Part shown: one piece after another, positions 1 to 64,000 of the stretch | Position numbering within the stretch: position 1 is the first letter of the stretch | Layout of the letters: every line of letters begins with the position of its first letter | NCBI GenBank assembly: GCA_043801595.1 | Contig: JAZDLW010000022.1 | Location: 5,526 to 69,525 of the forward strand | Length of the DNA stretch: 64,000 nt | Direction of reading: 5' to 3' | DNA from: Candidatus Aenigmatarchaeota archaeon | GTDB lineage: Archaea; Aenigmatarchaeota; Aenigmatarchaeia; JACPZZ01 | Translations under genes and position numbers: made by a program | The notes under the pieces: model-generated | What the model was told of the DNA's origin: nothing | The model's input: only the letters and a program-made list of their open reading frames with translations | Database searches by the model: none

Positions 1-87
1 CTTTATTTCTACGATGGCGCCGGGCTAGAACATTTCCAACAGGTTTACTCAAATGGAGAGGTTAAGATATACAAGGTAAGTTTTTAA
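1..87 (+). CDS. C-terminal fragment of a putative membrane glycosyltransferase (5' end outside window)
   Basis: Frame 1 is open from the window edge to TAA at 85-87. The tail ...LEHFQQVYSNGEVKIYKVSF resembles C-termini of STT3/AglB- or PMT/ArnT-like enzymes, and it adjoins three GT4 genes. Family assignment is weak. Confidence 0.3.
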   Translation, partial: LYFYDGAGLEHFQQVYSNGEVKIYKVSF

Positions 88-228
88 CCGAAAACACTGT
101 GATTTATGTAATTGCCATACCATTTTATTGTTTCTTTCTCGCAACGTTTTTAGTTATGTTGCCGGACAGCGTCTCCGATGTGACGAGAAAAAATAATCTA
201 ATACAAAAAGCACCTCGGGCACGAAATC

Positions 229-237
229 TTATATTTA
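229..237 (+). promoter_or_regulatory. TATA box candidate (TTATATTTA) for the GT4 gene at 271
   Basis: Ends 34 nt upstream of the ATG. Confidence 0.4.
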
Positions 238-270
238 AACCCTATGTATTTCTAGTAGAGTGTCAACAAC

Positions 271-1398
271 ATGATTGAAAAAATGAGAATAGGTATAACT
301 TTTCAAGATCCGCCTTGGGTTTCAAAGGGCGGCGCAGAGGTATTTGCGTTCGAGGTTGCAAAGCGGCTTTCAGCGCGCGGTCATGACGTGACACTAATAG
401 CGGCAGGAAAATCTGGGGCAGAGGTGCGCGATGGAGTCAAAGTTGTTTACACCGGGATGAAGGTAAAGACCGGCATTCCGGCCGCTGATTGCCTGCTCGG
501 ATCATTGATGCATTTTCTTACAGGTCACATTGGCCTAGGCGATTTTGACGTGTTGTATATGCATACAGGTATTCTTAGCAAGTTGCTATCAAGCACGCCC
601 TGCGTTATGCATACATGGGGTGAAATCATAGGCCCCAGTCCGGTAACTCTTACGAGGACATCTATAGACGTCGCTACGGCGTTAACATCGGACAGGATAG
701 TCGCGGCGTCAAAATACGCGGCCGAACAGTATACGAGATTCGCGGTTTTCAGGGATAAAGTCAGGCAGATTAACCCTAGCATAGACACGAAAATTTTTCG
801 TCCTGTAAGACCAAGGATAATTGAAGACTACGGGTTGAAGGGGAAGAAGGTGATTGTGTTTGTAGGGCGTGTTATCCCATCAAAAGGAGCTTACGACATG
901 ATTGAAATCGCAAGGCTCGTTACTAAGGAGAACAAAGACACAAAGTTTCTGCTCATAGGGCCGGGCAACGATAGTTTTGTAGCCTCTCTCAAGAAACGGA
1001 TACAAAACTTGGGCATGGCAGAAAATTTCGAGTTTGTCGGGCCAGTCGACAATAAGGATCTTCCGGACTATTACAGTGCTGCTGATTTGAGCATACTGCC
1101 GTCCCACTTCGAGACGTTCGGAATGGTAAACTTAGAGTCGCAGGCATGCGGTTCTCCTGTAATCGCTTACAATGTCGGCGGCGTGTTCTCTACGATAATC
1201 AATAACAAGACAGGTTTTTTGGTCAAGTACGGCGATTATCAGGGATTTGCGGATAAAATAAATCTAATACTTTGCGACGCCGCCCTCAGAAAGCGGATGG
1301 GAAAAGCGGGGATCAGGCGCATCGGAGATAAATTTGTGTGGGAAAAAAACATCGCTAAACTGGAAAAGGTTTTCGCCGAGGCGATCGGATCTAAATAA
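271..1398 (+). CDS. GT4-family (GT-B) glycosyltransferase
   Basis: 375-aa ORF. C-terminal region ILPSHFETFGMVNLESQACGSPVIAYNVGG...TGFLV matches the GT4 E-x7-E region. TATA-like box 34 nt upstream. Confidence 0.85.
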   Translation: MIEKMRIGITFQDPPWVSKGGAEVFAFEVAKRLSARGHDVTLIAAGKSGAEVRDGVKVVYTGMKVKTGIPAADCLLGSLMHFLTGHIGLGDFDVLYMHTGILSKLLSSTPCVMHTWGEIIGPSPVTLTRTSIDVATALTSDRIVAASKYAAEQYTRFAVFRDKVRQINPSIDTKIFRPVRPRIIEDYGLKGKKVIVFVGRVIPSKGAYDMIEIARLVTKENKDTKFLLIGPGNDSFVASLKKRIQNLGMAENFEFVGPVDNKDLPDYYSAADLSILPSHFETFGMVNLESQACGSPVIAYNVGGVFSTIINNKTGFLVKYGDYQGFADKINLILCDAALRKRMGKAGIRRIGDKFVWEKNIAKLEKVFAEAIGSK

Positions 1399-1434
1399 TC
1401 GCAGAAAAAAGATTTGTGGAGAGGTTGAATTAGT

Positions 1435-1635
1435 ATGCTAGAAGAGCGGTTTTTGAAAACGATCGCATGCCCAAAGTGCAGGGGGGTTGTAGAGCTAAAA
1501 GGCATGTTTTTTGTCTGCGTCCTTTGCAAAGCTTGTTATGCTGTTATTGATGACGTGCCGGTGATGATAAATTCGGAATCATGGGCGCTAAAAGACGCCA
1601 AAGCCAAGAATTTCGTCCATCACCTGAAGATTTGA
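1435..1635 (+). CDS. Trm112/UPF0434-like zinc-ribbon protein
   Basis: 66 aa. CPKCRG...VCVLCKACYAVIDDVPVM fits the Trm112-like pattern. Convergent with a SAM methyltransferase gene. Confidence 0.6.
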   Translation: MLEERFLKTIACPKCRGVVELKGMFFVCVLCKACYAVIDDVPVMINSESWALKDAKAKNFVHHLKI

Positions 1636-1651
1636 ACCAACCGCCGAATGG

Positions 1652-2572
1652 TCAATCTTTCGTCAACGTAACTAGCATGAAATCTTCATTTTTGGTGTAC
1701 TCTATGCGGGGTTTGTTCAGACATAAATTTTCAACCAGCTGTGGAGTGGGACGCCACACGTGTTCTGGGTTTTCCACAAGCGTTTTATCATAGTTTTTCT
1801 TTGCCGCGTTCGGGACGGTTATAAGTACCTTCCTGCCGACCCTGAGCGATTCCTTAACTATTTTTTTAGCCTTTCCAAAATCAACATGTTCCAAGGTGTC
1901 TGGTATAATCACAGTATCGAATGAATTATTCCTGAACGGCTGGGCTGTTGCGTCGGCGATGACAAAATCCACGTTTTTCCTCATTTTTTTTGCCTGTTTT
2001 ATCCTGTATCGGTCTATGTCAAGTCCAACAATGCCGCCCACCTTTTCTATGATATAACCGGTGCTGCAACCTATTTCCAGGATTTTGCCGTTTGCGTGTT
2101 TTTTCAGCCACGCCACCCTTTCTGTTTGCTGGGGTATAAGATAAATCCGGTCAGGGTGCGGCGGCGGTTCGTACACCATCGCGTACATGCTTTTGAACTG
2201 TTCGGCGAGCCTTGACCAATTGACATTTTCACTGTTTACTGTGCTGGCCCGGTCGCTCAGCATGAATATCAGGCGGTTGGGTTTTTTATCATCATCAGAG
2301 TACACGGTTGTTATTATCTTTGGCCTCGTTATTCCGAGCCTTCTTTGCATCTGCAGTCCCAACAAAAGAGAGAGATACGCACGCTTTCCGTCCTTCAAAT
2401 GAAGGTGGATTATGTTGCTTCTGCCGGCACTTTTTTTCAATGCGCCGGAATCGCTTCCCGCTCCGAAAAATTCTATATCGTCCCCGAACTCCTTTTTCAT
2501 TTCCGACTTGTACGAGGAATATTCCTCCGGCTTCAGATTAACGAAAATCGAACAGACCCTCATTACAGCCAC
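1652..2572 (-). CDS. Class I SAM-dependent methyltransferase with an N-terminal domain of unknown function
   Basis: 306 aa. Motif I ILEIGCSTGY, motif II VGLDID, then FDTVIIPDTLEHV. Immediately downstream of the GT4 gene on the same strand. Confidence 0.75.
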   Translation of the reverse strand: MAVMRVCSIFVNLKPEEYSSYKSEMKKEFGDDIEFFGAGSDSGALKKSAGRSNIIHLHLKDGKRAYLSLLLGLQMQRRLGITRPKIITTVYSDDDKKPNRLIFMLSDRASTVNSENVNWSRLAEQFKSMYAMVYEPPPHPDRIYLIPQQTERVAWLKKHANGKILEIGCSTGYIIEKVGGIVGLDIDRYRIKQAKKMRKNVDFVIADATAQPFRNNSFDTVIIPDTLEHVDFGKAKKIVKESLRVGRKVLITVPNAAKKNYDKTLVENPEHVWRPTPQLVENLCLNKPRIEYTKNEDFMLVTLTKD

Positions 2573-3688
2573 TCAACGCTTTGCCAGTCTTCGGTACAAT
2601 TCCAGATGTTTCAATGCTGCCTTTTTCCAGGTAAAGTTTTTTGCCTTATTAAGATTGTGGTCCCCCATCCTTTTAGCCAATCTGGGATTTGAAATAAGTG
2701 ATGTTATCCTTTGGGCTATTTTCCCCTCGTCCAAATCAACAAAAAACCCTCCCTTTTTATCGACCACTTCTTTCAGCCCGCCTACAGATGTACAAATTAT
2801 AGGCTTCCCGTACACAAGCGAATATTGTATCGAAGCCGATTGTGTTGTCAGCGAGTATGCGTGTATCGTAACTGTGGAATTCTCAAACAACCTGCGAACC
2901 TCGGCTTCCGGCACCCACCTTCTCTTAAACGTGACATTTCCATCTATTTGCAAGTCCTTTGCTAATTTTTCCAGTCCGTCGTAGTATCTTTCATGCCCGG
3001 GCAGCGGCATGCCAGCGATTATCAGCCTCGCATCCGGAATCTTTTTCAATACGCGTTTGAACGCCCTGATAATGGTGTCCACACATTTATATTTACTCAC
3101 CAGCCCGAATATCAATACGGTTTTCGTGTCGAACACGCGCCCTTTCAGGGGCTCTAGGTTCGGAACCGGAATCGGTATTTTAAATATTTTATCGCTTTCC
3201 AGTTGCCCGCACAACTCTTTTTCGTGTTCCGTCGTGTGCACGATCACAGCGTCGAAATCTCTGAACAGGATCCTGTGAAGGCATTTTCGTACGAGATCGA
3301 AATGCCTGGAATGCGCGGTTATCACCACGGGTATTCTTCTTTTCTTAGCGTATGCTGTTACGTACGGAAGAAACAGCGTGTGGTAAAAAGCAAACTCGTA
3401 TTGTATGTGTATTATGTCTGGTTTTATGCGGTCTAAAATTTCTGCCATTTTTTTGTGCGAATCGTAAAATCCGCCAAAATTTATCGTTTCATACCACAGC
3501 TGCCCGATTGGCGTCTTCCGCAGCGCTTTCTTTTTCAGGACAGGGAACACGTTTTCGCGTCTTTCGGCACCTTTCATACAGATTACATACACGTCTTGTC
3601 CGAGTTCCGCCAAAGTTTCGGCAAAATTCTCCGAGTGTTTCGCTATACCACTATGTGTTTTCCATTCTGTTATCAGAGCTATTTTCAA
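2573..3688 (-). CDS. GT4-family glycosyltransferase
   Basis: 371 aa. Starts MKIALITEW. C-terminal GT-B region QSASIQYSLVYGKPIICTSVGGLKEVV..GGFFV. Confidence 0.8.
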   Translation of the reverse strand: MKIALITEWKTHSGIAKHSENFAETLAELGQDVYVICMKGAERRENVFPVLKKKALRKTPIGQLWYETINFGGFYDSHKKMAEILDRIKPDIIHIQYEFAFYHTLFLPYVTAYAKKRRIPVVITAHSRHFDLVRKCLHRILFRDFDAVIVHTTEHEKELCGQLESDKIFKIPIPVPNLEPLKGRVFDTKTVLIFGLVSKYKCVDTIIRAFKRVLKKIPDARLIIAGMPLPGHERYYDGLEKLAKDLQIDGNVTFKRRWVPEAEVRRLFENSTVTIHAYSLTTQSASIQYSLVYGKPIICTSVGGLKEVVDKKGGFFVDLDEGKIAQRITSLISNPRLAKRMGDHNLNKAKNFTWKKAALKHLELYRRLAKR

Positions 3689-3755
3689 AGTGATCTACAG
3701 CTATTTTATATAGCGTTTTTAAATATTATGTGTATCGTTTTTGGAGCGGTTTGCT

Positions 3756-4868
3756 GTGAAGATTTGCATGATAACTTCGTATGAACCGGACAGATGCGGC
3801 ATTTCCGATTATTCGGAGAGACTGGCAGGGTCTTTGAGGAAGGCGGGCGCAGAGGTAATTATAATCTCAAGAGAGGGGCAAGGCGCGAAAGGGGAAAAAA
3901 ACATACACCGTATCGTGGCTGTGAAAAAAGTAAAAAGGTCCTTTTCACAGATTTTTGAAGAGTTCGCTTCTTTTAGCAGGACTATGAAAGATGTAAATAA
4001 ATCAATGGAAATAATCGGCGATTTCGGGTCAGAAGTCGTTCATGTACAATACGAGCCGGGGCTTTACAACCTTTTTTATGTTCCGATGCTGTTATCAGCA
4101 CTGCGTAAAAGGGGGATAAAAGTCGTGCTCACGTTGCACGCCATAGATTATTTTCCGCTTACGATATTTCATAAAACTTTTCTTTACAACAAGCCCGACA
4201 AGATTATCGTACACACAAGGGTCCACGAGGAGATAATCAAAAAATCTTTGAAATCTGCGAAACGCATAGAACTGGTTCCGATGGGTTTGATACCCCGCAG
4301 GCCGGGAAGAGACGGAAATTACATTCTATACTTCGGTTTTCTTAACCAGCACAAGGGTGTTGAGGATCTTATCGAAGCTTTCGGCAAAATAAAATGCAGG
4401 GAAAAACTTGTTGTCATCGGCAGCATAAATCCCGTCTTCAGGCCAGACGTGGAATATAAGGATAAAATCAAACGCATGATCAATGACCTGGGTTTAAAAA
4501 GAAGGGTGAATTTTATCTATAAATTCGTTCCGCAAAAATCATTGACGGATTACATAAGGAATTGCATGTTTGTTGTGTTCCCCTACAGATCGTCTTATTC
4601 CGGCGCACAAAGCCAGGCGACCATAGATGTGCTGGCGTCAGGAAAGCCGATGATCGTAACAAAACCGGCCCAAGGCAACCTGGTCGACAATGAGAATGCC
4701 ATTGTCATAGAACCGGATAATGTGGAGATATTGTCAGCAGCATTAGAAAAGATGATTAAATCCAAAGACCTCAGGAAAAGAATCGCGAAAAACAACAAAG
4801 ACCTGGCCAAGGAATTAAACTGGGATAAGATCGCTTACATAACACTGATCGTGTACGAGAACTTGTAA
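3756..4868 (+). CDS. GT4-like glycosyltransferase
   Basis: ORF track starts at TTG 3741. I prefer the in-frame GTG at 3756 (VKICMITSYEPD), with ATG 3768 as an alternative. FPYRSSYSGAQSQATIDVLASGKPMIVT is GT-B-like. AT-rich TATA-like sequences at 3703-3728. Confidence 0.7.
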   Translation: MKICMITSYEPDRCGISDYSERLAGSLRKAGAEVIIISREGQGAKGEKNIHRIVAVKKVKRSFSQIFEEFASFSRTMKDVNKSMEIIGDFGSEVVHVQYEPGLYNLFYVPMLLSALRKRGIKVVLTLHAIDYFPLTIFHKTFLYNKPDKIIVHTRVHEEIIKKSLKSAKRIELVPMGLIPRRPGRDGNYILYFGFLNQHKGVEDLIEAFGKIKCREKLVVIGSINPVFRPDVEYKDKIKRMINDLGLKRRVNFIYKFVPQKSLTDYIRNCMFVVFPYRSSYSGAQSQATIDVLASGKPMIVTKPAQGNLVDNENAIVIEPDNVEILSAALEKMIKSKDLRKRIAKNNKDLAKELNWDKIAYITLIVYENL

Positions 4869-4869
4869 T

Positions 4870-5394
4870 TTACCTGAGTACGTCGAGTTTTGTTATTATG
4901 CCGCACGGTTTGCCCTTTGACGAGACAATTACAGCCTGGTGAAATTCCAGCAGCGACGGCAATATGCCGACATCCTCGTTCTCGTCAACGATTGGGAAAG
5001 GCTTATCCATTATGTCCCTTATTTTTTTGGTGCCAATGTTTTCGAAATTCTTAAGAAGCGTGCTTTCGCTGACACTGCCCACGATAACGCCCCGTTCAAT
5101 AACCGGGAGCTGTGATATGCCGTATTTTCGCATCACGATCAGGGATTTTTTTGCAGGATCGTTCAGGCGAACCGTCCTAAGGCGGCGGATCATTACATCC
5201 CTGCATTTTTTCGTTTCTTTTGGATGGATCGCGGAAATTATTTTATTTACGGTTGACAGCGTAGGGTTTACTTTTCCTCCTTCTATTTTCGCGATATGCG
5301 CCTGGCTGATTCCGATCGATTTTGCCAGAGCAGACTGCGATAATCCAGCCTTCTTCCGCAGGCCACGTATGTATTCGCCCGTTATTATAACCAT
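4870..5394 (-). CDS. XRE-type HTH transcriptional regulator fused to tandem CBS domains
   Basis: N-terminal LRKKAGLSQSALAKSIGISQAHIAKIEGGKVNP is a Cro/XRE HTH. The C-terminal half has two CBS-like repeats (GISQLPVIERGVIVGSVSE; HQAVIVSSKGKPCGIITKLDVL). Confidence 0.75.
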   Translation of the reverse strand: MVIITGEYIRGLRKKAGLSQSALAKSIGISQAHIAKIEGGKVNPTLSTVNKIISAIHPKETKKCRDVMIRRLRTVRLNDPAKKSLIVMRKYGISQLPVIERGVIVGSVSESTLLKNFENIGTKKIRDIMDKPFPIVDENEDVGILPSLLEFHQAVIVSSKGKPCGIITKLDVLR

Positions 5395-5456
5395 TGGTTA
5401 TATTTTTTAGTCAAAATATAAATACGTTGCAGATCATAACATTCTGAAGAAAGCAC

Positions 5457-6614
5457 ATGACAAAAATCACGTACATCACTTCTGAATCTGTAACGGAAGG
5501 ACATCCTGACAAAATTGCTGACCAGATCAGCGATGCCGTTCTCGACAGCCTGATAGCGCAGGATCCGTATTCACGCGTGGCTGTTGAATGTCTAACAACC
5601 ACAGGATTGGTTGTGGTGGCAGGCGAAGTTACAACCAGAGGCTACGCTGATGTACAAGGCATAGCAAGGAAAACGCTCAAGGAAATAGGCTATACGAATC
5701 CGTCTTTCGGCATAGACAGCGAAGATGCGGGTGTTTTGGTTTCGATACACGGGCAAAGTCCGGACATTTCGCAAGGCGTAAATGAAAGCGAAAAGAAGGA
5801 GCAGGGGGCAGGTGACCAGGGAATGATGTACGGGTTCGCATGCCGCGAGACGCCCGAGCTGATGCCGCTTCCGATAATGCTCGCACACAGGCTTACGAGG
5901 CGATTAGCCGAGGTCCGCAAGAACGGAGAAATAAAGAACATAGGCCCTGACGGAAAATCGCAGGTTAGTTTGGAGTATCATGACGGGGTTCCAAAAAGGC
6001 TCACAGCAGTAGTAATCGCAGCGCAGCACACTGATGAAATGGAAGAATCGATTTTGCGCAAAGAAATAACCGAGAAAGTCATAAAACCAGTTTGTAAAAA
6101 CTACCTCGACGAAAACACGAAGATTCACATCAACGCTACTGGAAAATTCGTTATCGGGGGGCCGGAAGGCGATACGGGCGTTACGGGAAGGAAGATTATT
6201 GTTGACACATACGGCGGTGTTGGTCGTCACGGAGGAGGCGGTTTTAGTGGCAAGGATCCGTCCAAAGTCGACCGCTCCGGGGCATATGCAGCGCGTTATG
6301 TTGCGAAAAACATTGTTGCAGCCGGCCTTGCGGATAAATGCGAAGTATCGATTTCATACTGCATCGGCGTCGCAGAGCCGACATCGATAAACGTAGACAC
6401 GTTCGGAACGAACAAAATACCGGAAGATAAGATAGTCGAACTTGTGCGCAAGCATTTCAAGTTAACTCCGAAATGGATAATCGACACGTTGCAGCTGCGA
6501 CGCCCGATATACAGCAAAACAGCAGCATACGGACATTTTGGGCGAAATGAACCGGAATTCACGTGGGAAAAAACGGATCGCGCGGAAATACTTAAAAAAG
6601 AAGCCGGGTTGTAA
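5457..6614 (+). CDS. metK: S-adenosylmethionine synthetase, bacterial/eukaryal type
   Basis: 385 aa. [55 protein letters not shown] and [18 protein letters not shown] are MetK signatures. Confidence 0.95.
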
Positions 6615-6872
6615 CGTTTAAATATTTCAGTTTTCTTCTTAAATTATGTTCACACATGCAGGTTTTTCAAAAGATTCGGAAGATCGAAGAAGAAGATTTC
6701 TATCCGATTACATGGGAGCGAGCCAGCGTCCGAGCAACGATTATCGCAGCCTGTTTTCCGATTTAACTCGCGATTATTCGACTTACGCTGATTCGCGAAA
6801 ACGCTGCAGATGCTACGGCTGATAAACCGCATTTTAAATCCTTTACAGTAATCTAATTATCAGTGTCCCTAA

Positions 6873-7625
6873 ATGACGATAAACCCAAAATCCATGGAAA
6901 AGTTCGTAATACAGCCTTCGAGTTATTCGTATACAACAATAGGAACAGCTTACAACAGCCCGCGCCGTGAAATCGAATATTCAGCTGCGCTCACAAAAAC
7001 CGGCAAAAATTATTACGATTCAAAAATCGTCGTGCCTGCAAACGAAAGAATGTCAACAGCGGCCGAAGAATTAGCGATACAACTTTCTCTGGAACGTGCA
7101 GGCAAAGATCCGAGAAAAGCGGAAGCTTTCAACGACTTGTACGGCAGAAATACTCTCGATTGGTGCGCATGGCAATGGACAGATACGGGCTTGCGAGTGC
7201 CGGAAGGCCGCGATCCCGGTAAATATGAAACAATTGATGGTAGAAAATACTGGGCCAGGATAGTTTTAATCGGCGACAAAGAGGTCGGAGAAATTCTCGT
7301 TCCTGAAGGCCGCGGTCGTGTTATTTCTAAATGGAACGAGGTGTTCGGCCTGCCAGCAGAAACCGAGGACGTGAATTTCGCACACAGTCCGTATACCACT
7401 TTTTTTTGGTTTAATGATTTTAATCCCAGAAAAGACAGCATATCCGGCCATTACGATGTTGCGGTCATGCGCAGGGCTTTCTGGCCCCACGGTGGGAGGG
7501 ATGACGAGTGCATAGACGTCGATGCGGTTTATGGGCGCTGGGCTGAGCGTTCCAACGCCGGCTTCCGCGCGGTTCATGGTTATTTGCCGTATATCGAAAA
7601 GTCGATCACAAAAAACAGTAATTAA
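6873..7625 (+). CDS. Hypothetical protein (250 aa, Trp/Arg-rich, no recognised domain)
   Basis: Long ORF with protein-like composition. No family recognised by eye. Confidence 0.5.
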   Translation: MTINPKSMEKFVIQPSSYSYTTIGTAYNSPRREIEYSAALTKTGKNYYDSKIVVPANERMSTAAEELAIQLSLERAGKDPRKAEAFNDLYGRNTLDWCAWQWTDTGLRVPEGRDPGKYETIDGRKYWARIVLIGDKEVGEILVPEGRGRVISKWNEVFGLPAETEDVNFAHSPYTTFFWFNDFNPRKDSISGHYDVAVMRRAFWPHGGRDDECIDVDAVYGRWAERSNAGFRAVHGYLPYIEKSITKNSN

Positions 7626-7627
7626 TT

Positions 7628-8290
7628 TTACGGCTGATAAAAACCCTTTGGCGGGGCAATATTTTTCTTTTCGTATATGCAGATATCAACGAGCGGACAC
7701 ATGTAACACTTCGGTTTTGCTGTTAAGCAGATCGTCTGCCCGAACTCGACCATTCCCGAGTTGACTTTCAAACGCTCTTTTTCAACAAACATTTTTTCAA
7801 GTGTTTTTCTTATCTCCTCATATTTTGCGTTTTTTCCTACAAGTCCCAGTCGCTTGCTGACGACTTCGACGTGGACGTCGACAGGAATTGTCGGGACGTC
7901 GTAGGCGTAAAGTAAAACTATGTCCGCTGTCTTATAGCCGACACCCGGCAGCGACAGCAGAAGCTCGCGGCTGCTCGGAACACGACTGTGATAATCGTTT
8001 ACGAGAATTTTGCACAGCTTTACGATGTTCTTCGATTTTTGTCTGTAAAACCCGCTTTTTTCAATCAGGCGCACAATCTTTGTTGAACCCAATTTCAATA
8101 TGTCTTCTGGCGTTGAGGCGTGGCGAAAAAGATTTTCCGTGGCGATGTCTGTGTTAATGTCGCGCGTCCTTTGCGACAAAACCGCGCGCACCAGCGATCT
8201 GAACGCGGATTCCTTCGAGTGATGCGAACGCACCGAGTGATATTTGAATACTATTTCCCGTATTCTTTCGGTCCTTTCCATGCCTACCAA
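7628..8290 (-). CDS. nth: Endonuclease III (HhH-GPD DNA glycosylase/AP lyase)
   Basis: HhH motif LPGVGYKTADIVL. C-terminal 4Fe-4S cluster loop CLTAKPKCYMCPLVDIC. Confidence 0.85.
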   Translation of the reverse strand: MVGMERTERIREIVFKYHSVRSHHSKESAFRSLVRAVLSQRTRDINTDIATENLFRHASTPEDILKLGSTKIVRLIEKSGFYRQKSKNIVKLCKILVNDYHSRVPSSRELLLSLPGVGYKTADIVLLYAYDVPTIPVDVHVEVVSKRLGLVGKNAKYEEIRKTLEKMFVEKERLKVNSGMVEFGQTICLTAKPKCYMCPLVDICIYEKKNIAPPKGFYQP

Positions 8291-8335
8291 TTAAATAAAT
8301 ACACCTGACTATAACTCTTTGTCCTTGGGATAGCC

Positions 8336-11131
8336 ATGGTGTTCAGAACACTCGACGATAAATTGCAGGGAATAATCAAGAAGCGCTTTGAGAAGCCGAC
8401 GGAAGCGCAAGCCATGTCCATACCAGCCATAACATCGGGCAAGGATGTCTTATTGATTGCACCGACAGGAATAGGAAAAACTGAAAGCGCAATGATTGGA
8501 ATTTTCAACAGATGGGTTCGAGAGAAACAAAAACCAATAAGCATACTTTACATAACGCCGCTGAGGAGCCTTAACCGCGACTTGTTAAGCAGGCTAAGGT
8601 GGTGGGCGTCCGAATTGGATATGGAAATTGCAGTTCGCCATGGCGATACTACGCAATACGAGCGCGGCAAACAGGCAGCGATGCCTAGCGACATACTGAT
8701 AACAACGCCCGAGACGCTGCAAGCGATGCTAACAGGCTCTGTTCTGCGAAAGAACCTATCGAACATAAGGTTCGTTGTCATAGACGAGGTCCATGAACTG
8801 ATAAACTCGAAGCGCGGCGCGCAATTGAGCATAGGTCTGGAGCGACTCCGAAACCTGACAGGCGATTTCCAGACAGTCGGTTTATCGGCAACAATCGGAA
8901 ACCCCGCTGAAGTTGCGGCGTTTTTAAACGGCGCGAGAAAGTGCGAGATTATAAAATCCGTTGACGCGAAAAAGATGAATATTGTTGTTGAGGCAGTCAA
9001 GACTGAAGACAATGACGCGAAGACGTCGTCGGAACTTCTGGTAGGAATCGATACAGCTGCGAGGCTAAGAAGAATACTGGAGATACTCGGAAAAAGAAAA
9101 TCCGTGATAATATTCACAAACACGCGCGAATTTGCGGAGATACTTAGTTCCAGATTAAAAAAGATAAGCGCTCAGCGGATAGAGACGCACCACGGATCTT
9201 TGGCGAAAGATGTACGGATTGAATTTGAAAAAGGTTTCAAGGACGAGAGCATAAAGGCTTTGGTCGCCACTTCGTCGTTGGAACTGGGCATTGACATCGG
9301 CGCGATAGAAACCGTAATACAGTACCAAAGCCCGAGACAGGTTTCGAAATTAATACAGCGTGTCGGGCGCTCGGGTCATGCGATCGGACGGACGTCAGAA
9401 GGCATTATTCTTGCGACTGGGATCGATGATGCGATAGAGTCGGCGGCGATAGCGAAGCTTGCCTTAAACGGAAAGGTTGAAAAACCGAAGCCGCACAAGC
9501 TTGCAATGGACGTTGTCGCACACCAAATAGTCGGGATGACGCTCGAAACATTTTCAATGAGGATGAAGGACGCTTACGAAACCATTAAGAAATCATACCT
9601 TTACAAGGATCTGGACTACAAGACATTTTTGGCAGTATGCAAACAATTGCAGCAGCTCGGACATGTCTATATCAACGGAGACGTTGTCACGCGGAAAAGG
9701 AACGGATGGAACTACTACTTTGAAAATCTCAGCACAATACCGTCGGTAAAACAATACAGAATATTTGACATGATATCGCGGAAAGGCGTGGGAACGCTGG
9801 ACGACGAATTTATAGCATTGCACGGCCAGGTTGGCACAACATTTGTTGTCAAGGGCCAGTCCTGGAGAATAGTCGATATCGACAATGATATGATAAATGT
9901 GGAGCCGGCCGATGACATTGAAGCCTCCATACCTGCGTGGGAGGGCGAGCTGATTCCTGTTCCGTACGAAGTCGCGCAGGAGGCGCTGAAAATAAAAACA
10001 GAAGTTTCGGCAATGCTTTCCGGCGGTCGCAAAGACGAGGCCGGCGAATTCCTGACAAAGAATTATCCGGTCGATTCGGAAGCGTCGAGCCTGATAATAA
10101 ACGCGCTGAAAAAACAGTCCAAGAATTTCGGCTATGCGCAAAACGAAATCGTCATCGAAACTTTCGGGAACATGACAGTAATACATTCCCATTTCGGATC
10201 GCTGGCGAACGATACGCTCGGGCGGGCGCTGACATTTTATCTTTCCGACAGGATAGGCACGGTCATACTGAAAACCGATCCGTACAGGATAACGCTGAGG
10301 TGCCAGAAGAGTGCAACGAAACACATATTGGATTTCTTCGGCAGTGTCGATGAAAAAGATGTCGAAGTTTATTTGCGGGAAAACATACACCGTTCGGATT
10401 TATTCACGTGGCGGTTCTTCCACAATGCAAAAAGGTTCGGTGCGATTGCGAAGACTGCAGACCTAACGGCGATACCGATGAAAAAGATAGCGGAGATCTA
10501 TCAGGGAACGCCGATATACGAAGAGACAATGAGAGAGATATTTCTCGAAAAGCTGGGTTTCGAAAGGGCTCGGAATGTTCTCAAGGATGTACGAAACGGC
10601 GCGATAAAAATCATACAAGCCGACGGACCTTCGTTGTTCGGAAAGCTGGGCTTGCAAAAGGAATTCGGCGAGGCGATAGGACCGGAGCGACCTGAGACGG
10701 AGATATTGAAAATATTCAAAGACCGCATCAACGAAACGCGCATGAGAATGGTGTGCATGAATTGCGGCAAATGGCTCTGGCTGGGAATGGTTAAAGAATC
10801 GCCGGAAAAATCGAAGTGCGGAAAATGCGGGGCTGCGTTGATAACAGCCATGCGCGAATATGAAAGGTTGACGGAACAGGCTGTGATACGGCGAACAGAA
10901 AAGAAAACGCTGACGCCAGAACAGGAGAAGTTATACGAAGAGGCGCTTAAAGTCGCTGATTTGGTCATGGTAAGCGGCAAAGACGCGGTACGCGCGCTAG
11001 CGGGACGAGGAGTCGGTTATAAAACTGCGGCGAGGATTCTATCAAAGTATCACGCGAATGAGGATGACCTTGCGCGCGAAATTCTAGCAGCCGAGCGCCA
11101 ATACTTTAAAACGAAAAGGTTCTGGAAATAA
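8336..11131 (+). CDS. lhr: Lhr-type large superfamily 2 ATP-dependent helicase
   Basis: 931 aa. Motif I APTGIGKT, motif II VIDEVHEL, motif VI QRVGRSGH. C-terminal Cys4 ribbon CMNCGK...CGKCG. Confidence 0.85.
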   Translation: MVFRTLDDKLQGIIKKRFEKPTEAQAMSIPAITSGKDVLLIAPTGIGKTESAMIGIFNRWVREKQKPISILYITPLRSLNRDLLSRLRWWASELDMEIAVRHGDTTQYERGKQAAMPSDILITTPETLQAMLTGSVLRKNLSNIRFVVIDEVHELINSKRGAQLSIGLERLRNLTGDFQTVGLSATIGNPAEVAAFLNGARKCEIIKSVDAKKMNIVVEAVKTEDNDAKTSSELLVGIDTAARLRRILEILGKRKSVIIFTNTREFAEILSSRLKKISAQRIETHHGSLAKDVRIEFEKGFKDESIKALVATSSLELGIDIGAIETVIQYQSPRQVSKLIQRVGRSGHAIGRTSEGIILATGIDDAIESAAIAKLALNGKVEKPKPHKLAMDVVAHQIVGMTLETFSMRMKDAYETIKKSYLYKDLDYKTFLAVCKQLQQLGHVYINGDVVTRKRNGWNYYFENLSTIPSVKQYRIFDMISRKGVGTLDDEFIALHGQVGTTFVVKGQSWRIVDIDNDMINVEPADDIEASIPAWEGELIPVPYEVAQEALKIKTEVSAMLSGGRKDEAGEFLTKNYPVDSEASSLIINALKKQSKNFGYAQNEIVIETFGNMTVIHSHFGSLANDTLGRALTFYLSDRIGTVILKTDPYRITLRCQKSATKHILDFFGSVDEKDVEVYLRENIHRSDLFTWRFFHNAKRFGAIAKTADLTAIPMKKIAEIYQGTPIYEETMREIFLEKLGFERARNVLKDVRNGAIKIIQADGPSLFGKLGLQKEFGEAIGPERPETEILKIFKDRINETRMRMVCMNCGKWLWLGMVKESPEKSKCGKCGAALITAMREYERLTEQAVIRRTEKKTLTPEQEKLYEEALKVADLVMVSGKDAVRALAGRGVGYKTAARILSKYHANEDDLAREILAAERQYFKTKRFWK

Positions 11132-11249
11132 GCTTTTTGGGACAACGGAAAACCGAAGTTTTCAACGGAAACCAGTGGTTTCCGTGCACAGAAAACAAAT
11201 GTGTTTTCTGTGCCGTGCATAGGAAACCGTTGTTTCCTATGAAAAGCTT
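11130..11249 (+). repeat. Multi-hairpin intergenic element, long four-hairpin form (120 nt)
   Basis: Closing stem AAGCTTTT/AAAAGCTT, overlapping the lhr stop codon. Hairpins GAAAAC-cgaa-GTTTTC, ACGGAAACC-agt-GGTTTCCGT, CACAGAAAACA-aatg-TGTTTTCTGTG, CATAGGAAAC-cgtt-GTTTCCTATG. Confidence 0.85.
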
Positions 11250-11292
11250 AAGCAAAAATGGAAAGGTCAAGTAAAATATAATGGGAAAAGTT

Positions 11293-12435
11293 TCATTTTC
11301 CCGCGACTATTTTTATCACATCGCCTTTTTTCAGCGGGCGTCCTTCTCCAATTCGCATTTTCGTGCGACCATCTATTGCGGTTATGAAGTTTTTGGCGAG
11401 GTCGGTATGTACGATCGAAGCGAATTCCTTGGCTGTTGTACCCTTTGGAACGAGGTACACGTCCGGTAATACGCGTCCGCGTGAATCTGACCAGCTGTTT
11501 TCATTTTCAACAGGATAAACCTCGATCAATCCAAGAAGGCTGAATACAGCTTCATCGATACACTTCTGAATTCCGGTCGAGCCGTATTTGTTTATGAATT
11601 CTTTTATTTTATTTAGAACCGCGGATTGTGCGCTGCTGGCGTTTTGCGATATCGAAATTTCCCGTGTGTTTTCGTTGTACGTTGCCAGCTTTTTTTCCGA
11701 AGCGAGCCTTAATGCAATTTCCATTTCAGCCGAACACGGAACTATTTTATTTCCGACGTCTTTTGATGCGCGTTCCAGATTGTTTTTCGACTCTGGAAGA
11801 TCCATTTTATTCGCTGCTATGAGCATCGGTTTTGTCCGCATGAGGATAAGATGAGCAAGTTTTTTTGCGTCATTTCCAGCATCTTTGACACATTGTTTTA
11901 GCACTTCCTCACGCGGGGTGAATCCTGAAAGCTGTTTCACTATCAGCGATGCGTCAGTTTTTGCGCTTACCCTTCCAATTATTCCCGCGATCCATAATTC
12001 CAGTTCTTCCTTCAGCCATTTTATGTCCGATGCCGGGTCATGATTATCCGTAGGCAGTCCGTTTTCGTCGGTTGTGCCGCTCATGTCAACAACATGGATC
12101 AACGCGTCCGCCTGGCGCAGATCGTCGAGAAATTTGTTTCCTTTTCCGCGACCTTCGTGCGCACCGGGAACAAGGCCGGCGACGTCAATGATCTTGATCG
12201 GTATTAGCCTTGTCCCATCCATGCATTGCGAGTTGTTCGGGTCGCACTTCCTGCCAAGCTCTTTGTGCGGGCATACCGCTTTTACAAAAGCGACGCCTTT
12301 GTTCGGGTCGATGGTCGTGAAAGGATACGAAGCGATCTTCACGTCCATCATTGTCAGGGCTTTAAAAAAAGACGACTTGCCGCTCGACGGTTTTCCTACC
12401 AGTCCTATTAACATTGACCAACAATCCTTTGCCAT
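11293..12435 (-). CDS. P-loop GTPase of the YchF/OLA1/DRG group with C-terminal TGS domain
   Basis: G1 GLVGKPSSGKSS, G3 DVAGLVPGA, NKMD. C-terminal TGS-like PLKKGDVIKIV. The start may be the internal Met at 12414. Confidence 0.8.
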   Translation of the reverse strand: MAKDCWSMLIGLVGKPSSGKSSFFKALTMMDVKIASYPFTTIDPNKGVAFVKAVCPHKELGRKCDPNNSQCMDGTRLIPIKIIDVAGLVPGAHEGRGKGNKFLDDLRQADALIHVVDMSGTTDENGLPTDNHDPASDIKWLKEELELWIAGIIGRVSAKTDASLIVKQLSGFTPREEVLKQCVKDAGNDAKKLAHLILMRTKPMLIAANKMDLPESKNNLERASKDVGNKIVPCSAEMEIALRLASEKKLATYNENTREISISQNASSAQSAVLNKIKEFINKYGSTGIQKCIDEAVFSLLGLIEVYPVENENSWSDSRGRVLPDVYLVPKGTTAKEFASIVHTDLAKNFITAIDGRTKMRIGEGRPLKKGDVIKIVAGK

Positions 12436-13130
12436 CGTGTGCAGAACGGCGTATCAAACGATACGACATTCGCATAGCTTTTTGATTTTGACACTTCGAT
12501 ACAGCTTCCGAGCGTACCTATGCCCTTTCCGTCGGCGAAAGCGCGCGCGGCATGTCTTTTGAAAATTATTTTCACGGATCCTGAAAAAACGACCGGTTTG
12601 TTAAAGCCGTGCGGGTTGAGAGGCGTAAAAACTAAGCTCTCCGAGCTTCGATCTATTATCGGCCCGCCCGCTGATATGTTGTACGCTGTTGATCCTGCGG
12701 GCGTTGATATTACGCCGCCGTCGGCTATGACGTTTTTGTAAAAGAGCGAATTGTTTACAAAAACGTCAAAACGCAGCGCCTTTTCGGTGAGGCGGAAAAA
12801 ACCTATTTCATTGAAACTTGTAAATTTTTTATTATCAGTTCGGCCGTCGATCATGCAGAATTTTACGAGTGAAAATTCCCCCCTACCCAGCTTTTCGGTT
12901 ATCCGATCAATATCCGACAAATCCGCTTCTGCCAAGACGCCCTTGCTTTCGTCGGCACGAATGCAAAGAACCGGAACACCGCTTTTCGAAGCCTTTGTCA
13001 TGGCTTTCAGGAATGTGCCGTCGCCGCCTATTGCCACGATGAGGTCTCCAGGCGTGTTTTTCAGGGATTTATCAATAACCCCAGTAATATTCTTATGTTT
13101 TGTTTTGTCACCAAACATCGAAATGCGCAT
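12408..13130 (-). CDS. nadK: NAD(+) kinase
   Basis: GGDGTFL and ISTPAGSTAYNISAGGPI motifs. 240 aa. Confidence 0.85.
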   Translation of the reverse strand: MRISMFGDKTKHKNITGVIDKSLKNTPGDLIVAIGGDGTFLKAMTKASKSGVPVLCIRADESKGVLAEADLSDIDRITEKLGRGEFSLVKFCMIDGRTDNKKFTSFNEIGFFRLTEKALRFDVFVNNSLFYKNVIADGGVISTPAGSTAYNISAGGPIIDRSSESLVFTPLNPHGFNKPVVFSGSVKIIFKRHAARAFADGKGIGTLGSCIEVSKSKSYANVVSFDTPFCTRWQRIVGQC

Positions 13131-13171
13131 AAACTAATGATGACTTGCAATAATTAATAAGTGTGGTTTAA

Positions 13172-13672
13172 ATGAAAACACCCATATGCTCAATATGCTT
13201 GCAATCGGACATACTCTGCCAAAGCTGCAGCAACAACGTAGCGTCGGGCAGGTTAAGCAGGGAAGGCGCGGATATAATCAAAAAACTCTACCAGATGTCA
13301 AAGGAAATAAAATCCCTGGCAAACGTGACTGTTGAAAAGGTGCTTACCTTTGAAAGCCTTGTTGTCATCATTGTGCCGAAGCGTGATGTTCCCGGCATAG
13401 TCGGAAAAGAGGGGCGCATTGCGATAGAGGTTAAAAGACAGTTTGGAAAGCAGATCAAGGTTGTCGGCGACGGCGATTACAAAACAATGATTTCCGGATT
13501 GATGTATCCTGCCAAAATCGAAAGCATAGGAAAACTTTATTCAAACGGCAAAGAAAGCCTGAAAATAAATTTGCGAAGAGGCGAGCTGAGAAACTTGCCG
13601 GCAAGAAAAGAGGATTTGTTGAAGGCTGCCGAAGAGATATCCGGACGTGAATCGGTTATTTCTGTCAATTAA
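13172..13672 (+). CDS. Zinc-ribbon plus KH-domain RNA-binding protein
   Basis: N-terminal CSIC-x7-CQSC. KH GxxG core VPGIVGKEGRIAIEVKRQFGKQIKVV. Confidence 0.6.
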   Translation: MKTPICSICLQSDILCQSCSNNVASGRLSREGADIIKKLYQMSKEIKSLANVTVEKVLTFESLVVIIVPKRDVPGIVGKEGRIAIEVKRQFGKQIKVVGDGDYKTMISGLMYPAKIESIGKLYSNGKESLKINLRRGELRNLPARKEDLLKAAEEISGRESVISVN

Positions 13673-14043
13673 TGCCTGTAATGGTTTTCGAGTATGTCAA
13701 GTTTTTCGCTCAACACCTTGAGCTGCGCTTTCACAGTTTCTATTTCTGCGAGAATAAGATCGATTTTCGGGCTTGACGACGGCTGCTCCGGCTGCGCGTA
13801 CTGCGGTGCGAATTCCTGTGCAGGCCTCTGCGGAAGCGGGAACTGTTTTTCGGCGGGTATCTGAGGTTCTCGTATCATGTCAACCGGCGGGCGCGTCTGG
13901 CGGTCGTCGTAGCGAGACTCATAGGAATTTATGGCCTGTTCTGACGGTAGTTTTATCGGCGCCATGCTTTCCTTTACGCCTTCAAGCGACGGTTTCGCAG
14001 AAAATTTGCGCAGCGCGTTTGCGACCGAATCGATAAAACTCAT
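13669..14043 (-). CDS. Hypothetical P/Q-rich protein with C-terminal coiled coil
   Basis: 124 aa. PQRPAQEFAPQYAQPEQP linker followed by LILAEIETVKAQLKVLSEKLDILE. 4-nt overlap with the upstream gene. Confidence 0.5.
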   Translation of the reverse strand: MSFIDSVANALRKFSAKPSLEGVKESMAPIKLPSEQAINSYESRYDDRQTRPPVDMIREPQIPAEKQFPLPQRPAQEFAPQYAQPEQPSSSPKIDLILAEIETVKAQLKVLSEKLDILENHYRH

Positions 14044-14534
14044 CTTTGCTCCCTCTCCGGCATGTTAAAGGCTTTTCTTAAATCGTTCAGGGCCATTGTC
14101 ATCCTTTCCTCATTGCGGCGCAACATTCCAATCCTGTGGTTTTTGTAAAAATAATTCATGTAAAGAAGCAGCATCAGTTTTACCAAAACATTCGAGTATT
14201 CGAATTCGGTTCTCAGCTGGCAGTAAATAATCATTCTCACAGTTCCCTGTTTTGTTTCGGAATGCTGCTTTCCCTGATAGCGCACGTTAATCATCATGTC
14301 CGTGAACCCGTCCTCTTCACGTTTCATTTCGACTTCGGTGAAAAAGGTGCGAACAACATCGGTTATATCCCAGCGCAGATCTTTTTGCGTCCAGCGCGTA
14401 CCGCTTATTTCAAAATACTGCCTTAACAGCGAAGTCGCCTGGTTCACCATTTTCCACGGCTCCGCACCAGTGTAAACCATTTCAAGTTCCTTGTGAGGTG
14501 CAAATAAGTCGTCCGCGATAATCCATTTTCCCAT
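14040..14534 (-). CDS. Hypothetical protein, paralog of 14547-15059
   Basis: 164 aa. Shares Y-x-GA-x-P, RWD/KWD, LRTE(F/Y) and FYK...L..AF blocks with the neighbouring gene. Confidence 0.55.
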   Translation of the reverse strand: MGKWIIADDLFAPHKELEMVYTGAEPWKMVNQATSLLRQYFEISGTRWTQKDLRWDITDVVRTFFTEVEMKREEDGFTDMMINVRYQGKQHSETKQGTVRMIIYCQLRTEFEYSNVLVKLMLLLYMNYFYKNHRIGMLRRNEERMTMALNDLRKAFNMPEREQR

Positions 14535-14546
14535 TCAAACCATTCC

Positions 14547-15059
14547 TTACGCAACGCGGAATTCTTCGAACGCTTTCTTGATCTCTATTTCCATGTTCCT
14601 TATCAGCGCCCGGCCTTCGTGCAGATATTTCAGGCGCTGGGTTTTGTAAAATATCGTGTGCCACAACATCCTGATCATTTCATAGAAAACGCTTCTTTGC
14701 CACAAAGTGTCCTGCGGGTATTCAGTTCGCAGGGTTCCGAATAGCCTTACACGCGCGTTTCCTTCGCCCTTTGTGCTCTGGCCTATCAATTCGACGGACA
14801 TCCTAAAATACGTGAACCTGTCAAGAGGCTTGCTGATTTCCCAGAAAACATCGAATTTTTGCGTATCCCCAACATTGTCCCATTTGAACGTCCTTTCCTG
14901 AACCTGCCCGCGGTCAACGCCGTAGATTAGGGGTATCAACTCTGACAATCGCGGATAGAACCGCTCAGGCTTCGCTCCTCTGTAGTTAAGAACTAAATAG
15001 TACGGGTCAAACCTGATGAACGGATCCTCGATAACTAGTTTTGTCCTTGCAATTACCAT
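14547..15059 (-). CDS. Hypothetical protein, paralog of 14040-14534
   Basis: 170 aa. First gene of the leftward arm of a divergent gene pair. Confidence 0.55.
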   Translation of the reverse strand: MVIARTKLVIEDPFIRFDPYYLVLNYRGAKPERFYPRLSELIPLIYGVDRGQVQERTFKWDNVGDTQKFDVFWEISKPLDRFTYFRMSVELIGQSTKGEGNARVRLFGTLRTEYPQDTLWQRSVFYEMIRMLWHTIFYKTQRLKYLHEGRALIRNMEIEIKKAFEEFRVA

Positions 15060-15109
15060 GCTTCACACTTCACTTTATTATTTAATCTTCTGCCTTAAAA
15101 TCTAATTAT

Positions 15110-15670
15110 ATGCCCGAAGAGTCCTTAATAATCAAGTCAATATTGGGTTCTGCAGCAATAATCGCGCTGGTTCTTTTCTTCCTTACAGGCGGGTTAAAGG
15201 GCATTGCCGATGCATTCTCGTTGCTAAGCATAGCGATTGGCCTGTTGATAATCGTTGCGCTGTACCTTGCTGAGAGCGGAAGTGAGCATGCCATGATCGG
15301 AACCACGCTGGCGTCCGTACTGATAATCGGCGGCCTGCTCGTACTGCTCAACTCCGGATTGTTGAGTCTTGGCGTTATTTTCCTTGTGCTTCTGGCAGTT
15401 TTGTTTGTTGCTCCAGGGGTTAAGAATGAGGGAGGCAAGGAATGGGCAATACTGATAGCAACGTTTGTTGTGCTGTTATTTCTATCAAGTGCGCAGGGGT
15501 TATTGCCAAGCATACTCAGGGCGTTTAGCCTTGTAATACTCGCAGCGGGCATTTTAACCATAATCTTCTTTATGAGAGTAAGGGAAAAGGAAATACAGGG
15601 CATAACGTCAGCAGGCCTGATGATCGGGACAGTACTGGTATTGCTTGGCTTGTACCTTGTGTTGTTTTAG
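15110..15670 (+). CDS. Polytopic membrane protein (about 6 TM), unknown function
   Basis: 186 aa, almost entirely hydrophobic helices. The mirror ORF on the minus strand was rejected. Confidence 0.6.
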   Translation: MPEESLIIKSILGSAAIIALVLFFLTGGLKGIADAFSLLSIAIGLLIIVALYLAESGSEHAMIGTTLASVLIIGGLLVLLNSGLLSLGVIFLVLLAVLFVAPGVKNEGGKEWAILIATFVVLLFLSSAQGLLPSILRAFSLVILAAGILTIIFFMRVREKEIQGITSAGLMIGTVLVLLGLYLVLF

Positions 15671-15679
15671 GCGTAAACC

Positions 15680-15865
15680 ATGTTCGAATTAACGTCGTTT
15701 GACAGGATATTCCTGAAGGTTTTGGGAACAATATTGATAGTTTTGGGAGCTTTCATGGGCGCTTTCTTCCCGGCAAGGGATTACGAGCCGAAATTCAGAT
15801 TCATGGGAATACTTGTGCCCGGCACAATGCTGATCATAGGCCTTTACCTTTGGGCGGCCAGCTAA
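15680..15865 (+). CDS. Small two-TM membrane protein
   Basis: 61 aa. LKVLGTILIVLGAFMGAFF ... ILVPGTMLIIGLYLWAA. Confidence 0.5.
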   Translation: MFELTSFDRIFLKVLGTILIVLGAFMGAFFPARDYEPKFRFMGILVPGTMLIIGLYLWAAS

Positions 15866-15910
15866 ACGATACTTTTTTACCAGACGGGCATAATAATATT
15901 CTAGATAGCA

Positions 15911-16075
15911 ATGGTTTTCGAGAAATTGGCAGGGTTATTGCTCATTGCAACAGGATTCCTTCTGATATTGTACTTTCCGGATGTAAAGGATCTTGAGGTG
16001 CCGGGCTTTAACTGGGTTGCAATCTTTATCGGCCTTTTCCTGCTGGTTGTCGGGATAAGGCTGTTGTTAGGGTGA
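15911..16075 (+). CDS. Small two-TM membrane protein (below the ORF-track cutoff)
   Basis: Hand-translated 54 aa: MVFEKLAGLLLIATGFLLILYFPDVKDLEVPGFNWVAIFIGLFLLVVGIRLLLG. Same architecture as 15680-15865. Stop lies 6 nt before the next ATG. Confidence 0.4.
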   Translation: MVFEKLAGLLLIATGFLLILYFPDVKDLEVPGFNWVAIFIGLFLLVVGIRLLLG

Positions 16076-16081
16076 AACTCC

Positions 16082-17944
16082 ATGGTAAACTTTATAAAAA
16101 GATCGAGGCCGACAGGCGAATTCCTGTATGCATTGCCGCCAGACCAGAATGGGACACAATTTGACAGCGTTCCGGGAGACGAATTGCTGGGAATACTGAT
16201 AAATCCAACAGGGCCGCTCGGCTTCATATCGCTCCTTTACATAAAGACAATGATACAGATGCCAAAGTTCGGGTACGGCGTTTACAAGTACAAGGACAAT
16301 TTCGAGATCAATCCGACTTACAGGGAATATTACACGGCAACACTTGCGCAGAAGCAGGATCTTGAAACGAAAATAAAAGCGGGCTTGGAATCCGCGGCCC
16401 GTGCAATAAGCGACTATGAACTTCTGGCGCACGACCTCAGGAAATACCAGTCCTATCTGTATCAGTTTAACAAACTCGAGGAAGGCAGGGAAAAGCTAAA
16501 AGAGGCGAAGACGGAAGAGGACAAGAAAAAATACGCGACACAGATTCTTGAGGCCAATACAACATTGAAAGCAGTTTTCATAGATCAGGTCGATGTGCAC
16601 ACGGGCGAAGGCGTTGCGCTCAAGCTCATAGTGAGCAGGTGGCCGAACATAATTGTGGATTTCATGAAACTCGAGGACGATATGAAAACGTCCGAGGATA
16701 TAGTGAAGAGGCTTGTTCCAAAGATCACTACTGCAGAGGCTGTTGTTCTGGCAACAAAGAATAAACTTTTTGACAGGTGGAAGGAAACGTTCCTGGACGC
16801 GGTCAAGCAGCGATACTTAAACCTGCTGAGCCTGATGAATGCCAGAAAAAAAAGCATCGAACAATACAAGAGATGGCTGCGGCCCTATGTTGTCCAACAT
16901 GAATTGCTGAACGAAACGCAGGAGAAAGCCGGCGAAGGCGGTAAAACGCTTACACACAGGTTAAAAATCGGCGCGCATGCGATGTCGACGCACGATCTCG
17001 GGGTTTTTGCCTGGAAGCCCTTTTCACCGGGCGATGTGTTCCGTGCGACTGTTGAGAGAAAAGAAATAGAAATTTCACTGAAATATCTTGGAAAAAAACC
17101 GGAGGAAGAGGCGGAGGATAAAGCCATACTCGCCAAGTACTTGGGCCAGTATAACATAGGTTATGACAAGATCAAAGGCGGAAAATTCACCATAACGTTC
17201 TGGATAAATCCCTACGATAAAGTCGCGAAAGAGGCGCTGTACTCGACAAATCCGAAGAAAGATTATATAAACAGCAAGTCGTTGATCGAGGAGTATCCGT
17301 GGCTAAAACCGAAGGAGATTGAGGGGCAGGTACTAAAAGTTTTGATGGATTCAGAAATGCAACCGAAGACATACCAGAACACGCTTGTGATGCATCCCGA
17401 TTATATTTATTACATACTCTGGGACCTCACGTTCAACAGGCAGATAATAAGCATACCGCAAGGCACAGTAGATGACGGATTCATATTTATAAAAATCGCG
17501 TTCATAAGCCAGAATGTCCTGTTGACGAAATTGCTCGAGAGGTGGGCGTACGAGCAAAGTTTTGACCGCAATGTCGAGGAGATTTTAGGATTGACGGCAA
17601 TAGAGGAAGTCGAGAAAATCGATGTTGGAACAACCGGCAACATGGAAGAATATGCCAAAAACAGATACAAGTCGGTTTACGCCGAGAAAAAAGGGAAAGA
17701 GGACAAGAAGCCGGTCTCGCTGATGGAATCGATCGTGCACAAAATAAACGAGATGAACAACCGGTTGAGCGTCATTAACATGATGACAGGACCATTCGGT
17801 ATAACGTTCCAATTGTTCAAGAAAGGACCTTATGAAACAAACCTCAAAGACAGGATAACAAGGCAATATTCAAAGGCGTTTGCGGAAACATATCGTGCAG
17901 AGTTTATCGACTGGTTCGAGGACGCGGCAAGAATAGGCGACTGA
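16082..17944 (+). CDS. Large hypothetical protein with central coiled-coil region (620 aa)
   Basis: Long ORF, GGGTGA Shine-Dalgarno-like sequence upstream. Lys/Glu-rich helical segment around residues 90-280. No recognisable catalytic motif. Confidence 0.65.
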   Translation: MVNFIKRSRPTGEFLYALPPDQNGTQFDSVPGDELLGILINPTGPLGFISLLYIKTMIQMPKFGYGVYKYKDNFEINPTYREYYTATLAQKQDLETKIKAGLESAARAISDYELLAHDLRKYQSYLYQFNKLEEGREKLKEAKTEEDKKKYATQILEANTTLKAVFIDQVDVHTGEGVALKLIVSRWPNIIVDFMKLEDDMKTSEDIVKRLVPKITTAEAVVLATKNKLFDRWKETFLDAVKQRYLNLLSLMNARKKSIEQYKRWLRPYVVQHELLNETQEKAGEGGKTLTHRLKIGAHAMSTHDLGVFAWKPFSPGDVFRATVERKEIEISLKYLGKKPEEEAEDKAILAKYLGQYNIGYDKIKGGKFTITFWINPYDKVAKEALYSTNPKKDYINSKSLIEEYPWLKPKEIEGQVLKVLMDSEMQPKTYQNTLVMHPDYIYYILWDLTFNRQIISIPQGTVDDGFIFIKIAFISQNVLLTKLLERWAYEQSFDRNVEEILGLTAIEEVEKIDVGTTGNMEEYAKNRYKSVYAEKKGKEDKKPVSLMESIVHKINEMNNRLSVINMMTGPFGITFQLFKKGPYETNLKDRITRQYSKAFAETYRAEFIDWFEDAARIGD

Positions 17945-17946
17945 TC

Positions 17947-18016
17947 CTTTTCTTTTAACACAGAAAACAACTGTTTTCTGTGCGCGGAAATCAAAGATTT
18001 CCGCTGAAAAGAAAAG
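17947..18016 (-). repeat. Multi-hairpin intergenic element, two-hairpin form, inverted orientation (70 nt)
   Basis: Closing stem CTTTTCTTTT/AAAAGAAAAG. On the minus strand reads GCGGAAATC-ttt-GATTTCCGC-g-CACAGAAAAC-agt-TGTTTTCTGTG. Starts 3 nt after the upstream stop. Confidence 0.8.
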
Positions 18017-18047
18017 CGTCAACGGAAAAGAAAATTTGGGCGGTAAA

Positions 18048-20051
18048 ATGGTTTACACAATAGGCGTTTCCAGCGGCTGGTGGGGCATTGCCAAGACGCC
18101 GGACCTTCTTGGACTGGGATTAAAGGCGATGTCCGCCGCAACTTACGGCGTCACGTTTGTACAACTTGATATCGAATCGCCGTCAGAATTCCGCGAGCCG
18201 TTGCTTCAGCAGCAACTTACGATCGCGCGCGAAGATCTCGGGATAAACTATGGCATACACGGCGAAATAGACATGCGCCTGGAAAATTCTATAAAGGATT
18301 TCTGGGACATTTTTAACGAGAGATTGATCGATCAGATAGAAGGCGCGGTTGAGACGAAAACGGCGTACATGCATTTTCACGCGTCGTCCGAACCTCCGCC
18401 AACATTCGGATCGGCAATGATAGGGACAAGGTTTTACAGGCTGGTCGGGCCTGACGGGGCCACGCTTTACAATGCGTTGAATTATTTTGAGCAGGACAAA
18501 AGCGGAAAATTCTTTTCCAAAAAATATCCGCACCTAACCCATGTGCAAATCGATATTATCAGGAATATCATTCTAGAAAACTACCTTTCCGGAGGCGGAC
18601 CCGAAGCTTCGGACCCGAAACACCGCCAGTTTCTAGACGGATTGAATGAATACGAAACATCGGCAGCTATTATCGCGCTAGGCGATGTGCGGGAAAATAT
18701 ATCAAAGAAAATGGCGGGCATAATGAAGCCCGAACTGGAAAATATGGCGAGGGCGCGAGGAGTGCCGGTTACTGTGCCTACGCGAGATGGGGGAGCCAGA
18801 CAGATTACCATAGCGGAGTACATTGACTGGCTTAACAGTGAAACAAGCGCGGGCAGGAATGACATCAACGGTATTTTAAACGCCTTAACCAGTTATCTGA
18901 ATTTAAGAGGCGCGTCACTCGAAGATTATGTTAAGACGGCGAGAGAAAAAGCACGACGGTCGCTGTACAAATATGTAGAGGATTTTCTTAAAAGCGAGAT
19001 AAAGGAAAAATACGTTCCATTCTTCGGCTTTGATGAGCGACTTGCGTATGAACTCGTTGGCAGGCTATTGCAGGGCTCTCCGCAATGGAAAAAAATATGT
19101 TACACGCCTTATGTGCGGGAGCAATTGAGAATACAATTCATACAGGAAAATACCGGGAAGCAGTTCAATGACGACGCGGACATTACCATTGAAAATCTTT
19201 TAAGGAGCAATGACCGCCGAGTTCAAGCGTTAGTTTCCACGGTCGTAGCGATGGAGTACATCAACGGACATTTCGAATCTCCGATGCAATACAGGGATCC
19301 CAATACAGGGAAGTTCACACTGTTAAAAAGCAAAAACGGCGACCGCGTCAAGGATTATATCAAGGACAATAACATTATCGTAACGTTCGAGACGCCGCAG
19401 GTAGAACCTAAACAGGAAGGACTGTTGCGTATAGTGCGCTCGGAACACATTTACCAGCTTGTGAAAAAAATACGGGCGTACAGGGGCGATGAAGATTATC
19501 TTTCAAAGAACGTTTTTATTTCGCTTGACTTCGAGCACATACTCACGCACAACCTTAGCATAGACCTTGAGATCGATGATTTACCGCTGGACGGCGGAGC
19601 TTATTGCAAAGTCATCCATGTTGGACAACCTAAACCAATACATCCTGCGCACGCGCCGCTGATTGTCGGGTCCGAAGCGCAGGAACTTATCTATAGATAT
19701 CTTTTCAAGCTTCGCAAAAAGGGATTCAAGGACGGCTGGATAATTTTTGAGCGCGGCGGCGGGCAGAGCCCGCTCGAATGGATGCGGTCGAGCGTTCATG
19801 CCATGAGGTTAATAGTCGAATATCTTGAAAAAGAAATGGACCCTGACAAACTTCCGCCGGAATTTTACGGCATATCACCGGATTCCGAGTTTTCGGAACA
19901 GAGACAGGCCGCAATAATACAGGAACATTTCTTTGCGCCGTTAAACGGCACACTGGCAGTTCCTGATGAAGAACATACTTTCCTGGGACGAGTTGCGACG
20001 GAAAGGCCGGGCATTGCGCCTGAAAAATGGAAGAAGGAAGAATTGAGGTAG
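18048..20051 (+). CDS. Xylose-isomerase/endonuclease IV-like TIM-barrel protein with a large insertion (about 667 aa)
   Basis: Ordered candidate metal-ligand blocks YGIHGE, MHFHAS, VTFETPQ, LDFEH (D-x-x-H), IHVGQ, HPAH, IFERGG. Start taken at ATG 18048 (track: TTG 18036). Confidence 0.6.
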   Translation: MVYTIGVSSGWWGIAKTPDLLGLGLKAMSAATYGVTFVQLDIESPSEFREPLLQQQLTIAREDLGINYGIHGEIDMRLENSIKDFWDIFNERLIDQIEGAVETKTAYMHFHASSEPPPTFGSAMIGTRFYRLVGPDGATLYNALNYFEQDKSGKFFSKKYPHLTHVQIDIIRNIILENYLSGGGPEASDPKHRQFLDGLNEYETSAAIIALGDVRENISKKMAGIMKPELENMARARGVPVTVPTRDGGARQITIAEYIDWLNSETSAGRNDINGILNALTSYLNLRGASLEDYVKTAREKARRSLYKYVEDFLKSEIKEKYVPFFGFDERLAYELVGRLLQGSPQWKKICYTPYVREQLRIQFIQENTGKQFNDDADITIENLLRSNDRRVQALVSTVVAMEYINGHFESPMQYRDPNTGKFTLLKSKNGDRVKDYIKDNNIIVTFETPQVEPKQEGLLRIVRSEHIYQLVKKIRAYRGDEDYLSKNVFISLDFEHILTHNLSIDLEIDDLPLDGGAYCKVIHVGQPKPIHPAHAPLIVGSEAQELIYRYLFKLRKKGFKDGWIIFERGGGQSPLEWMRSSVHAMRLIVEYLEKEMDPDKLPPEFYGISPDSEFSEQRQAAIIQEHFFAPLNGTLAVPDEEHTFLGRVATERPGIAPEKWKKEELR

Positions 20052-20053
20052 GC

Positions 20054-20061
20054 TTTATATA
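20054..20061 (+). promoter_or_regulatory. TATA box candidate (CTTTATATA context) directly after the stop of 18048-20051
   Basis: Same string as at 36065-36073. If active, the transcript would carry element 20107-20178 as a leader of the NTase operon. Confidence 0.35.
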
Positions 20062-20106
20062 GCTATTTCTCTTAGAGAACGCAGAAGCCATTATAATGTT
20101 TGACAA

Positions 20107-20178
20107 TAAACTTCTTAAAACAACGGAAACCGTGGGTTTCCGTGCACAGGAAACGTGACGTTTCCTGTGAGAAGTTTA
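20107..20178 (+). repeat. Multi-hairpin intergenic element, two-hairpin form (72 nt, the cleanest copy)
   Basis: Closing stem TAAACTTCT/AGAAGTTTA (9 bp). ACGGAAACC-gtg-GGTTTCCGT (9 bp). CACAGGAAACG-tga-CGTTTCCTGTG (11 bp). All stems are perfect. Confidence 0.9.
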
Positions 20179-20223
20179 ATCAAGAAACAAGGATAATTAA
20201 TATTTTGGAAGAGTGCTGCAATT

Positions 20224-21018
20224 ATGGAAACAAATAAATCCGGAGAAAAAAAAGATTATGAGCCGAAGGCTCGCGTTTCGAAGGCAATGAAGTTCTCCAA
20301 GATCATACGCGAACAGTTTCCCGACTTTGTAAAAGGCGTTCTTTTGTTCGGGTCGGCTGCCAAAGGCGTGAAAAAAGCGGGTGATGTCGATGTTCTCATA
20401 ATACTCGACGATACCGATCCCAAGATATTTCCCGAACAAATTGACAAGGTTGACGAAAACATACGACTGATCGCGGACAGTATTGGGGACCTTCATCCGC
20501 AGGTTCACACGATCACGGATTTCTGGGACTGGATACGGCACGGAGACCCGATACTATTCAACTTTTTACGGTACGGATATCCGATATTCGATGCAGGCTT
20601 CCTAAAACCGACACAGCGCCTGTTGGAAGCGGGAAGGATAACGCCGTCGCAGGAGGCCATACGGCTCTACTCAAAAATCGCGCCTAAAAATCTTGAGAAG
20701 GCGGAGAGCTACATACGCGCAGCAGTGATAAGATATTACGATGCGATGACAGCCGCTGCGCAGGCGGTTTCGATGCTCGCTTTTAAACACCAACCCGAGC
20801 CACGCGAGATACCTTCGGTGCTGGACAGGCTTGTAAAGGAAGGAAAGCTCGACAAGAAATTCGTGGACTATTATATTTCCGTTTTCAAACTGTGGAAGCA
20901 GATAGATCACAAGGAGATAACGGACATACCCGGCAATGTTATCGAGAAGCAGAGAAAAGAGACGAATGAGTTTGTAGATATGATGAAGACGTTCCTTAAG
21001 GGCTATGCGGAAGAGTGA
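20224..21018 (+). CDS. Pol-beta-superfamily nucleotidyltransferase fused to a helical HEPN-like domain (short form)
   Basis: NTase motif LLFGSAAKGVKKAGDVDVLIILDD. Conserved middle block NFLRYGYPIFDAGFLKPTQRLLEAGRITPSQEA. C-terminal helical module with KQIDHKEITDI. Confidence 0.75.
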   Translation: METNKSGEKKDYEPKARVSKAMKFSKIIREQFPDFVKGVLLFGSAAKGVKKAGDVDVLIILDDTDPKIFPEQIDKVDENIRLIADSIGDLHPQVHTITDFWDWIRHGDPILFNFLRYGYPIFDAGFLKPTQRLLEAGRITPSQEAIRLYSKIAPKNLEKAESYIRAAVIRYYDAMTAAAQAVSMLAFKHQPEPREIPSVLDRLVKEGKLDKKFVDYYISVFKLWKQIDHKEITDIPGNVIEKQRKETNEFVDMMKTFLKGYAEE

Positions 21019-22144
21019 CATGAAAATTAAAAGCGTGCCAAAACGAAAATCGATCAAAGACATAGCGCGAAAGCGAAGAGCGGACATGGTTAAGGCCCTT
21101 ACGCAGAAGATACTCAACAAATTCGGAAAATACGTGAAGTGCGTTGTCCTTGTCGGATCCGTAGCGCGCGACGAATTCAAGAGTAATTCCGATATAGACA
21201 TGTTTATCGTTATCGACGACACGAAAGTCAATTTCACGCCCGAGGAAAAAAGAAGGATAGACGTCGAGATCGACCTGGCGGCCCAAGAGATCAACAAAGA
21301 TATCATTGTGCAACCTGCTTATACGCTGACTGAATTCTGGGACATGGTACGAACATCGCACCCGCTGATATACAATTTTATCAGGGACGGTATTCCAGTT
21401 TACGACACGGGTTTTTTCATGCCCATAAAACGCCTGCTTGAAATGGGTCGCATACCTGCGACCAAAGAAGCCGCGGACGCGCTTTTGGACAAGGCGCCGA
21501 AGCGATTGCGCAGGATATCCGAGGTAAAATTGTACATGGTCGCGGAAGACTGCTACTATGCAATGGTTGATATAACCCAGGCCGTTTTAATGTCGCTGGG
21601 TTTTGCGCCCCCTTCACCGGGAAAAGCGGCCGATGAATTCCGAAGACACCTCGTAGACACGAAAATAGTCGAAGGAAAATACGCGGATTGGCTGGATGCG
21701 ATAAACGAGTTCCGCAAGGATGTGGAGCATAAAAAAATAAACGAGATAACTGGATCCGAACTAGACGAGTGGATGAAAAAAGCCAACGAATTCGTTGAAA
21801 AGATGCTGCAGGTTTCCGGAGGATTGGAGTTAAAGAAAAAGGAAAGGATAGTCGAGAAAAGCTATGACGTGATGACAAAGGCGATTGTTGCCGCGTTAAA
21901 ATCGGTAAATAAGCTGCCAAACGAGCAGGCTGAAATTCCGAGCGCTTTCAAGAAATACCTGGTGGACGAGGGGCTTGTCGAAAAGCATTATATCGATATA
22001 TTCAACCGCCTTGAAGAGATGAGAAACAAAGTGCACGACGGAAGGATAACGGAGATACCGGACAAGGACATATATTCGCACAGGGAATATGTCAGGAAGT
22101 TTATCCATCACATCGGCAAGATAGTAAAGGAAGACGAACAATAA
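21005..22144 (+). CDS. Nucleotidyltransferase fused to two HEPN-like modules (long form)
   Basis: VLVGSVARDEFKSNSDIDMFIVIDD. Duplicated C-terminal module with FRKDVEHKKINEI (R-x4-H) and MRNKVHDGRITEI. Alternative start at ATG 21020, just after the upstream stop. Confidence 0.75.
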   Translation: MRKSDMKIKSVPKRKSIKDIARKRRADMVKALTQKILNKFGKYVKCVVLVGSVARDEFKSNSDIDMFIVIDDTKVNFTPEEKRRIDVEIDLAAQEINKDIIVQPAYTLTEFWDMVRTSHPLIYNFIRDGIPVYDTGFFMPIKRLLEMGRIPATKEAADALLDKAPKRLRRISEVKLYMVAEDCYYAMVDITQAVLMSLGFAPPSPGKAADEFRRHLVDTKIVEGKYADWLDAINEFRKDVEHKKINEITGSELDEWMKKANEFVEKMLQVSGGLELKKKERIVEKSYDVMTKAIVAALKSVNKLPNEQAEIPSAFKKYLVDEGLVEKHYIDIFNRLEEMRNKVHDGRITEIPDKDIYSHREYVRKFIHHIGKIVKEDEQ

Positions 22145-22163
22145 ATTTCCGGATTTTATTTTT

Positions 22164-22721
22164 ATGAGCCAGAACATTGTAGCGAAAACCAGGGAATTCG
22201 TAAAGAATGCGTTTGTAGATAATCCGAGCTACAGCTTTGGTGACTGGTCCGTGATGTACGAACACAGCATACTTGTGCAGCAAATCGCGCTATTGATTTC
22301 TTCCACTGTTAATGCTGACAAATTCGTAATTTCCGTCGCAAGCCTTCTTCACGACATAGGAAAGACGCACGACGCCGACGAAAAAACGCTGCACGCGGAA
22401 CATGAAAAATTTAATCTGGCTATGTGCGAAAAATTCCTCGACGGACTTGATATGAGCGAAGGTAATAGAATCAAAATAAAGCGCATAATTTCTTTTGAAG
22501 AAGTTTCGGTTGAAACAAAGATAATCAAGGACGCAGATGCGCTTGCGTTTTACGCCGATAAAAGACTGCACACGCTTTTTTTAGAATGGGCAACCAAGAA
22601 CGGCTACGACGCGGATATAGAAAAGAAACTGGACAAATTCTCTAAATTGAATTTCGACATAAGCAAAACCACGGGAAAAGCGTGGTTCGAACAGATTAAG
22701 CGTGACTGGAAGAGAGCATGA
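22164..22721 (+). CDS. HD-domain metal-dependent phosphohydrolase
   Basis: SLLHDIGK, HAEHE and KDADALAF motifs. 185 aa. Confidence 0.8.
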   Translation: MSQNIVAKTREFVKNAFVDNPSYSFGDWSVMYEHSILVQQIALLISSTVNADKFVISVASLLHDIGKTHDADEKTLHAEHEKFNLAMCEKFLDGLDMSEGNRIKIKRIISFEEVSVETKIIKDADALAFYADKRLHTLFLEWATKNGYDADIEKKLDKFSKLNFDISKTTGKAWFEQIKRDWKRA

Positions 22722-23806
22722 AGACGATAAAGGAAGGATTAGTCATGCTGCACATACCCGACAGCGCAAATGACGTTTTTTATAATCCGGAGATGGAGAT
22801 GTCGCGAGACATATCGGTGGCGTTTTTGCAAAGCATCGAAGATAAAAAAATGTCCGTTTGCGACCTGTTGTCCGCAACCGGCGCAAGGGCTGTGCGGTAT
22901 GCGAAAGAAGTCGATTCTGTTGAAAGGGTGTTAGCAAACGACGGCAACGAGGTCGCGGAAAAATATATTTCCGAGAACGCCTCGATTAACAATGTCGGCA
23001 AAAAGGTTTTTGCATCGTGCAGCGGCGCAAACACTTTTCTCGCGTCCCACAAAAACGAATTCGATTTCATCGACATAGACCCGTTCGGTTCTCCAGTCTA
23101 TTATCTCGAAGAATTTTCGCGAACTGTCAAGCCGAACTCGTACGCGGCGATAACCGCGACAGACTGCGGCGCGCTTTCCGGCGTTTTCGCTGATACATGC
23201 TTTCGTCGTTATGGCGTCAAACTTGGAAGAACAGAATGCTTCAAGGAAGTCGGAATCAGAAATTTACTGGGCGTAGTAGCGTCGTCACTGGCGTCGCGAG
23301 GGTTTTCCATAAAACCCCTGTTGTCGCATGTTACGCTGCATTATTTCAGGATCATACTGGAAATAAACGGTGGTATACGGAATGAAACGAAACGATTTTA
23401 CCACTGCGATAAATGCGGATACTGTACATTTGAAAAAGCGGATAAATGCGGGCACAAACCCGATGAACTGGGTCCGATATGGGCAGGAAAACTTCACGAC
23501 AAAAGCGCGTGTTTCAGGATATTGGATAAACTTAACAGCGGAACATTCGGCAGGAAAACGGACGCGAAAAGAGTTTTGCTGTCAATAATCGAGGAGGCGG
23601 ACTATCCGTTTTATTACGACGTGCACGATATGTCGGAACGGTTTTCAACCGATACGCCGTCAATGGACGGCATAATGCGCAAATTAAGATCGCGCGGTTT
23701 CACAGTCACACGCACGCACTTTTCGGACAGCGCGATAAAAACGAATGCAAATATATCGGATGTCAACGGTTTATTCGGAACGGGAGTAGACAACAAACAC
23801 GGATGA
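22718..23806 (+). CDS. trm1: tRNA (guanine26-N2)-dimethyltransferase
   Basis: VFYNPEMEMSRDISV, DLLSATGARAVRYAKE, IDIDPFGSP. Cys cluster CDKCGY...CGH. ATGA overlap with the HD gene. Confidence 0.85.
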   Translation: MKTIKEGLVMLHIPDSANDVFYNPEMEMSRDISVAFLQSIEDKKMSVCDLLSATGARAVRYAKEVDSVERVLANDGNEVAEKYISENASINNVGKKVFASCSGANTFLASHKNEFDFIDIDPFGSPVYYLEEFSRTVKPNSYAAITATDCGALSGVFADTCFRRYGVKLGRTECFKEVGIRNLLGVVASSLASRGFSIKPLLSHVTLHYFRIILEINGGIRNETKRFYHCDKCGYCTFEKADKCGHKPDELGPIWAGKLHDKSACFRILDKLNSGTFGRKTDAKRVLLSIIEEADYPFYYDVHDMSERFSTDTPSMDGIMRKLRSRGFTVTRTHFSDSAIKTNANISDVNGLFGTGVDNKHG

Positions 23807-24328
23807 CAAAAGCACGATTAAAAACCAGAGGGCGCCGAACGAAGGGACGTTTGACGTGTTAACGCTGGATTTTATGCGGAATGAAAAGTTGTCCTTGTTG
23901 TCAAGGATGTTGACAGCCATTATGTCGAAGTCTATTTCGCTGTTTTTCGACACGAGACCAGTCAGCGTAATCGCAGCCGATGCGGCATTGCCGTGCGGTA
24001 CCAAAACGGTCGGCGCAGACGCCACCATGGACACCTCTGCGGTGAAATTCGGATAATATTTTATGGCGTACGTTTTGTCTACAAGTCCGTTGTTCGCTAT
24101 CCTCGCATTTACGACAGTGCTACCATCCAGAGGCACGAGAACGTTTGCAATATTTACAGCGTCTATGAAACAGACGTTTGTACAAAAATTTTCCGTGTCT
24201 GCGTAAACTCCTCCAGCCATTAAGCGCGATATCAGGCCGTTTTGCCATGCATAGGCCGCTCCGACTAGGACAACAGCACCCAGCGTAAGCATTATGATCG
24301 ATATTACGTTTGTAACTCCCTTTGTCAT
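23771..24328 (-). CDS. Archaeal pilin-N-type surface protein with PGF-CTERM-like C-terminal anchor
   Basis: N-terminus MTKGVTNVISIIMLTLGAVVLV resembles a class III signal / Pilin_N. C-terminus VPSFGALWFLIVLLSSVFVVYSRSE resembles a PGF-CTERM sorting signal. Confidence 0.6.
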   Translation of the reverse strand: MTKGVTNVISIIMLTLGAVVLVGAAYAWQNGLISRLMAGGVYADTENFCTNVCFIDAVNIANVLVPLDGSTVVNARIANNGLVDKTYAIKYYPNFTAEVSMVASAPTVLVPHGNAASAAITLTGLVSKNSEIDFDIMAVNILDNKDNFSFRIKSSVNTSNVPSFGALWFLIVLLSSVFVVYSRSE

Positions 24329-24365
24329 CGCAGCGCCCTTGAAGAAATCAAAACATAGGAAACCG

Positions 24366-24390
24366 AATAAAAAAAATAAAAACCGGCCGG
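24366..24390 (-). terminator. Oligo-T terminator candidate downstream of 24393-24599
   Basis: On the minus strand the stop codon is followed by the palindrome CCGGCCGG and then TTTTTATTTTTTTTATT, typical of archaeal intrinsic termination. Confidence 0.45.
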
Positions 24391-24392
24391 CT

Positions 24393-24599
24393 CTATCGTG
24401 AGCCGAGCCTTCTGCCTTTAACGAATTTCCACAGCTTCTTTGTCATCTCGCTGGGAGCTATCGGGTTGCGCCCAAACACCTGTTCAAGTGTTTCTTTGCG
24501 TCCGTTGAAGTTTATTGAATATCCGCCAAAAGGTTTTTTACCTCTGGTTTTTTTCGCAGGCTTCTTTGCAGCCTTGGTTTTTTTGAAAATCCCAAACAT
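24393..24599 (-). CDS. Small basic protein with SWIB/MDM2-like N-terminal half
   Basis: 68 aa. Lys-rich tail KKTKAAKKPAKKTRGKK, then LEQVFGRNPIAPSEMTKKLWKFVK. This resembles the first helices of SWIB domains (..VG..PMPRTEIIKKMWDYIK). The match is by eye only. Confidence 0.45.
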   Translation of the reverse strand: MFGIFKKTKAAKKPAKKTRGKKPFGGYSINFNGRKETLEQVFGRNPIAPSEMTKKLWKFVKGRRLGSR

Positions 24600-24686
24600 T
24601 TGTTTTCCTCCCTATGTTTTACGCCGACCTTGAGCCGACTAATTAATAACGGTTTTCAGAGAATATAAATCAACGGCGAATCAAAC

Positions 24687-25637
24687 TTATGCGCCGCCGA
24701 TCGTTTCGATGTTTTTCTCGACTTCCTCTTCTATGCCGAGCTTGTTTACGATCTCTTTGTATCTGTTGCGGATTGTGACCTCGGTCACGCCAACCACATC
24801 GGCAACTTCGCGCTGCGTTCTTCGTTCGCCGCACAATACGGCCGCTATGTACAACGCGGCTGCAGCGACACCGGTCGGGCCTTTGCCGGATGTGACGTCG
24901 AACTTACTCGCCTTTTCCAGTACGTCGATAGCACGAGCCTGGACTTTGTCATTAAGATTCAGCATCGACGCGAAGCGCGGTATGTAATCCTGCGGTTTTG
25001 CGGGCAATATTCTGATCCCGATTTCGCGTGAAACGTAACGGTACGTCTTTCCGATTTCGCGTTTCTCAACACCTGACGCCTCTGCTATTTCGTCCAAAGT
25101 TCTGGGAGTGTTATATTCGCGGCACATCGCATACATCAACGCTGCGATTACGGATTCCATTGAGCGCCCTCTGACAAGGCCTTTGTCTACGGCCTGTTCG
25201 TACAATTGCGCGACTTGTTCATGAACGCTTTTTGACAAACCGAGGAAAGAAACCAGTCTTTGGAGTTCTGATAAAGCATATGACAAGTTTCTGTCTTTGC
25301 TTTCGATGAGCCTTTTGTGCCATTTTTGCAGCCTGTAATATTGCGCGCGCTTCTTTGTTGAGACTTTGAAAAGTTCGCCAGGCCCCTTTCCGATTTCGGT
25401 TGTCATGCCTTTGTCGTGTTTGGTGTGCGTCAGCGGAGCGCCGGTGCGTGCACGCTTGGAGCGTTGCTCCTCGTCGAATGCGCGCCATTCCTGGGTCATG
25501 TCTATCATTGATTCTTTTACCACAAGGCCGCATTTCATGCACACCAATTCAGCACGGCTTGAGTCCTCAGACAATCGCTTTGAGCCGCATTCCGGACAAA
25601 CGAGTTCTTTCTTTTTTTCCTCTTTTTTGATCATCAT
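24687..25637 (-). CDS. tfb: Transcription initiation factor IIB
   Basis: N-terminal zinc ribbon CPECGS...CMKCG, B-finger region, two cyclin-fold repeats, and C-terminal HTH QREVADVVGVTEVTIRNRYKE. Confidence 0.95.
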   Translation of the reverse strand: MMIKKEEKKKELVCPECGSKRLSEDSSRAELVCMKCGLVVKESMIDMTQEWRAFDEEQRSKRARTGAPLTHTKHDKGMTTEIGKGPGELFKVSTKKRAQYYRLQKWHKRLIESKDRNLSYALSELQRLVSFLGLSKSVHEQVAQLYEQAVDKGLVRGRSMESVIAALMYAMCREYNTPRTLDEIAEASGVEKREIGKTYRYVSREIGIRILPAKPQDYIPRFASMLNLNDKVQARAIDVLEKASKFDVTSGKGPTGVAAAALYIAAVLCGERRTQREVADVVGVTEVTIRNRYKEIVNKLGIEEEVEKNIETIGGA

Positions 25638-25777
25638 AGCAGTTCCTCAATAAGCAGTTATAGCTAAATAGTCTTCGCAGTTAAGTATTTAAGCTTTTGG
25701 GTGTTTATAAGCCGCTGCGCACAACGAGTTTCGATACAGGTCGGTTTTGACCGTATTGCGGCGTAAACGAACCAACG

Positions 25778-25785
25778 TATATAAA
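25778..25785 (+). promoter_or_regulatory. TATA box candidate for the histone gene
   Basis: TATATAAA lies 32-39 nt upstream of ATG 25817, consistent with a short or absent leader. Confidence 0.5.
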
Positions 25786-25816
25786 TTCCAGTTTTCAATG
25801 TAGATTTGGCGAAAAT

Positions 25817-26020
25817 ATGGCAGGTTCTTTCCCTTCGGCTCCTTTAGAAAGGATTGCGCGCAAGGCTGGTGCAGAACGCGTTTCGGCGTCTGCGGTTGAG
25901 GCGTTAAACGAAATTTTGACTGAGATTGCCGAACAGATCGCAAAAGAGGCTGCCGCAGTGTCGAACCATGCTGGGCGCGTGACGATTAAGCGCGATGACA
26001 TAAAGCTGGCTTCGCGGTAA
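25817..26020 (+). CDS. Archaeal histone (HMf family)
   Basis: 67 aa. PLERIARKAGAERVSASAVEALNEILTEIAEQIAKEAAAVSNHAGRVTIKRDDIKLA aligns with the archaeal histone fold. Confidence 0.9.
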   Translation: MAGSFPSAPLERIARKAGAERVSASAVEALNEILTEIAEQIAKEAAAVSNHAGRVTIKRDDIKLASR

Positions 26021-26719
26021 TCACCGAAGCTTTACTTCTCCGGTAATATTTTCAAGGGACCTGATCAGCGGGTCGTCGGGTTTTTTGTGGTAGATTTCCG
26101 TGTACAGCGTTTTGATGACGCTCCGCACGTCTTCGGCCTTCAAATTTTTTTCCTTTTTCTGGAAAAAGATCATCAAGTCCATTTTCACAGGTTCGCCGTT
26201 GCTGTAAGACGGTTGCACATAGTTTATTTTTTCCATGGACTTGGCACCGAATCTCCTGCGGTAATAATTCTGTCTCCTTCTGGCACTGTCAACTAAATTT
26301 TTCGGCACACCCTCTTCTGTGTCGACTTCACCAATGAAGCCAAGAGAATTTTTTAATCTGGATCTGAAGCGCTTCTTGAAAAACTTGATGAATTTACTGC
26401 CTAAATCCTTGTTCCTGTATTCGGGGATTGTTGCCAAATAATTTCCAAAAACGAAATTCGGGAAAGTCTTTACTATGGCCATGCCAATTACATCGCAGCC
26501 CTTCTTCGATACGAACAGGTGATAATTCGGATCGGATTTTATCCGGTGGGCTATTTCCTCGGGCGGTGCAAGCTCTTCCGGAGGAAACGATTTTTTATAT
26601 ATGTCCATGGCATTGCTAAAATCGTTGCCCGAAGCGTTTCTGGTTTCATAGATCCTTACGCGCGCGCCCAGATATTTTTTTTCTAGATAATTCCTCACAC
26701 CGGAGATATTCAACGACAT
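26021..26719 (-). CDS. GNAT-family N-acetyltransferase-like protein
   Basis: VIGMAIVKTFPNFVFGNYLATIPEYRNKDLGSKFIKFF resembles GNAT motif A. Start trimmed to Met35 (26719) because the longer ORF overlaps the aIF5A start. Confidence 0.55.
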   Translation of the reverse strand: MSLNISGVRNYLEKKYLGARVRIYETRNASGNDFSNAMDIYKKSFPPEELAPPEEIAHRIKSDPNYHLFVSKKGCDVIGMAIVKTFPNFVFGNYLATIPEYRNKDLGSKFIKFFKKRFRSRLKNSLGFIGEVDTEEGVPKNLVDSARRRQNYYRRRFGAKSMEKINYVQPSYSNGEPVKMDLMIFFQKKEKNLKAEDVRSVIKTLYTEIYHKKPDDPLIRSLENITGEVKLR

Positions 26720-26788
26720 GATAACAGTAACAAATTGAATACATTTAAACATGCAGTGATCATAATGTTTATTGATTTGTGATATAGC

Positions 26789-27190
26789 ATGGCTGAAACT
26801 ACAACAACTTCGATAAAACACCTTAAACCGGGTCAGTTCGTTCTTATTGACGGCGAAGTATGCCGCGTAGCGAGCATCGACATGTCGAAATCAGGAAAGC
26901 ACGGTTCAGCGAAAGCGAGGATGGAGGCCAATGGCGTTTTTGACGGGCGAAGAAGATCAATAGTAAAACCGGCGGATTCCGAGATCGATGTCCCGATCAT
27001 ACTGAAAAAAATCGGGCAGGTGCTTGCCATTTCCGGAAGCATAGCACAGATGATGGACATGCAGGATTATTCGCAGTTTGAAGCGGAAATACCGGACGAG
27101 CTTAAAGCCGAAATCAAGGAAGGAAGCGAAGTTTCGTACTGGGAAGTGACCGGTAGAAAGATATTGCGCGAAGTCAAGAGCGAATCCTAA
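26789..27190 (+). CDS. eif5a: Translation initiation factor 5A
   Basis: Hypusination loop SKSGKHGSAKA. 133 aa. Adjacent to agmatinase. Confidence 0.9.
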   Translation: MAETTTTSIKHLKPGQFVLIDGEVCRVASIDMSKSGKHGSAKARMEANGVFDGRRRSIVKPADSEIDVPIILKKIGQVLAISGSIAQMMDMQDYSQFEAEIPDELKAEIKEGSEVSYWEVTGRKILREVKSES

Positions 27191-27192
27191 AA

Positions 27193-28068
27193 TTATATTT
27201 TACTTTTTAGCTGTGCCATAGTTTCCATGAAAAATTTCGAGGCTGTCATTTCTGTAACATTGTTGTCCGGGAGCGGACGCAACTCGACTATATCCATGCC
27301 CACTATTTTTTTGGCGTTTTTTAAAACTTTTATCAGTTCCAAAGCCTCGTGATACAAAATACCGTCCGGTTCGGGCGTTCCTACGCCAGGCGCGATTCCC
27401 GGGTCAAAACCGTCCATGTCTATTGTTATGTAAACGTTCGAGTCTTTGACGAAATTTTCCAATTTTTTCTTTGCAGCGCCAAAATCTTCGCGCAGCTGGT
27501 AGCGGAATATGATATTGTCCTTGAACTTCATGTTTGCTGCCGGCGACGCCCTTATTCCGATTCCAAGGATGTTTCTGTTTCCGATCTTGTCAGCACAAAG
27601 GTGCATTGCGCAGGCGTGATCAAACTTGCTTCCCTCGAACTCTTCACGCATGTCGTCGTGGGCGTCTATTTGCACGACTTTCAGATCCTTGAATTTTTCC
27701 GCACATGCCCACACACAACCAGCGGTTAAAGTGTGCTCGCCGCCGATCATTACCGGAAATTTATTTTTCTTCAGAATGTGCGCTGTCTGCTCCTGAACCC
27801 GCTTAATGGTCGCTTCGGCGCTTTCCTTGACAACTTCCAATTCGCCCAGATCGAAGAAGCCTATGTCGAGAAGGTTCGTGTTGGTCTTGATGTCGTAAAC
27901 TTCGTTCTGCACAAATGCTTCGCGAAATACCTTCGGACCAAACCTGCTTCCTGAAAGATAACATACGGTAGCATCGAATGGCGCACCGAAAAACCACACC
28001 CTGCACTTTTTCGGATCCGGAACGTATCCGGGCGCGTTCAGTCCCATCGGATATAGAAGGTCTGACAT
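27193..28068 (-). CDS. speB: Agmatinase (arginase/ureohydrolase family)
   Basis: GGEHTLT, VQIDAHDD, ITIDMDGFDPGIAPGVGTPEPDG (Mn ligands). Confidence 0.9.
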   Translation of the reverse strand: MSDLLYPMGLNAPGYVPDPKKCRVWFFGAPFDATVCYLSGSRFGPKVFREAFVQNEVYDIKTNTNLLDIGFFDLGELEVVKESAEATIKRVQEQTAHILKKNKFPVMIGGEHTLTAGCVWACAEKFKDLKVVQIDAHDDMREEFEGSKFDHACAMHLCADKIGNRNILGIGIRASPAANMKFKDNIIFRYQLREDFGAAKKKLENFVKDSNVYITIDMDGFDPGIAPGVGTPEPDGILYHEALELIKVLKNAKKIVGMDIVELRPLPDNNVTEMTASKFFMETMAQLKSKI

Positions 28069-28220
28069 GTATTGAGTTGTGGTGCGCAGGATTTAAATTT
28101 ATATTGCCGTACACGCCGTTTCAGCGGTCGTACAGTTCACGGTTCAAACCGGATATCATGCCCTGTTTATGACGGCAAAGTTATTTAAATTGCAGCCAAG
28201 ATCTGATATTACGTGATATT

Positions 28221-28721
28221 TTGTCCGATAACAACCGTCCGGATTTTGACGAATATTTCATGAGAATCGCAGTTGAAGTCGCGTCGCGTGCAACATGCCT
28301 GCGGCGTCACGTGGGTGCGGTAATGGTAAAAGATAAGCGAATAATTTCTACAGGCTACAACGGTTCGCCTTCAGGAGCGCTGCATTGTACTGATATTGGG
28401 TGTTTGTTGGCTAAGCGTGACGACGAGGACGGATCAACGAAAGAACATTGTATACGCACAGTTCATGCAGAGGAGAACGCGATTCTCCATGCTGCGAGAC
28501 ACGGGGTAAGCACCGAAGGTGCTACGATTTACGTTACAGCAGGCCCGCCGTGCGTCGCGTGCGCGAAAAACCTGATAAATGCGGGCGTAAAGAGAATAGT
28601 CTATGTCGGAAATTATCCGGGTGAGCATGCTGTCAAATTTTTGAAGGCTGCGAATGTAGAACTCGTTCCGATTGAACAGTCGATTATCAAAACGAAGCGA
28701 ATCGATCCTCTTTGTTTCTGA
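28221..28721 (+). CDS. dCMP deaminase (CDA fold)
   Basis: HAEENAI and PCVACAKNLINAG zinc motifs. TTG start as given in the ORF track. Confidence 0.85.
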   Translation: MSDNNRPDFDEYFMRIAVEVASRATCLRRHVGAVMVKDKRIISTGYNGSPSGALHCTDIGCLLAKRDDEDGSTKEHCIRTVHAEENAILHAARHGVSTEGATIYVTAGPPCVACAKNLINAGVKRIVYVGNYPGEHAVKFLKAANVELVPIEQSIIKTKRIDPLCF

Positions 28722-28736
28722 TAAACAGATTTAATC

Positions 28737-28758
28737 TAAGCCTTTTCCAAAAGGCTTA
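28737..28758. repeat. Perfect 10-bp palindrome TAAGCCTTTT-cc-AAAAGGCTTA followed by the AGCGAAAAGAGAATGG motif
   Basis: Starts 16 nt after the dCMP deaminase stop. Same stem-plus-tail arrangement as 37773-37807. Resembles the closing stem of the hairpin elements without internal hairpins. Confidence 0.6.
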
Positions 28759-28810
28759 AGCGAAAAGAGAATGGAAGAACGTTTAATCAGGAAAGACGCG
28801 TTATCATGGT

Positions 28811-29443
28811 ATGAAAGGCCAGTTTTTCCCGTATGCAGACTCTATAAAAACGAAAAAATTCCCGCTTGTTACGTATTCATTGATCGCCGCGAACATAATC
28901 ATATTTATCGCCAGCTTGACCGATTTCGAGAATATAATAAATTTTTTCGGCTTTGTCCCAGCGCTGTTTCCGTCAATGCACACGATCATAACAATATTTA
29001 CATCGATGTTCCTGCATGCGGGAATAGACCATATATTCGGTAACATGTGGTATTTGTGGATTTTCGGCGACAATGTCGAGGATAAGCTTGGAAGAGTGAA
29101 CTTTATCGGCCTGTATTTTTTGTCGGGCATAGCGGCTAATTTTGTCCAATATGTCGTTGATACATCCTCGATAATCCCGTCGATCGGCGCTTCGGGAGCG
29201 ATATCTGGAATACTCGGAAGCTATCTGATACTGTTTCCGAAAGCGTCGATAAAAACATCCACAGGTCTGGCGCTTGTGGATTATCCGGCATGGCTTGTGA
29301 TAGGTTTGTGGTTTGTAATGCAGCTGTTTTTCGGCTTCGCTTCTCTTGCCGGGTCGGGCGGAAGCAACATAGCTTTCTGGGCCCACATAGGAGGATTCGT
29401 TTTCGGTTACGTTGCTACAAAGGCTGTTAAGAAATTACGATAA
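28811..29443 (+). CDS. Rhomboid-family intramembrane serine protease
   Basis: GASGAISGILG (catalytic GxSG) and AHIGGFVFG (His). Multi-TM. Confidence 0.8.
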   Translation: MKGQFFPYADSIKTKKFPLVTYSLIAANIIIFIASLTDFENIINFFGFVPALFPSMHTIITIFTSMFLHAGIDHIFGNMWYLWIFGDNVEDKLGRVNFIGLYFLSGIAANFVQYVVDTSSIIPSIGASGAISGILGSYLILFPKASIKTSTGLALVDYPAWLVIGLWFVMQLFFGFASLAGSGGSNIAFWAHIGGFVFGYVATKAVKKLR

Positions 29444-29467
29444 ATAGAGGGGAGTGTTAAATTAATT

Positions 29468-30844
29468 ATGGAAAAAGTTATCCGGCGGGTTCTTAGGAAA
29501 ATTTCTCCGAGCAAAAAGGAAAGCGATGATATCAGAAAGATTTCGCTGTCTTTTCTCGGGGCTGTCCGCAAATATGCAGACAAATATTCAGCCGAAACCA
29601 TACTGGCCGGATCGATAACGAGAAACACATGGCTGAAAGACAAAAAGGAAATTGACATATTCATAGCATTGCCGGAAAGTGTCAGCGAGTCGCAGCTTGA
29701 GAAGATAGGTTTGTCGGTTGGAAAGGCCGCGATAAAATCGCTTGGTGGGCGTTATGTAATCTCATTTGCTCAGCATCCGTATGTCCGGGGCAGGGTCGGA
29801 AAATACGAGGTCGATATTGTGCCGTGCTACAATCTTTCGTCAGCCGAAAAAATAAAATCCGCTGTTGACCGCACGCCATTTCATGTGAGATTTATTGAGA
29901 ATAACATGGACTCAAAGCAATCCGATGACGTAAGATTGTTAAAGCAATTCTGCAAATCAATCGGGGTTTACGGCGCAGACTTGAAAACCGAGGGCATTCC
30001 GGGTTATCTGTGCGATCTGCTTGTTATAAAGTACGGATCGTTTGCAAGCGCAATCAAGGCGATTTCGGAATGGAAACCGGGCCATGCGATAAGATTTAAC
30101 GATGCGAAAAGCGATTCGAAATTCGAACAGCAGCCGTTTATACTAATCGATCCTGTTGATCCGAAAAGAAACGTGGCAGCAGCGTTGTCGCCGCGAAACT
30201 TTGAAAAACTTGTGCGCAGCGCGAACGCATTCTGCGAAAAACCGTCGGAAAAGTTTTTTTCAATCCAGGCGAAAAGGCCGATGGAAAAATACGAGTTCGT
30301 AAAGTTGATCAAGGCGAGGAAAACAAGGGTGATTTCGATAACGTTCAAGCCTCCAAAAACCGTTCCGGATATTTTGTGGCCGCAGCTAAGGCGCGCGACG
30401 GAAAGGATAGCAGGCATGCTCAGGGAAAACGATTTCCGCGCAATGAAGCATGCATCGTGGACTGACGAAAATAAAACGGCGGTAATTTTGCTTGAGATGG
30501 AGGTTTTTCGATTACCCGATGTCAAAAAAATGACAGGGCCGTCGGTGTTTGCGCACGCCAATGCGCGCAACTTCATCGAGCGATACGACGTTAGCAACAC
30601 GAAGCCATACATCGAGGGCGTTAACTGGATGGCGGAGATAAAAAGGAAATATACAGATGCGTCGGCTTACGTCAAAATAAAACTCAGCCAAAACAGGAAA
30701 ACGTTGGCTGACATGGGAATTCCGAGCCACATTGCAGACGCGATGTCCGGCGGATTTAAAGTGAACGAAGACGGAGATTTATACGAGGTAATAAATTCCA
30801 ACAAAGGCGCGAAGGCATTTGTAAGGGATTTTTTCGGACGTTGA
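29468..30844 (+). CDS. cca: CCA-adding tRNA nucleotidyltransferase, archaeal class I
   Basis: GSITRNTWLKDKKEIDIFI (G-S...D-x-D), RTPFHVRF. 458 aa. Confidence 0.9.
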   Translation: MEKVIRRVLRKISPSKKESDDIRKISLSFLGAVRKYADKYSAETILAGSITRNTWLKDKKEIDIFIALPESVSESQLEKIGLSVGKAAIKSLGGRYVISFAQHPYVRGRVGKYEVDIVPCYNLSSAEKIKSAVDRTPFHVRFIENNMDSKQSDDVRLLKQFCKSIGVYGADLKTEGIPGYLCDLLVIKYGSFASAIKAISEWKPGHAIRFNDAKSDSKFEQQPFILIDPVDPKRNVAAALSPRNFEKLVRSANAFCEKPSEKFFSIQAKRPMEKYEFVKLIKARKTRVISITFKPPKTVPDILWPQLRRATERIAGMLRENDFRAMKHASWTDENKTAVILLEMEVFRLPDVKKMTGPSVFAHANARNFIERYDVSNTKPYIEGVNWMAEIKRKYTDASAYVKIKLSQNRKTLADMGIPSHIADAMSGGFKVNEDGDLYEVINSNKGAKAFVRDFFGR

Positions 30845-30907
30845 TTTTGGAAAGTGAGTTTTGCCCAACTATGATAACAATTTAATATAACACGCACAAC
30901 TCACCTT

Positions 30908-31807
30908 ATGGAGATAGTATTTCTCGGGACTGGGTCCGGAATTCCGTCGAAAGAACGGAACCATCCAGGCATACTCCTGAAATACGAAGGCGACCAACTT
31001 TTGTGGGATTGCGGCGAAGGAATACAACGACAACTCGCATTAGCCGGGGAAAGTTTCATGAAAATAAACAACATTTTCATAACACACTGGCATGCCGACC
31101 ATTTTGCCGGGCTTATCGGAATATTGCAGTCCATGAATCTTGAAGGACGCAAGAAGACGTTAACAATACACGGGCCAGAATCGGAATTGTTTGTCGATGC
31201 CATACTCGAGCTGGGGCACTGGGGCGTCGGGTTCAACGTAAAGGCAAATGATTTAACTTTTGAGGGAAGCGAAACCGAGACGGTTTTAAAAACCGAAGAG
31301 TTTTCGGTGTATTCAATACCGGTTGTGCATACTGTGCCTGCGGTTGCGTACTGCTTTAAAGAAACGGACAGAGTTAATGTTGATCTTAAGAAAGCGTCGG
31401 TGTTCGGGTTGAAAGAAGGTCCGATGATCGGAAAATTAAAGGAATCTGGCAGCATCGTGTTCAAGGGCAAGAAGGTTGACCTTGAAGACGTATCGACGAA
31501 AAGAATCGGGCGCAAAATCGTTTATTCCGGCGATACCATCCCGTGCGATAATATCGCGGAGATGGCGAAAGGCGCGGATATATTGATACACGATTCGACG
31601 TTTTTGGAAGCGCAGGACAACGAAAGGAAAGAGGCGCACTCCAATGTCGAGGACGTTGCGAAGATTGCCAAGAAGGCCGATGTCAAAAAACTTGTTCTGA
31701 CGCATTTCTCGAGGCGCTACAGGTCAATGAAAGAGTTCGAAGCGTCTGCGAAAAAGATATTCCCGAACACGATTGCTGCGTACGATCTGATGAGGATAAA
31801 GGTTTAG
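30908..31807 (+). CDS. rnz: Ribonuclease Z
   Basis: Metallo-beta-lactamase HWHADH motif, N-terminal FLGTGSGIPS, C-terminal THFS. Confidence 0.9.
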   Translation: MEIVFLGTGSGIPSKERNHPGILLKYEGDQLLWDCGEGIQRQLALAGESFMKINNIFITHWHADHFAGLIGILQSMNLEGRKKTLTIHGPESELFVDAILELGHWGVGFNVKANDLTFEGSETETVLKTEEFSVYSIPVVHTVPAVAYCFKETDRVNVDLKKASVFGLKEGPMIGKLKESGSIVFKGKKVDLEDVSTKRIGRKIVYSGDTIPCDNIAEMAKGADILIHDSTFLEAQDNERKEAHSNVEDVAKIAKKADVKKLVLTHFSRRYRSMKEFEASAKKIFPNTIAAYDLMRIKV

Positions 31808-31821
31808 CGCGCATTCCGACA

Positions 31822-31842
31822 ACGCATACCTCGGGTATGCGT
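31822..31842. repeat. Single 9-bp hairpin ACGCATACC-tcg-GGTATGCGT preceded by GACAACG
   Basis: Lies between convergent rnz and trm56. The GACAACG lead-in matches the leader of the hairpin-element family. Possibly a degenerate member or a terminator. Confidence 0.4.
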
Positions 31843-31852
31843 TTAGCTGCTC

Positions 31853-32371
31853 TCATATGAATTTTTTTCCGCGCTCGGACGGTTCTATTTTCCTGCGGGC
31901 GTTTTTGAAATCCTTTTCCAATTCGCTTCCATTGAAAATATGGTCGAGTGTAACAGCGATTCCGCTCACTTCGGAGTGCGGCTGGTTCGTTACTGCGACA
32001 TTGTAATCGGCCATATAATACACAGCCATCGGGACTTTCTCACCGCCAGCAACAAGGAGGATTTTATCCTCTTTCCTGATTTCCTTTTCAACGTCCTGCA
32101 AGCGCAAGCCGTACATTGTCAGGTGTACGACTTTGTAACCCATCGAGGAATATCTTTTTATAACGTCATTCCACCTTTTCGCGAATTCTATCTTGAAGCT
32201 TCCGCCCCACTCGGACGAAATTTTTTCAATATTTTTCTTCAATTTCTGGTCCTCGTCGCCCACTATGATAATCTCGTCAGCTCCGAAGGCGCGCGACGCG
32301 AGAGCGCAGTGCGTAGTTATTCGTTGGTCGCGGAATATGCGATGGCCGATGCGCAATACGGAGACTTTCAT
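31853..32371 (-). CDS. trm56: tRNA (cytidine56-2'-O)-methyltransferase (SPOUT)
   Basis: MKVSVLRIGHRIFRDQRITTHCALASRAFGADEIII matches the aTrm56 N-terminus. The 273-aa track ORF was trimmed to Met102 because its extension runs over repeats and the tRNA gene. Confidence 0.8.
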   Translation of the reverse strand: MKVSVLRIGHRIFRDQRITTHCALASRAFGADEIIIVGDEDQKLKKNIEKISSEWGGSFKIEFAKRWNDVIKRYSSMGYKVVHLTMYGLRLQDVEKEIRKEDKILLVAGGEKVPMAVYYMADYNVAVTNQPHSEVSGIAVTLDHIFNGSELEKDFKNARRKIEPSERGKKFI

Positions 32372-32388
32372 ACCAAATCCTTTTCTTT

Positions 32389-32454
32389 CAAACTTTAAGA
32401 CAGCGGTTTGCTGTGCAAACCGCGCATAGGAAACTTGGTTTCCTATGAAGTTTG
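32389..32454 (+). repeat. Multi-hairpin intergenic element, two-hairpin unit
   Basis: Closing stem CAAACTT/AAGTTTG. Hairpins GCGGTTTGC-tgt-GCAAACCGC and CATAGGAAAC-ttg-GTTTCCTATG. Confidence 0.8.
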
Positions 32455-32470
32455 AACAAACGAGAAAAGT

Positions 32471-32537
32471 CTTTGGACAACGAAAATCATAGATTTTCGT
32501 GCACAGGAAATCAACAGATTTTCTGTGTTCCCAAAAG
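32471..32537 (+). repeat. Multi-hairpin intergenic element, two-hairpin unit
   Basis: GACA-ACGAAAATC-ata-GATTTTCGT-g-CACAGGAAATC-aaca-GATTTTCTGTG. Imperfect closing stem CTTTGG/CCAAAAG. Abuts the 3' end of tRNA-Gln. Confidence 0.8.
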
Positions 32538-32546
32538 AAAATGAAA

Positions 32547-32708
32547 TAGCCCCGGGCGGATTCGAAATCGGCAGTGCGAAACTTTCGCTGCGCACTTCCG
32601 CCGTTTACGGGTATCGTCTGACTGAAGCATGCGTATACTAAATAGCGCATGCTTCTAGCTACTACGCCACCCAAAGCCCGCCGTGCTTGGCCGCTGCACT
32701 ACGGGGCT
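32547..32708 (-). tRNA. tRNA-Gln(UUG) with two introns (58 nt after position 37, 31 nt between positions 53 and 54)
   Basis: Hand-folded from the reverse complement. Acceptor AGCCCCG/CGGGGCT, D arm GTGC-AGCGGCCAA-GCAC, anticodon stem GCGGG/CCCGT. The anticodon loop CTTTGG is interrupted by an intron containing the 10-bp hairpin GAAGCATGCG/CGCATGCTTC. T stem GGCGG/CCGCC with loop TTCGAAT is split by the second intron (AGTGCG/CGCACT hairpin). Mature length 73 nt, no encoded CCA. Confidence 0.8.
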
Positions 32709-32718
32709 ATTTTTACCT

Positions 32719-32748
32719 AAACAGGTGCTATTTTGCATGCACCTGTTT
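32719..32748. promoter_or_regulatory. 10-bp perfect inverted repeat AAACAGGTGC-n10-GCACCTGTTT over the expected tRNA-Gln promoter
   Basis: Located 11-40 nt upstream of the tRNA 5' end on the minus strand. The AT-rich loop (AAAATA on the minus strand) sits where a TATA box is expected. Confidence 0.45.
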
Positions 32749-32854
32749 CTAGTTGCCACGTTGATTAATTGAGACTGCGCGTCTTAAATAACGTATCCGC
32801 GCGCTCCGGATGAATATAAAAGTTTAACCCTTTTATTACATATCAGGAGATTTT

Positions 32855-34291
32855 GTGGAACCGTACAAGTCCAAGTTCATACAGTTCTTAGTTGACTCCG
32901 GAGCTTTGAAAATCGGAGGATCTTACAAGACAAAGTCCGGAAGATATTCGCCTTATTTCCTGAATGCCGGAGCTTTTGACGACGGTGAAAAAGCCAGACA
33001 AGTTGGAAGGTATTATGCCGAAGCCATCAAAAGTGTTGTCGGAGACAAATTTGATCTGATTTTAGGCATTCCCAATAAAGGCATCTCGTTGGCTGTGGCG
33101 ACTTCGATTGCTCTCGCTGAAATGGGGATAAACAGAGGATGGACATTCTACAGGAAGGAAGCAAAAAATTACGGAGAGGCTACTGTTGACAAAACCAAAG
33201 ACCAGCTGCCGACCAGAGAGCAGATGCAAAAGGAAATGCTTGTGGGCAGTCTCATACCCGACGGCTCAACAGTACTCCCGCTTGATGACGTTCTTACAAC
33301 AAGCGAGTCAAAGCGAGAGGCGGATGCTGTAATTCGCAGAATTACAAGCGGAGTCAAAATGCCGCATGGAATAATATCTGCTGACAGACAGGAGATAAAC
33401 GAAGACGGCGAAATCGCAATAGAAATGTTTGCAAAGGAATGTGGAACCGTATACACTTCTATTGTTACAGCAGGCGACATTTACGATTATTTAAAAGAAA
33501 ACGGAAAACTGGACAGTCCTGTAGATATTGCGTTCATGAGATATTTCCGCGCATGGGGAACGCCGGAGCTTAGAAAGAAGTATAATCTTGTCGGCAGCAA
33601 GCTGATTGAAGGCCGTACAGTCATACCAGCATGCGATGTTCCGTTTGAGGATTTCGAACCTATTGTTGAAGCGACTGCGGATAACCCGAAAATTGGCGGT
33701 TACAAAATACCCGCTCATGCAGGAAGAAAGGGATGGGAGCGTTGGGTCGAAGTTGCAAGAAAATACACCAACAAGCCATTGATTTACGATCACCAGAAAG
33801 CCGGGACGGATATTCCGGACACAGCCGGGCAATTTATGCGAGATTTGAAAGCGTCCGGCATGGACGCTGTTATTCTGTTTCCACAATCCGGACCTAGAAC
33901 GCAGGTTGCGTGGACTGGTGAGGCGCTGCAGCAGGGTTTAACAGTCTTTGTGGGCGGCGAGATGACACACCCCAAATATCTGAGAAGCGCAGGCGGTTAC
34001 ATAGCCGACGAAGCTCCAGACGAAACTTATGTCAGAGCTGCGCGACAAGGCGTTAACCATTTCATTGTGCCCGGAAACAAGCCTGAGAGGATAAAGCATT
34101 ACCGCGAACTTATTATGGCAGAAGGTGTTGATCCGGTTTTCGCTTCGCCCGGATTGGTTGCACAGGGCGGTTCAATTTCTGAAGCAACGAAAGTTGCTGG
34201 AGATAACTGGCATGGCATTGTCGGACGTGCAATAACCGAAGCACCGGACAAACGCGCTGCAGCCAAAGAGTTAACAAGCCAATTATACTAA
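32855..34291 (+). CDS. pyrE-pyrF: Orotate phosphoribosyltransferase fused to an OMP decarboxylase-superfamily domain
   Basis: N-terminal FIQFLVDSGALKIGGSYKTKSGRYSPYFLN and PRPP loop VLPLDDVLTTSES. C-terminal IYDHQKAGTDIPDT and FIVPGNKPE...SPGLVAQGG resemble ODCase-fold motifs. GTG start preceded by AGGAG. Confidence 0.7.
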   Translation: MEPYKSKFIQFLVDSGALKIGGSYKTKSGRYSPYFLNAGAFDDGEKARQVGRYYAEAIKSVVGDKFDLILGIPNKGISLAVATSIALAEMGINRGWTFYRKEAKNYGEATVDKTKDQLPTREQMQKEMLVGSLIPDGSTVLPLDDVLTTSESKREADAVIRRITSGVKMPHGIISADRQEINEDGEIAIEMFAKECGTVYTSIVTAGDIYDYLKENGKLDSPVDIAFMRYFRAWGTPELRKKYNLVGSKLIEGRTVIPACDVPFEDFEPIVEATADNPKIGGYKIPAHAGRKGWERWVEVARKYTNKPLIYDHQKAGTDIPDTAGQFMRDLKASGMDAVILFPQSGPRTQVAWTGEALQQGLTVFVGGEMTHPKYLRSAGGYIADEAPDETYVRAARQGVNHFIVPGNKPERIKHYRELIMAEGVDPVFASPGLVAQGGSISEATKVAGDNWHGIVGRAITEAPDKRAAAKELTSQLY

Positions 34292-34348
34292 TTTTCGGTT
34301 TGTTAAACGCTAATAAAATCAGCAGACAATATGTTTTAGGCGGAACAG

Positions 34349-36013
34349 ATGAGGATTTTACAACTGCACGCAGACAGCGTTGAGTACGAACCTATTAAAA
34401 AGGAGATAAAGCAGGCCGAAGAAGCTGAGCAGAAAAAATACTCTTTGGTCGAGGTTCTTGTTCTTTTAACAGCAATCGAGAAGGGCGATACCAAAGAAAC
34501 CGCGGCTTGGGCGATCGAAGATGCGGCGAAGTTCATGGCAAAAATGAAGATAACGAGGATGTTAATTTACCCGTACGCGCATTTGAGTTCAAATTTATCA
34601 TCGCCGTTCGATGCCATGGACATTGTTCTGGAGATGGAGAAGGTTGCAAAACAGAATGGGATTGACGCAAACCATGCGCCTTTTGGATGGAATAAAAAAT
34701 TTTCGATATCTGTAAAAGGCCATCCGATGGCAGAGATGTCGCGGACTTACGTCGGAAAGCCGAAAAAAGAGGAGACGATTAAAATTGAAAAACCGAAGGC
34801 CGAGCAGACTATAGAGAAATTACCGGACAGCGACCACAGGATTATCGGGCAGAAACTCGATCTGTTCAGTTTCCAACCAGAAGCGCCTGGGATGGCTTTT
34901 TTTCATCCAGCGGGAATGGTAATCAGGAACGAGCTGGTTAAGTTAACGCGCGAGAAGCTCGCAAAGGCGGGCTATGTCGAGATAACAACGCCGATAATGA
35001 TGAAGAAAAGCATATGGGAACAAAGCGGACACTGGGACCATTACAAGGACAGCATGTTTTTCACAAAGACCGACGATGCGGAATTCGCGATAAAACCTAT
35101 GAACTGTCCTGGAGCAATACTGTTCTTCAAAAACTCGAAGAAGAGTTATCGCAATCTTCCACTGCGCGTTGCGGAATTCGGCATGATACATCGCAACGAA
35201 TTAAGCGGCGTTGTAGGCGGATTGTTCCGCGTTCGCGAATTCACGCAGGACGACGCGCACCTGTTCGTGCGGGTCGACCAGCTTGAGAATGAACTCGCTG
35301 ATGTAGTCGACTTGGTCTCAGATTTTTACAAACAGTTCGGATTTGCTTTCCATGTAGAACTGTCGACCCGGCCGGAAAACTCTATCGGTTCTGATGAATT
35401 GTGGAACAAAGCGGAAAGCGCGCTGGAAAATGTTCTAAAGAAAAAGAATCTTAAATTCAAAACAAACAAGGGCGACGGCGCATTCTACGGGCCGAAGATA
35501 GATTTCCATGTGAAAGATTCGCTTGGCAGAACCTGGCAGTGCGGGACAGTGCAGGTTGATTTTTTCATGCCGCAAAGGTTTGCAATGTCTTATGTAACTG
35601 CGGACGGCAAAGAGGCTGTTCCGATAATGATACACCGTGCAATATACGGAAGCATAGAGCGTTTCATGGGAATTCTTGTCGAACATTACAACGGTGCGTT
35701 TCCTTTGTGGTTATCGCCAACCCAAATTAAAGTACTTCCGATAAGCGACAAGAATTTTGATTACGCAAAGGTGGTTGAAAAAACGCTTTTGTCGTCCGGG
35801 TTCAGGGTTGAAGGCGATTATGAGAATCATACGCTTGACTACAAGATCAGAAACGCCCAGATGGAGAAAGTGTTTTACACAATTGTGATAGGCGCGAAAG
35901 AGGAAGATAAAAAAACGATTGCAGTTCGCGATCGCGCCGGAAAAACAGAATACAATATAAAAATCAACGATTTTATTGAGAAGCTTGCTGTTGCTATCAA
36001 AGACCGTTTGTAA
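34349..36013 (+). CDS. thrS: Threonyl-tRNA synthetase with archaeal DTD-like N-terminal editing domain
   Basis: Class II motifs FHPAGM, HRNELSG..FRVREFTQDDAHLF, GPKIDF, MIHRAIYGSIERF. C-terminal anticodon-binding domain. Confidence 0.9.
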   Translation: MRILQLHADSVEYEPIKKEIKQAEEAEQKKYSLVEVLVLLTAIEKGDTKETAAWAIEDAAKFMAKMKITRMLIYPYAHLSSNLSSPFDAMDIVLEMEKVAKQNGIDANHAPFGWNKKFSISVKGHPMAEMSRTYVGKPKKEETIKIEKPKAEQTIEKLPDSDHRIIGQKLDLFSFQPEAPGMAFFHPAGMVIRNELVKLTREKLAKAGYVEITTPIMMKKSIWEQSGHWDHYKDSMFFTKTDDAEFAIKPMNCPGAILFFKNSKKSYRNLPLRVAEFGMIHRNELSGVVGGLFRVREFTQDDAHLFVRVDQLENELADVVDLVSDFYKQFGFAFHVELSTRPENSIGSDELWNKAESALENVLKKKNLKFKTNKGDGAFYGPKIDFHVKDSLGRTWQCGTVQVDFFMPQRFAMSYVTADGKEAVPIMIHRAIYGSIERFMGILVEHYNGAFPLWLSPTQIKVLPISDKNFDYAKVVEKTLLSSGFRVEGDYENHTLDYKIRNAQMEKVFYTIVIGAKEEDKKTIAVRDRAGKTEYNIKINDFIEKLAVAIKDRL

Positions 36014-36065
36014 AGGTATAGAATGGCTCGGATCGCCAAAAAAACCGCGTTTCGCGGTGATAAAC

Positions 36066-36073
36066 TTTATATA
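36066..36073 (+). promoter_or_regulatory. TATA box candidate (CTTTATATA) at the head of the thrS-ftsZ spacer
   Basis: The same CTTTATATA string occurs at 20053-20061. If used, transcription would start near 36097 and include all hairpin modules upstream of ftsZ. Confidence 0.4.
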
Positions 36074-36180
36074 ACACTTTCACCAATTATTATCAATTAG
36101 GGAGTAGAACTCCTCGTGTAAAAGGCGTTCGGTAACGCCGATTCTTGGTTTGCACTATGACGTGGCAGGGTTACCTACCG

Positions 36181-36242
36181 CGTTTCACAGGTTGCGGGGC
36201 AACCTGTGCAAGGAAACAAATGTTTCCTTTGTAGGCGAAACG
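36181..36242 (+). repeat. Multi-hairpin intergenic element, two-hairpin unit
   Basis: Closing stem CGTTTC/GAAACG. Hairpins CACAGGTTGC-ggg-GCAACCTGTG and CAAGGAAAC-aaat-GTTTCCTT(T)G. Confidence 0.75.
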
Positions 36243-36265
36243 AGTTTTGGCGGTCTGAAGCTTCG

Positions 36266-36308
36266 CAGGTTGCAGAGCAACCGGCGCAGGGAAACACGGT
36301 TTCCCTTG
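36266..36308 (+). repeat. Multi-hairpin intergenic element, two-hairpin unit without an obvious closing stem
   Basis: CAGGTTGC-aga-GCAACCGG and CAGGGAAAC-acg-GTTTCCCTTG. Confidence 0.65.
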
Positions 36309-36321
36309 TGTTGCACATTTT

Positions 36322-36348
36322 GACTAGTCTAACAAGTTTAGACTAGTC
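36322..36348. repeat. Perfect 11-bp hairpin GACTAGTCTAA-caagt-TTAGACTAGTC
   Basis: Contains the self-complementary octamer GACTAGTC twice. Lies between hairpin-element modules upstream of ftsZ. Confidence 0.7.
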
Positions 36349-36352
36349 TGTC

Positions 36353-36399
36353 TGAACTTTTCAAACAACGGAAACGATCGCGTTTCCTCTGGAAGTTCA
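36353..36399 (+). repeat. Multi-hairpin element, single-hairpin unit
   Basis: Closing stem TGAACTT/AAGTTCA around CAACGGAAACG-atcg-CGTTTCC. Ends 10 nt before the GGAGGGG Shine-Dalgarno-like sequence of ftsZ. Confidence 0.7.
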
Positions 36400-36422
36400 C
36401 TCAAATAATGGAGGGGAATTGT

Positions 36423-37547
36423 ATGTCGATATTGGAGTCGGTATTAAACAAGGGTGCTGCAACAGCAGGTCACGGAAGCGATTCGGGCGTGACAATGAAG
36501 AATTTCGATTATGAAAAGATAACCGAACAAGAGTTTGGTTTCAGCATGAAAAGAGCGAAAATAGTTGTAATTGGATGCGGTGGTGGAGGTACTAACTCTA
36601 TCAATCGTCTGGCAGAAATGGGCGTTGAAGGAGCCAATACTGTTGCAATAAACACGGATGCAAAGCATTTAGCGGTCATAAAGGCTGACAAAAAGATCCT
36701 TATTGGAAAGGAAATTACCAGAGGTTTGGGAGCAGGCGGTTACCCGGAAATAGGAAAGAAAGCAGCCGAAGAGAGTAGAACACAGCTGAAAGAATCGCTG
36801 GCAGGAGCCGATCTGGTATTCCTCACTGCCGGAATGGGCGGTGGAACCGGAACAGGTTCAGCACCGGTCGTTTCCGAGATTGCGAAAGAATTGGGCGCGA
36901 TCGTTATCGGAGTGGTAACAATGCCATTCAAGATCGAAGGCGCAAGAATTATTAAGGCCGAGAACGGTCTCGGAAAATTACGAGAAGCGTGCGACACTGT
37001 AATAGTGATCGAGAACGATAAACTTCTCGAGTTTGCAGGTGACCTTCCGATCCAGCAAGCGTTTGCCGTAGCGGACGAATTGATCGCCGGGATGGTAAAG
37101 GGAATAACAGAGGCTATAACGCTGCCGTCATTGGTTAACCTAGACTACGCTGACGTGAAGGCGATAATGCATTCGGGCGGAGTCGCGGCAATAGGCCTTG
37201 GATTCTCAAACAGTTCCGACAGGGCGCGCGATGCTGTAACAAAAGCATTGCAGAATCCGTTGTTAGAAGTTGATTATCAGGGCGCTAGCGGAGCGTTAAT
37301 CCACATAACAGGCGGCCCAGACCTTAAACTGTCCGAAGTCAACCAAATCGGTGGCATAGTGTCTTCGCATCTAGATTCCTCGGCGCAGGTAATCTGGGGC
37401 GCAAGAGTGCAACCGGACTTCCACGGAAAGGTGCAGGTAATAACAATAATAACAGGAGTTACCAGCCCGTACATACTGGGCCAGGTTACCAGGGAATCCA
37501 CCCCTACCTTGGGAATCAGCGAGCTCGGTATTGACAGGATAGCATAA
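36423..37547 (+). CDS. ftsZ: Cell division GTPase FtsZ
   Basis: GCGGGGTNSINRL, tubulin signature AGMGGGTGTGSAPVV, T7 loop NLDYADV. Start chosen at ATG 36423 because GGAGGGG (36410-36416) lies 6 nt upstream. The track start 36408 is in frame. Confidence 0.95.
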   Translation: MSILESVLNKGAATAGHGSDSGVTMKNFDYEKITEQEFGFSMKRAKIVVIGCGGGGTNSINRLAEMGVEGANTVAINTDAKHLAVIKADKKILIGKEITRGLGAGGYPEIGKKAAEESRTQLKESLAGADLVFLTAGMGGGTGTGSAPVVSEIAKELGAIVIGVVTMPFKIEGARIIKAENGLGKLREACDTVIVIENDKLLEFAGDLPIQQAFAVADELIAGMVKGITEAITLPSLVNLDYADVKAIMHSGGVAAIGLGFSNSSDRARDAVTKALQNPLLEVDYQGASGALIHITGGPDLKLSEVNQIGGIVSSHLDSSAQVIWGARVQPDFHGKVQVITIITGVTSPYILGQVTRESTPTLGISELGIDRIA

Positions 37548-37573
37548 ACTAGAATTGCGGTGCGATGAAGCGA

Positions 37574-37618
37574 CACAGGAAACGATAGTTTCCTGTGCAC
37601 GGTTTGCTTTTGCAAACC
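37574..37618 (-). repeat. Multi-hairpin element, two-hairpin unit in inverted orientation
   Basis: CACAGGAAAC-gata-GTTTCCTGTG then GGTTTGC-tttt-GCAAACC. This is the reverse order of unit 32389-32454. Confidence 0.75.
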
Positions 37619-37644
37619 TTTGAGCTGAGCACTTTACTAATTTT

Positions 37645-37766
37645 TAAACTTTTTAAAACAACGGAAACCTATGGTTTCAACGAAAACTCAAGAAGTTTTC
37701 GTGCATAGGGAAACTCGGTTTCCCCATGCCGTGCATAGGAAATTGTCGAATTTCCTATGAAGTTTA
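37645..37766 (+). repeat. Multi-hairpin intergenic element, long four-hairpin form (122 nt)
   Basis: Closing stem TAAACTT/AAGTTTA. Hairpins GAAACC/GGTTTC, ACGAAAACT/AGTTTTCGT, CATAGGGAAAC/GTTTCCCCATG (1 mismatch), CATAGGAAATT/AATTTCCTATG. Confidence 0.85.
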
Positions 37767-37772
37767 ATCAAA

Positions 37773-37793
37773 CAAGCTTTTCAAAAAAGCTTG
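37773..37793. repeat. 9-bp palindrome CAAGCTTTT-caa-AAAAGCTTG followed by AGCAAAAGAGAATGG
   Basis: The stem sequence equals the closing stem of the long element at 11130-11249 (AAGCTTTT/AAAAGCTT) but encloses no hairpins. Confidence 0.6.
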
Positions 37794-37838
37794 AGCAAAA
37801 GAGAATGGTTTTAAACCGTTCGGTACTAACATTATTTT

Positions 37839-37973
37839 ATGGAGATAACGACAAAGTCGGTGAGGAAATTTTTCAAGTCCAAGAAGAACCTGTTATACAT
37901 GTTTTTCTGGTCGCTGATGTTTTTGGCCGGTTTTGCGGTTGCGTTGTTGTTAATTGCGCGGGGGCGGGTTTGA
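37839..37973 (+). CDS. Small single-TM protein (44 aa, below the ORF-track cutoff)
   Basis: Hand-translated MEITTKSVRKFFKSKKNLLYMFFWSLMFLAGFAVALLLIARGRV. Its TGA is immediately followed by the ATG of the DUF357 gene. Confidence 0.35.
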   Translation: MEITTKSVRKFFKSKKNLLYMFFWSLMFLAGFAVALLLIARGRV

Positions 37974-38213
37974 ATGGTCGGAGATAAGATACCCAGGACA
38001 GAGGTTGTCAAGTGGATCGAGAGGTTGGATAAAAAACTGGTCTCTGCCCAACCGAAAAACAGGAAGGCGGGGGAGGTTTTAAAGAACGCAGAAGCGTATC
38101 GCGACGATTCCAAACATTGGTTAAAAGAAGGCAACCTTTTCCTTGCGTTCGAGGCGTGTGTGTATTCGTGGGCGATAATCGAAACCGCGGAAGCGTTAGG
38201 CGAGGTCGTTTAG
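37974..38213 (+). CDS. DUF357-like small archaeal protein
   Basis: 79 aa. AEAYRDDSKHWLKEGNLFLAFEACVYSWAIIETAEALG resembles the DUF357 helical hairpin pattern, recalled from memory. Confidence 0.55.
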   Translation: MVGDKIPRTEVVKWIERLDKKLVSAQPKNRKAGEVLKNAEAYRDDSKHWLKEGNLFLAFEACVYSWAIIETAEALGEVV

Positions 38214-38654
38214 GACAATAGCCATTGCTATTGAACCGCCGAACGCGAAACCGAAGAACAAGCCGGACGATAACCAAACGAAACCGTTAACGGCAAGGTA
38301 GACAAGAACGAAACCGAAGATTACTGATGCCAAATAACTCGGAAGCTCGTAGTCTATCTTTTTTGCAAGCATTTTCATCCTCTGCGAATTCTTCGTCTTC
38401 GAGGCGTAAAATCGCCTGTAGAAAACCCAGTGTTTTCCGAATTCATGGTGCCAGTGCGTGCCATAGAACATGCCCACTGCGATGCCTAACAGGAAACCGG
38501 CGTAAATTCTGTTTCCTGTAGCCAGGTAAACGTTAGTTGATTCGAGAAATAGGAAGGCTGCAAGCAAGGCGATGAAAACATGCGCTTTTGCTGTCATTGC
38601 CCAGATAAGATGATCCCTGTGCAGAAGCCTGTACGCCTGCTTTAAAAAATTCAT
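38196..38654 (-). CDS. Membrane protein (about 4 TM), unknown function
   Basis: Trimmed to Met57 (38654) because the longer ORF overlaps dph5. Hydrophobic helices and an HWHHEFGKHW segment. Confidence 0.5.
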   Translation of the reverse strand: MNFLKQAYRLLHRDHLIWAMTAKAHVFIALLAAFLFLESTNVYLATGNRIYAGFLLGIAVGMFYGTHWHHEFGKHWVFYRRFYASKTKNSQRMKMLAKKIDYELPSYLASVIFGFVLVYLAVNGFVWLSSGLFFGFAFGGSIAMAIVLNDLA

Positions 38655-38705
38655 ATATAATATTCCCAATACGTCCAATTTAAGGTTTATTGGTGATGTG
38701 ATTTT

Positions 38706-39449
38706 ATGCTTTCGATAATAGGGCTGGGTATTTTTGACGAGAACGATATATCCCTGCGCGGCCTTGAAGAGATTAGGCGTTCTGATAAAGCTTATGTCGA
38801 ATTTTATACGAACATCTGGCACGGCGATGTTGCAAAGCTCGAAAAAACGGTTGGAAAGAAAATCATCGCATTAAAGCGCAGGGACATCGAGGACAACAAC
38901 AGGATCATAAGCGATGCGAAAGCGAAAAACGTGTGTTTACTGGTTCCAGGCGATCCGCTGGCTGCGACAACGCACGCAGAATTGCTGCTTCGTGCAAAAA
39001 ATGAAGGAATCGAAACTAAGATCATACACTCATCCTCCATATTTTCGTCGGTTGGCGAATGCGGGTTGCAGCTGTATAAGTTCGGGCGGACTGCGACCAT
39101 CCCTCTTCCCGAGAAGACGGGCGGTGTTGCGCCGGAATCGGTTTATGACATTGTTAAAGGAAATCTAAAACTGGGAGCCCACACGTTGCTGTTGCTGGAC
39201 ATAGACGTGGAGAATAAAAAGGCGCTCTCTGTGAAAGAAGGATTGGAAACGCTGAAAAAACTCGACAAGAAAAAAATTCTCGGCAAATTCGTTGTCATAA
39301 GCATGCTCGGTTCAGAGAAGCAACGCATCGATTACGGCGATTACGGCAAATTGTCAAAAATAAATTATGAACTTCCGGCCGTTATCGTTGTTCCGGGCAA
39401 ACTTCATTTTGCAGAGGAAGAGTTTATTAATGCTGTTGCTTTTAAATAG
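38706..39449 (+). CDS. dph5: Diphthine synthase
   Basis: MLSIIGLGIFDENDISLRGLEEIRRSDKAYVEFYT, LVPGDPLAATTH (tetrapyrrole methylase fold). Confidence 0.9.
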   Translation: MLSIIGLGIFDENDISLRGLEEIRRSDKAYVEFYTNIWHGDVAKLEKTVGKKIIALKRRDIEDNNRIISDAKAKNVCLLVPGDPLAATTHAELLLRAKNEGIETKIIHSSSIFSSVGECGLQLYKFGRTATIPLPEKTGGVAPESVYDIVKGNLKLGAHTLLLLDIDVENKKALSVKEGLETLKKLDKKKILGKFVVISMLGSEKQRIDYGDYGKLSKINYELPAVIVVPGKLHFAEEEFINAVAFK

Positions 39450-39469
39450 GTTGTCAAGAAAATAGTATT

Positions 39470-40111
39470 ATGGCTTACGAAAGAGTTTCGCACTTGGTAA
39501 AGGACGGATTTACAATACTCGATTCCAAAGGACAGGACAACATGCGCGTCCTTAAGGAAACCCTTGCAAAATACCAGCAAGCGCGGCATGAGCTCGGCTC
39601 TCCGCTTTCAAAGGACGCGGGCGCTGCTAATCTCAGAAGGTACGAGGTTGCCAGAACCAGCGTTGACATGCTTCTTGAGGAAATAAAAGGCTATGCAAGA
39701 CACTCAGCTCAGATTGTTTCAGATCAGGCTGACAGCCAACTCTCTTATGTGCGCAAGCAGGTCATTGACGAGGCTACTGGTAAGAGGTTGATGAACGTAA
39801 AGGTCATGCCGAGACCGTCCGCTGACGCTGTAAAAAATTCCATAGACGGTGCTAGACGCTACCTGATGACATCGGCGCAGTATATTGGTCAGATGGCAAA
39901 TGTCATGCATGACAATCCCGCGTTTTCGGAAAATGACGCCAAATTTTTGTACAGTGTAGCGGAAAAGTTAAGAGACGGGGAAAAAGCGCTGGGTGAACAA
40001 ATAAATAAACACAATGACAGTGTGGACATGGTAGAGATTAAGAAAATTGACAAAGACTGGAGTAAGGAACTTAACCGCCATCTCAAGGCAATAAAAAAAG
40101 GAAGATTCTGA
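39470..40111 (+). CDS. Alpha-helical hypothetical protein, paralog of 42558-43148
   Basis: 213 aa. Shares KYQQARHELG / AYRKAEAELGG and EEIKGYARHSAQ / LEIRGYARQSMT blocks with the paralog. Confidence 0.55.
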   Translation: MAYERVSHLVKDGFTILDSKGQDNMRVLKETLAKYQQARHELGSPLSKDAGAANLRRYEVARTSVDMLLEEIKGYARHSAQIVSDQADSQLSYVRKQVIDEATGKRLMNVKVMPRPSADAVKNSIDGARRYLMTSAQYIGQMANVMHDNPAFSENDAKFLYSVAEKLRDGEKALGEQINKHNDSVDMVEIKKIDKDWSKELNRHLKAIKKGRF

Positions 40112-40150
40112 TTTTAGAAACGATTTAACGATACGCGTTTAATTCTAATT

Positions 40151-40642
40151 ATGGCAAAGCCAGTTGTGAAGATGCAAGATTACGAGCGCAAAGCTGAGAC
40201 GTTGCGTACGGCACTTTCTTATGCCAAGGACAGCGTGGATCGCGGAAATTATGCTGCTGCATTCAATTACATTGCACAAGCGAACGCAATGATACCGAAA
40301 AGGGGCGGCGGAATGCTGGGAGGCGTATACGGAAATGCGAAGAAGGAGATAGGAATACTCACAAGATATGTGCTTTCCGGTGCGCAACAGAAGTTGAGCG
40401 ACGGTTACGCAAAAATTGACAGGGAAATGGACAGAATCTCGCACGGCGGAACGCCAAAGCCATATGCGAGAAGAACGATAAAGGCCATGGAAGGGTTTGT
40501 TGAGGCGTTCACAGACCCAAGCATGCCCGCGGCGGTTTCGAAAGAATTCGAGTCGCACAAAGATCGCGTAACCAAATTAAAATCCGAGCTCGAAAAACTT
40601 GCGCAATCAAAGGGCGGGAAAATAGACTGGGATAAACCATGA
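40151..40642 (+). CDS. Alpha-helical hypothetical protein
   Basis: 163 aa. Charged helical composition with a Gly-rich loop RGGGMLGGVYGN. Confidence 0.5.
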   Translation: MAKPVVKMQDYERKAETLRTALSYAKDSVDRGNYAAAFNYIAQANAMIPKRGGGMLGGVYGNAKKEIGILTRYVLSGAQQKLSDGYAKIDREMDRISHGGTPKPYARRTIKAMEGFVEAFTDPSMPAAVSKEFESHKDRVTKLKSELEKLAQSKGGKIDWDKP

Positions 40643-40659
40643 ATCGTGCGGTTCGGCGT

Positions 40660-41409
40660 TTATTTTTCAATTTTCTGCATCAGTTCTTCCATTTTTTCCA
40701 CGAACATCGTCGATTTATCGACAAGCTCGTCTATCTTTTCCGGTTTTAGCATTTTCAGTTCGCCGTGTTCGAGAAGCTTACAGTGTTTTATGACATCCTC
40801 GTAATATCTCACGTACTCGTTCGAAAGTTTTCGCTTGCGGACGAAATGTATTCTCAATTGCTCCGGTATCTGCTTTGGCGAAGGCGGCGATACGCCGACG
40901 GCCATCAACGGCGCCTGTGCCGCATCGACAACAGCGGACGATAACGCGTCTATTATCGAAACCGTATGGAACCGTTCTATTCTCAACAGACGCAAAGGCG
41001 ACTGCTGTATCAGCGATTTCATCGCCTCTTTCGTTCCCGGTACGCGACCTTCCACCAAAAGTTTTTTCAGCGGAAGGAAAAATCCGGACGGGTCGTACAG
41101 CGGAATTCCTTCCTTTATTTCCGTGAACGTGACCGGTGAACCATGCCGCACGAGCTCCCAGTAATCCGACAGCTTGTAAAAAAGCAGATTAATTTTTCCT
41201 TTCATCCTCGCATTATCTACGGCTTTCTGCGCTTCCGCTTTTATCTCATTTGTCGTAATGGAGTCTACCTGATTCGTGTCGTCCATGAGAAATATTATGG
41301 TTTCTCCTGGCTCCGCTTCTGTATGGGATATCATCCATATTGATTTCAATATCTCGGGGAATTTTTTCGTTAATTTGTTTACCAGATTTTTTATTTCAAC
41401 ACCTTTCAT
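40660..41409 (-). CDS. Nucleotidyltransferase/HEPN-like family member with degenerate NTase active site (short form)
   Basis: Conserved family block FTEIKEGIPLYDPSGFFLPLKKLLVEGRVPGTKEA and C-terminal module KLLEHGELKML. The G-S...D-x-D position reads ISHTEAEPGETIIFLMDD. Confidence 0.65.
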   Translation of the reverse strand: MKGVEIKNLVNKLTKKFPEILKSIWMISHTEAEPGETIIFLMDDTNQVDSITTNEIKAEAQKAVDNARMKGKINLLFYKLSDYWELVRHGSPVTFTEIKEGIPLYDPSGFFLPLKKLLVEGRVPGTKEAMKSLIQQSPLRLLRIERFHTVSIIDALSSAVVDAAQAPLMAVGVSPPSPKQIPEQLRIHFVRKRKLSNEYVRYYEDVIKHCKLLEHGELKMLKPEKIDELVDKSTMFVEKMEELMQKIEK

Positions 41410-42485
41410 TTTTTGATCCCCTTTAAAATTTCTTCCAGGTTCTTCGCGTACAGCCGCGACGTATACACGTCTTTTTCCGTGACTTCCTGAAGCCTGTTAT
41501 TATCCGAAGCGTTTTTCATCGCCTTTATTTTTTTCAGGACGTCGAGATATCCTTTTGAAACCAGGCCAGTTGCGATTAATTCCCTTTCAACGAATTTGAT
41601 TATGTTCCTGTCGTTTGCGTTAACGCCTTTCTTTTTCAGAATATTCCTGCAGGCGTTGAATGCGATCGAGTTTGATTCTTCTATGATCTCCCTTTTCTTT
41701 TCGATTTCCAAACGCGAAAATATCGAATCCATCCTGTATATGAAATCGCGCGCCTTGGTAATCCATGAAAACGTTTCTTTGGCAGTAAGCTTTGTCAATT
41801 CGCCGTGGTCGATTTTGCGCGTTATCGCGTAGAAGTCATCGACAATTTCGGCGTAATGATTCTCAAGAACATTTTTACAAACAAAGTGCTTGCGCAGCGC
41901 AGTTCCGAGATTTTTCGCAGATGGAGGCGCAACACCGTAGAACATCAATACCGCCTGCCCGGCCTCGACCATTGCATATAGTAAATCTGACGTTATGTCC
42001 TCCAAAAATATTTTCCTGACGTTTTCAAGCCTTGACGGCGCGCGCTGTATGAGCATCTGCGACCGTTCCATTGTTCCGCTCATCCTGCCCTCTTTTAACA
42101 GCCTGCTAAGCGGTTCGATATACCCCGATGGGTCATAAATGGGCAGAGCATCGCGCACTGATGTGAAAACCCACGGCTCGCCGGAGCGAAGCAGGTCCCA
42201 CCAATCCGTTAATCTTTTGGCTGGCTGAAAATGAATGTTGATTTTTGTTTTTTCCTTCACAGAACTGTTTATTTCGGATATGTCATCGCTTATTTTTGAT
42301 AATTCCGCGCCGGATATGTCAGTTGTTGCGTCATCTACTACTGTCATTACGTCTATGTCCGACGACGGTTTCGCCTCGCCGCGCGCAAAAGAACCGTAAA
42401 TCCATATTGCTTTTATTTTTCCGTCGTACTTCGAGAGTATTGAAGAACACGCTTCCTTGATAGCGTCGAGCGCGTCGTATTTCAT
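41406..42485 (-). CDS. Nucleotidyltransferase fused to two HEPN-like modules (long form)
   Basis: WIYGSFARGEAKPSSDIDVMTVVDD, family block VRDALPIYDPSGYIEPLSRLLKEGRMSGT, modules with TRKIDHGELTKL and a second divergent copy. ATGA overlap with 40660-41409. Confidence 0.7.
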   Translation of the reverse strand: MKYDALDAIKEACSSILSKYDGKIKAIWIYGSFARGEAKPSSDIDVMTVVDDATTDISGAELSKISDDISEINSSVKEKTKINIHFQPAKRLTDWWDLLRSGEPWVFTSVRDALPIYDPSGYIEPLSRLLKEGRMSGTMERSQMLIQRAPSRLENVRKIFLEDITSDLLYAMVEAGQAVLMFYGVAPPSAKNLGTALRKHFVCKNVLENHYAEIVDDFYAITRKIDHGELTKLTAKETFSWITKARDFIYRMDSIFSRLEIEKKREIIEESNSIAFNACRNILKKKGVNANDRNIIKFVERELIATGLVSKGYLDVLKKIKAMKNASDNNRLQEVTEKDVYTSRLYAKNLEEILKGIKK

Positions 42486-42557
42486 AACTAGATATTGGTC
42501 GTTTTATAATAAAACAAAGCTTTTATCCGTCTCGGACGTAAAGTAATATTGTTGCAT

Positions 42558-43148
42558 ATGGTTGACGTATACGCCAAGATAGACGCGTCGATTAAAAGCG
42601 GATTGAAAATTCTAGGTTCCGGCAAGGATCCTGTCAAGACAATAGGCTCAGCAACCGACGCTTACAGAAAAGCCGAGGCTGAGCTTGGCGGAATCGGCAC
42701 ACCTGTGATCGGAACTACGGACCACCACAAATACCAATTGGCGGAAAAGAGGATCGAAGGCCTTAAGCTGGAAATAAGAGGCTATGCAAGGCAGTCGATG
42801 ACAGAACGCGTTGACAATGTCTACAAAACGATAAGGAACAACGATTACGGAATTCCGAAATTAAGGACAAGAGGACTTAATGTTTTATTGGATCCGGTAA
42901 CGTCCTCCGGAATAAGCGAATCAGTGTCGGGAAAAACGGAGAAATACAGAAAGGAGTCCGAAGGCTATGTCAAAACCGTTATCACGGAGCTTGACCGCGT
43001 GGGACTGAAAGAGGCGGACGATGACGCGCTGAAATCCGAGCTAAATCGCAAGCTCGCGGCTGCGAAAAAAACATTGGAGAGGCAGAAAAAGGATTACGAG
43101 GGCGCGGCAAGGGCGGACGCGATCAGAAAAGCTTCCAAAAGGCGTTAG
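42558..43148 (+). CDS. Alpha-helical hypothetical protein, paralog of 39470-40111
   Basis: Start taken at ATG 42558 (track TTG 42549). See the paralog blocks above. Confidence 0.55.
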   Translation: MVDVYAKIDASIKSGLKILGSGKDPVKTIGSATDAYRKAEAELGGIGTPVIGTTDHHKYQLAEKRIEGLKLEIRGYARQSMTERVDNVYKTIRNNDYGIPKLRTRGLNVLLDPVTSSGISESVSGKTEKYRKESEGYVKTVITELDRVGLKEADDDALKSELNRKLAAAKKTLERQKKDYEGAARADAIRKASKRR

Positions 43149-43204
43149 GCGTTTCCGAACGTTTTTAAATATATGCGCTGGAAATAACTAAAAAGGGAGA
43201 TTTG

Positions 43205-44083
43205 ATGCATACGACGAACAAGAATAATTTTATTTTTTGGGCGATTTTCTCAGTCGTTTTAACGCTGCCCTTGTTTGCGGCTGCGGCGCCGGTCGGTGCG
43301 AGCGCGGTCGGAGCGTCGCTGTTAAAAATGATAGGCGTTCCCGATGCAATATCGAATGGCGGCGCATCGACAATAATGTTCTATGTCGTAATACCGTCGA
43401 TAATCATGTTCCTGATAATGTACGGAATTCTTGACGAGATAAAATTATTCTACAAGGGAGGAATAAACTTCGCGATAGCGTTCTTCGCAACTTTGTTGAC
43501 AATACCATCGGGCGTTTTAGGCCAGATCATTGTCGGGATTTACGGAGGCGGGCTTGCGACACTTGCCATAATACTGGGGATTTCGCTGTTGCCGAGGTTC
43601 ATAGACGTTTTCGGTCCGCGTACGGGATTGCCTACCAATATCCTGAACCTGTTGTCCGGTGTTACGTACGGTTTTGTGATGTATTATGTTTTCGGCCTGC
43701 TTGAGGGCGGAAATGCGCTCGGCGGAGTTTTAAAGGATGCGACATGGATAAAATGGGTTTTTGCCATTGGCGTGCCGATTCTGGTCATGTGGAGGGGCTG
43801 GTGGAACAGAAGCCTCAATATGCGCATGGGAAGCGTTCTGAACGTACAACATGCGGAAGAGACGGCTGCGTTGCAGGCCGCAAATCGATGCAAGCAGGCA
43901 CTCCGTGATTTGGCAAATGTCACCGCTACTGGGGGCGGGTCGTTGGCAGGCGTGGATGCTGCCACTTACAACAATGCTATTATGAACGTTGAAACAATGT
44001 GCAGTCACGCTTATCCCGAGCCTTATCTCAGAACTTTGCCGAAAGGCACTATAACAAAGCTAGCAAATACGCATACAACCTAA
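43205..44083 (+). CDS. Membrane protein, member 1 of a five-gene tandem paralog family
   Basis: GGGAG Shine-Dalgarno-like sequence 5 nt upstream. Signal-like N-terminus FSVVLTLPLFAAAAPVGA. Family motif VVIPSIIMFLIMYGILDEIKLFYKG. Confidence 0.6.
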   Translation: MHTTNKNNFIFWAIFSVVLTLPLFAAAAPVGASAVGASLLKMIGVPDAISNGGASTIMFYVVIPSIIMFLIMYGILDEIKLFYKGGINFAIAFFATLLTIPSGVLGQIIVGIYGGGLATLAIILGISLLPRFIDVFGPRTGLPTNILNLLSGVTYGFVMYYVFGLLEGGNALGGVLKDATWIKWVFAIGVPILVMWRGWWNRSLNMRMGSVLNVQHAEETAALQAANRCKQALRDLANVTATGGGSLAGVDAATYNNAIMNVETMCSHAYPEPYLRTLPKGTITKLANTHTT

Positions 44084-44121
44084 ACATCTAATTCTTTTTT
44101 AATCCGCTACAATATTCTTTT

Positions 44122-44925
44122 ATGGGCAAAAATCTACTGGTCGTTTTCCTGCTATCTCTTCTGGTATTCCCGTTCGCACTGGCGGCTGAATCAACGCTTT
44201 CCGAGGGAGCAGTCAAATTCTGGGGCACGTGGTTCAATGTCCCTGCAAAGTATATGATATCGTGGCAGTCGATTGTCACGTTCGTAGTTGTGCCGATTAT
44301 CATAGCATTGTTTTTCGCCTATGAGATCTGGAAAGATCTGGGAATTTTTCACGCAGGCGCAGCGAATGTCTGGATCCCGATTCTGATAGTTTACATGATG
44401 CTCAGGAACGGTTTCTGGGACTACATCGATTTGTTTGTGTCAAGTACGCAGATGATTCCGGCACTGGTTCTATCGTTCCTCGCAATGCAGGTAACAAGCA
44501 AACTAAAGGGCAAAGTGACGTCGTTCGGCTATTCTGGAATTTTCGGCGGTATGGTGGGTTATGCGCTTGAAGCTGTAAGCGGCGGCATTTTTCTCGGGAG
44601 CATAGGTTTTATCATAAGCAAGGGTCATCCCGGTCCGCTGGTTTACATAATGGCGTCTGTTGGAGCGGGTTTGGGCATTTTCGCAATGTGGTGGGAAAAA
44701 CACGGAAGAAAGTCAGGATCGTTGAAAAATGCGCTCGGCGAGGAGGACCAGATAACGAGCGAAGAAGCAACGCTGGAAAAGGAGCTGAAGAGATACAATA
44801 AAATGGCCTCGCGCGAAAAGGACCCTGCGATTAAGGGTGTATACGAGGAGAGAATGGTCAATATTAAAAGGGAACTAGACAAACTGAGGGCGCAGGAAGA
44901 GGTTGTTGTGGAAGGAGCCACATGA
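44122..44925 (+). CDS. Membrane protein, member 2 of the tandem paralog family, with C-terminal coiled coil
   Basis: Signal-like LLVVFLLSLLVFPFALAAES. Motif VVVPIIIALFFAYEIWKDLGIF. C-terminal EEATLEKELKRYNKM...KRELDKLRAQEE. Confidence 0.6.
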   Translation: MGKNLLVVFLLSLLVFPFALAAESTLSEGAVKFWGTWFNVPAKYMISWQSIVTFVVVPIIIALFFAYEIWKDLGIFHAGAANVWIPILIVYMMLRNGFWDYIDLFVSSTQMIPALVLSFLAMQVTSKLKGKVTSFGYSGIFGGMVGYALEAVSGGIFLGSIGFIISKGHPGPLVYIMASVGAGLGIFAMWWEKHGRKSGSLKNALGEEDQITSEEATLEKELKRYNKMASREKDPAIKGVYEERMVNIKRELDKLRAQEEVVVEGAT

Positions 44926-44962
44926 TCGTTAACATTTAAGATTTGAACGAATAACTAATATT

Positions 44963-45559
44963 ATGTTTGCAGTTGCGTTCGCAGGACCGCCCACCTCTTC
45001 CCCCGCCTCGATTATTTTAAACTTGCTGGAAAAATACCAGGCACAACAGCTGGTCGTTCCGTTCCTTCTTACGTTTGTCATAGCGTACGGTGTTTTGGAC
45101 TCGATAAAAATATTCAAGAAAAACAGCATAAACGCGATAGTCGCGCTCGCGATTTCCTTTTACGCGATATTTTACGGCCCTTACGGCGCAATGGGATCGT
45201 TTTTGACGCAAATTTATGGCACTGGTGCGGTTGCGATAGCGGGACTGGTAATGATTATGATAATCCTTGGAGCGCTGAGTTTGGGCGGAACGCACATGCC
45301 GGGACAGGGCGTTTTTCAGAGGCTATTTGGTAATTCGTTCGGCCCGATAGTGGGAATCATAGTGGTTGTTGTTATGATATACCTGCTGTCGACCGGCTAC
45401 TTGCAGGGCGTTGGCATAAATCTAGATCCGGATACGACCGCATTTCTGATAATACTGTTGCTGATAATACTCTTCATATACATTATCGCAAGGCCGGACA
45501 GGATGAAAAAATGGTGGAACATGTGGGGTCCGCATTATCCGGCAGGCGGCGATTGGTAA
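44963..45559 (+). CDS. Membrane protein, member 3 of the tandem paralog family
   Basis: Motif LVVPFLLTFVIAYGVLDSIKIFKKN. Multi-TM. Confidence 0.6.
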   Translation: MFAVAFAGPPTSSPASIILNLLEKYQAQQLVVPFLLTFVIAYGVLDSIKIFKKNSINAIVALAISFYAIFYGPYGAMGSFLTQIYGTGAVAIAGLVMIMIILGALSLGGTHMPGQGVFQRLFGNSFGPIVGIIVVVVMIYLLSTGYLQGVGINLDPDTTAFLIILLLIILFIYIIARPDRMKKWWNMWGPHYPAGGDW

Positions 45560-45567
45560 CAATAAAC

Positions 45568-45687
45568 GACCTTTTTTAACAACGGAAAGCTTCTGCTTTC
45601 AACGGAAGCCACAGGTTTCCGTGCACAGGAAAATCGTGATTTTCCCGTGCCGTGCATAGGAAATTTCCGAATTTCCTATGAAAGGTC
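45568..45687 (+). repeat. Multi-hairpin intergenic element, long four-hairpin form (120 nt)
   Basis: Closing stem GACCTTT/AAAGGTC. Hairpins GAAAGC/GCTTTC, ACGGAAGCC/GGTTTCCGT, CACAGGAAAATC/GATTTTCCCGTG, CATAGGAAATT/AATTTCCTATG. Starts 9 nt after the upstream stop. Confidence 0.85.
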
Positions 45688-45739
45688 AATCAAAAAGGGT
45701 TTGTCGAGAAATAAAAACTAACGAAAAGAGAATGATATT

Positions 45740-46225
45740 ATGGTTCAGGACATATTCACGCCATTGCTCGGAAATCTCAATCAACTGGGTTTTTATAAGT
45801 TTTTGCTTCCTTGGCTGTTCACTCTGGCAATAGTCTACGGAATTCTTTTAAAAACGAAGATTTTTGACGAGAAAGAAAAAACCCTAAACGGCCTTATAGC
45901 GCTTGTTGCGGCGTTCTTTGTGGTAAACTACACACCCATTGGTTTTGGTTTGGATTCGTTTTTCACGCAGGCGTTCGGCGTAGGCATACTGATACTAACT
46001 GCCATTTTTGTGGTGCTGCTGCTCATGGGGCTGGTGGGATTAAAGGGCGAGGAAATATTCAAAGCCGAGAACATGAAGAACGGCGGCCTGGCAATAATGT
46101 TGCTGATTATTTTCATCATCATATTGGTGTTCATGATAGGCGGGGTGAAAATAGATTCGAGCCAGTTAACGCTGATAATGACCCTGCTGTTCATAATTGT
46201 TGCGGTTGCGTACATAGCGAAATAA
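45740..46225 (+). CDS. Membrane protein, member 4 of the tandem paralog family
   Basis: Motif FYKFLLPWLFTLAIVYGILLKTKIFDEK. Confidence 0.6.
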   Translation: MVQDIFTPLLGNLNQLGFYKFLLPWLFTLAIVYGILLKTKIFDEKEKTLNGLIALVAAFFVVNYTPIGFGLDSFFTQAFGVGILILTAIFVVLLLMGLVGLKGEEIFKAENMKNGGLAIMLLIIFIIILVFMIGGVKIDSSQLTLIMTLLFIIVAVAYIAK

Positions 46226-46295
46226 ACTTCTTAGGACAACGGAAAGCCGAAGCTTTCCGTGCAAAGGAAACGCATCGTTTCCTTTGAGAAGTTTA
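46223..46295 (+). repeat. Multi-hairpin intergenic element, two-hairpin form (73 nt)
   Basis: Closing stem TAAACTTCT/AGAAGTTTA, whose TAA is the stop codon of the upstream gene. Hairpins ACGGAAAGC-cgaa-GCTTTCCGT and CAAAGGAAACG-cat-CGTTTCCTTTG. Confidence 0.85.
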
Positions 46296-46341
46296 ATCAA
46301 GAAATAATACGGTTAAATAGATCACAGGAGAACTAGTAATT

Positions 46342-46926
46342 ATGGCTGCGTTTGATTTCATACAATTACAAAACACCCTGAAAGCTGCGGGATTTTATGA
46401 TTTTATCCTGCCTTGGCTGCTGGCGTTTTCGATAGTTTTCGGGGTTCTTCAGACTGTCAACGTTTTCAAGAAGGGTGACGGCAAACTGCCCAATACGTCC
46501 GTTGACGGGATAATTTCGCTTGTAGTGGCGTTTTATCTGACATTGTTCACGCCTTACCAAGGCTTTCTTTCGTCATTTTTCAGCAAGCTTTTCGGAAGCT
46601 CGATAATAGTTTTATCGGGCGTGCTCATGCTGCTGATATTCGTGGGAATTTTCGGTTTTCAATCCAAGGAACTTTTCCAAGGAACAAAGACAAAATACGT
46701 GGTTTTGGCAGTTGCTCTGGTATTGGCAGCCGGTTTGTTTTTCAACGCAAATTCGGGAATATTCTCGTTCGGCGGCGTGGGTTCGTTGTTTTCAAGCGGC
46801 GGCGATGCGTTAACGTTGATAGTATTTCTTGCGGTAATAGCGCTGGTAATGTGGTATATTGTACACGAAGGCAAAGGTGGGGCAGAGGAGACACCAGCCA
46901 AACCTGTCGGCAAGGATTCGAACTAG
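46342..46926 (+). CDS. Membrane protein, member 5 of the tandem paralog family
   Basis: Motif FYDFILPWLLAFSIVFGVLQTVNVFKKG. Confidence 0.6.
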   Translation: MAAFDFIQLQNTLKAAGFYDFILPWLLAFSIVFGVLQTVNVFKKGDGKLPNTSVDGIISLVVAFYLTLFTPYQGFLSSFFSKLFGSSIIVLSGVLMLLIFVGIFGFQSKELFQGTKTKYVVLAVALVLAAGLFFNANSGIFSFGGVGSLFSSGGDALTLIVFLAVIALVMWYIVHEGKGGAEETPAKPVGKDSN

Positions 46927-46957
46927 TATTTTTAAACAAACCCACAATTGAGAACGC

Positions 46958-46964
46958 TTTAAAT
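46958..46964 (+). promoter_or_regulatory. TATA box candidate (TTTAAAT) for 46988-47395
   Basis: Ends 24 nt upstream of ATG 46988, consistent with a leaderless transcript. Used to prefer the plus-strand ORF. Confidence 0.4.
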
Positions 46965-46987
46965 CTTTATTTGCAGTTCTGTAAGGC

Positions 46988-47395
46988 ATGAGATACGAAA
47001 GAGAGGGTTATTACTCGCTTCCGTTTACGCTTGTTTATAACAAGGTATCGCAAGTTATAAACTGGCGATTGGACAAGGTTGAGATATCCGGAATAAACAA
47101 GACGGACACAGGACATTACGTTTATGCAGATGATGGCTATTGGCTTGAGGCTGGAACCGGTTACCGTGGATGCAGTATAGGAAATGTAAGGGGGGAAGTG
47201 GGTTGCCTGGTATGCCGTGGAGACAACGAATTCCGTGCAAGAGTCTACGACCCGTTTAGGGATGCACGTATCAACAGAGTACAAGTAAGAATCAGCGCAG
47301 ATAAATATTTTGAAGTTGCCAATGAGGTCTTTCAGGAATTGGATGTTTTGGAAAGGGAACTCTTCCTTGGTCCTCAAATTTTCAGGAGAATATAA
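46988..47395 (+). CDS. Hypothetical protein (135 aa)
   Basis: Composition (E/R/G/D/V) is typical of the other genes here, unlike the fully overlapping minus-strand ORF. TATA-like box upstream. Confidence 0.4.
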   Translation: MRYEREGYYSLPFTLVYNKVSQVINWRLDKVEISGINKTDTGHYVYADDGYWLEAGTGYRGCSIGNVRGEVGCLVCRGDNEFRARVYDPFRDARINRVQVRISADKYFEVANEVFQELDVLERELFLGPQIFRRI

Positions 47396-47423
47396 CACGA
47401 CAAGTTTTTTGGGTTTCGATTTT

Positions 47424-48119
47424 TTATTGCTTGTTTCCCATTTTCTGCAGCGTATCGTTAACAGAACGGACGGATTCTATCATTGAAGGAAGCGTTTCCT
47501 TGAAAGCTTTTTCTATTGATCCGATCCTTGCGTCGATCTGGTCTATGTTTTCGCGGTACTGGTCGATCTTTCCCTCTATTCCGCCTGTTGCGAAATGACT
47601 GGATTCCTTTATTGTCCGCATTTGCAAATCAATATCGTGTAACCGTTCGTTAACAGCGTCAAATCTTTTCTCAATCGCATCTATCCTGAATTCAAGCTGC
47701 TTCCATTTTTCTTCCACAACAGCCTCGACGACCTCTTCGATTTCCGTAGCTCCGGGCGTGCCGCTCAACGCGACCGGTATCGTGCCCATTTCCGGCATTG
47801 ACGGTTCCCATTCGGGTGCGGGTTGCGGTTCCTGGTTCTCTACTGGAAAATCATAACCCGTAGGTTCAGGCTCTGGCGCTTGGAATTCCGGTTGCTGTTG
47901 CTGCGCAGGCTGTTGTCGCTGCTGCGTGACGCCTTCCTTTACAGCGGTCATCATTGCGCTGTGAATTTCAGGCTCGGAATAACCTTCCTGTTTCAGATTC
48001 GAAGAAACATCATTCTCATGCAGTCCTTGGTTTGACATGGAAACAACCTTGTTCACAGGCGCTTCGCCCCTTCCCGTTTCTTGGGGTTTTTTCTTAAAAA
48101 GCCACATGAACTTACCCAA
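47424..48119 (-). CDS. P/Q-rich linker plus coiled-coil protein
   Basis: 231 aa. QQRQQPAQQQQPEFQAPEPEP linker followed by heptad-like LEFRIDAIEKRFDAVNERLHDIDLQMRTIKE. Confidence 0.55.
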   Translation of the reverse strand: MGKFMWLFKKKPQETGRGEAPVNKVVSMSNQGLHENDVSSNLKQEGYSEPEIHSAMMTAVKEGVTQQRQQPAQQQQPEFQAPEPEPTGYDFPVENQEPQPAPEWEPSMPEMGTIPVALSGTPGATEIEEVVEAVVEEKWKQLEFRIDAIEKRFDAVNERLHDIDLQMRTIKESSHFATGGIEGKIDQYRENIDQIDARIGSIEKAFKETLPSMIESVRSVNDTLQKMGNKQ

Positions 48120-48151
48120 ATAATGTTTGACTAACGCTTAATATATTGTTT

Positions 48152-48547
48152 TCATTGTTCGTTTTTCCGTTCATCGAGCATTCTTTTGACTTCCGGCCGC
48201 GTGATAAAGCTTGATTTCATGGGGTTTATCAGATCGATGAAGCCCTGAAGTTCTTTCAGCTCGTTTTTCGTCGCAACGCGCTCCATCAACTTTGCCGTTT
48301 TTCTTGAATCGTCTTCGAGTTTCGCTATACTGTTTCCCAGTTCTTCGATCCGCGCGCCGAGCTTGTCAATGGAAATTTTGACCTGCTTAAATTGTTCAAG
48401 AATGCTCTTGTCTATGGTTTCCATGCTAGATTCAAGCGTCGCGCTCCGCTGTTCGACCAAGCGCAGCCTTTTCGAGTTGTCGTTTACGCGCCTTATTATC
48501 TCCGCAATCACGGACTGAAAATCCTGTTTTTTATCAAAAACGGCCAT
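48152..48547 (-). CDS. Coiled-coil protein
   Basis: Trimmed to Met40 (MAVFDKKQDF...). Continuous heptad-like sequence. Divergent from the pilus ATPase gene across a 41-nt spacer. Confidence 0.55.
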   Translation of the reverse strand: MAVFDKKQDFQSVIAEIIRRVNDNSKRLRLVEQRSATLESSMETIDKSILEQFKQVKISIDKLGARIEELGNSIAKLEDDSRKTAKLMERVATKNELKELQGFIDLINPMKSSFITRPEVKRMLDERKNEQ

Positions 48548-48588
48548 GCTATCAAAATACAATTTAGATAAAAGACATAATATAGTAT

Positions 48589-50862
48589 ATGGCTCTACGT
48601 TTCGAGTACAATCCGCAGGATAATTCCATACGGCTGAACACGCTCGGTACGCTTTACGGCTCAAGCCTCGAGGACTTTGACGCCATAATGGCGGCAGCTA
48701 TTGATAAAATAATCGAGGTAAAGAAAGTTTCGCGGATCGTGCTTGCGGAAACGCGTGAATACGAGTATGACTGGGAACAAACAAAGCTTCTTGTCGAAAT
48801 TGCCGAAGCACTGGATGAGATAGTAAAAGGAAGGAGATTGCTGACCATTTCTGCGCTGTCGCCGCCAAACTGCGACAAGCACACGCAAGAGCGAAGCCAC
48901 AACGTGCAGCGCATTGTAATAGATTTGATGCGGCGCGACCCGATCGGAGCGTATGCGGAGGTATTGAGGGAGATCAGACAGGCGAAAATAGACGCGAAGA
49001 AGAACCCATATCACATCCAGTGCTACGCGTATTATGTGAACAATTCGCTGCTTCCAATCCAGCGTGCGATGGAATCCACGACGCTGATACAACTCGTAAA
49101 GGATAATATCGCAGGCTATCATATCGGCGACAGGAGCCTTTACAGGGATATATTTCATCCAACAGTACGGCCGAATTTCATGCTAACAAGGTACATGTCC
49201 GCCACGCCCGCAAACGGCCAGGCGGTTGACAGGTACAAAATCGGCGACATAGATGTTGAGATATTCCGCGTTCCAACAAAATCGGAATTGGTCTATCACG
49301 TTATTCCGCCTGAATTTCAGTTAACAGAGGATAAGTACATGTTGCTGGATGCGGCCAGAAGATATATGGCAGCACACAGGCCCATTGAAACGGAGTTTTC
49401 CGATCCCGAGCGGGCGCGCGAGATATTCGCAAACATAGGGCGCGACATGATACGCGATTTGTCAACGAACATGGGAATATTTTTGAGCCCGGGCGAGACC
49501 GAGAATATAACCAAAATCCTGACGCGTTACACAGCAGGCTACGGAGTTTTGGAAATTTTACTGGCCGACGAAAAGATACAGGACATATATATCAATTCGC
49601 CTATCGGACAAAATCCCATATACATCACGCATTCCGATTACAACGAGTGCGCAACCAATCTTATTCCCACAAAGGATGACGCTGAATCGTGGGCAACGAG
49701 ATTCAGAATAGCGTCTGGACGGCCGTTAGACGAGGCGAACCCGGTCCTTGACACGGATATAATAGTTCCTGGCGGGCGCGCGAGAGTTGCTGCGATAACA
49801 AAGACTTTGTCGCCTGAAGGGCTGGCGTTCGCGTTCCGAAGACACAGGGATAAACCTTGGACGCTACCGTTGTTCATAAAAAGCGGGATGATAAATCCGC
49901 TGTTCGCGGGCGTGATGAGTTTTTTAGTCGATGGTTCAGCGTCTATGCTGATCGCAGGCGGTCGAGGATCCGGAAAGACGTCGCTGTTAAACGCCCTGAT
50001 GCTTGAGATCTCGCCGAACAAGCGAATACTTACTGTCGAGGATACGATCGAGCTTGCGGTCGATTACATGAGAAAGCTCGGGTACAACATCGAACGATTG
50101 AAGTCGCGTTCGGTGATTACGCACATCGAAACTGAGATGGCTGCGGATGAGGCGTTGCGAACTGCGCTGCGTCTCGGCGATTCCTCGTTAATAGTGGGCG
50201 AAGTGCGTTCGATCGAGGCGAAAGCGCTGTACGAGGCAATGCGAATAGGCGCTTTATCGAACATTGTCGCAGGCACAATACACGGCGAATCGCCGTACGG
50301 CGTTTACGACCGAGTTGTGAACGATCTCGGCGTTCCGCCGACAAGTTTCAAAGCGACGGATATAATCGTTATTGCGAAAATGCTCCATTCCGCCGACGGT
50401 TTGCACAGGTTCCGGCGCGTAACGGAATTGACAGAAGTGCGCAAGCACTGGAAAAACGACCCGTACGAAGAAAAGGGATTTGTAAACCTCATGGAATATT
50501 CGGCTGCTAACGACGCACTGAAGGCCACTGATGTTCTGTCTACGGGCGAGTCGGAAATAATAAACCGGATAGCTTCGTCAACGCGCGAGTGGGAAGGAAA
50601 ATGGGAGGATGTATGGGAAAACATACAGCTTCGCGCGAACATCAAAAAAGCAATGGTCGACTACTCCACCAAACTCAATCTTCCGGAAATAATCGAGGCG
50701 CCGTGGGTGATACAATCCAACGAATGTTTCCATATAATCAGTTCGAAAATCAAGGAAGATACGGGTTACATGGATCCGAAGGAAATATTCTCCAGGTGGG
50801 ATAAATGGTTTGGCACAAAAATAAAGGAGTATATTCCGAAATTGGCGACAAAGGCAAGATGA
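48589..50862 (+). CDS. Type IV pilus/archaellum-type secretion ATPase (GspE/VirB11/FlaI family) with an N-terminal extension of about 300 aa
   Basis: Walker A GGRGSGKTSLLNAL, Walker B region SLIVGEVRSIEA, His-box-like AGTIHGESP. 757 aa. Confidence 0.9.
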   Translation: MALRFEYNPQDNSIRLNTLGTLYGSSLEDFDAIMAAAIDKIIEVKKVSRIVLAETREYEYDWEQTKLLVEIAEALDEIVKGRRLLTISALSPPNCDKHTQERSHNVQRIVIDLMRRDPIGAYAEVLREIRQAKIDAKKNPYHIQCYAYYVNNSLLPIQRAMESTTLIQLVKDNIAGYHIGDRSLYRDIFHPTVRPNFMLTRYMSATPANGQAVDRYKIGDIDVEIFRVPTKSELVYHVIPPEFQLTEDKYMLLDAARRYMAAHRPIETEFSDPERAREIFANIGRDMIRDLSTNMGIFLSPGETENITKILTRYTAGYGVLEILLADEKIQDIYINSPIGQNPIYITHSDYNECATNLIPTKDDAESWATRFRIASGRPLDEANPVLDTDIIVPGGRARVAAITKTLSPEGLAFAFRRHRDKPWTLPLFIKSGMINPLFAGVMSFLVDGSASMLIAGGRGSGKTSLLNALMLEISPNKRILTVEDTIELAVDYMRKLGYNIERLKSRSVITHIETEMAADEALRTALRLGDSSLIVGEVRSIEAKALYEAMRIGALSNIVAGTIHGESPYGVYDRVVNDLGVPPTSFKATDIIVIAKMLHSADGLHRFRRVTELTEVRKHWKNDPYEEKGFVNLMEYSAANDALKATDVLSTGESEIINRIASSTREWEGKWEDVWENIQLRANIKKAMVDYSTKLNLPEIIEAPWVIQSNECFHIISSKIKEDTGYMDPKEIFSRWDKWFGTKIKEYIPKLATKAR

Positions 50863-52931
50863 GCGTAATGGGCGACAACTCTTTGGATAAGGACGAGCTG
50901 GCACGGATTGCGAAAGAATATGCGCCCAGAATTTTCGAGGATTATGAAAAGAGGCCCGAGGAATTCGTTTCACGTGACTATAAAGTATTCAAGAGCGAGG
51001 AAGCCAGCTCCAAAAAAAATCTTACGCCTTACGAATTACTTTGCAGCGTTGCTGAAAAAATAATCAAAGTGCAGCCTTCGAAAGGCTCTTCCGAAGACCT
51101 GACAAAATCAATAGAATTTTCCGGAATGCGGTGCACGCCGGCTGGCGTGTTGTCCGCAGCGTTCATATCAACTATACTCTTCATTTTTTTATCAGCAACC
51201 ATCACGCTTATCGGATTAGTGCCGATACCACTCGGACTGACCATGGTAATTTTCTCAATGTTCGCAGGTTTTTACATCGTGCATTACCCCAAAAAGCGCG
51301 CCAAAGACCTGCGTGTACGCGCATCCGAGGAGATCGTTCTGTCAATAGTCTACATGGTAATATCCATGCGGATTGTCCCGAACCTTGAGAATGCGATAAA
51401 GTTCGTTGCGACCAATCTGGCAGGACCGTTGGCAATGGACTTCCGCAAGCTTCTATGGGACATATACATGAGAAAAGAGGAGAACACGGACAAGGCGCTC
51501 GGCAAATACATCGATATGAGATGGAAGAACGAGAACGAGGAATTTTCCTCCGCATTAAACCTTATACGCAATTCCGTTGACCAGCCTGAACAAAAGCGTC
51601 TCGCCATGCTCGACGAGTCTGTTGACGTAATATTGAAAGGGACAAAGGAAAGGATGAATCACTATGCACACAACTTGCAAATGCCATTGCTGATAATACA
51701 CGCAATGGGAATAATGCTTCCGGTGATAGGGCTTGTTTTGTTCCCGGTTCTCGTGATGTTTTTATCAAATCTCATCCAGCCGTATATGCTATTCCTGGGG
51801 TACGACGTTTTCCTTTTCCTCGGGCTGTGGTGGTATACGTCGAACGTTTTGTCGACAAAGCCGCCGACACTCTCAAAGCCTGATGTTTCTAAGCATCCGG
51901 ATACGCCGAAGGCAGGATATTTCCGGCTAAGAATTTTCGGAAAAAAATTGAACGTAAGGACGGCTATACCTCCGTCAATACTTTTTGTAACACTGTTTGC
52001 CATAGGCGTTAACGGAATGACAAACAATGCGGCAACGTCGTTCATCAAGGTGATATATTCCGTTGTCATCATCGCGGCGTTTTCGCTTTCAATATCGTTT
52101 TACGCGTTTTTGGAATCTTTCCAGCGTACATACGTGCGGAAAAAAATAATGAGCGTCGAATCCGAGTTTGCGGAAGCTTTATTCCACCTTGGAAACCAAT
52201 TGTCTTCCGGAATTCCGATAGAGAATGCTATTGATAAAAACCAGGAGAAGATACGCGACCTGAGTATATCAGATTTCTTCGAGCGCATTGTGCAAAACAT
52301 CAAACGCATGGGCATGACGTTTGAGCAGGCGATTTTTGACAAGAACAACGGCGCTGTCTGGTATTACCCGTCGAGTCTGATCATATCGGTGATGAAAGTG
52401 ATTGTCGAGGCTGTGCGAAAGGGCGTTTACAATGCATCGCAGTCAATGCTTTCGATATCAAGATACCTCAAGGACGTGCATTCGATAGAAGAGGAGCTGC
52501 GTTCGGTATTGGGAGAAAGCACAACGAGCATGAAATTTTTAGGAGCGGTTCTTGCGCCGTTGGTAGCAGGCGTGACAGTAACGCTGGCATTGGTAATGCT
52601 CGACATAATCAAGGCGCTCGGAGAGAAGATTGCGATATTAACATCGCAGGGTGGGGCGACAAGCCTTCCGTTATTCTTAACAATCGGAATGGACAAAGGT
52701 GCGGTTACTGCGGAAATATTCCAGCTTGTTGTCGGGATATACATGCTTGAGGTGGCAGGATTGTTATCGTATTTCGTAAGCAGGATCGAAACAGGGGAAG
52801 ACAAGATCAACTTTTACAGTACGCTCGCGCTTAACATGTTCATATCGTTTGCCGTTTATTCCATAACAATCCTGATAGTTTATTCGACGTTCGGAGCGCA
52901 GATACAGAGCGCGATAATTGGAGGGGTTTGA
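50859..52931 (+). CDS. FlaJ/TadC/PilC-like polytopic membrane platform protein
   Basis: Start set at ATG 50859 (ATGA overlap with the ATPase stop). Alternating cytoplasmic helical domains and TM clusters. Position next to the ATPase supports the call. Confidence 0.65.
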   Translation: MSVMGDNSLDKDELARIAKEYAPRIFEDYEKRPEEFVSRDYKVFKSEEASSKKNLTPYELLCSVAEKIIKVQPSKGSSEDLTKSIEFSGMRCTPAGVLSAAFISTILFIFLSATITLIGLVPIPLGLTMVIFSMFAGFYIVHYPKKRAKDLRVRASEEIVLSIVYMVISMRIVPNLENAIKFVATNLAGPLAMDFRKLLWDIYMRKEENTDKALGKYIDMRWKNENEEFSSALNLIRNSVDQPEQKRLAMLDESVDVILKGTKERMNHYAHNLQMPLLIIHAMGIMLPVIGLVLFPVLVMFLSNLIQPYMLFLGYDVFLFLGLWWYTSNVLSTKPPTLSKPDVSKHPDTPKAGYFRLRIFGKKLNVRTAIPPSILFVTLFAIGVNGMTNNAATSFIKVIYSVVIIAAFSLSISFYAFLESFQRTYVRKKIMSVESEFAEALFHLGNQLSSGIPIENAIDKNQEKIRDLSISDFFERIVQNIKRMGMTFEQAIFDKNNGAVWYYPSSLIISVMKVIVEAVRKGVYNASQSMLSISRYLKDVHSIEEELRSVLGESTTSMKFLGAVLAPLVAGVTVTLALVMLDIIKALGEKIAILTSQGGATSLPLFLTIGMDKGAVTAEIFQLVVGIYMLEVAGLLSYFVSRIETGEDKINFYSTLALNMFISFAVYSITILIVYSTFGAQIQSAIIGGV

Positions 52932-53359
52932 TGCCGTCGGACAATGTTCGCTTCATGTTCTGGATCGCGATAGCTTTGATGTTCATGCTTGTGTTTTTCG
53001 GAATAGCAAACATACTGTTGCCCAGATTAATAATTTACAGTCAGCTGCCTGATACCGAGAGATCGCTTTATTCGGACAGCGGCGACGAGGCTGCGCTGCG
53101 CATTGTGAACGGCGTATGCAATCTGTGGAATGCCAAAGTCAGCTTCGATTCAGGCTTCGAGAGCGTTGTCGACTACAGAATAACATCCGGTTCAGCGGGA
53201 GAGACGCAGATCGGCGTTAAGTTCAGTTCAGTATGCCCGGAAATAGGCGACCACTGGAGATATGCGGGAGTTACGATGAGTGCGGAGAACACGTACGAGG
53301 TCAGAATAACACTGGACAGCGGTACGTCGAAGATAATCATTAATGTGAAAAAGAAGTAG
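52928..53359 (+). CDS. N-terminally anchored pilus-operon protein (143 aa)
   Basis: ATGA overlap with the upstream stop. Hydrophobic N-terminus FMFWIAIALMFMLVFFGIANILL. Confidence 0.55.
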   Translation: MMPSDNVRFMFWIAIALMFMLVFFGIANILLPRLIIYSQLPDTERSLYSDSGDEAALRIVNGVCNLWNAKVSFDSGFESVVDYRITSGSAGETQIGVKFSSVCPEIGDHWRYAGVTMSAENTYEVRITLDSGTSKIIINVKKK

Positions 53360-53366
53360 TGAATAT

Positions 53367-53591
53367 ATGATAACAGCGGAAAGCGCAAAGATAATGTTCA
53401 TTGCGATAATCGCAATAGTCGTGCTGACTGTAGTATTGGTTGTCGCGGTCGCACTGCAGGCTGCAACGCCGAGCGCAAACGTGTCAACGTGCGACGTGAT
53501 TGAGGGAAGCGGGGTTGTTGGAAAAGGTATCTGCTATCCGCTAAAGGCAGCGACATGGGTTTATTCAAAAACAATAGGCGTGATAAAATGA
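53367..53591 (+). CDS. Small N-terminally anchored pilus-operon protein (74 aa)
   Basis: IMFIAIIAIVVLTVVLVVAVAL helix followed by a short Cys-containing tail. Confidence 0.5.
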   Translation: MITAESAKIMFIAIIAIVVLTVVLVVAVALQAATPSANVSTCDVIEGSGVVGKGICYPLKAATWVYSKTIGVIK

Positions 53592-53788
53592 ATAAAAAAG
53601 GCATGACAACGGCAATGCTCGTAATACTGGGAGCGGTCGTAGTATCATTGATGGTTCTTGGCGTATTCCTGCTATTCTTTAACGAGGAATCGCAAACTGG
53701 CGGTTTTGCGGTTGTGTTTGCAAAAGGCATATGCGGTTTTCTAGCAAACGTAATAGGCGGTTTTGGCGCTGCGATATGCAACCTGTGA
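53588..53788 (+). CDS. Small pilin-like protein with class III signal-peptide-like N-terminus
   Basis: Start at ATG 53588 (ATGA overlap). MNKKG/MTTAMLVILGAVVVSLMVLGVFLL. Confidence 0.55.
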   Translation: MNKKGMTTAMLVILGAVVVSLMVLGVFLLFFNEESQTGGFAVVFAKGICGFLANVIGGFGAAICNL

Positions 53789-53828
53789 TGGTTTATAATC
53801 GTAAAAAATAATACTAAGAAGGATGTAT

Positions 53829-55040
53829 ATGCGAAAAGGAATGTCGGCTGGTGCGCTGGCGCTGATGGGTGGGATAGCGTTGCTGCTTCTCGTGTTGATT
53901 ATCAATGCTGCGCTGGATCCGACGTCCGGTTTTCGCGACTTCCTGAAAAAAGTGCCGTGGTTAAATAAAATCGTCGCGCCAGGCTCTTCTGACGGGGATA
54001 CGACGCCTGCGCCAATTCCCACAGACTCTTTCAAGGATTATCCGAGTTGGAGCTCGCTTTCAATATCTCCGACAGCACCGGCAATAAAATGGTCGTCTCC
54101 AACAGATTCCGCAGATGCATGCAAAGTTAAAATCGAATCATTGTTCGATCCTGTTAAAAATCCCAATTTCAACAGCTTCCGTGATATTTGTTTGTACGCG
54201 ACTTCAGATTTTCTATCGGAACCGTTCGATCTTGGCACAAACTGCAAAGTGGAGGCGAGCACACTCGTAAGCTACGTATCGTCTGTTTGCCGTTCGCAAG
54301 TCGGTGTGTTCGGCCTTGACCACAGAACATGGTTGCTTCCTACCAAAAATTGCGGGCAGACCCACAGGGACAAATTCAATGACATAAGATTCAACTGTGG
54401 GCTGGACAACGTGTGTTCGGGAGTTGTGCGATTATACTACAACAAGGATGACAAAGGCGTAGGGATCTGCGACGGAAATTCCGATATTCCGGCAATAAAA
54501 GACGCTCCTACAGCCAAAACGACGATCATAAAATGGCTCGATGACAGGATAAAGGATTCGGAGCAAAGCGGTGCGGGATCCGAAATGTGCGATTCTTTCA
54601 GCGATTGCACAATGGTGATAAATATTCCTGAGCCAGGGATACCGATAAACGAGCTTACGACAGCGATAATAGAGAATGTTAGGATTGACATGGGCGTTGA
54701 CAACGCATTTGCTGACGGTGCGAAATATCTGGAGTATGGGAGCGGAAAACCTTCCTGCGGTTCTTGCTGGCTACCATGGAATTTACCATGCTGCTTATCA
54801 GGAGGTTATGTCAGAGACGGCGTGGGACTAGATTTTTCTTTTTACGATCCTGCGCCTTACCAGTCAACAGGGCTGGCGGTCCCATGCGCAGTTCCAAAAT
54901 CGGAAAATCTCGGCTATAACTGCGGTTCGAACAATGTGTGCACGGGTGATATCAGGGTAACATACGGCTGCTCGTTTGCAGGTTCCTGCGGTAAAGATAA
55001 TAAACAGAGATTCATCGGCGTATGCGAAAAACCACCATAG
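53829..55040 (+). CDS. Cys-rich secreted pilin-like protein (about 403 aa)
   Basis: MRKG/MSAGALALMGGIALLLLVLII, then about 24 Cys. Internal repeat FNCGLDNVCSGVVRLYY / YNCGSNNVCTGDIRVTY. ATG 53823 is an alternative start. Confidence 0.65.
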   Translation: MRKGMSAGALALMGGIALLLLVLIINAALDPTSGFRDFLKKVPWLNKIVAPGSSDGDTTPAPIPTDSFKDYPSWSSLSISPTAPAIKWSSPTDSADACKVKIESLFDPVKNPNFNSFRDICLYATSDFLSEPFDLGTNCKVEASTLVSYVSSVCRSQVGVFGLDHRTWLLPTKNCGQTHRDKFNDIRFNCGLDNVCSGVVRLYYNKDDKGVGICDGNSDIPAIKDAPTAKTTIIKWLDDRIKDSEQSGAGSEMCDSFSDCTMVINIPEPGIPINELTTAIIENVRIDMGVDNAFADGAKYLEYGSGKPSCGSCWLPWNLPCCLSGGYVRDGVGLDFSFYDPAPYQSTGLAVPCAVPKSENLGYNCGSNNVCTGDIRVTYGCSFAGSCGKDNKQRFIGVCEKPP

Positions 55041-55071
55041 GATTGTAGTCATGGACCACTAAAAGATATTT

Positions 55072-55392
55072 ATGAAAGCATTAACAGAGGCGACATTGGC
55101 TGTGCTGATAGGTTTTATCATTGCGCTGGTTTTCGCGTTCCTGATGCTAGGCTGGGTCGAAAACAGCGGCGACAACATAGAACGCGAACGGAGCAAACTC
55201 GCGTCAACAGCAGGATGTCTGACAAAAGAAAACGCGTGCGGATTCGATGATAACAAAGCGTGCGTGTACACGCTTGACGGGCAAAATGCATGCGGCTGCC
55301 GCGCATGGTTAGGGATCGATAAAAACGGCGATTGCGCCGAAGGAAAGAAATGCAGTTCGGAAAGAGGGACGAATTATGGTTTCTGTGTTTAA
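55072..55392 (+). CDS. Cys-rich N-terminally anchored pilus-operon protein (106 aa)
   Basis: ATLAVLIGFIIALVFAFLML helix. 9 Cys in the C-terminal 60 aa. Confidence 0.55.
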   Translation: MKALTEATLAVLIGFIIALVFAFLMLGWVENSGDNIERERSKLASTAGCLTKENACGFDDNKACVYTLDGQNACGCRAWLGIDKNGDCAEGKKCSSERGTNYGFCV

Positions 55393-55567
55393 GGGTGAAA
55401 GCGATCAGGCGCTGATGATGGTTCTTGTAATTGTTGGTTTCGTTATCCTGCTCGGAATAGCAATAGCGCTGGTTGTTGTAATCGGAAGACCGAGCGCGAT
55501 GAACGCTGTTCCGCTGATCGGAAACTCGCTTTGCGATCTTTTGAAAGGATTAAGGGTGAAATGCTGA
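55376..55567 (+). CDS. Small pilin-like protein (63 aa)
   Basis: MVSVFKG/ESDQALMMVLVIVGFVILLGIAIALVVV. Overlaps the upstream gene by 17 nt. Confidence 0.45.
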   Translation: MVSVFKGESDQALMMVLVIVGFVILLGIAIALVVVIGRPSAMNAVPLIGNSLCDLLKGLRVKC

Positions 55568-55900
55568 ATGCCGGAACAGGGAATAGATCTTATGATGGTC
55601 GTCGTAGGTACGATCGTTTTGCTGGCGGTAATAATAGGATTGGTTTTTTTAGGCGTTATCGGGCCGATTGACAGCACGAAAAAAGGAAGGAATATGGAGT
55701 TCGCTTGCACGCAATACCAAGGCGAGATAGGGTGTGCGAGAAGCGAATGCACGACCGCGTACGATTCTACTGCGTGCAGAATTTTGCTTGCAAATACAAA
55801 ATACGGCGCAAATTCAATAAGCGTCTGGGAAACCTGCAATTCGATAGGAATAAACGATCCCAAAAACTGCCATATAAGATGCTGCGGAAAGACGGGATGA
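55568..55900 (+). CDS. Cys-rich pilin-like protein (110 aa)
   Basis: MPEQG/IDLMMVVVGTIVLLAVIIGLVFLG. 8 Cys, ending CHIRCCGKTG. Confidence 0.55.
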   Translation: MPEQGIDLMMVVVGTIVLLAVIIGLVFLGVIGPIDSTKKGRNMEFACTQYQGEIGCARSECTTAYDSTACRILLANTKYGANSISVWETCNSIGINDPKNCHIRCCGKTG

Positions 55901-55907
55901 TTTTATT

Positions 55908-56252
55908 ATGCGCAAACAAAATAAGTTCATGAAAAAAGGAATGCTGGCAATAGATATGATTATCGTGCTTGCGATAGGCGTAATAATCCTCGCGGTTGTT
56001 GTCGGACTTGTAATATTCGGCGGGCAGCAGCCGGGAAGCGATATTGCGAAGCAGGCGTTCGTGCGATCGTGCTGCCAGTTGAACATGCCGACCACATGTA
56101 CGGCTGACTCTTCAACAATTAACTGTATAATTCCCAAAAGTCTTGAATCGTCGTTCGGTTGTACATCTTCACCGTGCTCTAGGAAGCTGGATTTTGTGGC
56201 AAGTGCGATAGGTATAACATCCAATGTAAAAGCGTTCTGCGGTTGCGGCTGA
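55908..56252 (+). CDS. Cys-rich pilin-like protein, paralog of 61857-62222
   Basis: MKKG/MLAIDMIIVLAIGVIILAVVVGLVIFG (alternative start 55929). DIAKQAFVRSCCQLN parallels QQARANFNNACQILV. Ends FCGCG. Confidence 0.6.
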   Translation: MRKQNKFMKKGMLAIDMIIVLAIGVIILAVVVGLVIFGGQQPGSDIAKQAFVRSCCQLNMPTTCTADSSTINCIIPKSLESSFGCTSSPCSRKLDFVASAIGITSNVKAFCGCG

Positions 56253-56287
56253 AAAACATATTATTAAACAAAATACAATTCTAGTTG

Positions 56288-58963
56288 ATGGACAGCAGAA
56301 AAGGACTGGGCCAAGATACGATATTTCTAATGGTCGGAATCCTGATACTGCTTATTACTGCGTTGGTTATCTACGCGCTAATAGGCGGGCCTTACTGCGA
56401 TGACCTTGCCAAAAAAACCGCTAGCAACATAAAAGTCGCTGTCGATACTGTTGCAACAACAGGAACGTACACGAAAGACAGCCCGTACACGACGTATGCG
56501 ATGTTATGCCAGAATAATGTGAAAAAACCCTTGACGCTTAACCCGGCAGATTATCGTACTTTTTCAGCGCCCGAATACATGATCTACTGGGAGCATTTTC
56601 CAGAGTCTCCGAAAAATATAGCTGAGGGGTTGTACAAATTTGACGAAAGCTATCCGTTCAGCAAAAATATGGCTATGATTCTTGGGACCAATGTCGCGTT
56701 ATCATTTGTAAGCGGAACGCTTTCCTCCTTTGCAAAAACCGCCAAAGGAGCGACTTTGATCAAAGACATATCCAGCAAGATATCGAAATCCACGGCAGGC
56801 AAGGTGGTGGGGCTGTTTTTCAAGCCGTTTGTGATAGGCGGAAAAATCGCAACACTTCCGCTGAAATTAATAGATTATGCTGCAACAATGGCGGCCAAAG
56901 GGATCGTCAAACCCATCGGGTTCATAGTAAAGGTTGCAATTACAAAAACCGGCGTAGGAGAAACCGCAATCGGAAAATGGATAGTTGCCAAGACAGCGCC
57001 AAACATATTCGGCCGTGTGGTGGGGCTGGGCTTCCTCGAATCAATGGGCGAAAGCGCGCTTATACAAATCACAGAGGCTTCGGAAGGAAAAACTGTCAGG
57101 ATGATCCGGATCGTGGATCCGGCTGACTCTTCGAAAATGATCGAAAAAGCCATTGTGCCGGAGATCACAAGGGTTGAGTTCAAGACCACCATTGACAGTT
57201 TAGCCAGCAGCGGCGCAGAGGAGGACAGGATAATAGCGGAAAGATTCAGGGAATTTTTCGCGTACGACAACGACGAAATTGCAAGCGCGGAAAACTTTGA
57301 AAAATCGTTCCAAGAACTGGTGAAAGACTCCGAGAAATTCGACTCAGGTTTTTACGATCTGGTCGGCGGCGCGATGAAAGCGGCCAGAGAATCTTTTGAC
57401 AACACAGCCAAAGACATGGCAAGCCGATACGGTTTATATGCGCACAGACCGATAACGGTTTTCTTTGACCAGAGCGGCTTAACGAGGTTCTCCAATAAAG
57501 TAAATGCTATCGGTACTTTCAGAAAGATGAAGTTTTTCGGTGAAGACGGAAAACTTGTCGATGAAGTGTCAACGAGCATTAAAAAGTCGTTCTCCGATCT
57601 GAAGATAACGACAAAAATGGAAACCGAGGATGATTTTGCCGCAGCTACGGAAAAGTTTTTCGTAAAGGACGGCAAAATGATAGTGGCAAGCGCGGAAACG
57701 GATACGGCTATGCTGTCCTTCCTTGAGTCGGAAATAAAATACGGTGTGGATGGATCCGAAACCGGAATAACAAAAGGTGCGTATTCGAACCTGATGAATG
57801 GCGCAGCCAGCGAAGATGATATTGGGAGCATAGCATCGAGTTTCCATACAAATTATATATCTGAACTTAGAAGCGTCGGGATGTCTGAGGATGCTATAAA
57901 TGCCGCGGAAGGCAAACTGTCAACGTCACAGTATTCCAAGACACTTGTGAGGGATATGGGGAGAGAGTTGAAGTCGGCAAAAGAATTTGCAGTTGACAAT
58001 GACGAAGCGCTTGAAATTGCAATGTTGTCCGCATCTTGGAAACGCGAGCCGGAACAGCTTGCGCTGATGGCGCAGGACGAGTATGAAACAATATTGTGGG
58101 AAGGCAAGGGTACAATCAAATTCATAAAAACGAACATAGCGGCTTTTATGGTCGGTACGGAGACTGAGAATGAATTAAAATATGCGTACCTGAAAGCGCC
58201 GAATGCGGGATGCGAGTCGAACACGGTCTGCTTAAACCAAAAAGGCGTGGAGCAGAAAAAAGTCGATGTTAAAGAATCGGACATAAAAAATTACGAGACC
58301 GCGTATGTTGTTTCGAAAGATGTTATGGTAAGGCTGGAACGGCCCAAAGACGGTCACATCATATCACCTATAGGCGCCGGCATAGGTGCATTCAAATTAA
58401 CGGTAGATCCGCGTTTCCATCTCGTTTCGCCGTGTCTTGCGGAGTTAAAGTTTTATGAGAGCGGCACTGACGCTGAAATGGGCAAGCCGTTGATAATGTC
58501 CGAAGTTGACAGATGCGACCTTTCTTCTAGAAATTCCAATTATTGCTATTTTGACGAAGACAAATTCAACGAAATGGCTGTGGGATTTTATAGCAGTCTG
58601 GCATGTTCTGTCGTAGCCGATATAGGAAAGCTTGCGCTTTTCGGTTTCGTGCTTCAGCCAGCTTGTTCGCTTGCAGAGGTAAAGACCGAGTACGATACAA
58701 CATGGCCGTTCCAGCCTTTCGAGCCGCTGAAAAGAGAGAATATGAATATATTTTCTTGCAACGTTGAAAAAAATCCCAAGGCTGCTGCAAAGCTTGCCGT
58801 AACAGCATGTTGTAATATTGCCAAGTGCGACAGCGGTTATGTATGTTCCGATGTGGAGTATAGCGACAAAAACAAGGTGATCTGCGGAAAAGACAAATGC
58901 ACACTCGCAGACCTTGCGAAGACTGCGGAAGAAGAATATAAAACAACGTGCGGGTGCTCATGA
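56288..58963 (+). CDS. Large (about 891 aa) pilin-like-signal protein, candidate adhesin or tip protein
   Basis: MDSRKG/LGQDTIFLMVGILILLITALVIYA. Long low-Cys central region and a Cys-rich C-terminal 250 aa ending TTCGCS. Confidence 0.65.
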   Translation: MDSRKGLGQDTIFLMVGILILLITALVIYALIGGPYCDDLAKKTASNIKVAVDTVATTGTYTKDSPYTTYAMLCQNNVKKPLTLNPADYRTFSAPEYMIYWEHFPESPKNIAEGLYKFDESYPFSKNMAMILGTNVALSFVSGTLSSFAKTAKGATLIKDISSKISKSTAGKVVGLFFKPFVIGGKIATLPLKLIDYAATMAAKGIVKPIGFIVKVAITKTGVGETAIGKWIVAKTAPNIFGRVVGLGFLESMGESALIQITEASEGKTVRMIRIVDPADSSKMIEKAIVPEITRVEFKTTIDSLASSGAEEDRIIAERFREFFAYDNDEIASAENFEKSFQELVKDSEKFDSGFYDLVGGAMKAARESFDNTAKDMASRYGLYAHRPITVFFDQSGLTRFSNKVNAIGTFRKMKFFGEDGKLVDEVSTSIKKSFSDLKITTKMETEDDFAAATEKFFVKDGKMIVASAETDTAMLSFLESEIKYGVDGSETGITKGAYSNLMNGAASEDDIGSIASSFHTNYISELRSVGMSEDAINAAEGKLSTSQYSKTLVRDMGRELKSAKEFAVDNDEALEIAMLSASWKREPEQLALMAQDEYETILWEGKGTIKFIKTNIAAFMVGTETENELKYAYLKAPNAGCESNTVCLNQKGVEQKKVDVKESDIKNYETAYVVSKDVMVRLERPKDGHIISPIGAGIGAFKLTVDPRFHLVSPCLAELKFYESGTDAEMGKPLIMSEVDRCDLSSRNSNYCYFDEDKFNEMAVGFYSSLACSVVADIGKLALFGFVLQPACSLAEVKTEYDTTWPFQPFEPLKRENMNIFSCNVEKNPKAAAKLAVTACCNIAKCDSGYVCSDVEYSDKNKVICGKDKCTLADLAKTAEEEYKTTCGCS

Positions 58964-59457
58964 AAGGAATAGTTATAGTGCGGGATTTCCTGATATTTAT
59001 CGCAGAGCTCGCTGTACTGTTGTTCAGCCTCGTTTTCATAACACAGGCCGGCAGCCAGATGGGCGATTTCGTTTTCAATTTCGATTCGCGTGTAGCATCG
59101 GAAACTATATTCGGCTTCGAAGCTGCGGCCGATATGTCAGGCGGAAATTTTGAAGCTGGTTTCACGATGCCTGCAAACCCGTACAAACTTTCCATAGGAA
59201 CTGACAACGGAAATTATTTTGTGCTGATTGATTCGTCGCGCGAAACATTCCACGCGCCTGGTGGCGTTACGATAAAATTCCAGAAGCCGAGAAAATTGTT
59301 CCTTATACACACGATCGGCAATAATCTTGCGGTGCTTGACGGCGAGATTGCTGCGCCTGCAGGCGGAAAGATGAGCGAAAGCCAGAACTGGCGTGTGGAC
59401 GTGAAGCGTGTTAACAACGATATCAGCGTAAGCGCGATTCCGCTGGGGGCGAAGTAA
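58960..59457 (+). CDS. Pilin-like-signal protein (165 aa)
   Basis: ATGA overlap. MKG/IVIVRDFLIFIAELAVLLFSLVF. Confidence 0.55.
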   Translation: MKGIVIVRDFLIFIAELAVLLFSLVFITQAGSQMGDFVFNFDSRVASETIFGFEAAADMSGGNFEAGFTMPANPYKLSIGTDNGNYFVLIDSSRETFHAPGGVTIKFQKPRKLFLIHTIGNNLAVLDGEIAAPAGGKMSESQNWRVDVKRVNNDISVSAIPLGAK

Positions 59458-59459
59458 AC

Positions 59460-59900
59460 ATGTCGTCATTTTTATCCGAGAATTTTCTAAAGATAGTTTC
59501 GCTGGCGCTGACCATATTCGCGATACTCGGATCAATCGTCCAATTCCAGTCGTTTGCGATACAACTGCACGGAAAACAGACGGACAGGCTCTATATAATG
59601 TTCGGGCAATATCTTGCAGGCGCGCCGTTCATTACAGCGAGCGATCCGGAATACAGAAAAGGCGTGCTTGATGAAGTTAAATTGAACGCGTTAACAAATG
59701 ATTCGTTTAAAACAAAATTCAGCTTTGCCCAGATAGACAAATACCTCGTGGAGATAACGACGGATTCTTCTGGCTGGATATTCGGTGACGATTCGTTGTT
59801 AGGTGCGAATTACAGACTGTGGACTTATCCGGTTGCCGTAAAAACAACGGATGCGGTTGTTCCGGGAAAGATGTTAGTTTATGTTCCAAAAGAGGCGTGA
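59460..59900 (+). CDS. N-terminally anchored pilus-operon protein (146 aa)
   Basis: LKIVSLALTIFAILGSIV helix. Starts 2 nt after the upstream stop. Confidence 0.5.
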   Translation: MSSFLSENFLKIVSLALTIFAILGSIVQFQSFAIQLHGKQTDRLYIMFGQYLAGAPFITASDPEYRKGVLDEVKLNALTNDSFKTKFSFAQIDKYLVEITTDSSGWIFGDDSLLGANYRLWTYPVAVKTTDAVVPGKMLVYVPKEA

Positions 59901-59901
59901 T

Positions 59902-60459
59902 ATGGTTAGAAAATTAAAAGGCGACATTTGGTTTGTTTCGGATTTTCTATTCCTCGTATCGCTGTTCTCAGTCTCGATGATAATGTTGTTTTCGATGAGC
60001 ATTGCAAAGCTCATTGTGGGTAACCTTATCGATTATACGGTTCACGCGCAATTCCTCGAATTCTCCCTAAACAACGAGAACGCGTTGCTGTCGGGCTCCG
60101 AAATTAAAATAAATCCGTCGGATCCGCAGCTGAAACGAATTATGTCGTTCGCGGCGTTCCAATGGAACGGAGATCCGATATGCGGTTCGCCGCCTGTTGC
60201 TCCCTGCTGGGACGGTAATGTTTTCATCGACGGCGTGTTTTACAATGTTAATGACATGACAAAAGGAATATTCGACAAGCTTGTGGGCGGGCCGTATGTT
60301 CTCGAATTAAGAAAGAATTTCAATGGCGTTGACAAAAGATTTATCATCGCATCGCGCGACGCAGATAATATAAACGCGGATCCGGAAGTTGCGGAACTGG
60401 AATTCGCTGTTCCGTACTCGTCGCCGGCGTTTTACAGGTTATACTCGGTGATAAAATGA
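59902..60459 (+). CDS. Pilin-like-signal protein (about 185 aa)
   Basis: Start moved to ATG 59902, just after the upstream TGA. MVRKLKG/DIWFVSDFLFLVSLFSVSMIMLF. Confidence 0.5.
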   Translation: MVRKLKGDIWFVSDFLFLVSLFSVSMIMLFSMSIAKLIVGNLIDYTVHAQFLEFSLNNENALLSGSEIKINPSDPQLKRIMSFAAFQWNGDPICGSPPVAPCWDGNVFIDGVFYNVNDMTKGIFDKLVGGPYVLELRKNFNGVDKRFIIASRDADNINADPEVAELEFAVPYSSPAFYRLYSVIK

Positions 60460-61787
60460 AAGGCGGAATAATGACGTTTTCCGGCAGCCTGATAATGATA
60501 TTGATAGGCGTCGGAATAATCTGGTGGTTCCGTTCTGTTTCGGTGTCGGAGGCGTTCATAACATCCGAGCGGCACAAGGAGAGCTTTTCAACACTTAACT
60601 ATGCCGAATTCGCGAAGAAAACTCTTGAGGAAGCGGCGTATATGTATTCGTATATAGGCGCTGCGAAAATGGGAATAACAGGAGGAACGAACGTTGCGCA
60701 GAAAAAGGATGAGATCGCGATATGGAAAACAGCGCCGGATGAGATTACGATAAAGAACGAGCTTAAGAAAAATATCAGCGGCGAAATCGACAATTCATTA
60801 CCAGAAACGTCGATACCCGGAAAGTTCCTTGTAACTTCGTACTTAACAACGAAAATCGATGTGGCTGCGGACAAATCCGATTTATCGGCATCGGATAAAT
60901 TTTCGGTAAAAGGAGAGAAAAATATAGTTGTAAAGAAAAATCTGGAGAGTTCCGGAATATACGTGACCGCTAAACTTAAGGGAATAATCGATACGGAGAT
61001 AAAATTAAAGTATTTCGCGCTTTACGATGCTGCGCGCCAGTTCATAAGCAGCGGACAAGCCGAGGCGAGGATAAACAATGCATTCGCTGCGATTAATACG
61101 ATTGGCAGCGCAACTCGTTCCTCGTCCAAGTGCGGAACGTTCGATCCGTGCAATTACGGAAATCCGTACGACAGTTCTTGTCCGTCATCTGCGGCTGCGA
61201 CAGAACCAGCAGATGCCGAGGCTTTGGCTAACACAGGTTACGCAACTTTGGCAGGAACAACGTTTTCCGAAACAATATCAGGATCGCCATTCTCGTCTTT
61301 CCTGGCAAAATTTGAAAAATACGGGACTCTGACACCGAAAGCCGGATATAACGATTTGGACAAGTCTGTCAGTACGGGTTCGTGTTCGTTCACATGCAGT
61401 TATTTAAAGTATAATGCCTGCCAAACAACAAGAGAAGTGTGCGTGCCGGTGGACCCTCCCACAGATCCCCCGTCGCCTGATGTTTGCACAGACGTATGTG
61501 TCGGAGGAGATGACACACTTTACAGCAGTTGTTCCGCTGGCACTAAAACGAGCACGATAACGTTCACGTTCGTAGCGGACATGTATGCAAAATACTCTTC
61601 GGAGGATCCTAACAGCCAAGTGCCGTCGCAAAACCTCAAAAGCATAGCGGGAAAAACGCTTCCTTACGATACTCTGAAGTTTAACTTTCTCACACATAGC
61701 TGTTCTGTGATTAAAGGCGGAAGCGTTTCAACGGAACTGAAAAGCGATGTTACAGACTGTTCAATAACAACGAGTCATGTTATATAA
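60456..61787 (+). CDS. Pilin-like-signal protein with Cys/Pro-rich C-terminal region (443 aa)
   Basis: ATGA overlap. MKGG/IMTFSGSLIMILIGVGIIWWF. C-terminal CVPVDPPTDPPSPDVCTDVCVGG. Confidence 0.6.
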   Translation: MKGGIMTFSGSLIMILIGVGIIWWFRSVSVSEAFITSERHKESFSTLNYAEFAKKTLEEAAYMYSYIGAAKMGITGGTNVAQKKDEIAIWKTAPDEITIKNELKKNISGEIDNSLPETSIPGKFLVTSYLTTKIDVAADKSDLSASDKFSVKGEKNIVVKKNLESSGIYVTAKLKGIIDTEIKLKYFALYDAARQFISSGQAEARINNAFAAINTIGSATRSSSKCGTFDPCNYGNPYDSSCPSSAAATEPADAEALANTGYATLAGTTFSETISGSPFSSFLAKFEKYGTLTPKAGYNDLDKSVSTGSCSFTCSYLKYNACQTTREVCVPVDPPTDPPSPDVCTDVCVGGDDTLYSSCSAGTKTSTITFTFVADMYAKYSSEDPNSQVPSQNLKSIAGKTLPYDTLKFNFLTHSCSVIKGGSVSTELKSDVTDCSITTSHVI

Positions 61788-61856
61788 AAACAAGCGAAAC
61801 CTTTGCCATGTTAAGATATTTAAGGGTCACAAACAAACATTATAATTAAGATAAAA

Positions 61857-62222
61857 ATGAAACGAAAGGGTATCGCACTTCCAATCGACATGCTTGTTAT
61901 TCTTGCGATCGCTGTCATAATCCTGATAGCGGTTGTTGCAGTGTTCATGGGCGTATGGACGCCTTTCGCTGGCAACCAGCAGGCAAGAGCGAACTTTAAT
62001 AATGCCTGCCAGATTTTAGTCAACACAGGATGCGCCGATTTGTCTACGAGCCAGTGGGTTAGTCTGTGCAAGGCTGCTAACGGAATCGTTTTAAGTAAGG
62101 CTACATGTGACAATGACGTGGACAAGCTTGCTGTAAAGGTAGGATGCGGCTGCCCGAATGTTGCGCCGTTAGGAGCAACGACAACAACTGCGACACCAAC
62201 AACGACAACAACAACTATCTAA
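61857..62222 (+). CDS. Candidate major type IV pilin (class III signal peptide, Thr-rich tail)
   Basis: MKRKG/IALPIDMLVILAIAVIILIAVVAVFMG, 6 Cys including GCGC, C-terminal TTTTATPTTTTTTI. Separated from the operon by its own 69-nt AT-rich spacer. Confidence 0.7.
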   Translation: MKRKGIALPIDMLVILAIAVIILIAVVAVFMGVWTPFAGNQQARANFNNACQILVNTGCADLSTSQWVSLCKAANGIVLSKATCDNDVDKLAVKVGCGCPNVAPLGATTTTATPTTTTTTI

Positions 62223-62266
62223 AAATTTCCGTTTTTCCGGTAGCAAAGTTTTGCGCACAATCGATT

Positions 62267-63445
62267 CTAAACCAGAAATTTTATTATATTCTTAGACACG
62301 CCGGCTTTTGCTGCGCTTGTTTCGTCGAATTTTTCCGATTTTGACGGCTTTATGCCTGCGCCGCACACAACAAAAGGAACAGGTTCCGTCGAATGTTCAT
62401 AGCCTTTTTTTGCGTCTAGAGAAATCGAGAAATGGTCGCTTGTCACCGCGATTACGGTTTTGTCAAGGTCGACGTTATCTAGTAATCTTTGGATAACAGC
62501 CCTGTCGAATTTTTCTATGAAATCGGTTTTCTCGTCGCGCTTGCGATCATGCGACAACTGATCAAAAGCGTTGACGTGAAGAAGTATAAAGCCGTATTTT
62601 TTCATTGCTTCGATAACTGCGTTGGTTTTGTTGTCGAGATCGGTGTCCTGTTTTCCCGTCGCGCCTACAGGTTTTATAAAATCCATACCGAGAAATTTCG
62701 CGATTCCCTGCAGCGTGTCATGCGCAGCTATAACGCAGCCTTTTTTACCGTAGCGTTCTTCAAAGCTTTCTGTTATGGTCATGTGGCCCGCGCTCCTGAC
62801 TATTATAGTATTTGCGGGAATCTTTCTTTTTTTGTTTACCGGGTCTTCTCCGAGTATTTTCCGCGCCCTGCGAAGGAATTTGTTCAGGGCGCTTGCTGTT
62901 ATTTTGGCGTTCGGCGTTTTCGGCGTTATCTGCTTTACCGAAACGTTCGTCGTTTTCGGGTCGTTTCCGATGATGTTGAACGACAATGCTTTTCCATCGA
63001 GACGATGCATTACGATTGCCAGCCTATGGCCAAGCGTGTGCTCAACGTAAAACCTTATGCCGTCGATCTCGGTGCAGTCAAGCTTTTCCGCCAGTTCGTC
63101 CAGACCGGTATCATCCCGACCCGCCCGGCGGTCGACCAATAAATCGTCCTTTCCAAGCGTTGCGAAGTTCGCGCGCATGCATACGTCGCCTTTGTTTATT
63201 TCAATGCCTGTGCTTATCGCTTCTATGTAACCCCTTCCCGGATACGATTCGTCGTAACAACCCAGGATTTTTAACAAGCCTTCGTCGGTTTCCGCATCTT
63301 TTTCATAACCAACGTTTAACGCGCCTATAATTCCGTTTGCGGCGAGAAAATCCAAGCCGGGATGGTATGCGACGGAAAGAGGCGTGTCGCCCTTGTTATC
63401 GGGTTTGTCTGGCATGCCGTCACATACGATAAGAATGGCCTTCAT
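62267..63445 (-). CDS. apgM: 2,3-bisphosphoglycerate-independent phosphoglycerate mutase, archaeal type
   Basis: MKAILIVCDGMPD..., VTSDHFS, alkaline-phosphatase-superfamily pattern. 392 aa. Confidence 0.85.
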   Translation of the reverse strand: MKAILIVCDGMPDKPDNKGDTPLSVAYHPGLDFLAANGIIGALNVGYEKDAETDEGLLKILGCYDESYPGRGYIEAISTGIEINKGDVCMRANFATLGKDDLLVDRRAGRDDTGLDELAEKLDCTEIDGIRFYVEHTLGHRLAIVMHRLDGKALSFNIIGNDPKTTNVSVKQITPKTPNAKITASALNKFLRRARKILGEDPVNKKRKIPANTIIVRSAGHMTITESFEERYGKKGCVIAAHDTLQGIAKFLGMDFIKPVGATGKQDTDLDNKTNAVIEAMKKYGFILLHVNAFDQLSHDRKRDEKTDFIEKFDRAVIQRLLDNVDLDKTVIAVTSDHFSISLDAKKGYEHSTEPVPFVVCGAGIKPSKSEKFDETSAAKAGVSKNIIKFLV

Positions 63446-63494
63446 AAAACGATTTGTGCGGCAATATTAATATCCTTTGGGTGAATAACAGCGT

Positions 63495-64000
63495 ATGTTA
63501 ATAGATCTGCGTTTAACTATGGAAAGCGGCCAGACGCCGGAGTTCGTATGGGATAAAAACGGATACAGATATTCGCGCATTGTTGACGGGCGCACATGCG
63601 AACTATGGCAGGACAAACAAATACTTTGCACAAACGGATTTGAAAATTATGTCAGCGGTTTTCTTCGCGAGACGGACGACCTGAAAATAATCTACAAAAA
63701 AATCGACACGGACAGCGTTATGAACGAAGCTATCGAAAAGTACAACGGACTTAGAATAACGAAAAGCAATCCATGGGAGACGACAGTCTCGTTCATATGT
63801 TCTGCGAATAACAACATAAAACGGATAAGAAAAAACGTGCAATCACTGATGATCAATGGTGTTGTCATGACGCCCGCTGAAATATTGAAAACGGACCTAA
63901 ACTACGCGAAGCTCGGTTTCCGCGAAAAATTCCTGAAAAAATCGTCCGAAATGATCGTTGGCGGGCACTCGCTCGAAGAAATAAAAAAAATGAAGTACGA
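63495..64000 (+). CDS. ogg: 8-oxoguanine DNA glycosylase (Ogg, HhH-GPD), 3' end outside window
   Basis: Hand-translated MLIDLRLTMESGQTPEFVWDKNG... (the L-x-L-T-x-x-SGQ-x-F-x-W Ogg N-terminal signature) and PWETTVSFICSANNNIKRI. No stop before the window end. Confidence 0.7.
   Translation, partial: MLIDLRLTMESGQTPEFVWDKNGYRYSRIVDGRTCELWQDKQILCTNGFENYVSGFLRETDDLKIIYKKIDTDSVMNEAIEKYNGLRITKSNPWETTVSFICSANNNIKRIRKNVQSLMINGVVMTPAEILKTDLNYAKLGFREKFLKKSSEMIVGGHSLEEIKKMKY

Follow-up and report, generated by a model that had tools for sequence, protein, structure and literature searches.

Small dispersed repeats have been described as bacterial REP/BIME/REPIN elements, mobilized by RAYT (TnpA_REP), as relatives of IS200/IS605, and as strict MITEs with terminal inverted repeats and target-site duplication, such as Correia elements and the archaeal MITEs of Sulfolobus and Methanocaldococcus. 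Palindromes may themselves be targets: IS1397 and ISKpn1 insert into REP loops, and IS110/IS1111-family elements into REPs and attC sites, IS110-type elements doing so without duplication; these hairpin-targeting insertion sequences are protein-coding and >1 kb long. A bacterial REP consists of one hairpin tagged with GTAG or CGTC (PMC3733652), and RAYT-type Y1 classes have not been seen in archaea (PMC6006769), where IS200/IS605 is the most widespread IS family (PMC13343696) and has non-autonomous derivatives, the PATEs, described in Haloquadratum (PMC3119063). Archaeal 'REPs' as defined by RepRanger are generic intergenic stem-loops (PMC12306157).

We analyzed a window of 64,000 nt from a Candidatus Aenigmatarchaeota archaeon MAG (GCA_043801595.1, contig JAZDLW010000022.1, 5,526-69,525) within a sample of ~0.5 Mb from ~10 related assemblies and 13 groundwater contigs, all of them MAG fragments. 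The hairpin clusters found here are a real and undescribed family of ~50-base two-hairpin DNA elements inserted in the non-coding DNA of a small group of DPANN archaea from groundwater. The inserted unit (48-51 nt; 5'-CA, hairpin A, G, hairpin B-3') consists of two adjacent hairpins with the core consensus 5'-CA [ACGrAAAnn-loop-nnTTTyCGT] G [CAyAGrAAnn-loop-nnTTyCTrTG]-3'. The stem feet, ACG..CGT in A and CAyAG..CTrTG in B, differ from each other and are conserved across ~10 genomes or species, while upper stems and loops vary freely across copies (40 different loops in 56 copies), the upper stems remaining complementary; with stems of 8-12 bp and loops of 3-8 nt, the spacing between the conserved feet is variable. 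The core occurred ~100 times in the 0.5 Mb sampled, in relatives' assemblies and groundwater contigs alike, and the covariance model matched 101 times in 505 kb, so that scanning related MAGs, as an earlier note on this DNA had proposed, yielded many further copies. A-B composites numbered 62 in 457 kb (window plus Aenigmatarchaeota loci) and 0 in 323 kb of non-Aenigmatarchaeota loci retrieved with the same pattern, and 13/13 metagenome matches were family members from groundwater-type samples. Relatives with 71-85% ThrRS identity carried copies, the 21.7 kb of a more distant Aenigmatarchaeote (57% ThrRS identity) had none, the core was not found in bacterial chance matches or viral contigs, and searches of plasmids, phages and Rfam gave no match. 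Copies from one genome are not near-identical, so there is no obvious sign of a recent transposition burst, and the family may be old in large part.

With REP/BIME/REPIN elements, this family shares short extragenic palindromes in many copies, both orientations and mosaic clusters, conserved stem sequence with some covarying positions and a variable loop, the lack of target-site duplication, frequent location at gene 3' ends and lineage-specific variants. It differs in that its unit combines two unlike neighboring hairpins and a CA lead, not one tagged hairpin, and in that copies insert into other hairpins (loop or 3' arm) and nest within one another, neither of which is typical of REPs; moreover, no RAYT, nor any RAYT/IS200-like partner gene such as the earlier note had envisaged, was found in the sampled DNA. 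Like IS200/IS605 ends and PATEs, the elements have hairpins instead of terminal inverted repeats and cause no duplication upon insertion, and recognition as folded single-stranded DNA is plausible; yet the core is only ~50 nt, ends at hairpin feet that differ between A and B, has no tnpA/tnpB seen near its copies, and follows 5' flanks (AAAA, GTTT, GCAA) in which no target tetranucleotide such as IS200/IS605 requires is conserved. Small size, lack of coding capacity, intergenic location, presence/absence polymorphism and nested copies recall strict MITEs, whereas the elements lack both target-site duplication and terminal inverted repeats across their length, and are shorter than typical. The present elements share with the hairpin-targeting insertion sequences the entry into the loop or arm of existing palindromes, and with IS110-type elements the lack of duplication, but what inserts here is a non-coding pair of hairpins of 50 nt. 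Intrinsic terminators and RepRanger stem-loops are likewise stable hairpins between genes, some beside T-runs; in contrast, the present elements form a true sequence family with conserved feet, fixed two-hairpin order and sharp-bordered dispersal, and in + orientation the T-run stands before the hairpins, not after them as in terminators.

Trained on 50 family members and applied to the entire window without filters, a covariance model returned 11 A-B hairpin pairs and 3 extra B hairpins, all confined to the eight intergenic sites listed in the earlier note, each of which does carry the hairpins (Table 1); there were no matches in window 1-11 kb or 47-64 kb. Matches lay on the + strand at 46235, 20119, 32476, 11161, 32399, 37676 and 45598 and on the - strand at 17958, 37573, 36185 and 36263, i.e., four inverted pairs where two inverted copies had been counted; the extra B hairpins were at 11217, 37733 and 45654. 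The junction pattern CGTGCAHAGRAAAN{5,11}TTTYCTDTG gave 8 matches in the window and 0 in 100 dinucleotide-preserving shuffles. A suspected degenerate form at 31822-31842 proved to be a generic hairpin (16.5 bits, E 0.03) whose membership is not supported, and the AATCAA tail ascribed to every unit is present at 4/8 sites, with the variants AAGCAA, ACTCAA and GAACAA elsewhere.

Table 1. Elements and unoccupied target-type hairpins in the window.
Feature	Position	Strand	Structure and score	Context
Long-form element	11130..11249	+	closing stem AAGCTTTT/AAAAGCTT; 63.8 bits; MFE -39.3 kcal/mol, z -9.6	closing-stem 5' arm overlaps lhr stop codon (11129-11131); nested A-B pair (11164-11213) splits outer hairpin A (ACGGAAAAC..GTTTTC^CGT, ^ marking the split); outer B at 11218-11241; perfect short form after taking out 50 nt
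Short-form element, inverted	17947..18016	-	closing stem CTTTTCTTTT/AAAAGAAAAG; 63.4 bits	begins 3 nt past stop of ORF 16082-17944
Short-form element	20107..20178	+	closing stem TAAACTTCT/AGAAGTTTA, then tail ATCAAGAAA; 68.2 bits; z -7.8	core excision restores hairpin TAAACTTCTT-aaa-AAGAAGTTTA
Short-form element	32389..32455	+	A variant GCGGTTTGC/GCAAACCGC; closing stem CAAACTT/AAGTTTG; 57.2 bits	between trm56 and tRNA-Gln, both - strand; absent in L001 orthologous intergenic region
Short-form element	32460..32537	+	weak closing stem; 64.8 bits	B side 19 nt from tRNA-Gln 3' end
Old divergent B-A pair	36185..36233	-	CACAGGTTGC.., AAGGAAACA..; 42.7 bits	immediately 3' of conserved RNA-like segment upstream of ftsZ
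Degenerate B-A pair	36263..36310	-	CGCAGGTTGC.., AGGGAAAC..; 25 bits, E 2e-4	
Hairpin A only	36355..36395	+	ACGGAAACG atcg CGTTTCC, within closing stem TGAACTT/AAGTTCA	absent from L001
B-A pair	37573..37624	-	48.6 bits	in box C/D-resembling frame (GUGC-GAUGA ... CUGA-GCAC); L001 counterpart has B hairpin conserved, A hairpin absent
Long-form (nested) element	37646..37766	+	closing stem AAACTT/AAGTTT; tail AATCAAA	short form after taking out 51 nt; absent from L001
Long-form (nested) element	45568..45687	+	closing stem GACCTTT/AAAGGTC; tail AATCAAAAA; z -8.2	begins 9 nt past stop of ORF 44963-45559
Short-form element	46223..46295	+	closing stem TAAACTTCT/AGAAGTTTA; 69.7 bits (window's best); z -8.6	closing-stem TAA is stop codon of ORF 45740-46225; same outer module as element at 20107
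Unoccupied target hairpin	32719..32748	-	AAACAGGTGC-atgcaaaata-GCACCTGTTT	upstream of tRNA-Gln; filled in L115
Unoccupied T-run/A-run palindrome	28737..28758	.	TAAGCCTTTT-cc-AAAAGGCTTA, then AGCGAAAAGAGAATGG	closing-stem type
Unoccupied T-run/A-run palindrome	37773..37793	.	CAAGCTTTT-caa-AAAAGCTTG, then AGCAAAAGAGAATGG	

Every unit folded as single-stranded DNA into the proposed architecture of closing stem, hairpin A, 1-nt linker and hairpin B (Z -5.3 to -9.6; 0/200 shuffles equally stable). In line with the earlier observation of a dispersed family whose stem substitutions are matched between the arms, stem positions were 96-98% paired and 19/20 pairs covaried, values reached in 0/500 shuffles; when measured with anchors not using the inner stem, hairpin A positions 4-8 were 96-98% Watson-Crick compared with 33-68% in shuffles. 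The 1833 pairs comprised 1761 Watson-Crick, 17 G.T, 27 A.C and 28 other combinations. G.T being no commoner than A.C or other mismatches, pairing is almost purely Watson-Crick, and the constraint on the stems looks DNA-like. Near-perfect stems beside hypervariable loops, nested-palindrome architectures and one reverse-complement loop pair (ttcg/cgaa) among near-identical copies of one genome would also fit if the stems were a mutational by-product of intra-strand template switching (quasipalindrome correction) or hairpin-driven duplication, with no dedicated enzyme or function. We regard this as very improbable, as template switching could not maintain identical stem feet over ~10 genomes, nor could it bring one and the same 50-nt sequence, sharply bordered by CA...TG, to unrelated loci; the excess of loop flips is not significant (4 observed vs 1.7 expected, P ~0.09). 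Template switching may nonetheless contribute to stem maintenance, without explaining dispersal.

Comparison of orthologous sites showed that the core is gained or lost precisely, without target-site duplication or terminal inverted repeats beyond its own hairpins. The cleanest pair is L115 versus the window, where an insert of exactly 51 nt (CA...TG; CAACGG...CCTATG) occupies the hairpin loop upstream of tRNA-Gln at GCAA^AATA, with flanks identical to those of the window and no target duplication. Between L062 and L031, the filled/empty difference is the 48-nt core; L112 is filled where L046 is empty, this being the orthologue of the intergenic region of element 17947..18016, with opposite-orientation copies in L048 and L112. 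L106 and L029 are filled and L014 is empty, the empty state being a gap of 2 to a few nt between two genes, and L001 is filled at 1411-1616 where the window has a 2-nt spacer (27190/27193). L053 and L103 carry different copies flanking opposite sides of one 23-nt segment, and one subfamily, present at six loci in three genomes with flanks that are unrelated, likewise has sharp borders.

The landing sites were shown to be A/T-rich single-stranded parts of hairpins, either the loop or the 3' arm adjoining it. For 35/56 copies, excising the core restored a perfect junction-spanning hairpin of 6 bp or more, compared with 4.9% at random positions. Targets include T-run/A-run palindromes at gene ends, the hairpin upstream of tRNA-Gln, tRNA introns (tRNA-Trp and tRNA-Ser) and hairpin A of other copies; copies were also found between tightly spaced genes. 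Insertion into such hairpins accounts for both the 'closing stems' and the nested 'long form', which is a short form with a second A-B pair inside hairpin A: all three long forms in the window (3/3) became perfect short forms after removal of 50-51 nt, MFE folds showed the same nesting, and two further nested copies also have their insert within hairpin A. Copies sit between genes, within T-run/A-run palindromes resembling local BRE/TATA sequences and oligo-T terminators. Together with the strand-symmetric, strictly Watson-Crick constraint and the stem feet conserved across species, this setting would suit currently immobile, host-maintained DNA sites, cruciform-forming or protein-bound, which might serve chromosome organization, supercoiling control or transcriptional insulation, a proposed parallel being gyrase and IHF binding at bacterial BIMEs. 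Such a role strikes us as improbable, because the variable foot spacing is ill-suited to a rigid dimeric binder of double-stranded DNA, copies are several-fold denser in some genomes than in the syntenic regions of their relatives, tRNA-intron insertions and nesting have no obvious organizational purpose, and retention would be accounted for, but not spread.

On balance, we think it probable that these are REP/MITE-like, miniature non-autonomous mobile DNA elements of one Aenigmatarchaeota clade, recognized as folded DNA. A trans-acting enzyme would recognize and move the element as single-stranded or cruciform DNA, reading the stem feet and hairpin shape as the HUH Y1 transposases TnpA(IS200/IS605) and RAYT do; this requirement would keep the stems Watson-Crick paired while loops drift, possibly with help from template-switch correction of palindromes. 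Against this reading, no ORFs with HUH...Y motifs were present in ~0.5 Mb around the elements, where multi-copy ORFs encode HAD hydrolases, nucleotidyltransferases and orthologues of housekeeping genes; no autonomous parent arranged as A...ORF...B was seen in the sampled DNA, and we know of no related autonomous IS. Structure conserved more than sequence and the location of several copies just past a stop codon are also features of integron-type attC recombination sites at gene-cassette ends. That identity, already contradicted by anatomy and gene context, has a negligible probability: R''/R' core sites (RYYYAAC/GTTRRRY) are lacking, two perfect hairpins stand in place of a single long, imperfect one that has extrahelical bases, the neighbors lhr, ThrRS, ftsZ and trm56 are housekeeping genes whose synteny is conserved, and there was no integrase among the window ORFs examined.

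The earlier note had left open a REP/MITE-like or a structured RNA family; the former fits. The latter would be a family of cis-acting 3'-end, terminator, stabilizer or processing modules under RNA-level selection, with copies spread or kept for their benefit to the transcript. In its favor, window copies often begin within ~10 nt of a stop codon (lhr, ORFs ending at 17944, 45559 and 46225) or near the tRNA-Gln 3' end, and many copies read in reverse present hairpin A followed by UGUUUU from the lead sequence. This stop-codon proximity is not family-wide, as occupied intergenic classes resemble background, divergent regions included, and insertion into T-run/A-run hairpins already at gene ends explains it better. 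Orientation relative to flanking protein-coding genes is ~50:50 (~14 co-oriented, ~13 anti-oriented), G.U is not tolerated, close relatives differ by gains or losses of copies, even between genes otherwise 2 nt apart, and neither self-nesting nor placement in tRNA introns, which splicing removes, fits RNA-level selection, for which Rfam offers no matching family either. We therefore consider an RNA family unlikely, if less so than the alternatives above. Two observations count against the mobile-DNA reading and in favor of the RNA one. Copies downstream of or inside stable-RNA genes run B then A along the RNA in ~8/8 cases, a bias not expected of elements that are purely selfish. Behind the RNA-like segment at the ThrRS-ftsZ site, four genomes keep a paired B-A unit (the pair at 36185..36233 and its counterparts in L001, L113 and L115) with very different, compensatorily changed and still paired stems, which points to host-level selection or conversion there. 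A few old copies may have been co-opted by the host, the candidates being the pair upstream of ftsZ and copies just downstream of tRNAs. The tRNA-Gln itself (- strand, ~32547-32708) is real and has two introns, which is why ARAGORN and Rfam missed it; its orthologue in L001 is intron-less and was called.

The repeat family is real and non-random. All eight intergenic sites listed in the earlier note carry the hairpins claimed for them, in a window of 46% G+C whose neighbouring genes are of the archaeal housekeeping kind (Lhr helicase, an Obg-like GTPase, ThrRS with the archaeal editing domain, FtsZ), and the junction pattern matched eight times in the window versus not once in 100 shuffles. 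As single-stranded DNA, the units all fold into the layout proposed for them (z-scores -5.3 to -9.6), and an unfiltered scan of the whole window with a covariance model (R1) gave matches confined to the same eight sites. By the covariance model, the 64-kb window holds 11 pairs of adjoining hairpins A and B (A-B pairs), all intergenic and four of them on the minus strand, plus three extra B hairpins. One more hairpin, entertained before as a possible degenerate member, is rejected (covariance-model E 0.03; see table). The Rfam comparison that had been proposed returned no match in the window at gathering or permissive thresholds; the sole Rfam match on an element at E up to 5 was sroE, with 22 bits versus a threshold of 51.

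The constant part of the element is a core of about 50 nt, in which a CA 5' of hairpin A and a single G between A and B are the invariant unpaired bases. Hairpin A reads ACG(G/A)AAAnn / nnTTT(C/T)CGT, with a rarer variant ACGGTTTGC / GCAAACCGT, and hairpin B reads CA(C/T)AG(G/A)AAnn / nnTT(C/T)CT(G/A)TG; the feet of the stems are conserved in sequence, and the upper stems and loops are variable. The core ends are CAACG... and ...CTRTG, each hairpin being internally an inverted repeat. Three long forms (at 11130, 37646 and 45568) consist of this short form plus a second A-B pair lodged in the 3' arm of hairpin A, inserted between GnTTTC and CGT. Taking out 50–51 nt brings all three back to a short form, with the G linker, hairpin B and a hairpin A of 9 perfect bp, and MFE folds of the long forms show the same nesting. 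Two more nested copies with an insert within hairpin A were found by the covariance model in the sampled loci, mostly from related Aenigmatarchaeota contigs, which we designate by L-numbers.

A pattern scan of one genome per species matched at least 93 stretches. About 50 of the matches listed come from six Aenigmatarchaeota MAGs; the other 43 of the matches listed belong to various bacteria and a single Methanolobus MAG and are due to chance. Among the matches listed, no A-B composite occurs in 323 kb of non-Aenigmatarchaeota sequence versus 62 in 457 kb of Aenigmatarchaeota sequence plus the window. The covariance model gave 101 matches, in both orientations, in 505 kb of sampled loci. With a more specific pattern, 13 metagenome contigs only were retrieved, all of them true members and all from groundwater-type records (Hainich, OBEQ). 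A scan of viral contigs gave four matches, none an A-B composite, and BLAST against plasmids and phages gave no match to the elements. Copies are present in L001, L113 and L115, relatives at 71–85% ThrRS identity, and absent from 21.7 kb of a relative at 57% ThrRS identity. Across the syntenic region copy density is uneven (about 7 pairs in the window, 3–4 model matches in L115 and 1 in L113), and hairpin A variants are genome-biased, ACGG... being dominant in the window and ACGA... elsewhere. Several MAG contigs start or end within or beside elements, with flanks identical to other contigs of the same assembly (see table); the elements appear to break MAG assemblies.

Loops are hypervariable (40 different loops in 56 copies), and the matched stem changes reported before are borne out. 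To keep the test from being circular, hairpin A was extracted with nothing but the three pairs at its base, the CA in front of it and the A-B junction. In 56 non-redundant copies, its positions 4–8 were 96–98% Watson-Crick paired versus shuffle means of 33–68%, and none of 5000 shuffles scored as high; at position 8, GC is found in 22 copies, TA in 16 and CG in 15. With the caveats that loci were chosen by the hairpin-B pattern, that the second alignment is model-fitted and that some copies are mutual orthologues, two-sided changes occur at 16 of 20 pairs in a MAFFT alignment of 50 cores and at 19 of 20 in the model-fitted alignment of 93 distinct matches, with 98.3% and 97.0% of cells paired, respectively. 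None of 500 shuffles matched any covariation measure, and shifting the partner by one column lowered pairing to about 40–50%.

The second interpretation offered in the earlier note was a structured RNA family; selection on RNA would be expected to leave G.U pairs among the covarying positions of the transcribed strand and to fix one orientation with respect to transcription. Among 1833 stem cells, however, 1761 are Watson-Crick, 17 G.T, 27 A.C and 28 other, such that wobble is tolerated no better than helix-breaking mismatches, on either strand, and no G.T/A.C asymmetry marks a transcribed strand. By crude gene calls, about 14 copies share the orientation of the genes beside them and 13 oppose it, the occupied intergenic classes (tandem, divergent, convergent) are similar to background, and neither strict 3'-end placement nor gene-coupled orientation is seen. 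Missing wobble tolerance, near-even orientation and background-like classes fit a constraint acting on DNA (or equally on both strands), and not an RNA family of defined sense. The structured-RNA interpretation is not supported, and the REP/MITE-like mobile DNA also put forward at that stage fits. Loop flip-flop as a sign of cruciform dynamics gave a non-significant test. Open stretches of 150 codons or more contain 15 of the 101 matches, mostly between the preceding stop and the probable start codon; those in L073, L103 and L003 sit deeper in short (160–196 aa) open frames.

Orthologous intergenic regions vary between genomes in the presence of an element. Upstream of tRNA-Gln, the hairpin AAACAGGTGC-atgcaaaata-GCACCTGTTT is intact in the window; its counterpart in L115 holds exactly 51 nt, CAACGG...CCTATG, between GCAA and AATA, with flanks identical to the window and no duplicated bases. 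L062 carries a 48-nt core where L031 is empty, the flanks being about 93% identical and at most an ambiguous TCA duplicated. L112 has a copy downstream of the orthologue of ORF 16082-17944 and L046 has none; the window and L048 also have copies there, in orientations opposite to each other. L106 and L029 have inserts of 85–100 nt where L014 is empty, its two genes being 2 to a few nt apart, and the IF5A-arginase gap holds about 200 nt of hairpin elements in L001 versus a 2-nt spacer in the window. Between L053 and L103, which are about 90% identical, the copies differ and flank a 23-nt segment from opposite sides. A subfamily of about 95 nt is found at six loci in three genomes, each time sharply bordered and with flanks that are unrelated, and introns of tRNA-Trp (L089) and tRNA-Ser (L004) also harbour copies. 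Such sites, and the nesting with them, are what a small mobile element leaves when it integrates, with no target duplication, in unpaired A/T-rich portions of hairpins.

The closing stems, i.e. the outer stems around A-B pairs, vary from copy to copy, the majority being T-run/A-run palindromes. When the core was cut out in silico, 35 of 56 copies regained a perfect hairpin of 6 bp or more spanning the junction, versus 4.9% at random positions, as exemplified by the hairpin TAAACTTCTT-aaa-AAGAAGTTTA. Palindromes of the closing-stem type also occur unoccupied in the window (see table). Closing palindromes are similar to the local BRE/TATA sequence (AAACTTTATATA), have T-runs on both strands and are often followed by AGCRAAAAGAGAATGG, with an ATG about 27 nt from the palindrome centre; judged by sequence, T-run/A-run palindromes with this tail are candidate promoters, terminators or both. 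T-run/A-run palindromes repeatedly have a motif, A(A/G)(G/T)C(A/G)AAAAGAGAATGG, just 3' of them, spaced about 27 nt from the palindrome centre, much as TATA and start are spaced in a leaderless gene; in L055 and L061 the ATG of the motif is the one that starts ftsZ.

The closest analogues are the bacterial REP/BIME/REPIN elements, with which the family shares the format of short extragenic palindromes (20–40 bp) of high copy number in both orientations, often clustered. REP/BIME elements have a cognate single-copy RAYT (HUH Y1) gene that is usually REP-flanked; no RAYT-type HUH Y1 ORF was found in about 0.5 Mb around the two-hairpin elements. Archaea have no reported RAYT class (PMC6006769). 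A REP palindrome is tagged at one of its ends by a conserved tetranucleotide, GTAG or CGTC (PMC3733652), but the two-hairpin consensus contains neither. Nor is the element a MITE of the TIR/TSD type: its two ends are not inverted copies of each other, and target-site duplication is absent from the L115 insertion (GCAA-insert-AATA) and limited to the ambiguous TCA at best in L062/L031. Integron attC sites have R''/R' core sites and a single imperfect hairpin with extrahelical bases, and form cassette arrays next to intI; two perfect hairpins, the lack of R''/R' RYYYAAC/GTTRRRY sites and syntenic housekeeping neighbours led us to reject this assignment. By inspection, a ribozyme (the closing stem and two hairpins lack the hammerhead core CUGAUGA/GAA) and a k-turn (there are no tandem G.A pairs) were discarded as well. 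Derivatives of IS200/IS605 (PATEs, PMC3119063) share hairpin ends, no terminal inverted repeats and no target-site duplication with our elements, but not insertion 3' of a fixed tetra- or pentanucleotide target: the 5' flanks of our elements vary from copy to copy (GCAA, GTTT, AAAA, TTT and GA), with A/T preference as their sole common feature. Generic intergenic stem-loops have been termed 'REPs' in a few archaea, no DPANN among them (PMC12306157), and high MITE densities in some DPANN genomes are mentioned in large MITE surveys (PMC11602168); no account of the two-hairpin family turned up in the literature that could be searched.

Recognition by structure, stem feet that are conserved and insertion without duplication are reminiscent of HUH single-stranded-DNA transposases (IS200/IS605 TnpA, RAYT), an analogy from which we infer that the mover may be an HUH-type enzyme; that no 5' target tetranucleotide is fixed speaks against the classical IS200/IS605 mechanism. 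Within the roughly 0.5 Mb surrounding the elements, none of the ORFs of 90 aa or more carries the HUH...Y motif of Y1 transposases, [DN]H[VILFYM]H...Y[VILM]xx[NQ]. All-against-all clustering of 1560 ORFs from the sampled loci gave housekeeping orthologues, HAD hydrolases and nucleotidyltransferase/HEPN-like paralogues as multi-copy ORFs and none that is transposase-like, and the 8–20-kb MAG pieces sampled contain neither tnpA nor tnpB. An A...ORF...B arrangement, as in an autonomous parent, is likewise absent from the sampled loci, with no solitary A and B hairpins around an ORF; apparent solo A matches are the same palindromes read from the other strand. In a bolder reading, which is less likely than not, the family would be the first REP-like system defined in DPANN archaea, with an undescribed mechanism and an enzyme that is no classical RAYT. 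According to this model, structure would guide the duplication-free integration of a 50-nt two-hairpin cassette into loops or 3' arms, rich in A/T, of other hairpins; these targets would include further copies of the element itself, tRNA introns and palindromes that look like terminators or promoters. Stable RNAs and the conserved segment upstream of ftsZ would have gained some copies as domesticated 3' modules.

Three features are not explained by a purely selfish model, namely the promoter- and terminator-like look of the closing palindromes described above, the persistence of the pair upstream of ftsZ and the uniform B-then-A reading of certain copies. In the window, L001, L113 and L115, a B-A pair lies directly behind a strongly conserved, promoter-preceded RNA-like segment upstream of ftsZ, and its stems are very different between genomes yet still paired (CACAGGTTGC, CACGGGCCGC, CATAGGAAAC); this persistence could reflect co-option, conversion from other copies or an insertion hot spot. 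B then A along the RNA is the order in about eight independent cases, comprising all copies downstream of tRNAs, in tRNA introns, in the box C/D-like frame described below and upstream of ftsZ; A then B is the order of the copy that L115 has upstream of tRNA-Gln. Domestication as 3' modules could account for the uniform reading at those sites.

DPANN archaea have very small genomes with supposedly little repetitive DNA, and despite this the Aenigmatarchaeota clade tolerates on the order of one element per 6–10 kb, inflating its intergenic regions. Interest in the system rests mainly on the DPANN host, in which no cognate enzyme class is known, and on the unusually clean hairpin-in-hairpin insertion. 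Precise filled and empty sites, nesting and DNA-type covariation make it a tractable case for the spread of hairpin repeats in archaea, where REP-associated transposases have yet to be found, and the stem feet and shape provide a defined bait for finding the mobilising enzyme. Moreover, strong compensatory change is here no sign of a functional RNA, so that covariation-based ncRNA screens can be misled.

Positions of elements, palindromes and neighbouring features in the window and in sampled loci
Feature	Window (strand)	Other loci
Element clusters	36181-36399; 37573-37766	
Hairpin rejected as family member	31822-31842	
Unoccupied T-run/A-run palindromes, closing-stem type	28737-28758; 37773-37793	
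Motif A(A/G)(G/T)C(A/G)AAAAGAGAATGG	28759-28775; 37794-37806; 45721-45735	L001, L020, L028, L042, L061, L106
Contigs starting or ending in or beside elements (JACPZZ contigs)		L005/L091, L022/L033
RNA-like segment upstream of ftsZ	36062-36185 (+)	
Non-family hairpin upstream of ftsZ	36322-36348	
Box C/D-like frame	37555-37635 (+)	L001 ~13240-13300
tRNA-Gln (anticodon UUG)	32547-32708 (-)	L001 8279-8353
Second dispersed hairpin type	~32640-32680 (tRNA-Gln intron 1)	L055 738-900; L061 3878-3950; L089 ~7700-7760; L031 ~2500-2600
NTP_transf_2/Polbeta gene pairs	20224-22144 (+); 40660-42485 (-)	
LAGLIDADG-type ORFs		L113 1-338 and 7444-8313

The RNA-like segment upstream of ftsZ consists of a TATA-like box (AAACTTTATATAACA) and, behind it, a stretch of about 110 nt. 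This stretch is nearly identical in L001 and about 80–90% conserved in L055, L061 and L115, far above the flanking ThrRS coding sequence. Its small hairpins show compensatory changes (GGGAGTAGAACTCC versus GGGAGAATTTCTCC), and the segment, with no Rfam match, is a candidate ncRNA or structured ftsZ leader. A further hairpin upstream of ftsZ, GACTAGTCTAA-caagt-TTAGACTAGTC, is conserved in L001 and shows compensatory changes in L055 and L061 (GGGCTGTCTAA...TTAGAACAGCC); it does not belong to the A-B family. The box C/D-like frame surrounds a B-A pair and has a GUGC/GCAC stem, GAUGA near the 5' end and CUGA near the 3' end; L001 has kept the frame and the B hairpin, the A hairpin being missing.

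The tRNA-Gln gene of the window has two introns, the first behind the anticodon loop and the second within the T-arm region, and was missed by ARAGORN and Rfam; its orthologue is intron-less in L001 and intron-containing in L115. A second dispersed hairpin type, (A)GCTAGAAGCAT...ATGCTTCAG(TC/GC), with 10-bp GAAGCATnnn stems in several genomes, may represent another small repeat family. The window also contains two paralogous nucleotidyltransferase gene pairs, one of them with a weak HEPN match, and the pair recurs in L048, L112, L113 and L115. Finally, the syntenic region of L113 contains LAGLIDADG-type ORFs without counterpart in the window; one of these ORFs separates trm56 from the OMP-decarboxylase gene, a position taken in the window by tRNA-Gln and two elements.

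Follow-up and report, generated by a model that had tools for sequence, protein, structure and literature searches.

A conserved single-locus gene module of Candidatus Aenigmatarchaeota that may encode a membrane-associated complex

We analyzed a divergently transcribed gene cluster in a 64,000-nucleotide stretch of DNA (the window) and found it to be a vertically inherited, single-locus gene module, so far found only in Candidatus Aenigmatarchaeota. There is little doubt that it is a functionally linked, conserved module. Its products probably form a membrane-associated complex, as judged from gene order and predicted protein features.

The ORF listing of the window showed eight genes (g1 to g8) between positions 13669 and 20051, at the coordinates that an earlier note on this DNA had given. 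That note had ended the cluster with g8, but the conserved block is longer and reaches position 22144, because a pair of nucleotidyltransferase genes (NT1 and NT2, 20224-22144) usually comes after g8. The source organism belongs to the Aenigmatarchaeota, tiny symbiotic archaea of the DPANN group. The features are as follows.

g1, 13669-14043, minus strand: 124 aa; amphipathic/basic N-terminal helix (MSFIDSVANALRKF), variable P/Q/E-rich linker and conserved C-terminal helix of about 35 aa
g2, 14040-14534, minus strand: 164 aa; paralogue of g3 with a degenerate form of the g3 signature motif
g3, 14547-15059, minus strand: 170 aa; predicted helix-grip (SRPBCC-like) fold; signature, LRTEYPQDTLWQRS.FYE..R.FWH..FY...R
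Divergent spacer, 15060-15109, no strand: 50 nt, AT-rich, with two AT-rich boxes (TTTATTATTTAA and CTTAAAATCTAAT)
g4, 15110-15670, plus strand: 186 aa; polytopic membrane protein with 6 to 7 transmembrane (TM) segments by hydropathy
g5, 15680-15865, plus strand: 61 aa; 2-TM hairpin protein, paralogue of g6
g6, 15911-16075, plus strand: 54 aa; 2-TM hairpin protein; this conserved membrane module immediately precedes g7
g7, 16082-17944, plus strand: 620 aa; orphan protein with a coiled-coil stalk
Structured element between g7 and g8, 17947-18016, plus strand: outer stem around the hairpins CACAGAAAACA/TGTTTTCTGTG and GCGGAAATC/GATTTCCGC
g8, 18048-20051 (ORF from 18036), plus strand: 667 aa; predicted metalloenzyme with a very divergent xylose-isomerase/Endo IV-like TIM barrel
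Two more hairpins of the same family, 20123-20169, plus strand, downstream of g8: ACGGAAACC/GGTTTCCGT and CACAGGAAACGT/ACGTTTCCTGTG
NT1, 20224-21018, plus strand: 264 aa; Pol-beta-type nucleotidyltransferase (Pfam NTP_transf_2, 34.8 bits; cut-off, 21)
NT2, 21005-22144, plus strand: 379 aa; paralogue of NT1 with a nucleotidyltransferase and a HEPN-like helical domain

The two arms diverge from the 50-nt spacer, and g1 and g2 share 4 nt (14040-14043), both as previously described. The two boxes of the spacer are kept in L001, L009, and L011-L014, all of them close relatives, and in the phylum as a whole the spacer has a median length of about 60 nt. We presume that it serves as a bidirectional archaeal promoter. 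Searches of g1 to g8 against Pfam, NCBIfam, PADLOC, and PHROGs gave no match at a meaningful E value, and none was found among PDB sequences, so that the description of these proteins as lacking an assignable family was borne out in every library tried.

When one genome of each GTDB species was scanned with a g7 profile, relatives were identified in 182 species-level genomes; the named ones are labeled Aenigmatarchaeota or "uncultured archaeon," with one record labeled Micrarchaeota. Synteny was counted for g2, g3, g8, NT1, and NT2 in 80 fetched loci, with denominators that vary by gene. In 67/69 loci, g8 was the next gene after g7; g3 was upstream of g7 in 70/74 (66 of them divergent), and g2 upstream, in the divergent arm, in 63/69. 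NT1 was found at most 5 kb downstream of g7 in 47 of 57 loci, and NT2 in 45/57 with the same limit and in 41/47 with a limit of 8 kb. Unbiased ORF clustering of 87 loci, the set also used for the HMM scans of g1 and the 2-TM module, yielded g7 (87 loci), g2/g3 (78), g8 (77), and NT1/NT2 (66) as the only near-universal families; YchF (42) and TFB (38) came next, and the others were assorted housekeeping genes. The cluster is near-universal in the sampled genomes and occupies a single locus in all but one. The earlier note had proposed lack of co-conservation in any other genome as grounds for rejecting its idea of a dedicated protein system; the genes proved to be co-conserved as a unit across the phylum. 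The eight genes together are nevertheless not the natural unit, as the phylum-wide core consists of g3-g2-g1 on one side and one 2-TM module-g7-g8 on the other, and g4 and g5 had BLAST matches in the seven closest genomes only.

It is very improbable that these are unrelated housekeeping genes without a common function, whose order was frozen by slow rearrangement in a reduced genome. The flanking housekeeping genes YchF and TFB do recur near the cluster, but YchF was found there in 27/40 loci, compared with 91-97% for g2, g3, and g8. The order and orientation of the core persist at about 30% protein identity, while the flanks differ widely between loci. In addition, start and stop codons overlap or abut at g2/g1, at 2-TM/g7, and, in L002, L004, and L005, at g7/g8, indicating operon coupling, and the core families all share one narrow taxonomic range.

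Hydropathy analyses predicted 6 to 7 TM segments in g4 and two each in g5 and g6, in agreement with the 6-TM protein and two tiny two-TM proteins noted before, and none in g1, g2, g3, or g8. g5 and g6 are paralogous (32% identity, E = 5e-5, BLASTP). The BLASTP comparison of g4 with g5 was not significant, and g4 orthologues of about 295 to 330 aa were matched by the HMM of the 2-TM module. Beyond the closest genomes, this module occurs in one to three copies, separate or fused. It was detected in 82/87 loci, and in 73/85 a 2-TM gene is the immediate upstream neighbor of g7 on its strand, where it often adjoins the g7 start or overlaps it by 3 to 7 nt. The P/Q-rich protein reported in the leftward arm corresponds to g1, with its C-terminal helix. 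An HMM of that helix detected g1 orthologues in 68/87 loci; in most of these, g1 follows g2 on its strand at a distance of about 100 bp or less. The N termini of the orthologues are of the MG[IL]FS..K.KKK or MVFGFLKKKK type. Membrane association of the cluster is plausible, because in many loci the conserved 2-TM gene adjoins the start of g7 or runs into it, and because the N terminus of g1 is amphipathic.

The sequence of g1 thus suggests an amphipathic helix-linker-helix protein with a layout like that of a membrane tether. Division proteins such as SepF and FtsA have membrane tethers in which a linker joins an amphipathic helix to a binding helix. The likeness of g1 to these is an analogy of layout.

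The AF2 model of g7 (pLDDT, 80.5; pTM, 0.68) shows a long antiparallel coiled-coil stalk (residues 81-141 and 217-275) that bears a small head of helices (145-216); next come an a/b domain (about 300-476) and, at the C-terminal end, further helices. A single hydrophobic stretch (467-485, hydropathy) is placed inside the globular domain by the model. Conservation peaks at residues 161-200, and the head holds the most conserved motif, FIDQVDVHTGEG..RWP.II.DFM; its conserved polar residues are H117, D118, R120, D168, D171, H173, D193, E219, and K226. We found at least 209 g7 homologues. Foldseek searches with g7 against PDB and BFVD gave no match with E ≤ 1e-3, and because g7 has no recognizable fold relatives, any role for it is pure inference. 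Identities within the close clade (51-80% for g7 and 54-74% for g8) indicate that both proteins are under strong purifying selection.

g2 and g3 are the two proteins of about 165 aa that had been called paralogous, which BLASTP confirmed (23% identity over 161 aa, E = 7e-10). Fewer positions are conserved in g2 than in g3, and pairs of one degenerate and one conserved paralogue are typical of heterodimers. The AF2 model of g3 (pLDDT, 89; pTM, 0.81) has the topology b-b-a-b4-long a. Its best Foldseek matches in the PDB were SRPBCC, CoxG, PYL, PR-10, and START proteins (E = 5e-4 to 1e-2), with TM-scores of only 0.2-0.4, and no Pfam family of the SRPBCC clan matched g2 or g3. We describe g2/g3 as modeling like a helix-grip, SRPBCC-like fold.

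For g8, the true start is the ATG at 18048, giving 667 aa, since all orthologues begin MVYTIGVSSGWWG. The protein carries a helical insertion of about 320 aa (about 120-440) and an invariant C-terminal tail. Its family is small, with only 209 clusters among 1.84 billion representatives. Pfam AP_endonuc_2 matched 5 of 18 close family members (best E, 2.6e-4) and a distant one, P0227, with 39.5 bits, above the gathering score of 31.1 bits. Among 77 sequences, H71, H111, E448, D494, H524, and H535 are invariant, E568 is present in 76 with a gap in the remaining one, and H408 and H497 are conserved at 97% and 95%. H71, H111, E448, D494, H497, H524, H535, and E568 follow the order of eight of the nine Endo IV zinc ligands, a pattern read from residue order, and the equivalent of Endo IV D229 is not conserved; hhalign comparisons with Endo IV were not statistically significant (E = 0.15 and 0.25). 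By sequence, g8 is a member of the xylose-isomerase-like TIM-barrel superfamily in which a complete set of His/Glu/Asp residues has stayed invariant. The matches to its relatives and the invariant putative metal ligands bear out the TIM-barrel ligand pattern already seen in g8, and the invariance of the ligands across 77 species argues for catalysis.

These ligands count against a membrane-associated structural or cytoskeletal scaffold, serving cell division, envelope organization, or a host-contact site, in which g7 and the g8 insertion would assemble through coiled coils, with g1 and g6 as anchors, and the enzymatic features would be secondary. The long coiled coils of g7, the helical or coiled-coil insertions of g8 relatives (weak Pfam matches of the APG6_N and Seryl_tRNA_N type), and the SepF- or FtsA-like layout of g1 would suit such a scaffold, and universal, single-locus, vertically inherited genes amid housekeeping genes fit a core cell-biology role. 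However, no homology to known cytoskeletal, ESCRT, SepF, CdvA, or PspA families was found and the core is without an NTPase, and we consider this explanation unlikely.

NT1 and NT2 overlap by 14 nt and share 34% identity (E = 2e-40). NT2 matched NTP_transf_2 with 35.1 bits and HEPN with 22.0 bits, exactly the HEPN cut-off; among solved structures, kanamycin nucleotidyltransferase (6p01, E = 4.5e-5) is the closest to NT2. Both resemble small-molecule or protein nucleotidyltransferases (kanamycin nucleotidyltransferase and MntA), unlike polymerases. This bears on a nucleic acid repair or processing module, in which g8 would act as an AP endonuclease or 3′-phosphoesterase of the Endo IV type, NT1/NT2 would add nucleotides, and g7 would provide a coiled-coil scaffold in the way that Rad50 does for Mre11. 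Consistent with such a module are the ligand order of g8, Pol-beta-superfamily enzymes after the cluster in about 80-87% of loci, a canonical Nfo-like TIM barrel (263 aa) after NT2 in 10 loci, and the RNA- or DNA-related neighbors in the window (Lhr helicase, YchF GTPase, NusA-like KH protein, HD protein, and Trm1). Nevertheless, the 2-TM protein at the g7 start and the tether-like g1 point to the membrane, g1 to g8 contain no ATPase and no recognizable nucleic acid-binding domain, and the NCBIfam nfo models did not match g8. As some genomes also hold a canonical Nfo-like gene, g8 is not simply an Nfo replacement. Altogether, we regard a nucleic acid function as improbable.

We tentatively favor a membrane-tethered phosphoester-processing complex acting on a hydrophobic substrate, although with limited confidence. 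The most likely product of the cluster is a single cytoplasmic protein complex tethered to the membrane, whose soluble parts would be held at the inner membrane face by g6 and g1. g7 might be a stalk-like scaffold with a conserved polar head that binds a partner, metal, or ligand, and g2 and g3 might form a heterodimer of helix-grip proteins holding a hydrophobic moiety. The Endo IV-like multinuclear metal site of g8 would then cut or rearrange a phosphoester or sugar-phosphate on that substrate, which NT1/NT2 could possibly activate or modify. Such a complex might process the polar head group of a lipid or of a lipid-linked compound, in membrane-lipid or envelope-precursor remodeling. Lipid-linked phosphoester chemistry is the more doubtful part of this proposal. 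The mevalonate pathway of Aenigmarchaeota is incomplete, and their membrane lipids have been proposed to come from hosts (PMC8407114). The recurrent neighbors of the cluster are informational genes (YchF, TFB, aIF5A, and S3Ae) and thus say nothing in favor of lipids; G1P dehydrogenase-like and PcrB/BtpA lipid-synthesis genes lie near it in few loci and are not recurrent.

A defense island, mobile element, or virus-derived cassette is effectively refuted by the phyletic pattern of the cluster. NT1 and NT2 have weak matches to MntA- and HalB-type defense nucleotidyltransferases, and hairpin repeats lie on both sides of g8. Against this, neither PADLOC nor PHROGs matched g1 to g8, g7 had no match among 50,697 phage records (tblastn) or in BFVD (Foldseek), GC content is uniform over the whole window, and the cluster is syntenic with housekeeping genes.

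A hairpin between the last two genes had been listed as part of the cluster. It is present (17947-18016) and folds as two perfect hairpins within an outer stem (MFE, -35.3 kcal/mol; z = -5.9), but it is not the cluster's own feature. The element had no Rfam match and is not conserved in L001. It is a generic member of a dispersed, genome-wide intergenic family: its hairpin types occur again at 11166-11241 and at 20123-20169, with the first type present at several other sites of the window as well.

The cluster consists of two divergent arms, g3-g2-g1 running leftward and g4 to g8 running rightward. A mechanical ORF list reproduced exactly the map of eight ORFs proposed in the earlier note; the coordinates below are taken from this list, with the start of g8 set from its orthologues.

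13669-14043, minus strand: g1, 124 aa
14040-14534, minus strand: g2, 164 aa
14547-15059, minus strand: g3, 170 aa
15110-15670, plus strand: g4, 186 aa, 6-7 TM segments by hydropathy
15680-15865, plus strand: g5, 61 aa, two TM segments
15911-16075, plus strand: g6, 54 aa, two TM segments
16082-17944, plus strand: g7, 620 aa
18048-20051, plus strand: g8, 667 aa

The g8 ORF of the mechanical list opens at a TTG at 18036, and the ATG at 18048 was preferred because MVYTIGVSSGWWG begins all orthologues. Hydropathy analysis gave no TM segments in g1 to g3 or in g8, and a single hydrophobic stretch in g7, located within a globular domain. The 4-nt overlap between g1 and g2 and the 50-nt divergent spacer, which is AT-rich, are both present as first described, and the paralogy of the leftward pair of ~165-aa proteins was borne out (g2 versus g3, E 7e-10). 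g5 and g6 are also paralogues of each other. The GC content of the window is uniform. The mechanical list also contains long antisense ORFs, e.g., at 15106-15603 (minus strand, 165 aa, opposite g4) and 16067-16432 (minus strand). Another of 134 aa, antisense to g7, forms a cluster spanning 35 loci, an effect of the conservation of g7 itself. The antisense ORFs of the window were treated as non-coding shadows.

The description of all eight products as unassigned proteins held, as scans of g1 to g8 against Pfam, NCBIfam, PADLOC and PHROGs returned no match above noise and no credible family. PDB sequence searches, run with single sequences and with profiles for g7, g8 and g3, were also without a match. 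The named homologues of g8, g7 and g3 belong to Candidatus Aenigmarchaeota/Aenigmatarchaeota MAGs, with one exception according to its record label, the locus L054. In 1.84 billion representative proteins, searched in full by HMMER with the g8 profile, only 209 clusters reached E <= 1e-3, and the g8 family is therefore discrete, without blending into the large TIM-barrel superfamily. Its divergent members that carry names are assigned to Aenigmatarchaeota or to a 'DPANN group archaeon'. When each GTDB species was represented by one genome in a profile scan, relatives of g7 were found in 182 genomes; the best 80 of these 182 are Aenigmatarchaeota or unnamed archaea, save one 4-kb contig labelled Micrarchaeota. 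L054 (JAADFI010000030.1) is a 4.3-kb contig with g7/g8 in a MAG named Candidatus Micrarchaeota. Mis-binning or mislabelling is likely, and the contig could also represent an occurrence outside Aenigmatarchaeota. Two complete copies of the cluster (L058 and L080) lie on separate scaffolds of one MAG, JZ-2_201705_bins_269 (JAWCME010000001.1 and JAWCME010000015.1), so that either the cluster was truly duplicated or the bin combines two strains.

We analyzed gene neighborhoods in 80 species-level loci for the main synteny counts, and in 87 loci for ORF clustering and for HMM counts of the small proteins. The core arrangement is kept across Aenigmatarchaeota loci. g8 lies directly downstream of g7 on the same strand in 67 of 69 loci. 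Within 5 kb upstream of g7, g3 was found in 70 of 74 loci (in divergent orientation in 66) and g2 in 63 of 69. NT2, the second of two adjoining nucleotidyltransferase genes, lies within 5 kb downstream of g7 in 45/57 loci and within 8 kb in 41/47, and YchF within 10 kb upstream in 27/40. Seven loci around individual homologues, with differing flanks and proteins no more than 30-37% identical, have the same arrangement. When all ORFs of at least 90 aa were clustered irrespective of annotation, the only near-universal families were g7 (87 of the 87 loci), g2/g3 (78, two copies each), g8 (77) and NT1/NT2 (66). The next families were YchF (42 loci) and TFB (38 loci), followed by scattered housekeeping genes for aIF5A, S3Ae, GatD, an AsnC-type regulator and an ABC ATPase.

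As the small proteins were too divergent for BLAST, HMMs were built for them. Of 87 loci, 68 have the C-terminal helix of g1, in most cases no more than about 100 bp downstream of g2, and 82 have the 2-TM hairpin module of g5/g6. This module lies directly upstream of g7 in 73 of 85 loci, in one to three separate or fused copies, and frequently extends 3-7 nt past the g7 start. Its HMM also matches the longer g4 orthologues (about 295-330 aa); this HMM match is the only tie between them and the module, since a BLASTP comparison of g4 with g5 was not significant. By BLAST, g4 and g5 occur only in the seven closest genomes, and elsewhere the copy number of the 2-TM module varies. The synteny and clustering counts therefore define the natural unit as g3-g2-g1 <-> (2-TM)n-g7-g8, usually followed by NT1-NT2 (20224-22144). 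Thus, the proposed cluster proved co-conserved, though not as a unit of those eight genes, given the narrow BLAST range of g4/g5 and the usual presence of NT1-NT2.

Phyletic and syntenic evidence make it very probable that the core genes are functionally linked. Synteny that is frozen without a common function is unlikely, as the flanks are variable and the genes overlap. A defence or mobile origin is effectively excluded by the phyletic and syntenic pattern over the sampled genomes, by the lack of any meaningful PADLOC or PHROGs match for g1 to g8, and by a tblastn search of phage genomes with g7 that found no match. We describe the cluster as near-universal in Aenigmatarchaeota, judging from the 182 genomes that were positive and from the synteny fractions.

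The TIM-barrel-like reading of g8 in the earlier note was upheld at the level of the superfamily, through relatives and invariant ligands, and not for a PF01261 match of the window protein itself. PF01261 (AP_endonuc_2, xylose isomerase-like TIM barrel) matches 5 of 18 close g8 homologues (best E 2.6e-4), and P0227, a distant member of the family, matches it with 39.5 bits (E 6.8e-10; gathering threshold, 31.1 bits). The window g8 gave no match even at E<=10, and its predicted membership of PF01261 holds by transitive homology only. Among 77 sequences, H71, H111, E448, D494, H524 and H535 are invariant, E568 is present in 76 (the other has a gap), and H408 and H497 are conserved at 97% and 95%, respectively. 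The E-D-H-E carboxylate/histidine core of the PF01261 class is thus represented by E448, D494, H524 and E568.

The trinuclear zinc ligands of E. coli endonuclease IV (Nfo), which we take to be H69, H109, E145, D179, H182, H216, D229, H231 and E261, provide a closer comparison. This list reportedly stems from Hosfield et al. 1999. The residue order in g8 matches eight of these nine ligands, each invariant or at least 95% conserved, namely, H, H, E, D..H, H, H, E in the order H69, H109, E145, D179, H182, H216, H231, E261. Alignment of the g8 profile by hhalign with Nfo and with a small Nfo-like alignment was not significant (E 0.15 and 0.25) and was used only to read the ligand order; in it E448, D494 and H524 are paired with Nfo E145, D179 and H216, whereas the pairing of E568 with E261 was read from residue order. 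In contrast to the other ligands, the D229 equivalent is not conserved, its counterpart being H532, kept in only 30/77 sequences. g8 also differs from Nfo by its size (667 aa versus about 285 aa), by a conserved C-terminal tail and by a helical insertion of ~320 residues in the barrel, between the N-terminal part (to about 120) and the remainder (from about 440); in its relatives, the insertion gave weak coiled-coil-type matches. The curated nfo models of NCBIfam do not match g8. Unlike other members of the xylose isomerase-like superfamily, the g8 family forms a discrete group that is always paired with the orphan g7. From its sequence features, g8 is a putative extreme variant of a known TIM-barrel superfamily.

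A model of g3 built with AF2 from 41 sequences (pLDDT 89, pTM 0.81) has helix-grip topology, with strands at residues 7-13, 21-29, 53-63, 66-78, 83-96 and 99-115 and helices at 31-46 and 124-169. All its best Foldseek matches in the PDB are SRPBCC-class proteins, the top one being 3p9v (E 5.4e-4, probability 1.0, TM 0.38-0.41), and the remaining matches of this class have TM values of 0.2-0.35. As in the SRPBCC/START/Bet v 1 proteins (3p9v Maqu_3174, CoxG 2ns9, PYL receptors, Ups1-Mdm35 4ytx), an antiparallel sheet surrounds a long C-terminal helix. In contrast to this class, however, the helix is about 46 residues long, more than usual, TM-scores reach only 0.2-0.4, and g2/g3 form a conserved paralogous pair with a motif of its own and no sequence-family match in Pfam, NCBIfam or PDB sequences. 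The two proteins are at best remote SRPBCC-like proteins. The motif, LRTEYPQDTLWQRS.FYE..R..H..FY...R, is near-invariant in g3 and degenerate in g2, a pattern suggestive of a heterodimer in which one subunit is functional and the other structural. We know of no counterpart of LRTEYPQDTLWQRS elsewhere. The helix-grip fold typically binds hydrophobic ligands. By analogy only, the adjoining gene for a small helical protein, g1, recalls the partner in Ups1-Mdm35.

For g7, an AF2 model from 61 sequences (pLDDT 80.5, pTM 0.68) shows an antiparallel coiled coil of ~60 residues (81-141 / 217-275) topped by a small helical head; beyond it come an a/b domain and C-terminal helices. The head and the adjoining stalk are the most conserved parts, above all at H117, D118, R120, K121, Y122, F166, D168, V170, D171, H173, T174, R186, W187, P188, D193, E219, K226 and N227. 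Residues 117-122, 166-174, 186-194 and 218-227 (window about 16430-16760) contain an H-D doublet, a D..D.H motif and further Asp/Arg/Lys residues. Judging from the helix register, the conserved residues should be neighbors in space, and they look like a putative binding or metal site in a helical bundle. These residues gave neither an HD-domain match nor one to another family. Foldseek searches with the g7 model retrieved only generic coiled coils from the PDB (E at least 0.17), and generic coiled-coil or noise matches from the PDB and BFVD together (E at least 0.012). The dynein stalk is among the top, non-significant matches (E-values at least 0.17); together with the seryl-tRNA synthetase arm, the dynein stalk/MTBD offers an architectural analogy, a ~60-residue antiparallel coiled coil bearing a small, highly conserved helical head, but g7 has no motor or synthetase domain and its a/b base domain has no recognized relatives. 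A Pfam lead to PHA01746-like proteins of archaeal viruses (9/61 g7 homologues) was rejected as a coiled-coil artefact because the match spans the first long helix only, with 20.3 bits versus a cut-off of 24.4; a literature search on this name found nothing.

The orthologues of g1 start with N-termini of the MGIFS..K..KKK or MVFGFLKKKK type, which we take to be similar to the membrane-binding N-termini of ESCRT-III or SepF. A P/Q/E-rich linker, whose length varies greatly, leads from there to a conserved C-terminal helix. This layout would fit a peripheral membrane tether, by analogy with those of the SepF, FtsA and ZipA type, which share an amphipathic/basic N-terminal helix, a low-complexity variable linker and a short conserved C-terminal element. 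Unlike those tethers, g1 has no sequence or fold homology to them, and its C-terminal element is a single helix and not a SepF domain. No Pfam/NCBIfam match of g1 or g7 to ESCRT-III/PspA, SepF, CdvA or other membrane-remodelling/division families was found, nor a fold match for g7. Because the conserved 2-TM gene abuts or overlaps the g7 start and the N-terminus of g1 is amphipathic, a membrane-attached complex is the most economical reading, and we consider it likely. A structural or division scaffold is a rival reading, disfavored by the invariant catalytic-type residues.

The genes of the paralogues NT1 and NT2 (34% identity, E 2e-40) share a 14-nt overlap and accompany the cluster on its downstream side in about 80-87% of genomes. 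With 83-84% identity to the L001 orthologues, the two are more conserved than g7 and g8. Both contain a PF01909 Pol-beta nucleotidyltransferase domain above the Pfam cut-off (34.8 and 35.1 bits; cut-off, 21), with a C-terminal helical HEPN-like domain (PF05168 in NT2: 22.0 bits versus a cut-off of 22), as in kanamycin nucleotidyltransferase-like and MNT-HEPN proteins; kanamycin nucleotidyltransferase is their nearest solved relative. In contrast to MNT-HEPN and KNTase genes, however, the overlapping pair adjoins a housekeeping-like cluster and is not in a toxin-antitoxin or resistance context, and its NCBIfam scores are far below every equivalog cut-off. Enzymes of the kanamycin-NTase-like kind usually transfer a nucleotidyl group to hydroxyls of small molecules or proteins.

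Other neighbors vary. A canonical Nfo-like TIM barrel of 263-266 aa directly follows NT2 in 10 genomes (L004 16870-17661, L005 15975-16775 and eight more). Some genomes therefore hold a classical Endo IV-like gene and g8 in one neighborhood; the two proteins that were aligned, those of L004 and L005, retain eight of the nine zinc ligands of Endo IV. In the window, a protein of 166 aa that combines a zinc ribbon with a NusA-like KH domain (13172-13672, plus strand; NCBIfam PRK06418, E 2.9e-33, below cut-off) is encoded convergently to g1, and the stop regions overlap by 4 nt. In 16 other loci, an unrelated Cys-rich protein of 164 aa occupies this position. Lipid-synthesis-type genes (Fe-ADH/G1P dehydrogenase-like; PcrB or BtpA) were seen 2-4 kb upstream of the cluster in L005 (5077-7030) and L007 (4594-6572); they are limited to these two loci, outside the recurrent families, and were rejected as consistent neighbors.

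What the complex might act on can be proposed from its parts. The Endo IV-like ligand set of g8 would point to phosphoester chemistry, the g2/g3 pair would have the fold of hydrophobic-ligand binders, and the kanamycin-NTase-like NT1/NT2 might nucleotidylate hydroxyls. In combination, these features suggest that polar heads of lipids or lipid-linked compounds are processed at the membrane, a tentative proposal to which we give about one chance in four. A nucleic-acid repair or processing module is its rival: the same Endo IV-like chemistry and NTases would suit it, as would the RNA/DNA-related neighbors and the canonical Nfo-like gene after NT2 in 10 loci, while the membrane components of the cluster argue against it. 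Aenigmarchaeota reportedly lack a complete mevalonate pathway, and their lipids have been proposed to be host derived (PMC8407114). This context is compatible with the lipid model. In a more specific and rather improbable form of that model, the cluster would encode an undescribed membrane-bound machine, a signature of Aenigmatarchaeota, for the uptake or remodelling of host-derived lipids or lipid-linked envelope precursors. Its proposed parts would be g7, g1 and the 2-TM module (at least three families without recognizable relatives), a radically remodelled TIM-barrel metalloenzyme and a helix-grip heterodimer. In this reading, g7 itself may be a new helical metalloenzyme, given its conserved H-D / D..D.H / D cluster.

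There is no known system of this composition, and for g7, g1 and the 2-TM module no relatives could be detected beyond the phylum. In the literature on DPANN/Aenigmarchaeota hypothetical-protein modules, as far as it was searchable, the cluster is not described. It thus appears new as a system, with at least one modelled fold (that of g7) without relatives in the PDB or BFVD; this novelty is based on the absence of matches and not on a demonstrated new function, and a known process might hide behind very divergent proteins. DPANN archaea make up a large, mostly uncultured share of archaeal diversity, and hypothetical proteins dominate their biology. The cluster is a defined, near-universal, strongly conserved and co-inherited gene set, so far seen only in Aenigmatarchaeota. 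It makes a piece of 'genomic dark matter' accessible to concrete work on expression, structure and activity, with the tractable putative metalloenzyme g8 and the small, well-modelled putative ligand-binding pair g2/g3 as starting points. Handling of lipids or envelope precursors by the complex would bear directly on membrane maintenance in reduced symbionts, and a host-lipid machine would provide a molecular basis for the symbiotic lifestyle of Aenigmatarchaeota. With another function, it would still be a lineage-defining cellular module.

The spacer between g3 and the rightward arm has a phylum-wide median of about 60 nt, and in the closest relatives the g3-g4 spacer keeps two AT-rich boxes, TTTATTATTTAA and CTTAAAATCTAAT. 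These features are consistent with a compact bidirectional archaeal promoter giving near-leaderless transcripts. The hairpin element noticed between g7 and g8 is real, a three-way fold with two perfect hairpins (z = -5.9). Both palindromes recur after g8 (20123-20169) and after the Lhr gene (11166-11241), and they belong to dispersed perfect intergenic palindromes, CACAGRAAAC..GTTTYCTGTG and CGGAAAYC..GRTTTCCG, often in tandem. Their sites in the window are as follows.

11166-11241, palindrome site after the Lhr gene
17959-18004, palindrome site between g7 and g8
20123-20169, palindrome site after g8
32425-32447, palindrome site
32502-32527, palindrome site
37574-37597, palindrome site
38488-38520, palindrome site
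46262-46286, palindrome site

The CACAGRAAAC palindrome, which recurs at several intergenic sites beyond these three, has 35 matches with at most one mismatch in the window versus 7.9 +/- 2.6 expected. The CGGAAAYC palindrome has 3 versus 0 expected. For the hairpins, scanning the region against Rfam retrieved no credible RNA family, and the orthologous g7-g8 spacer of L001 is devoid of them. A cluster-specific regulatory element was therefore rejected, given the recurrence across the window and the absence from L001. All three composite sites that were examined are located at the 3' ends of genes, and the palindromes thus look like a family of REP-like or terminator-like elements.
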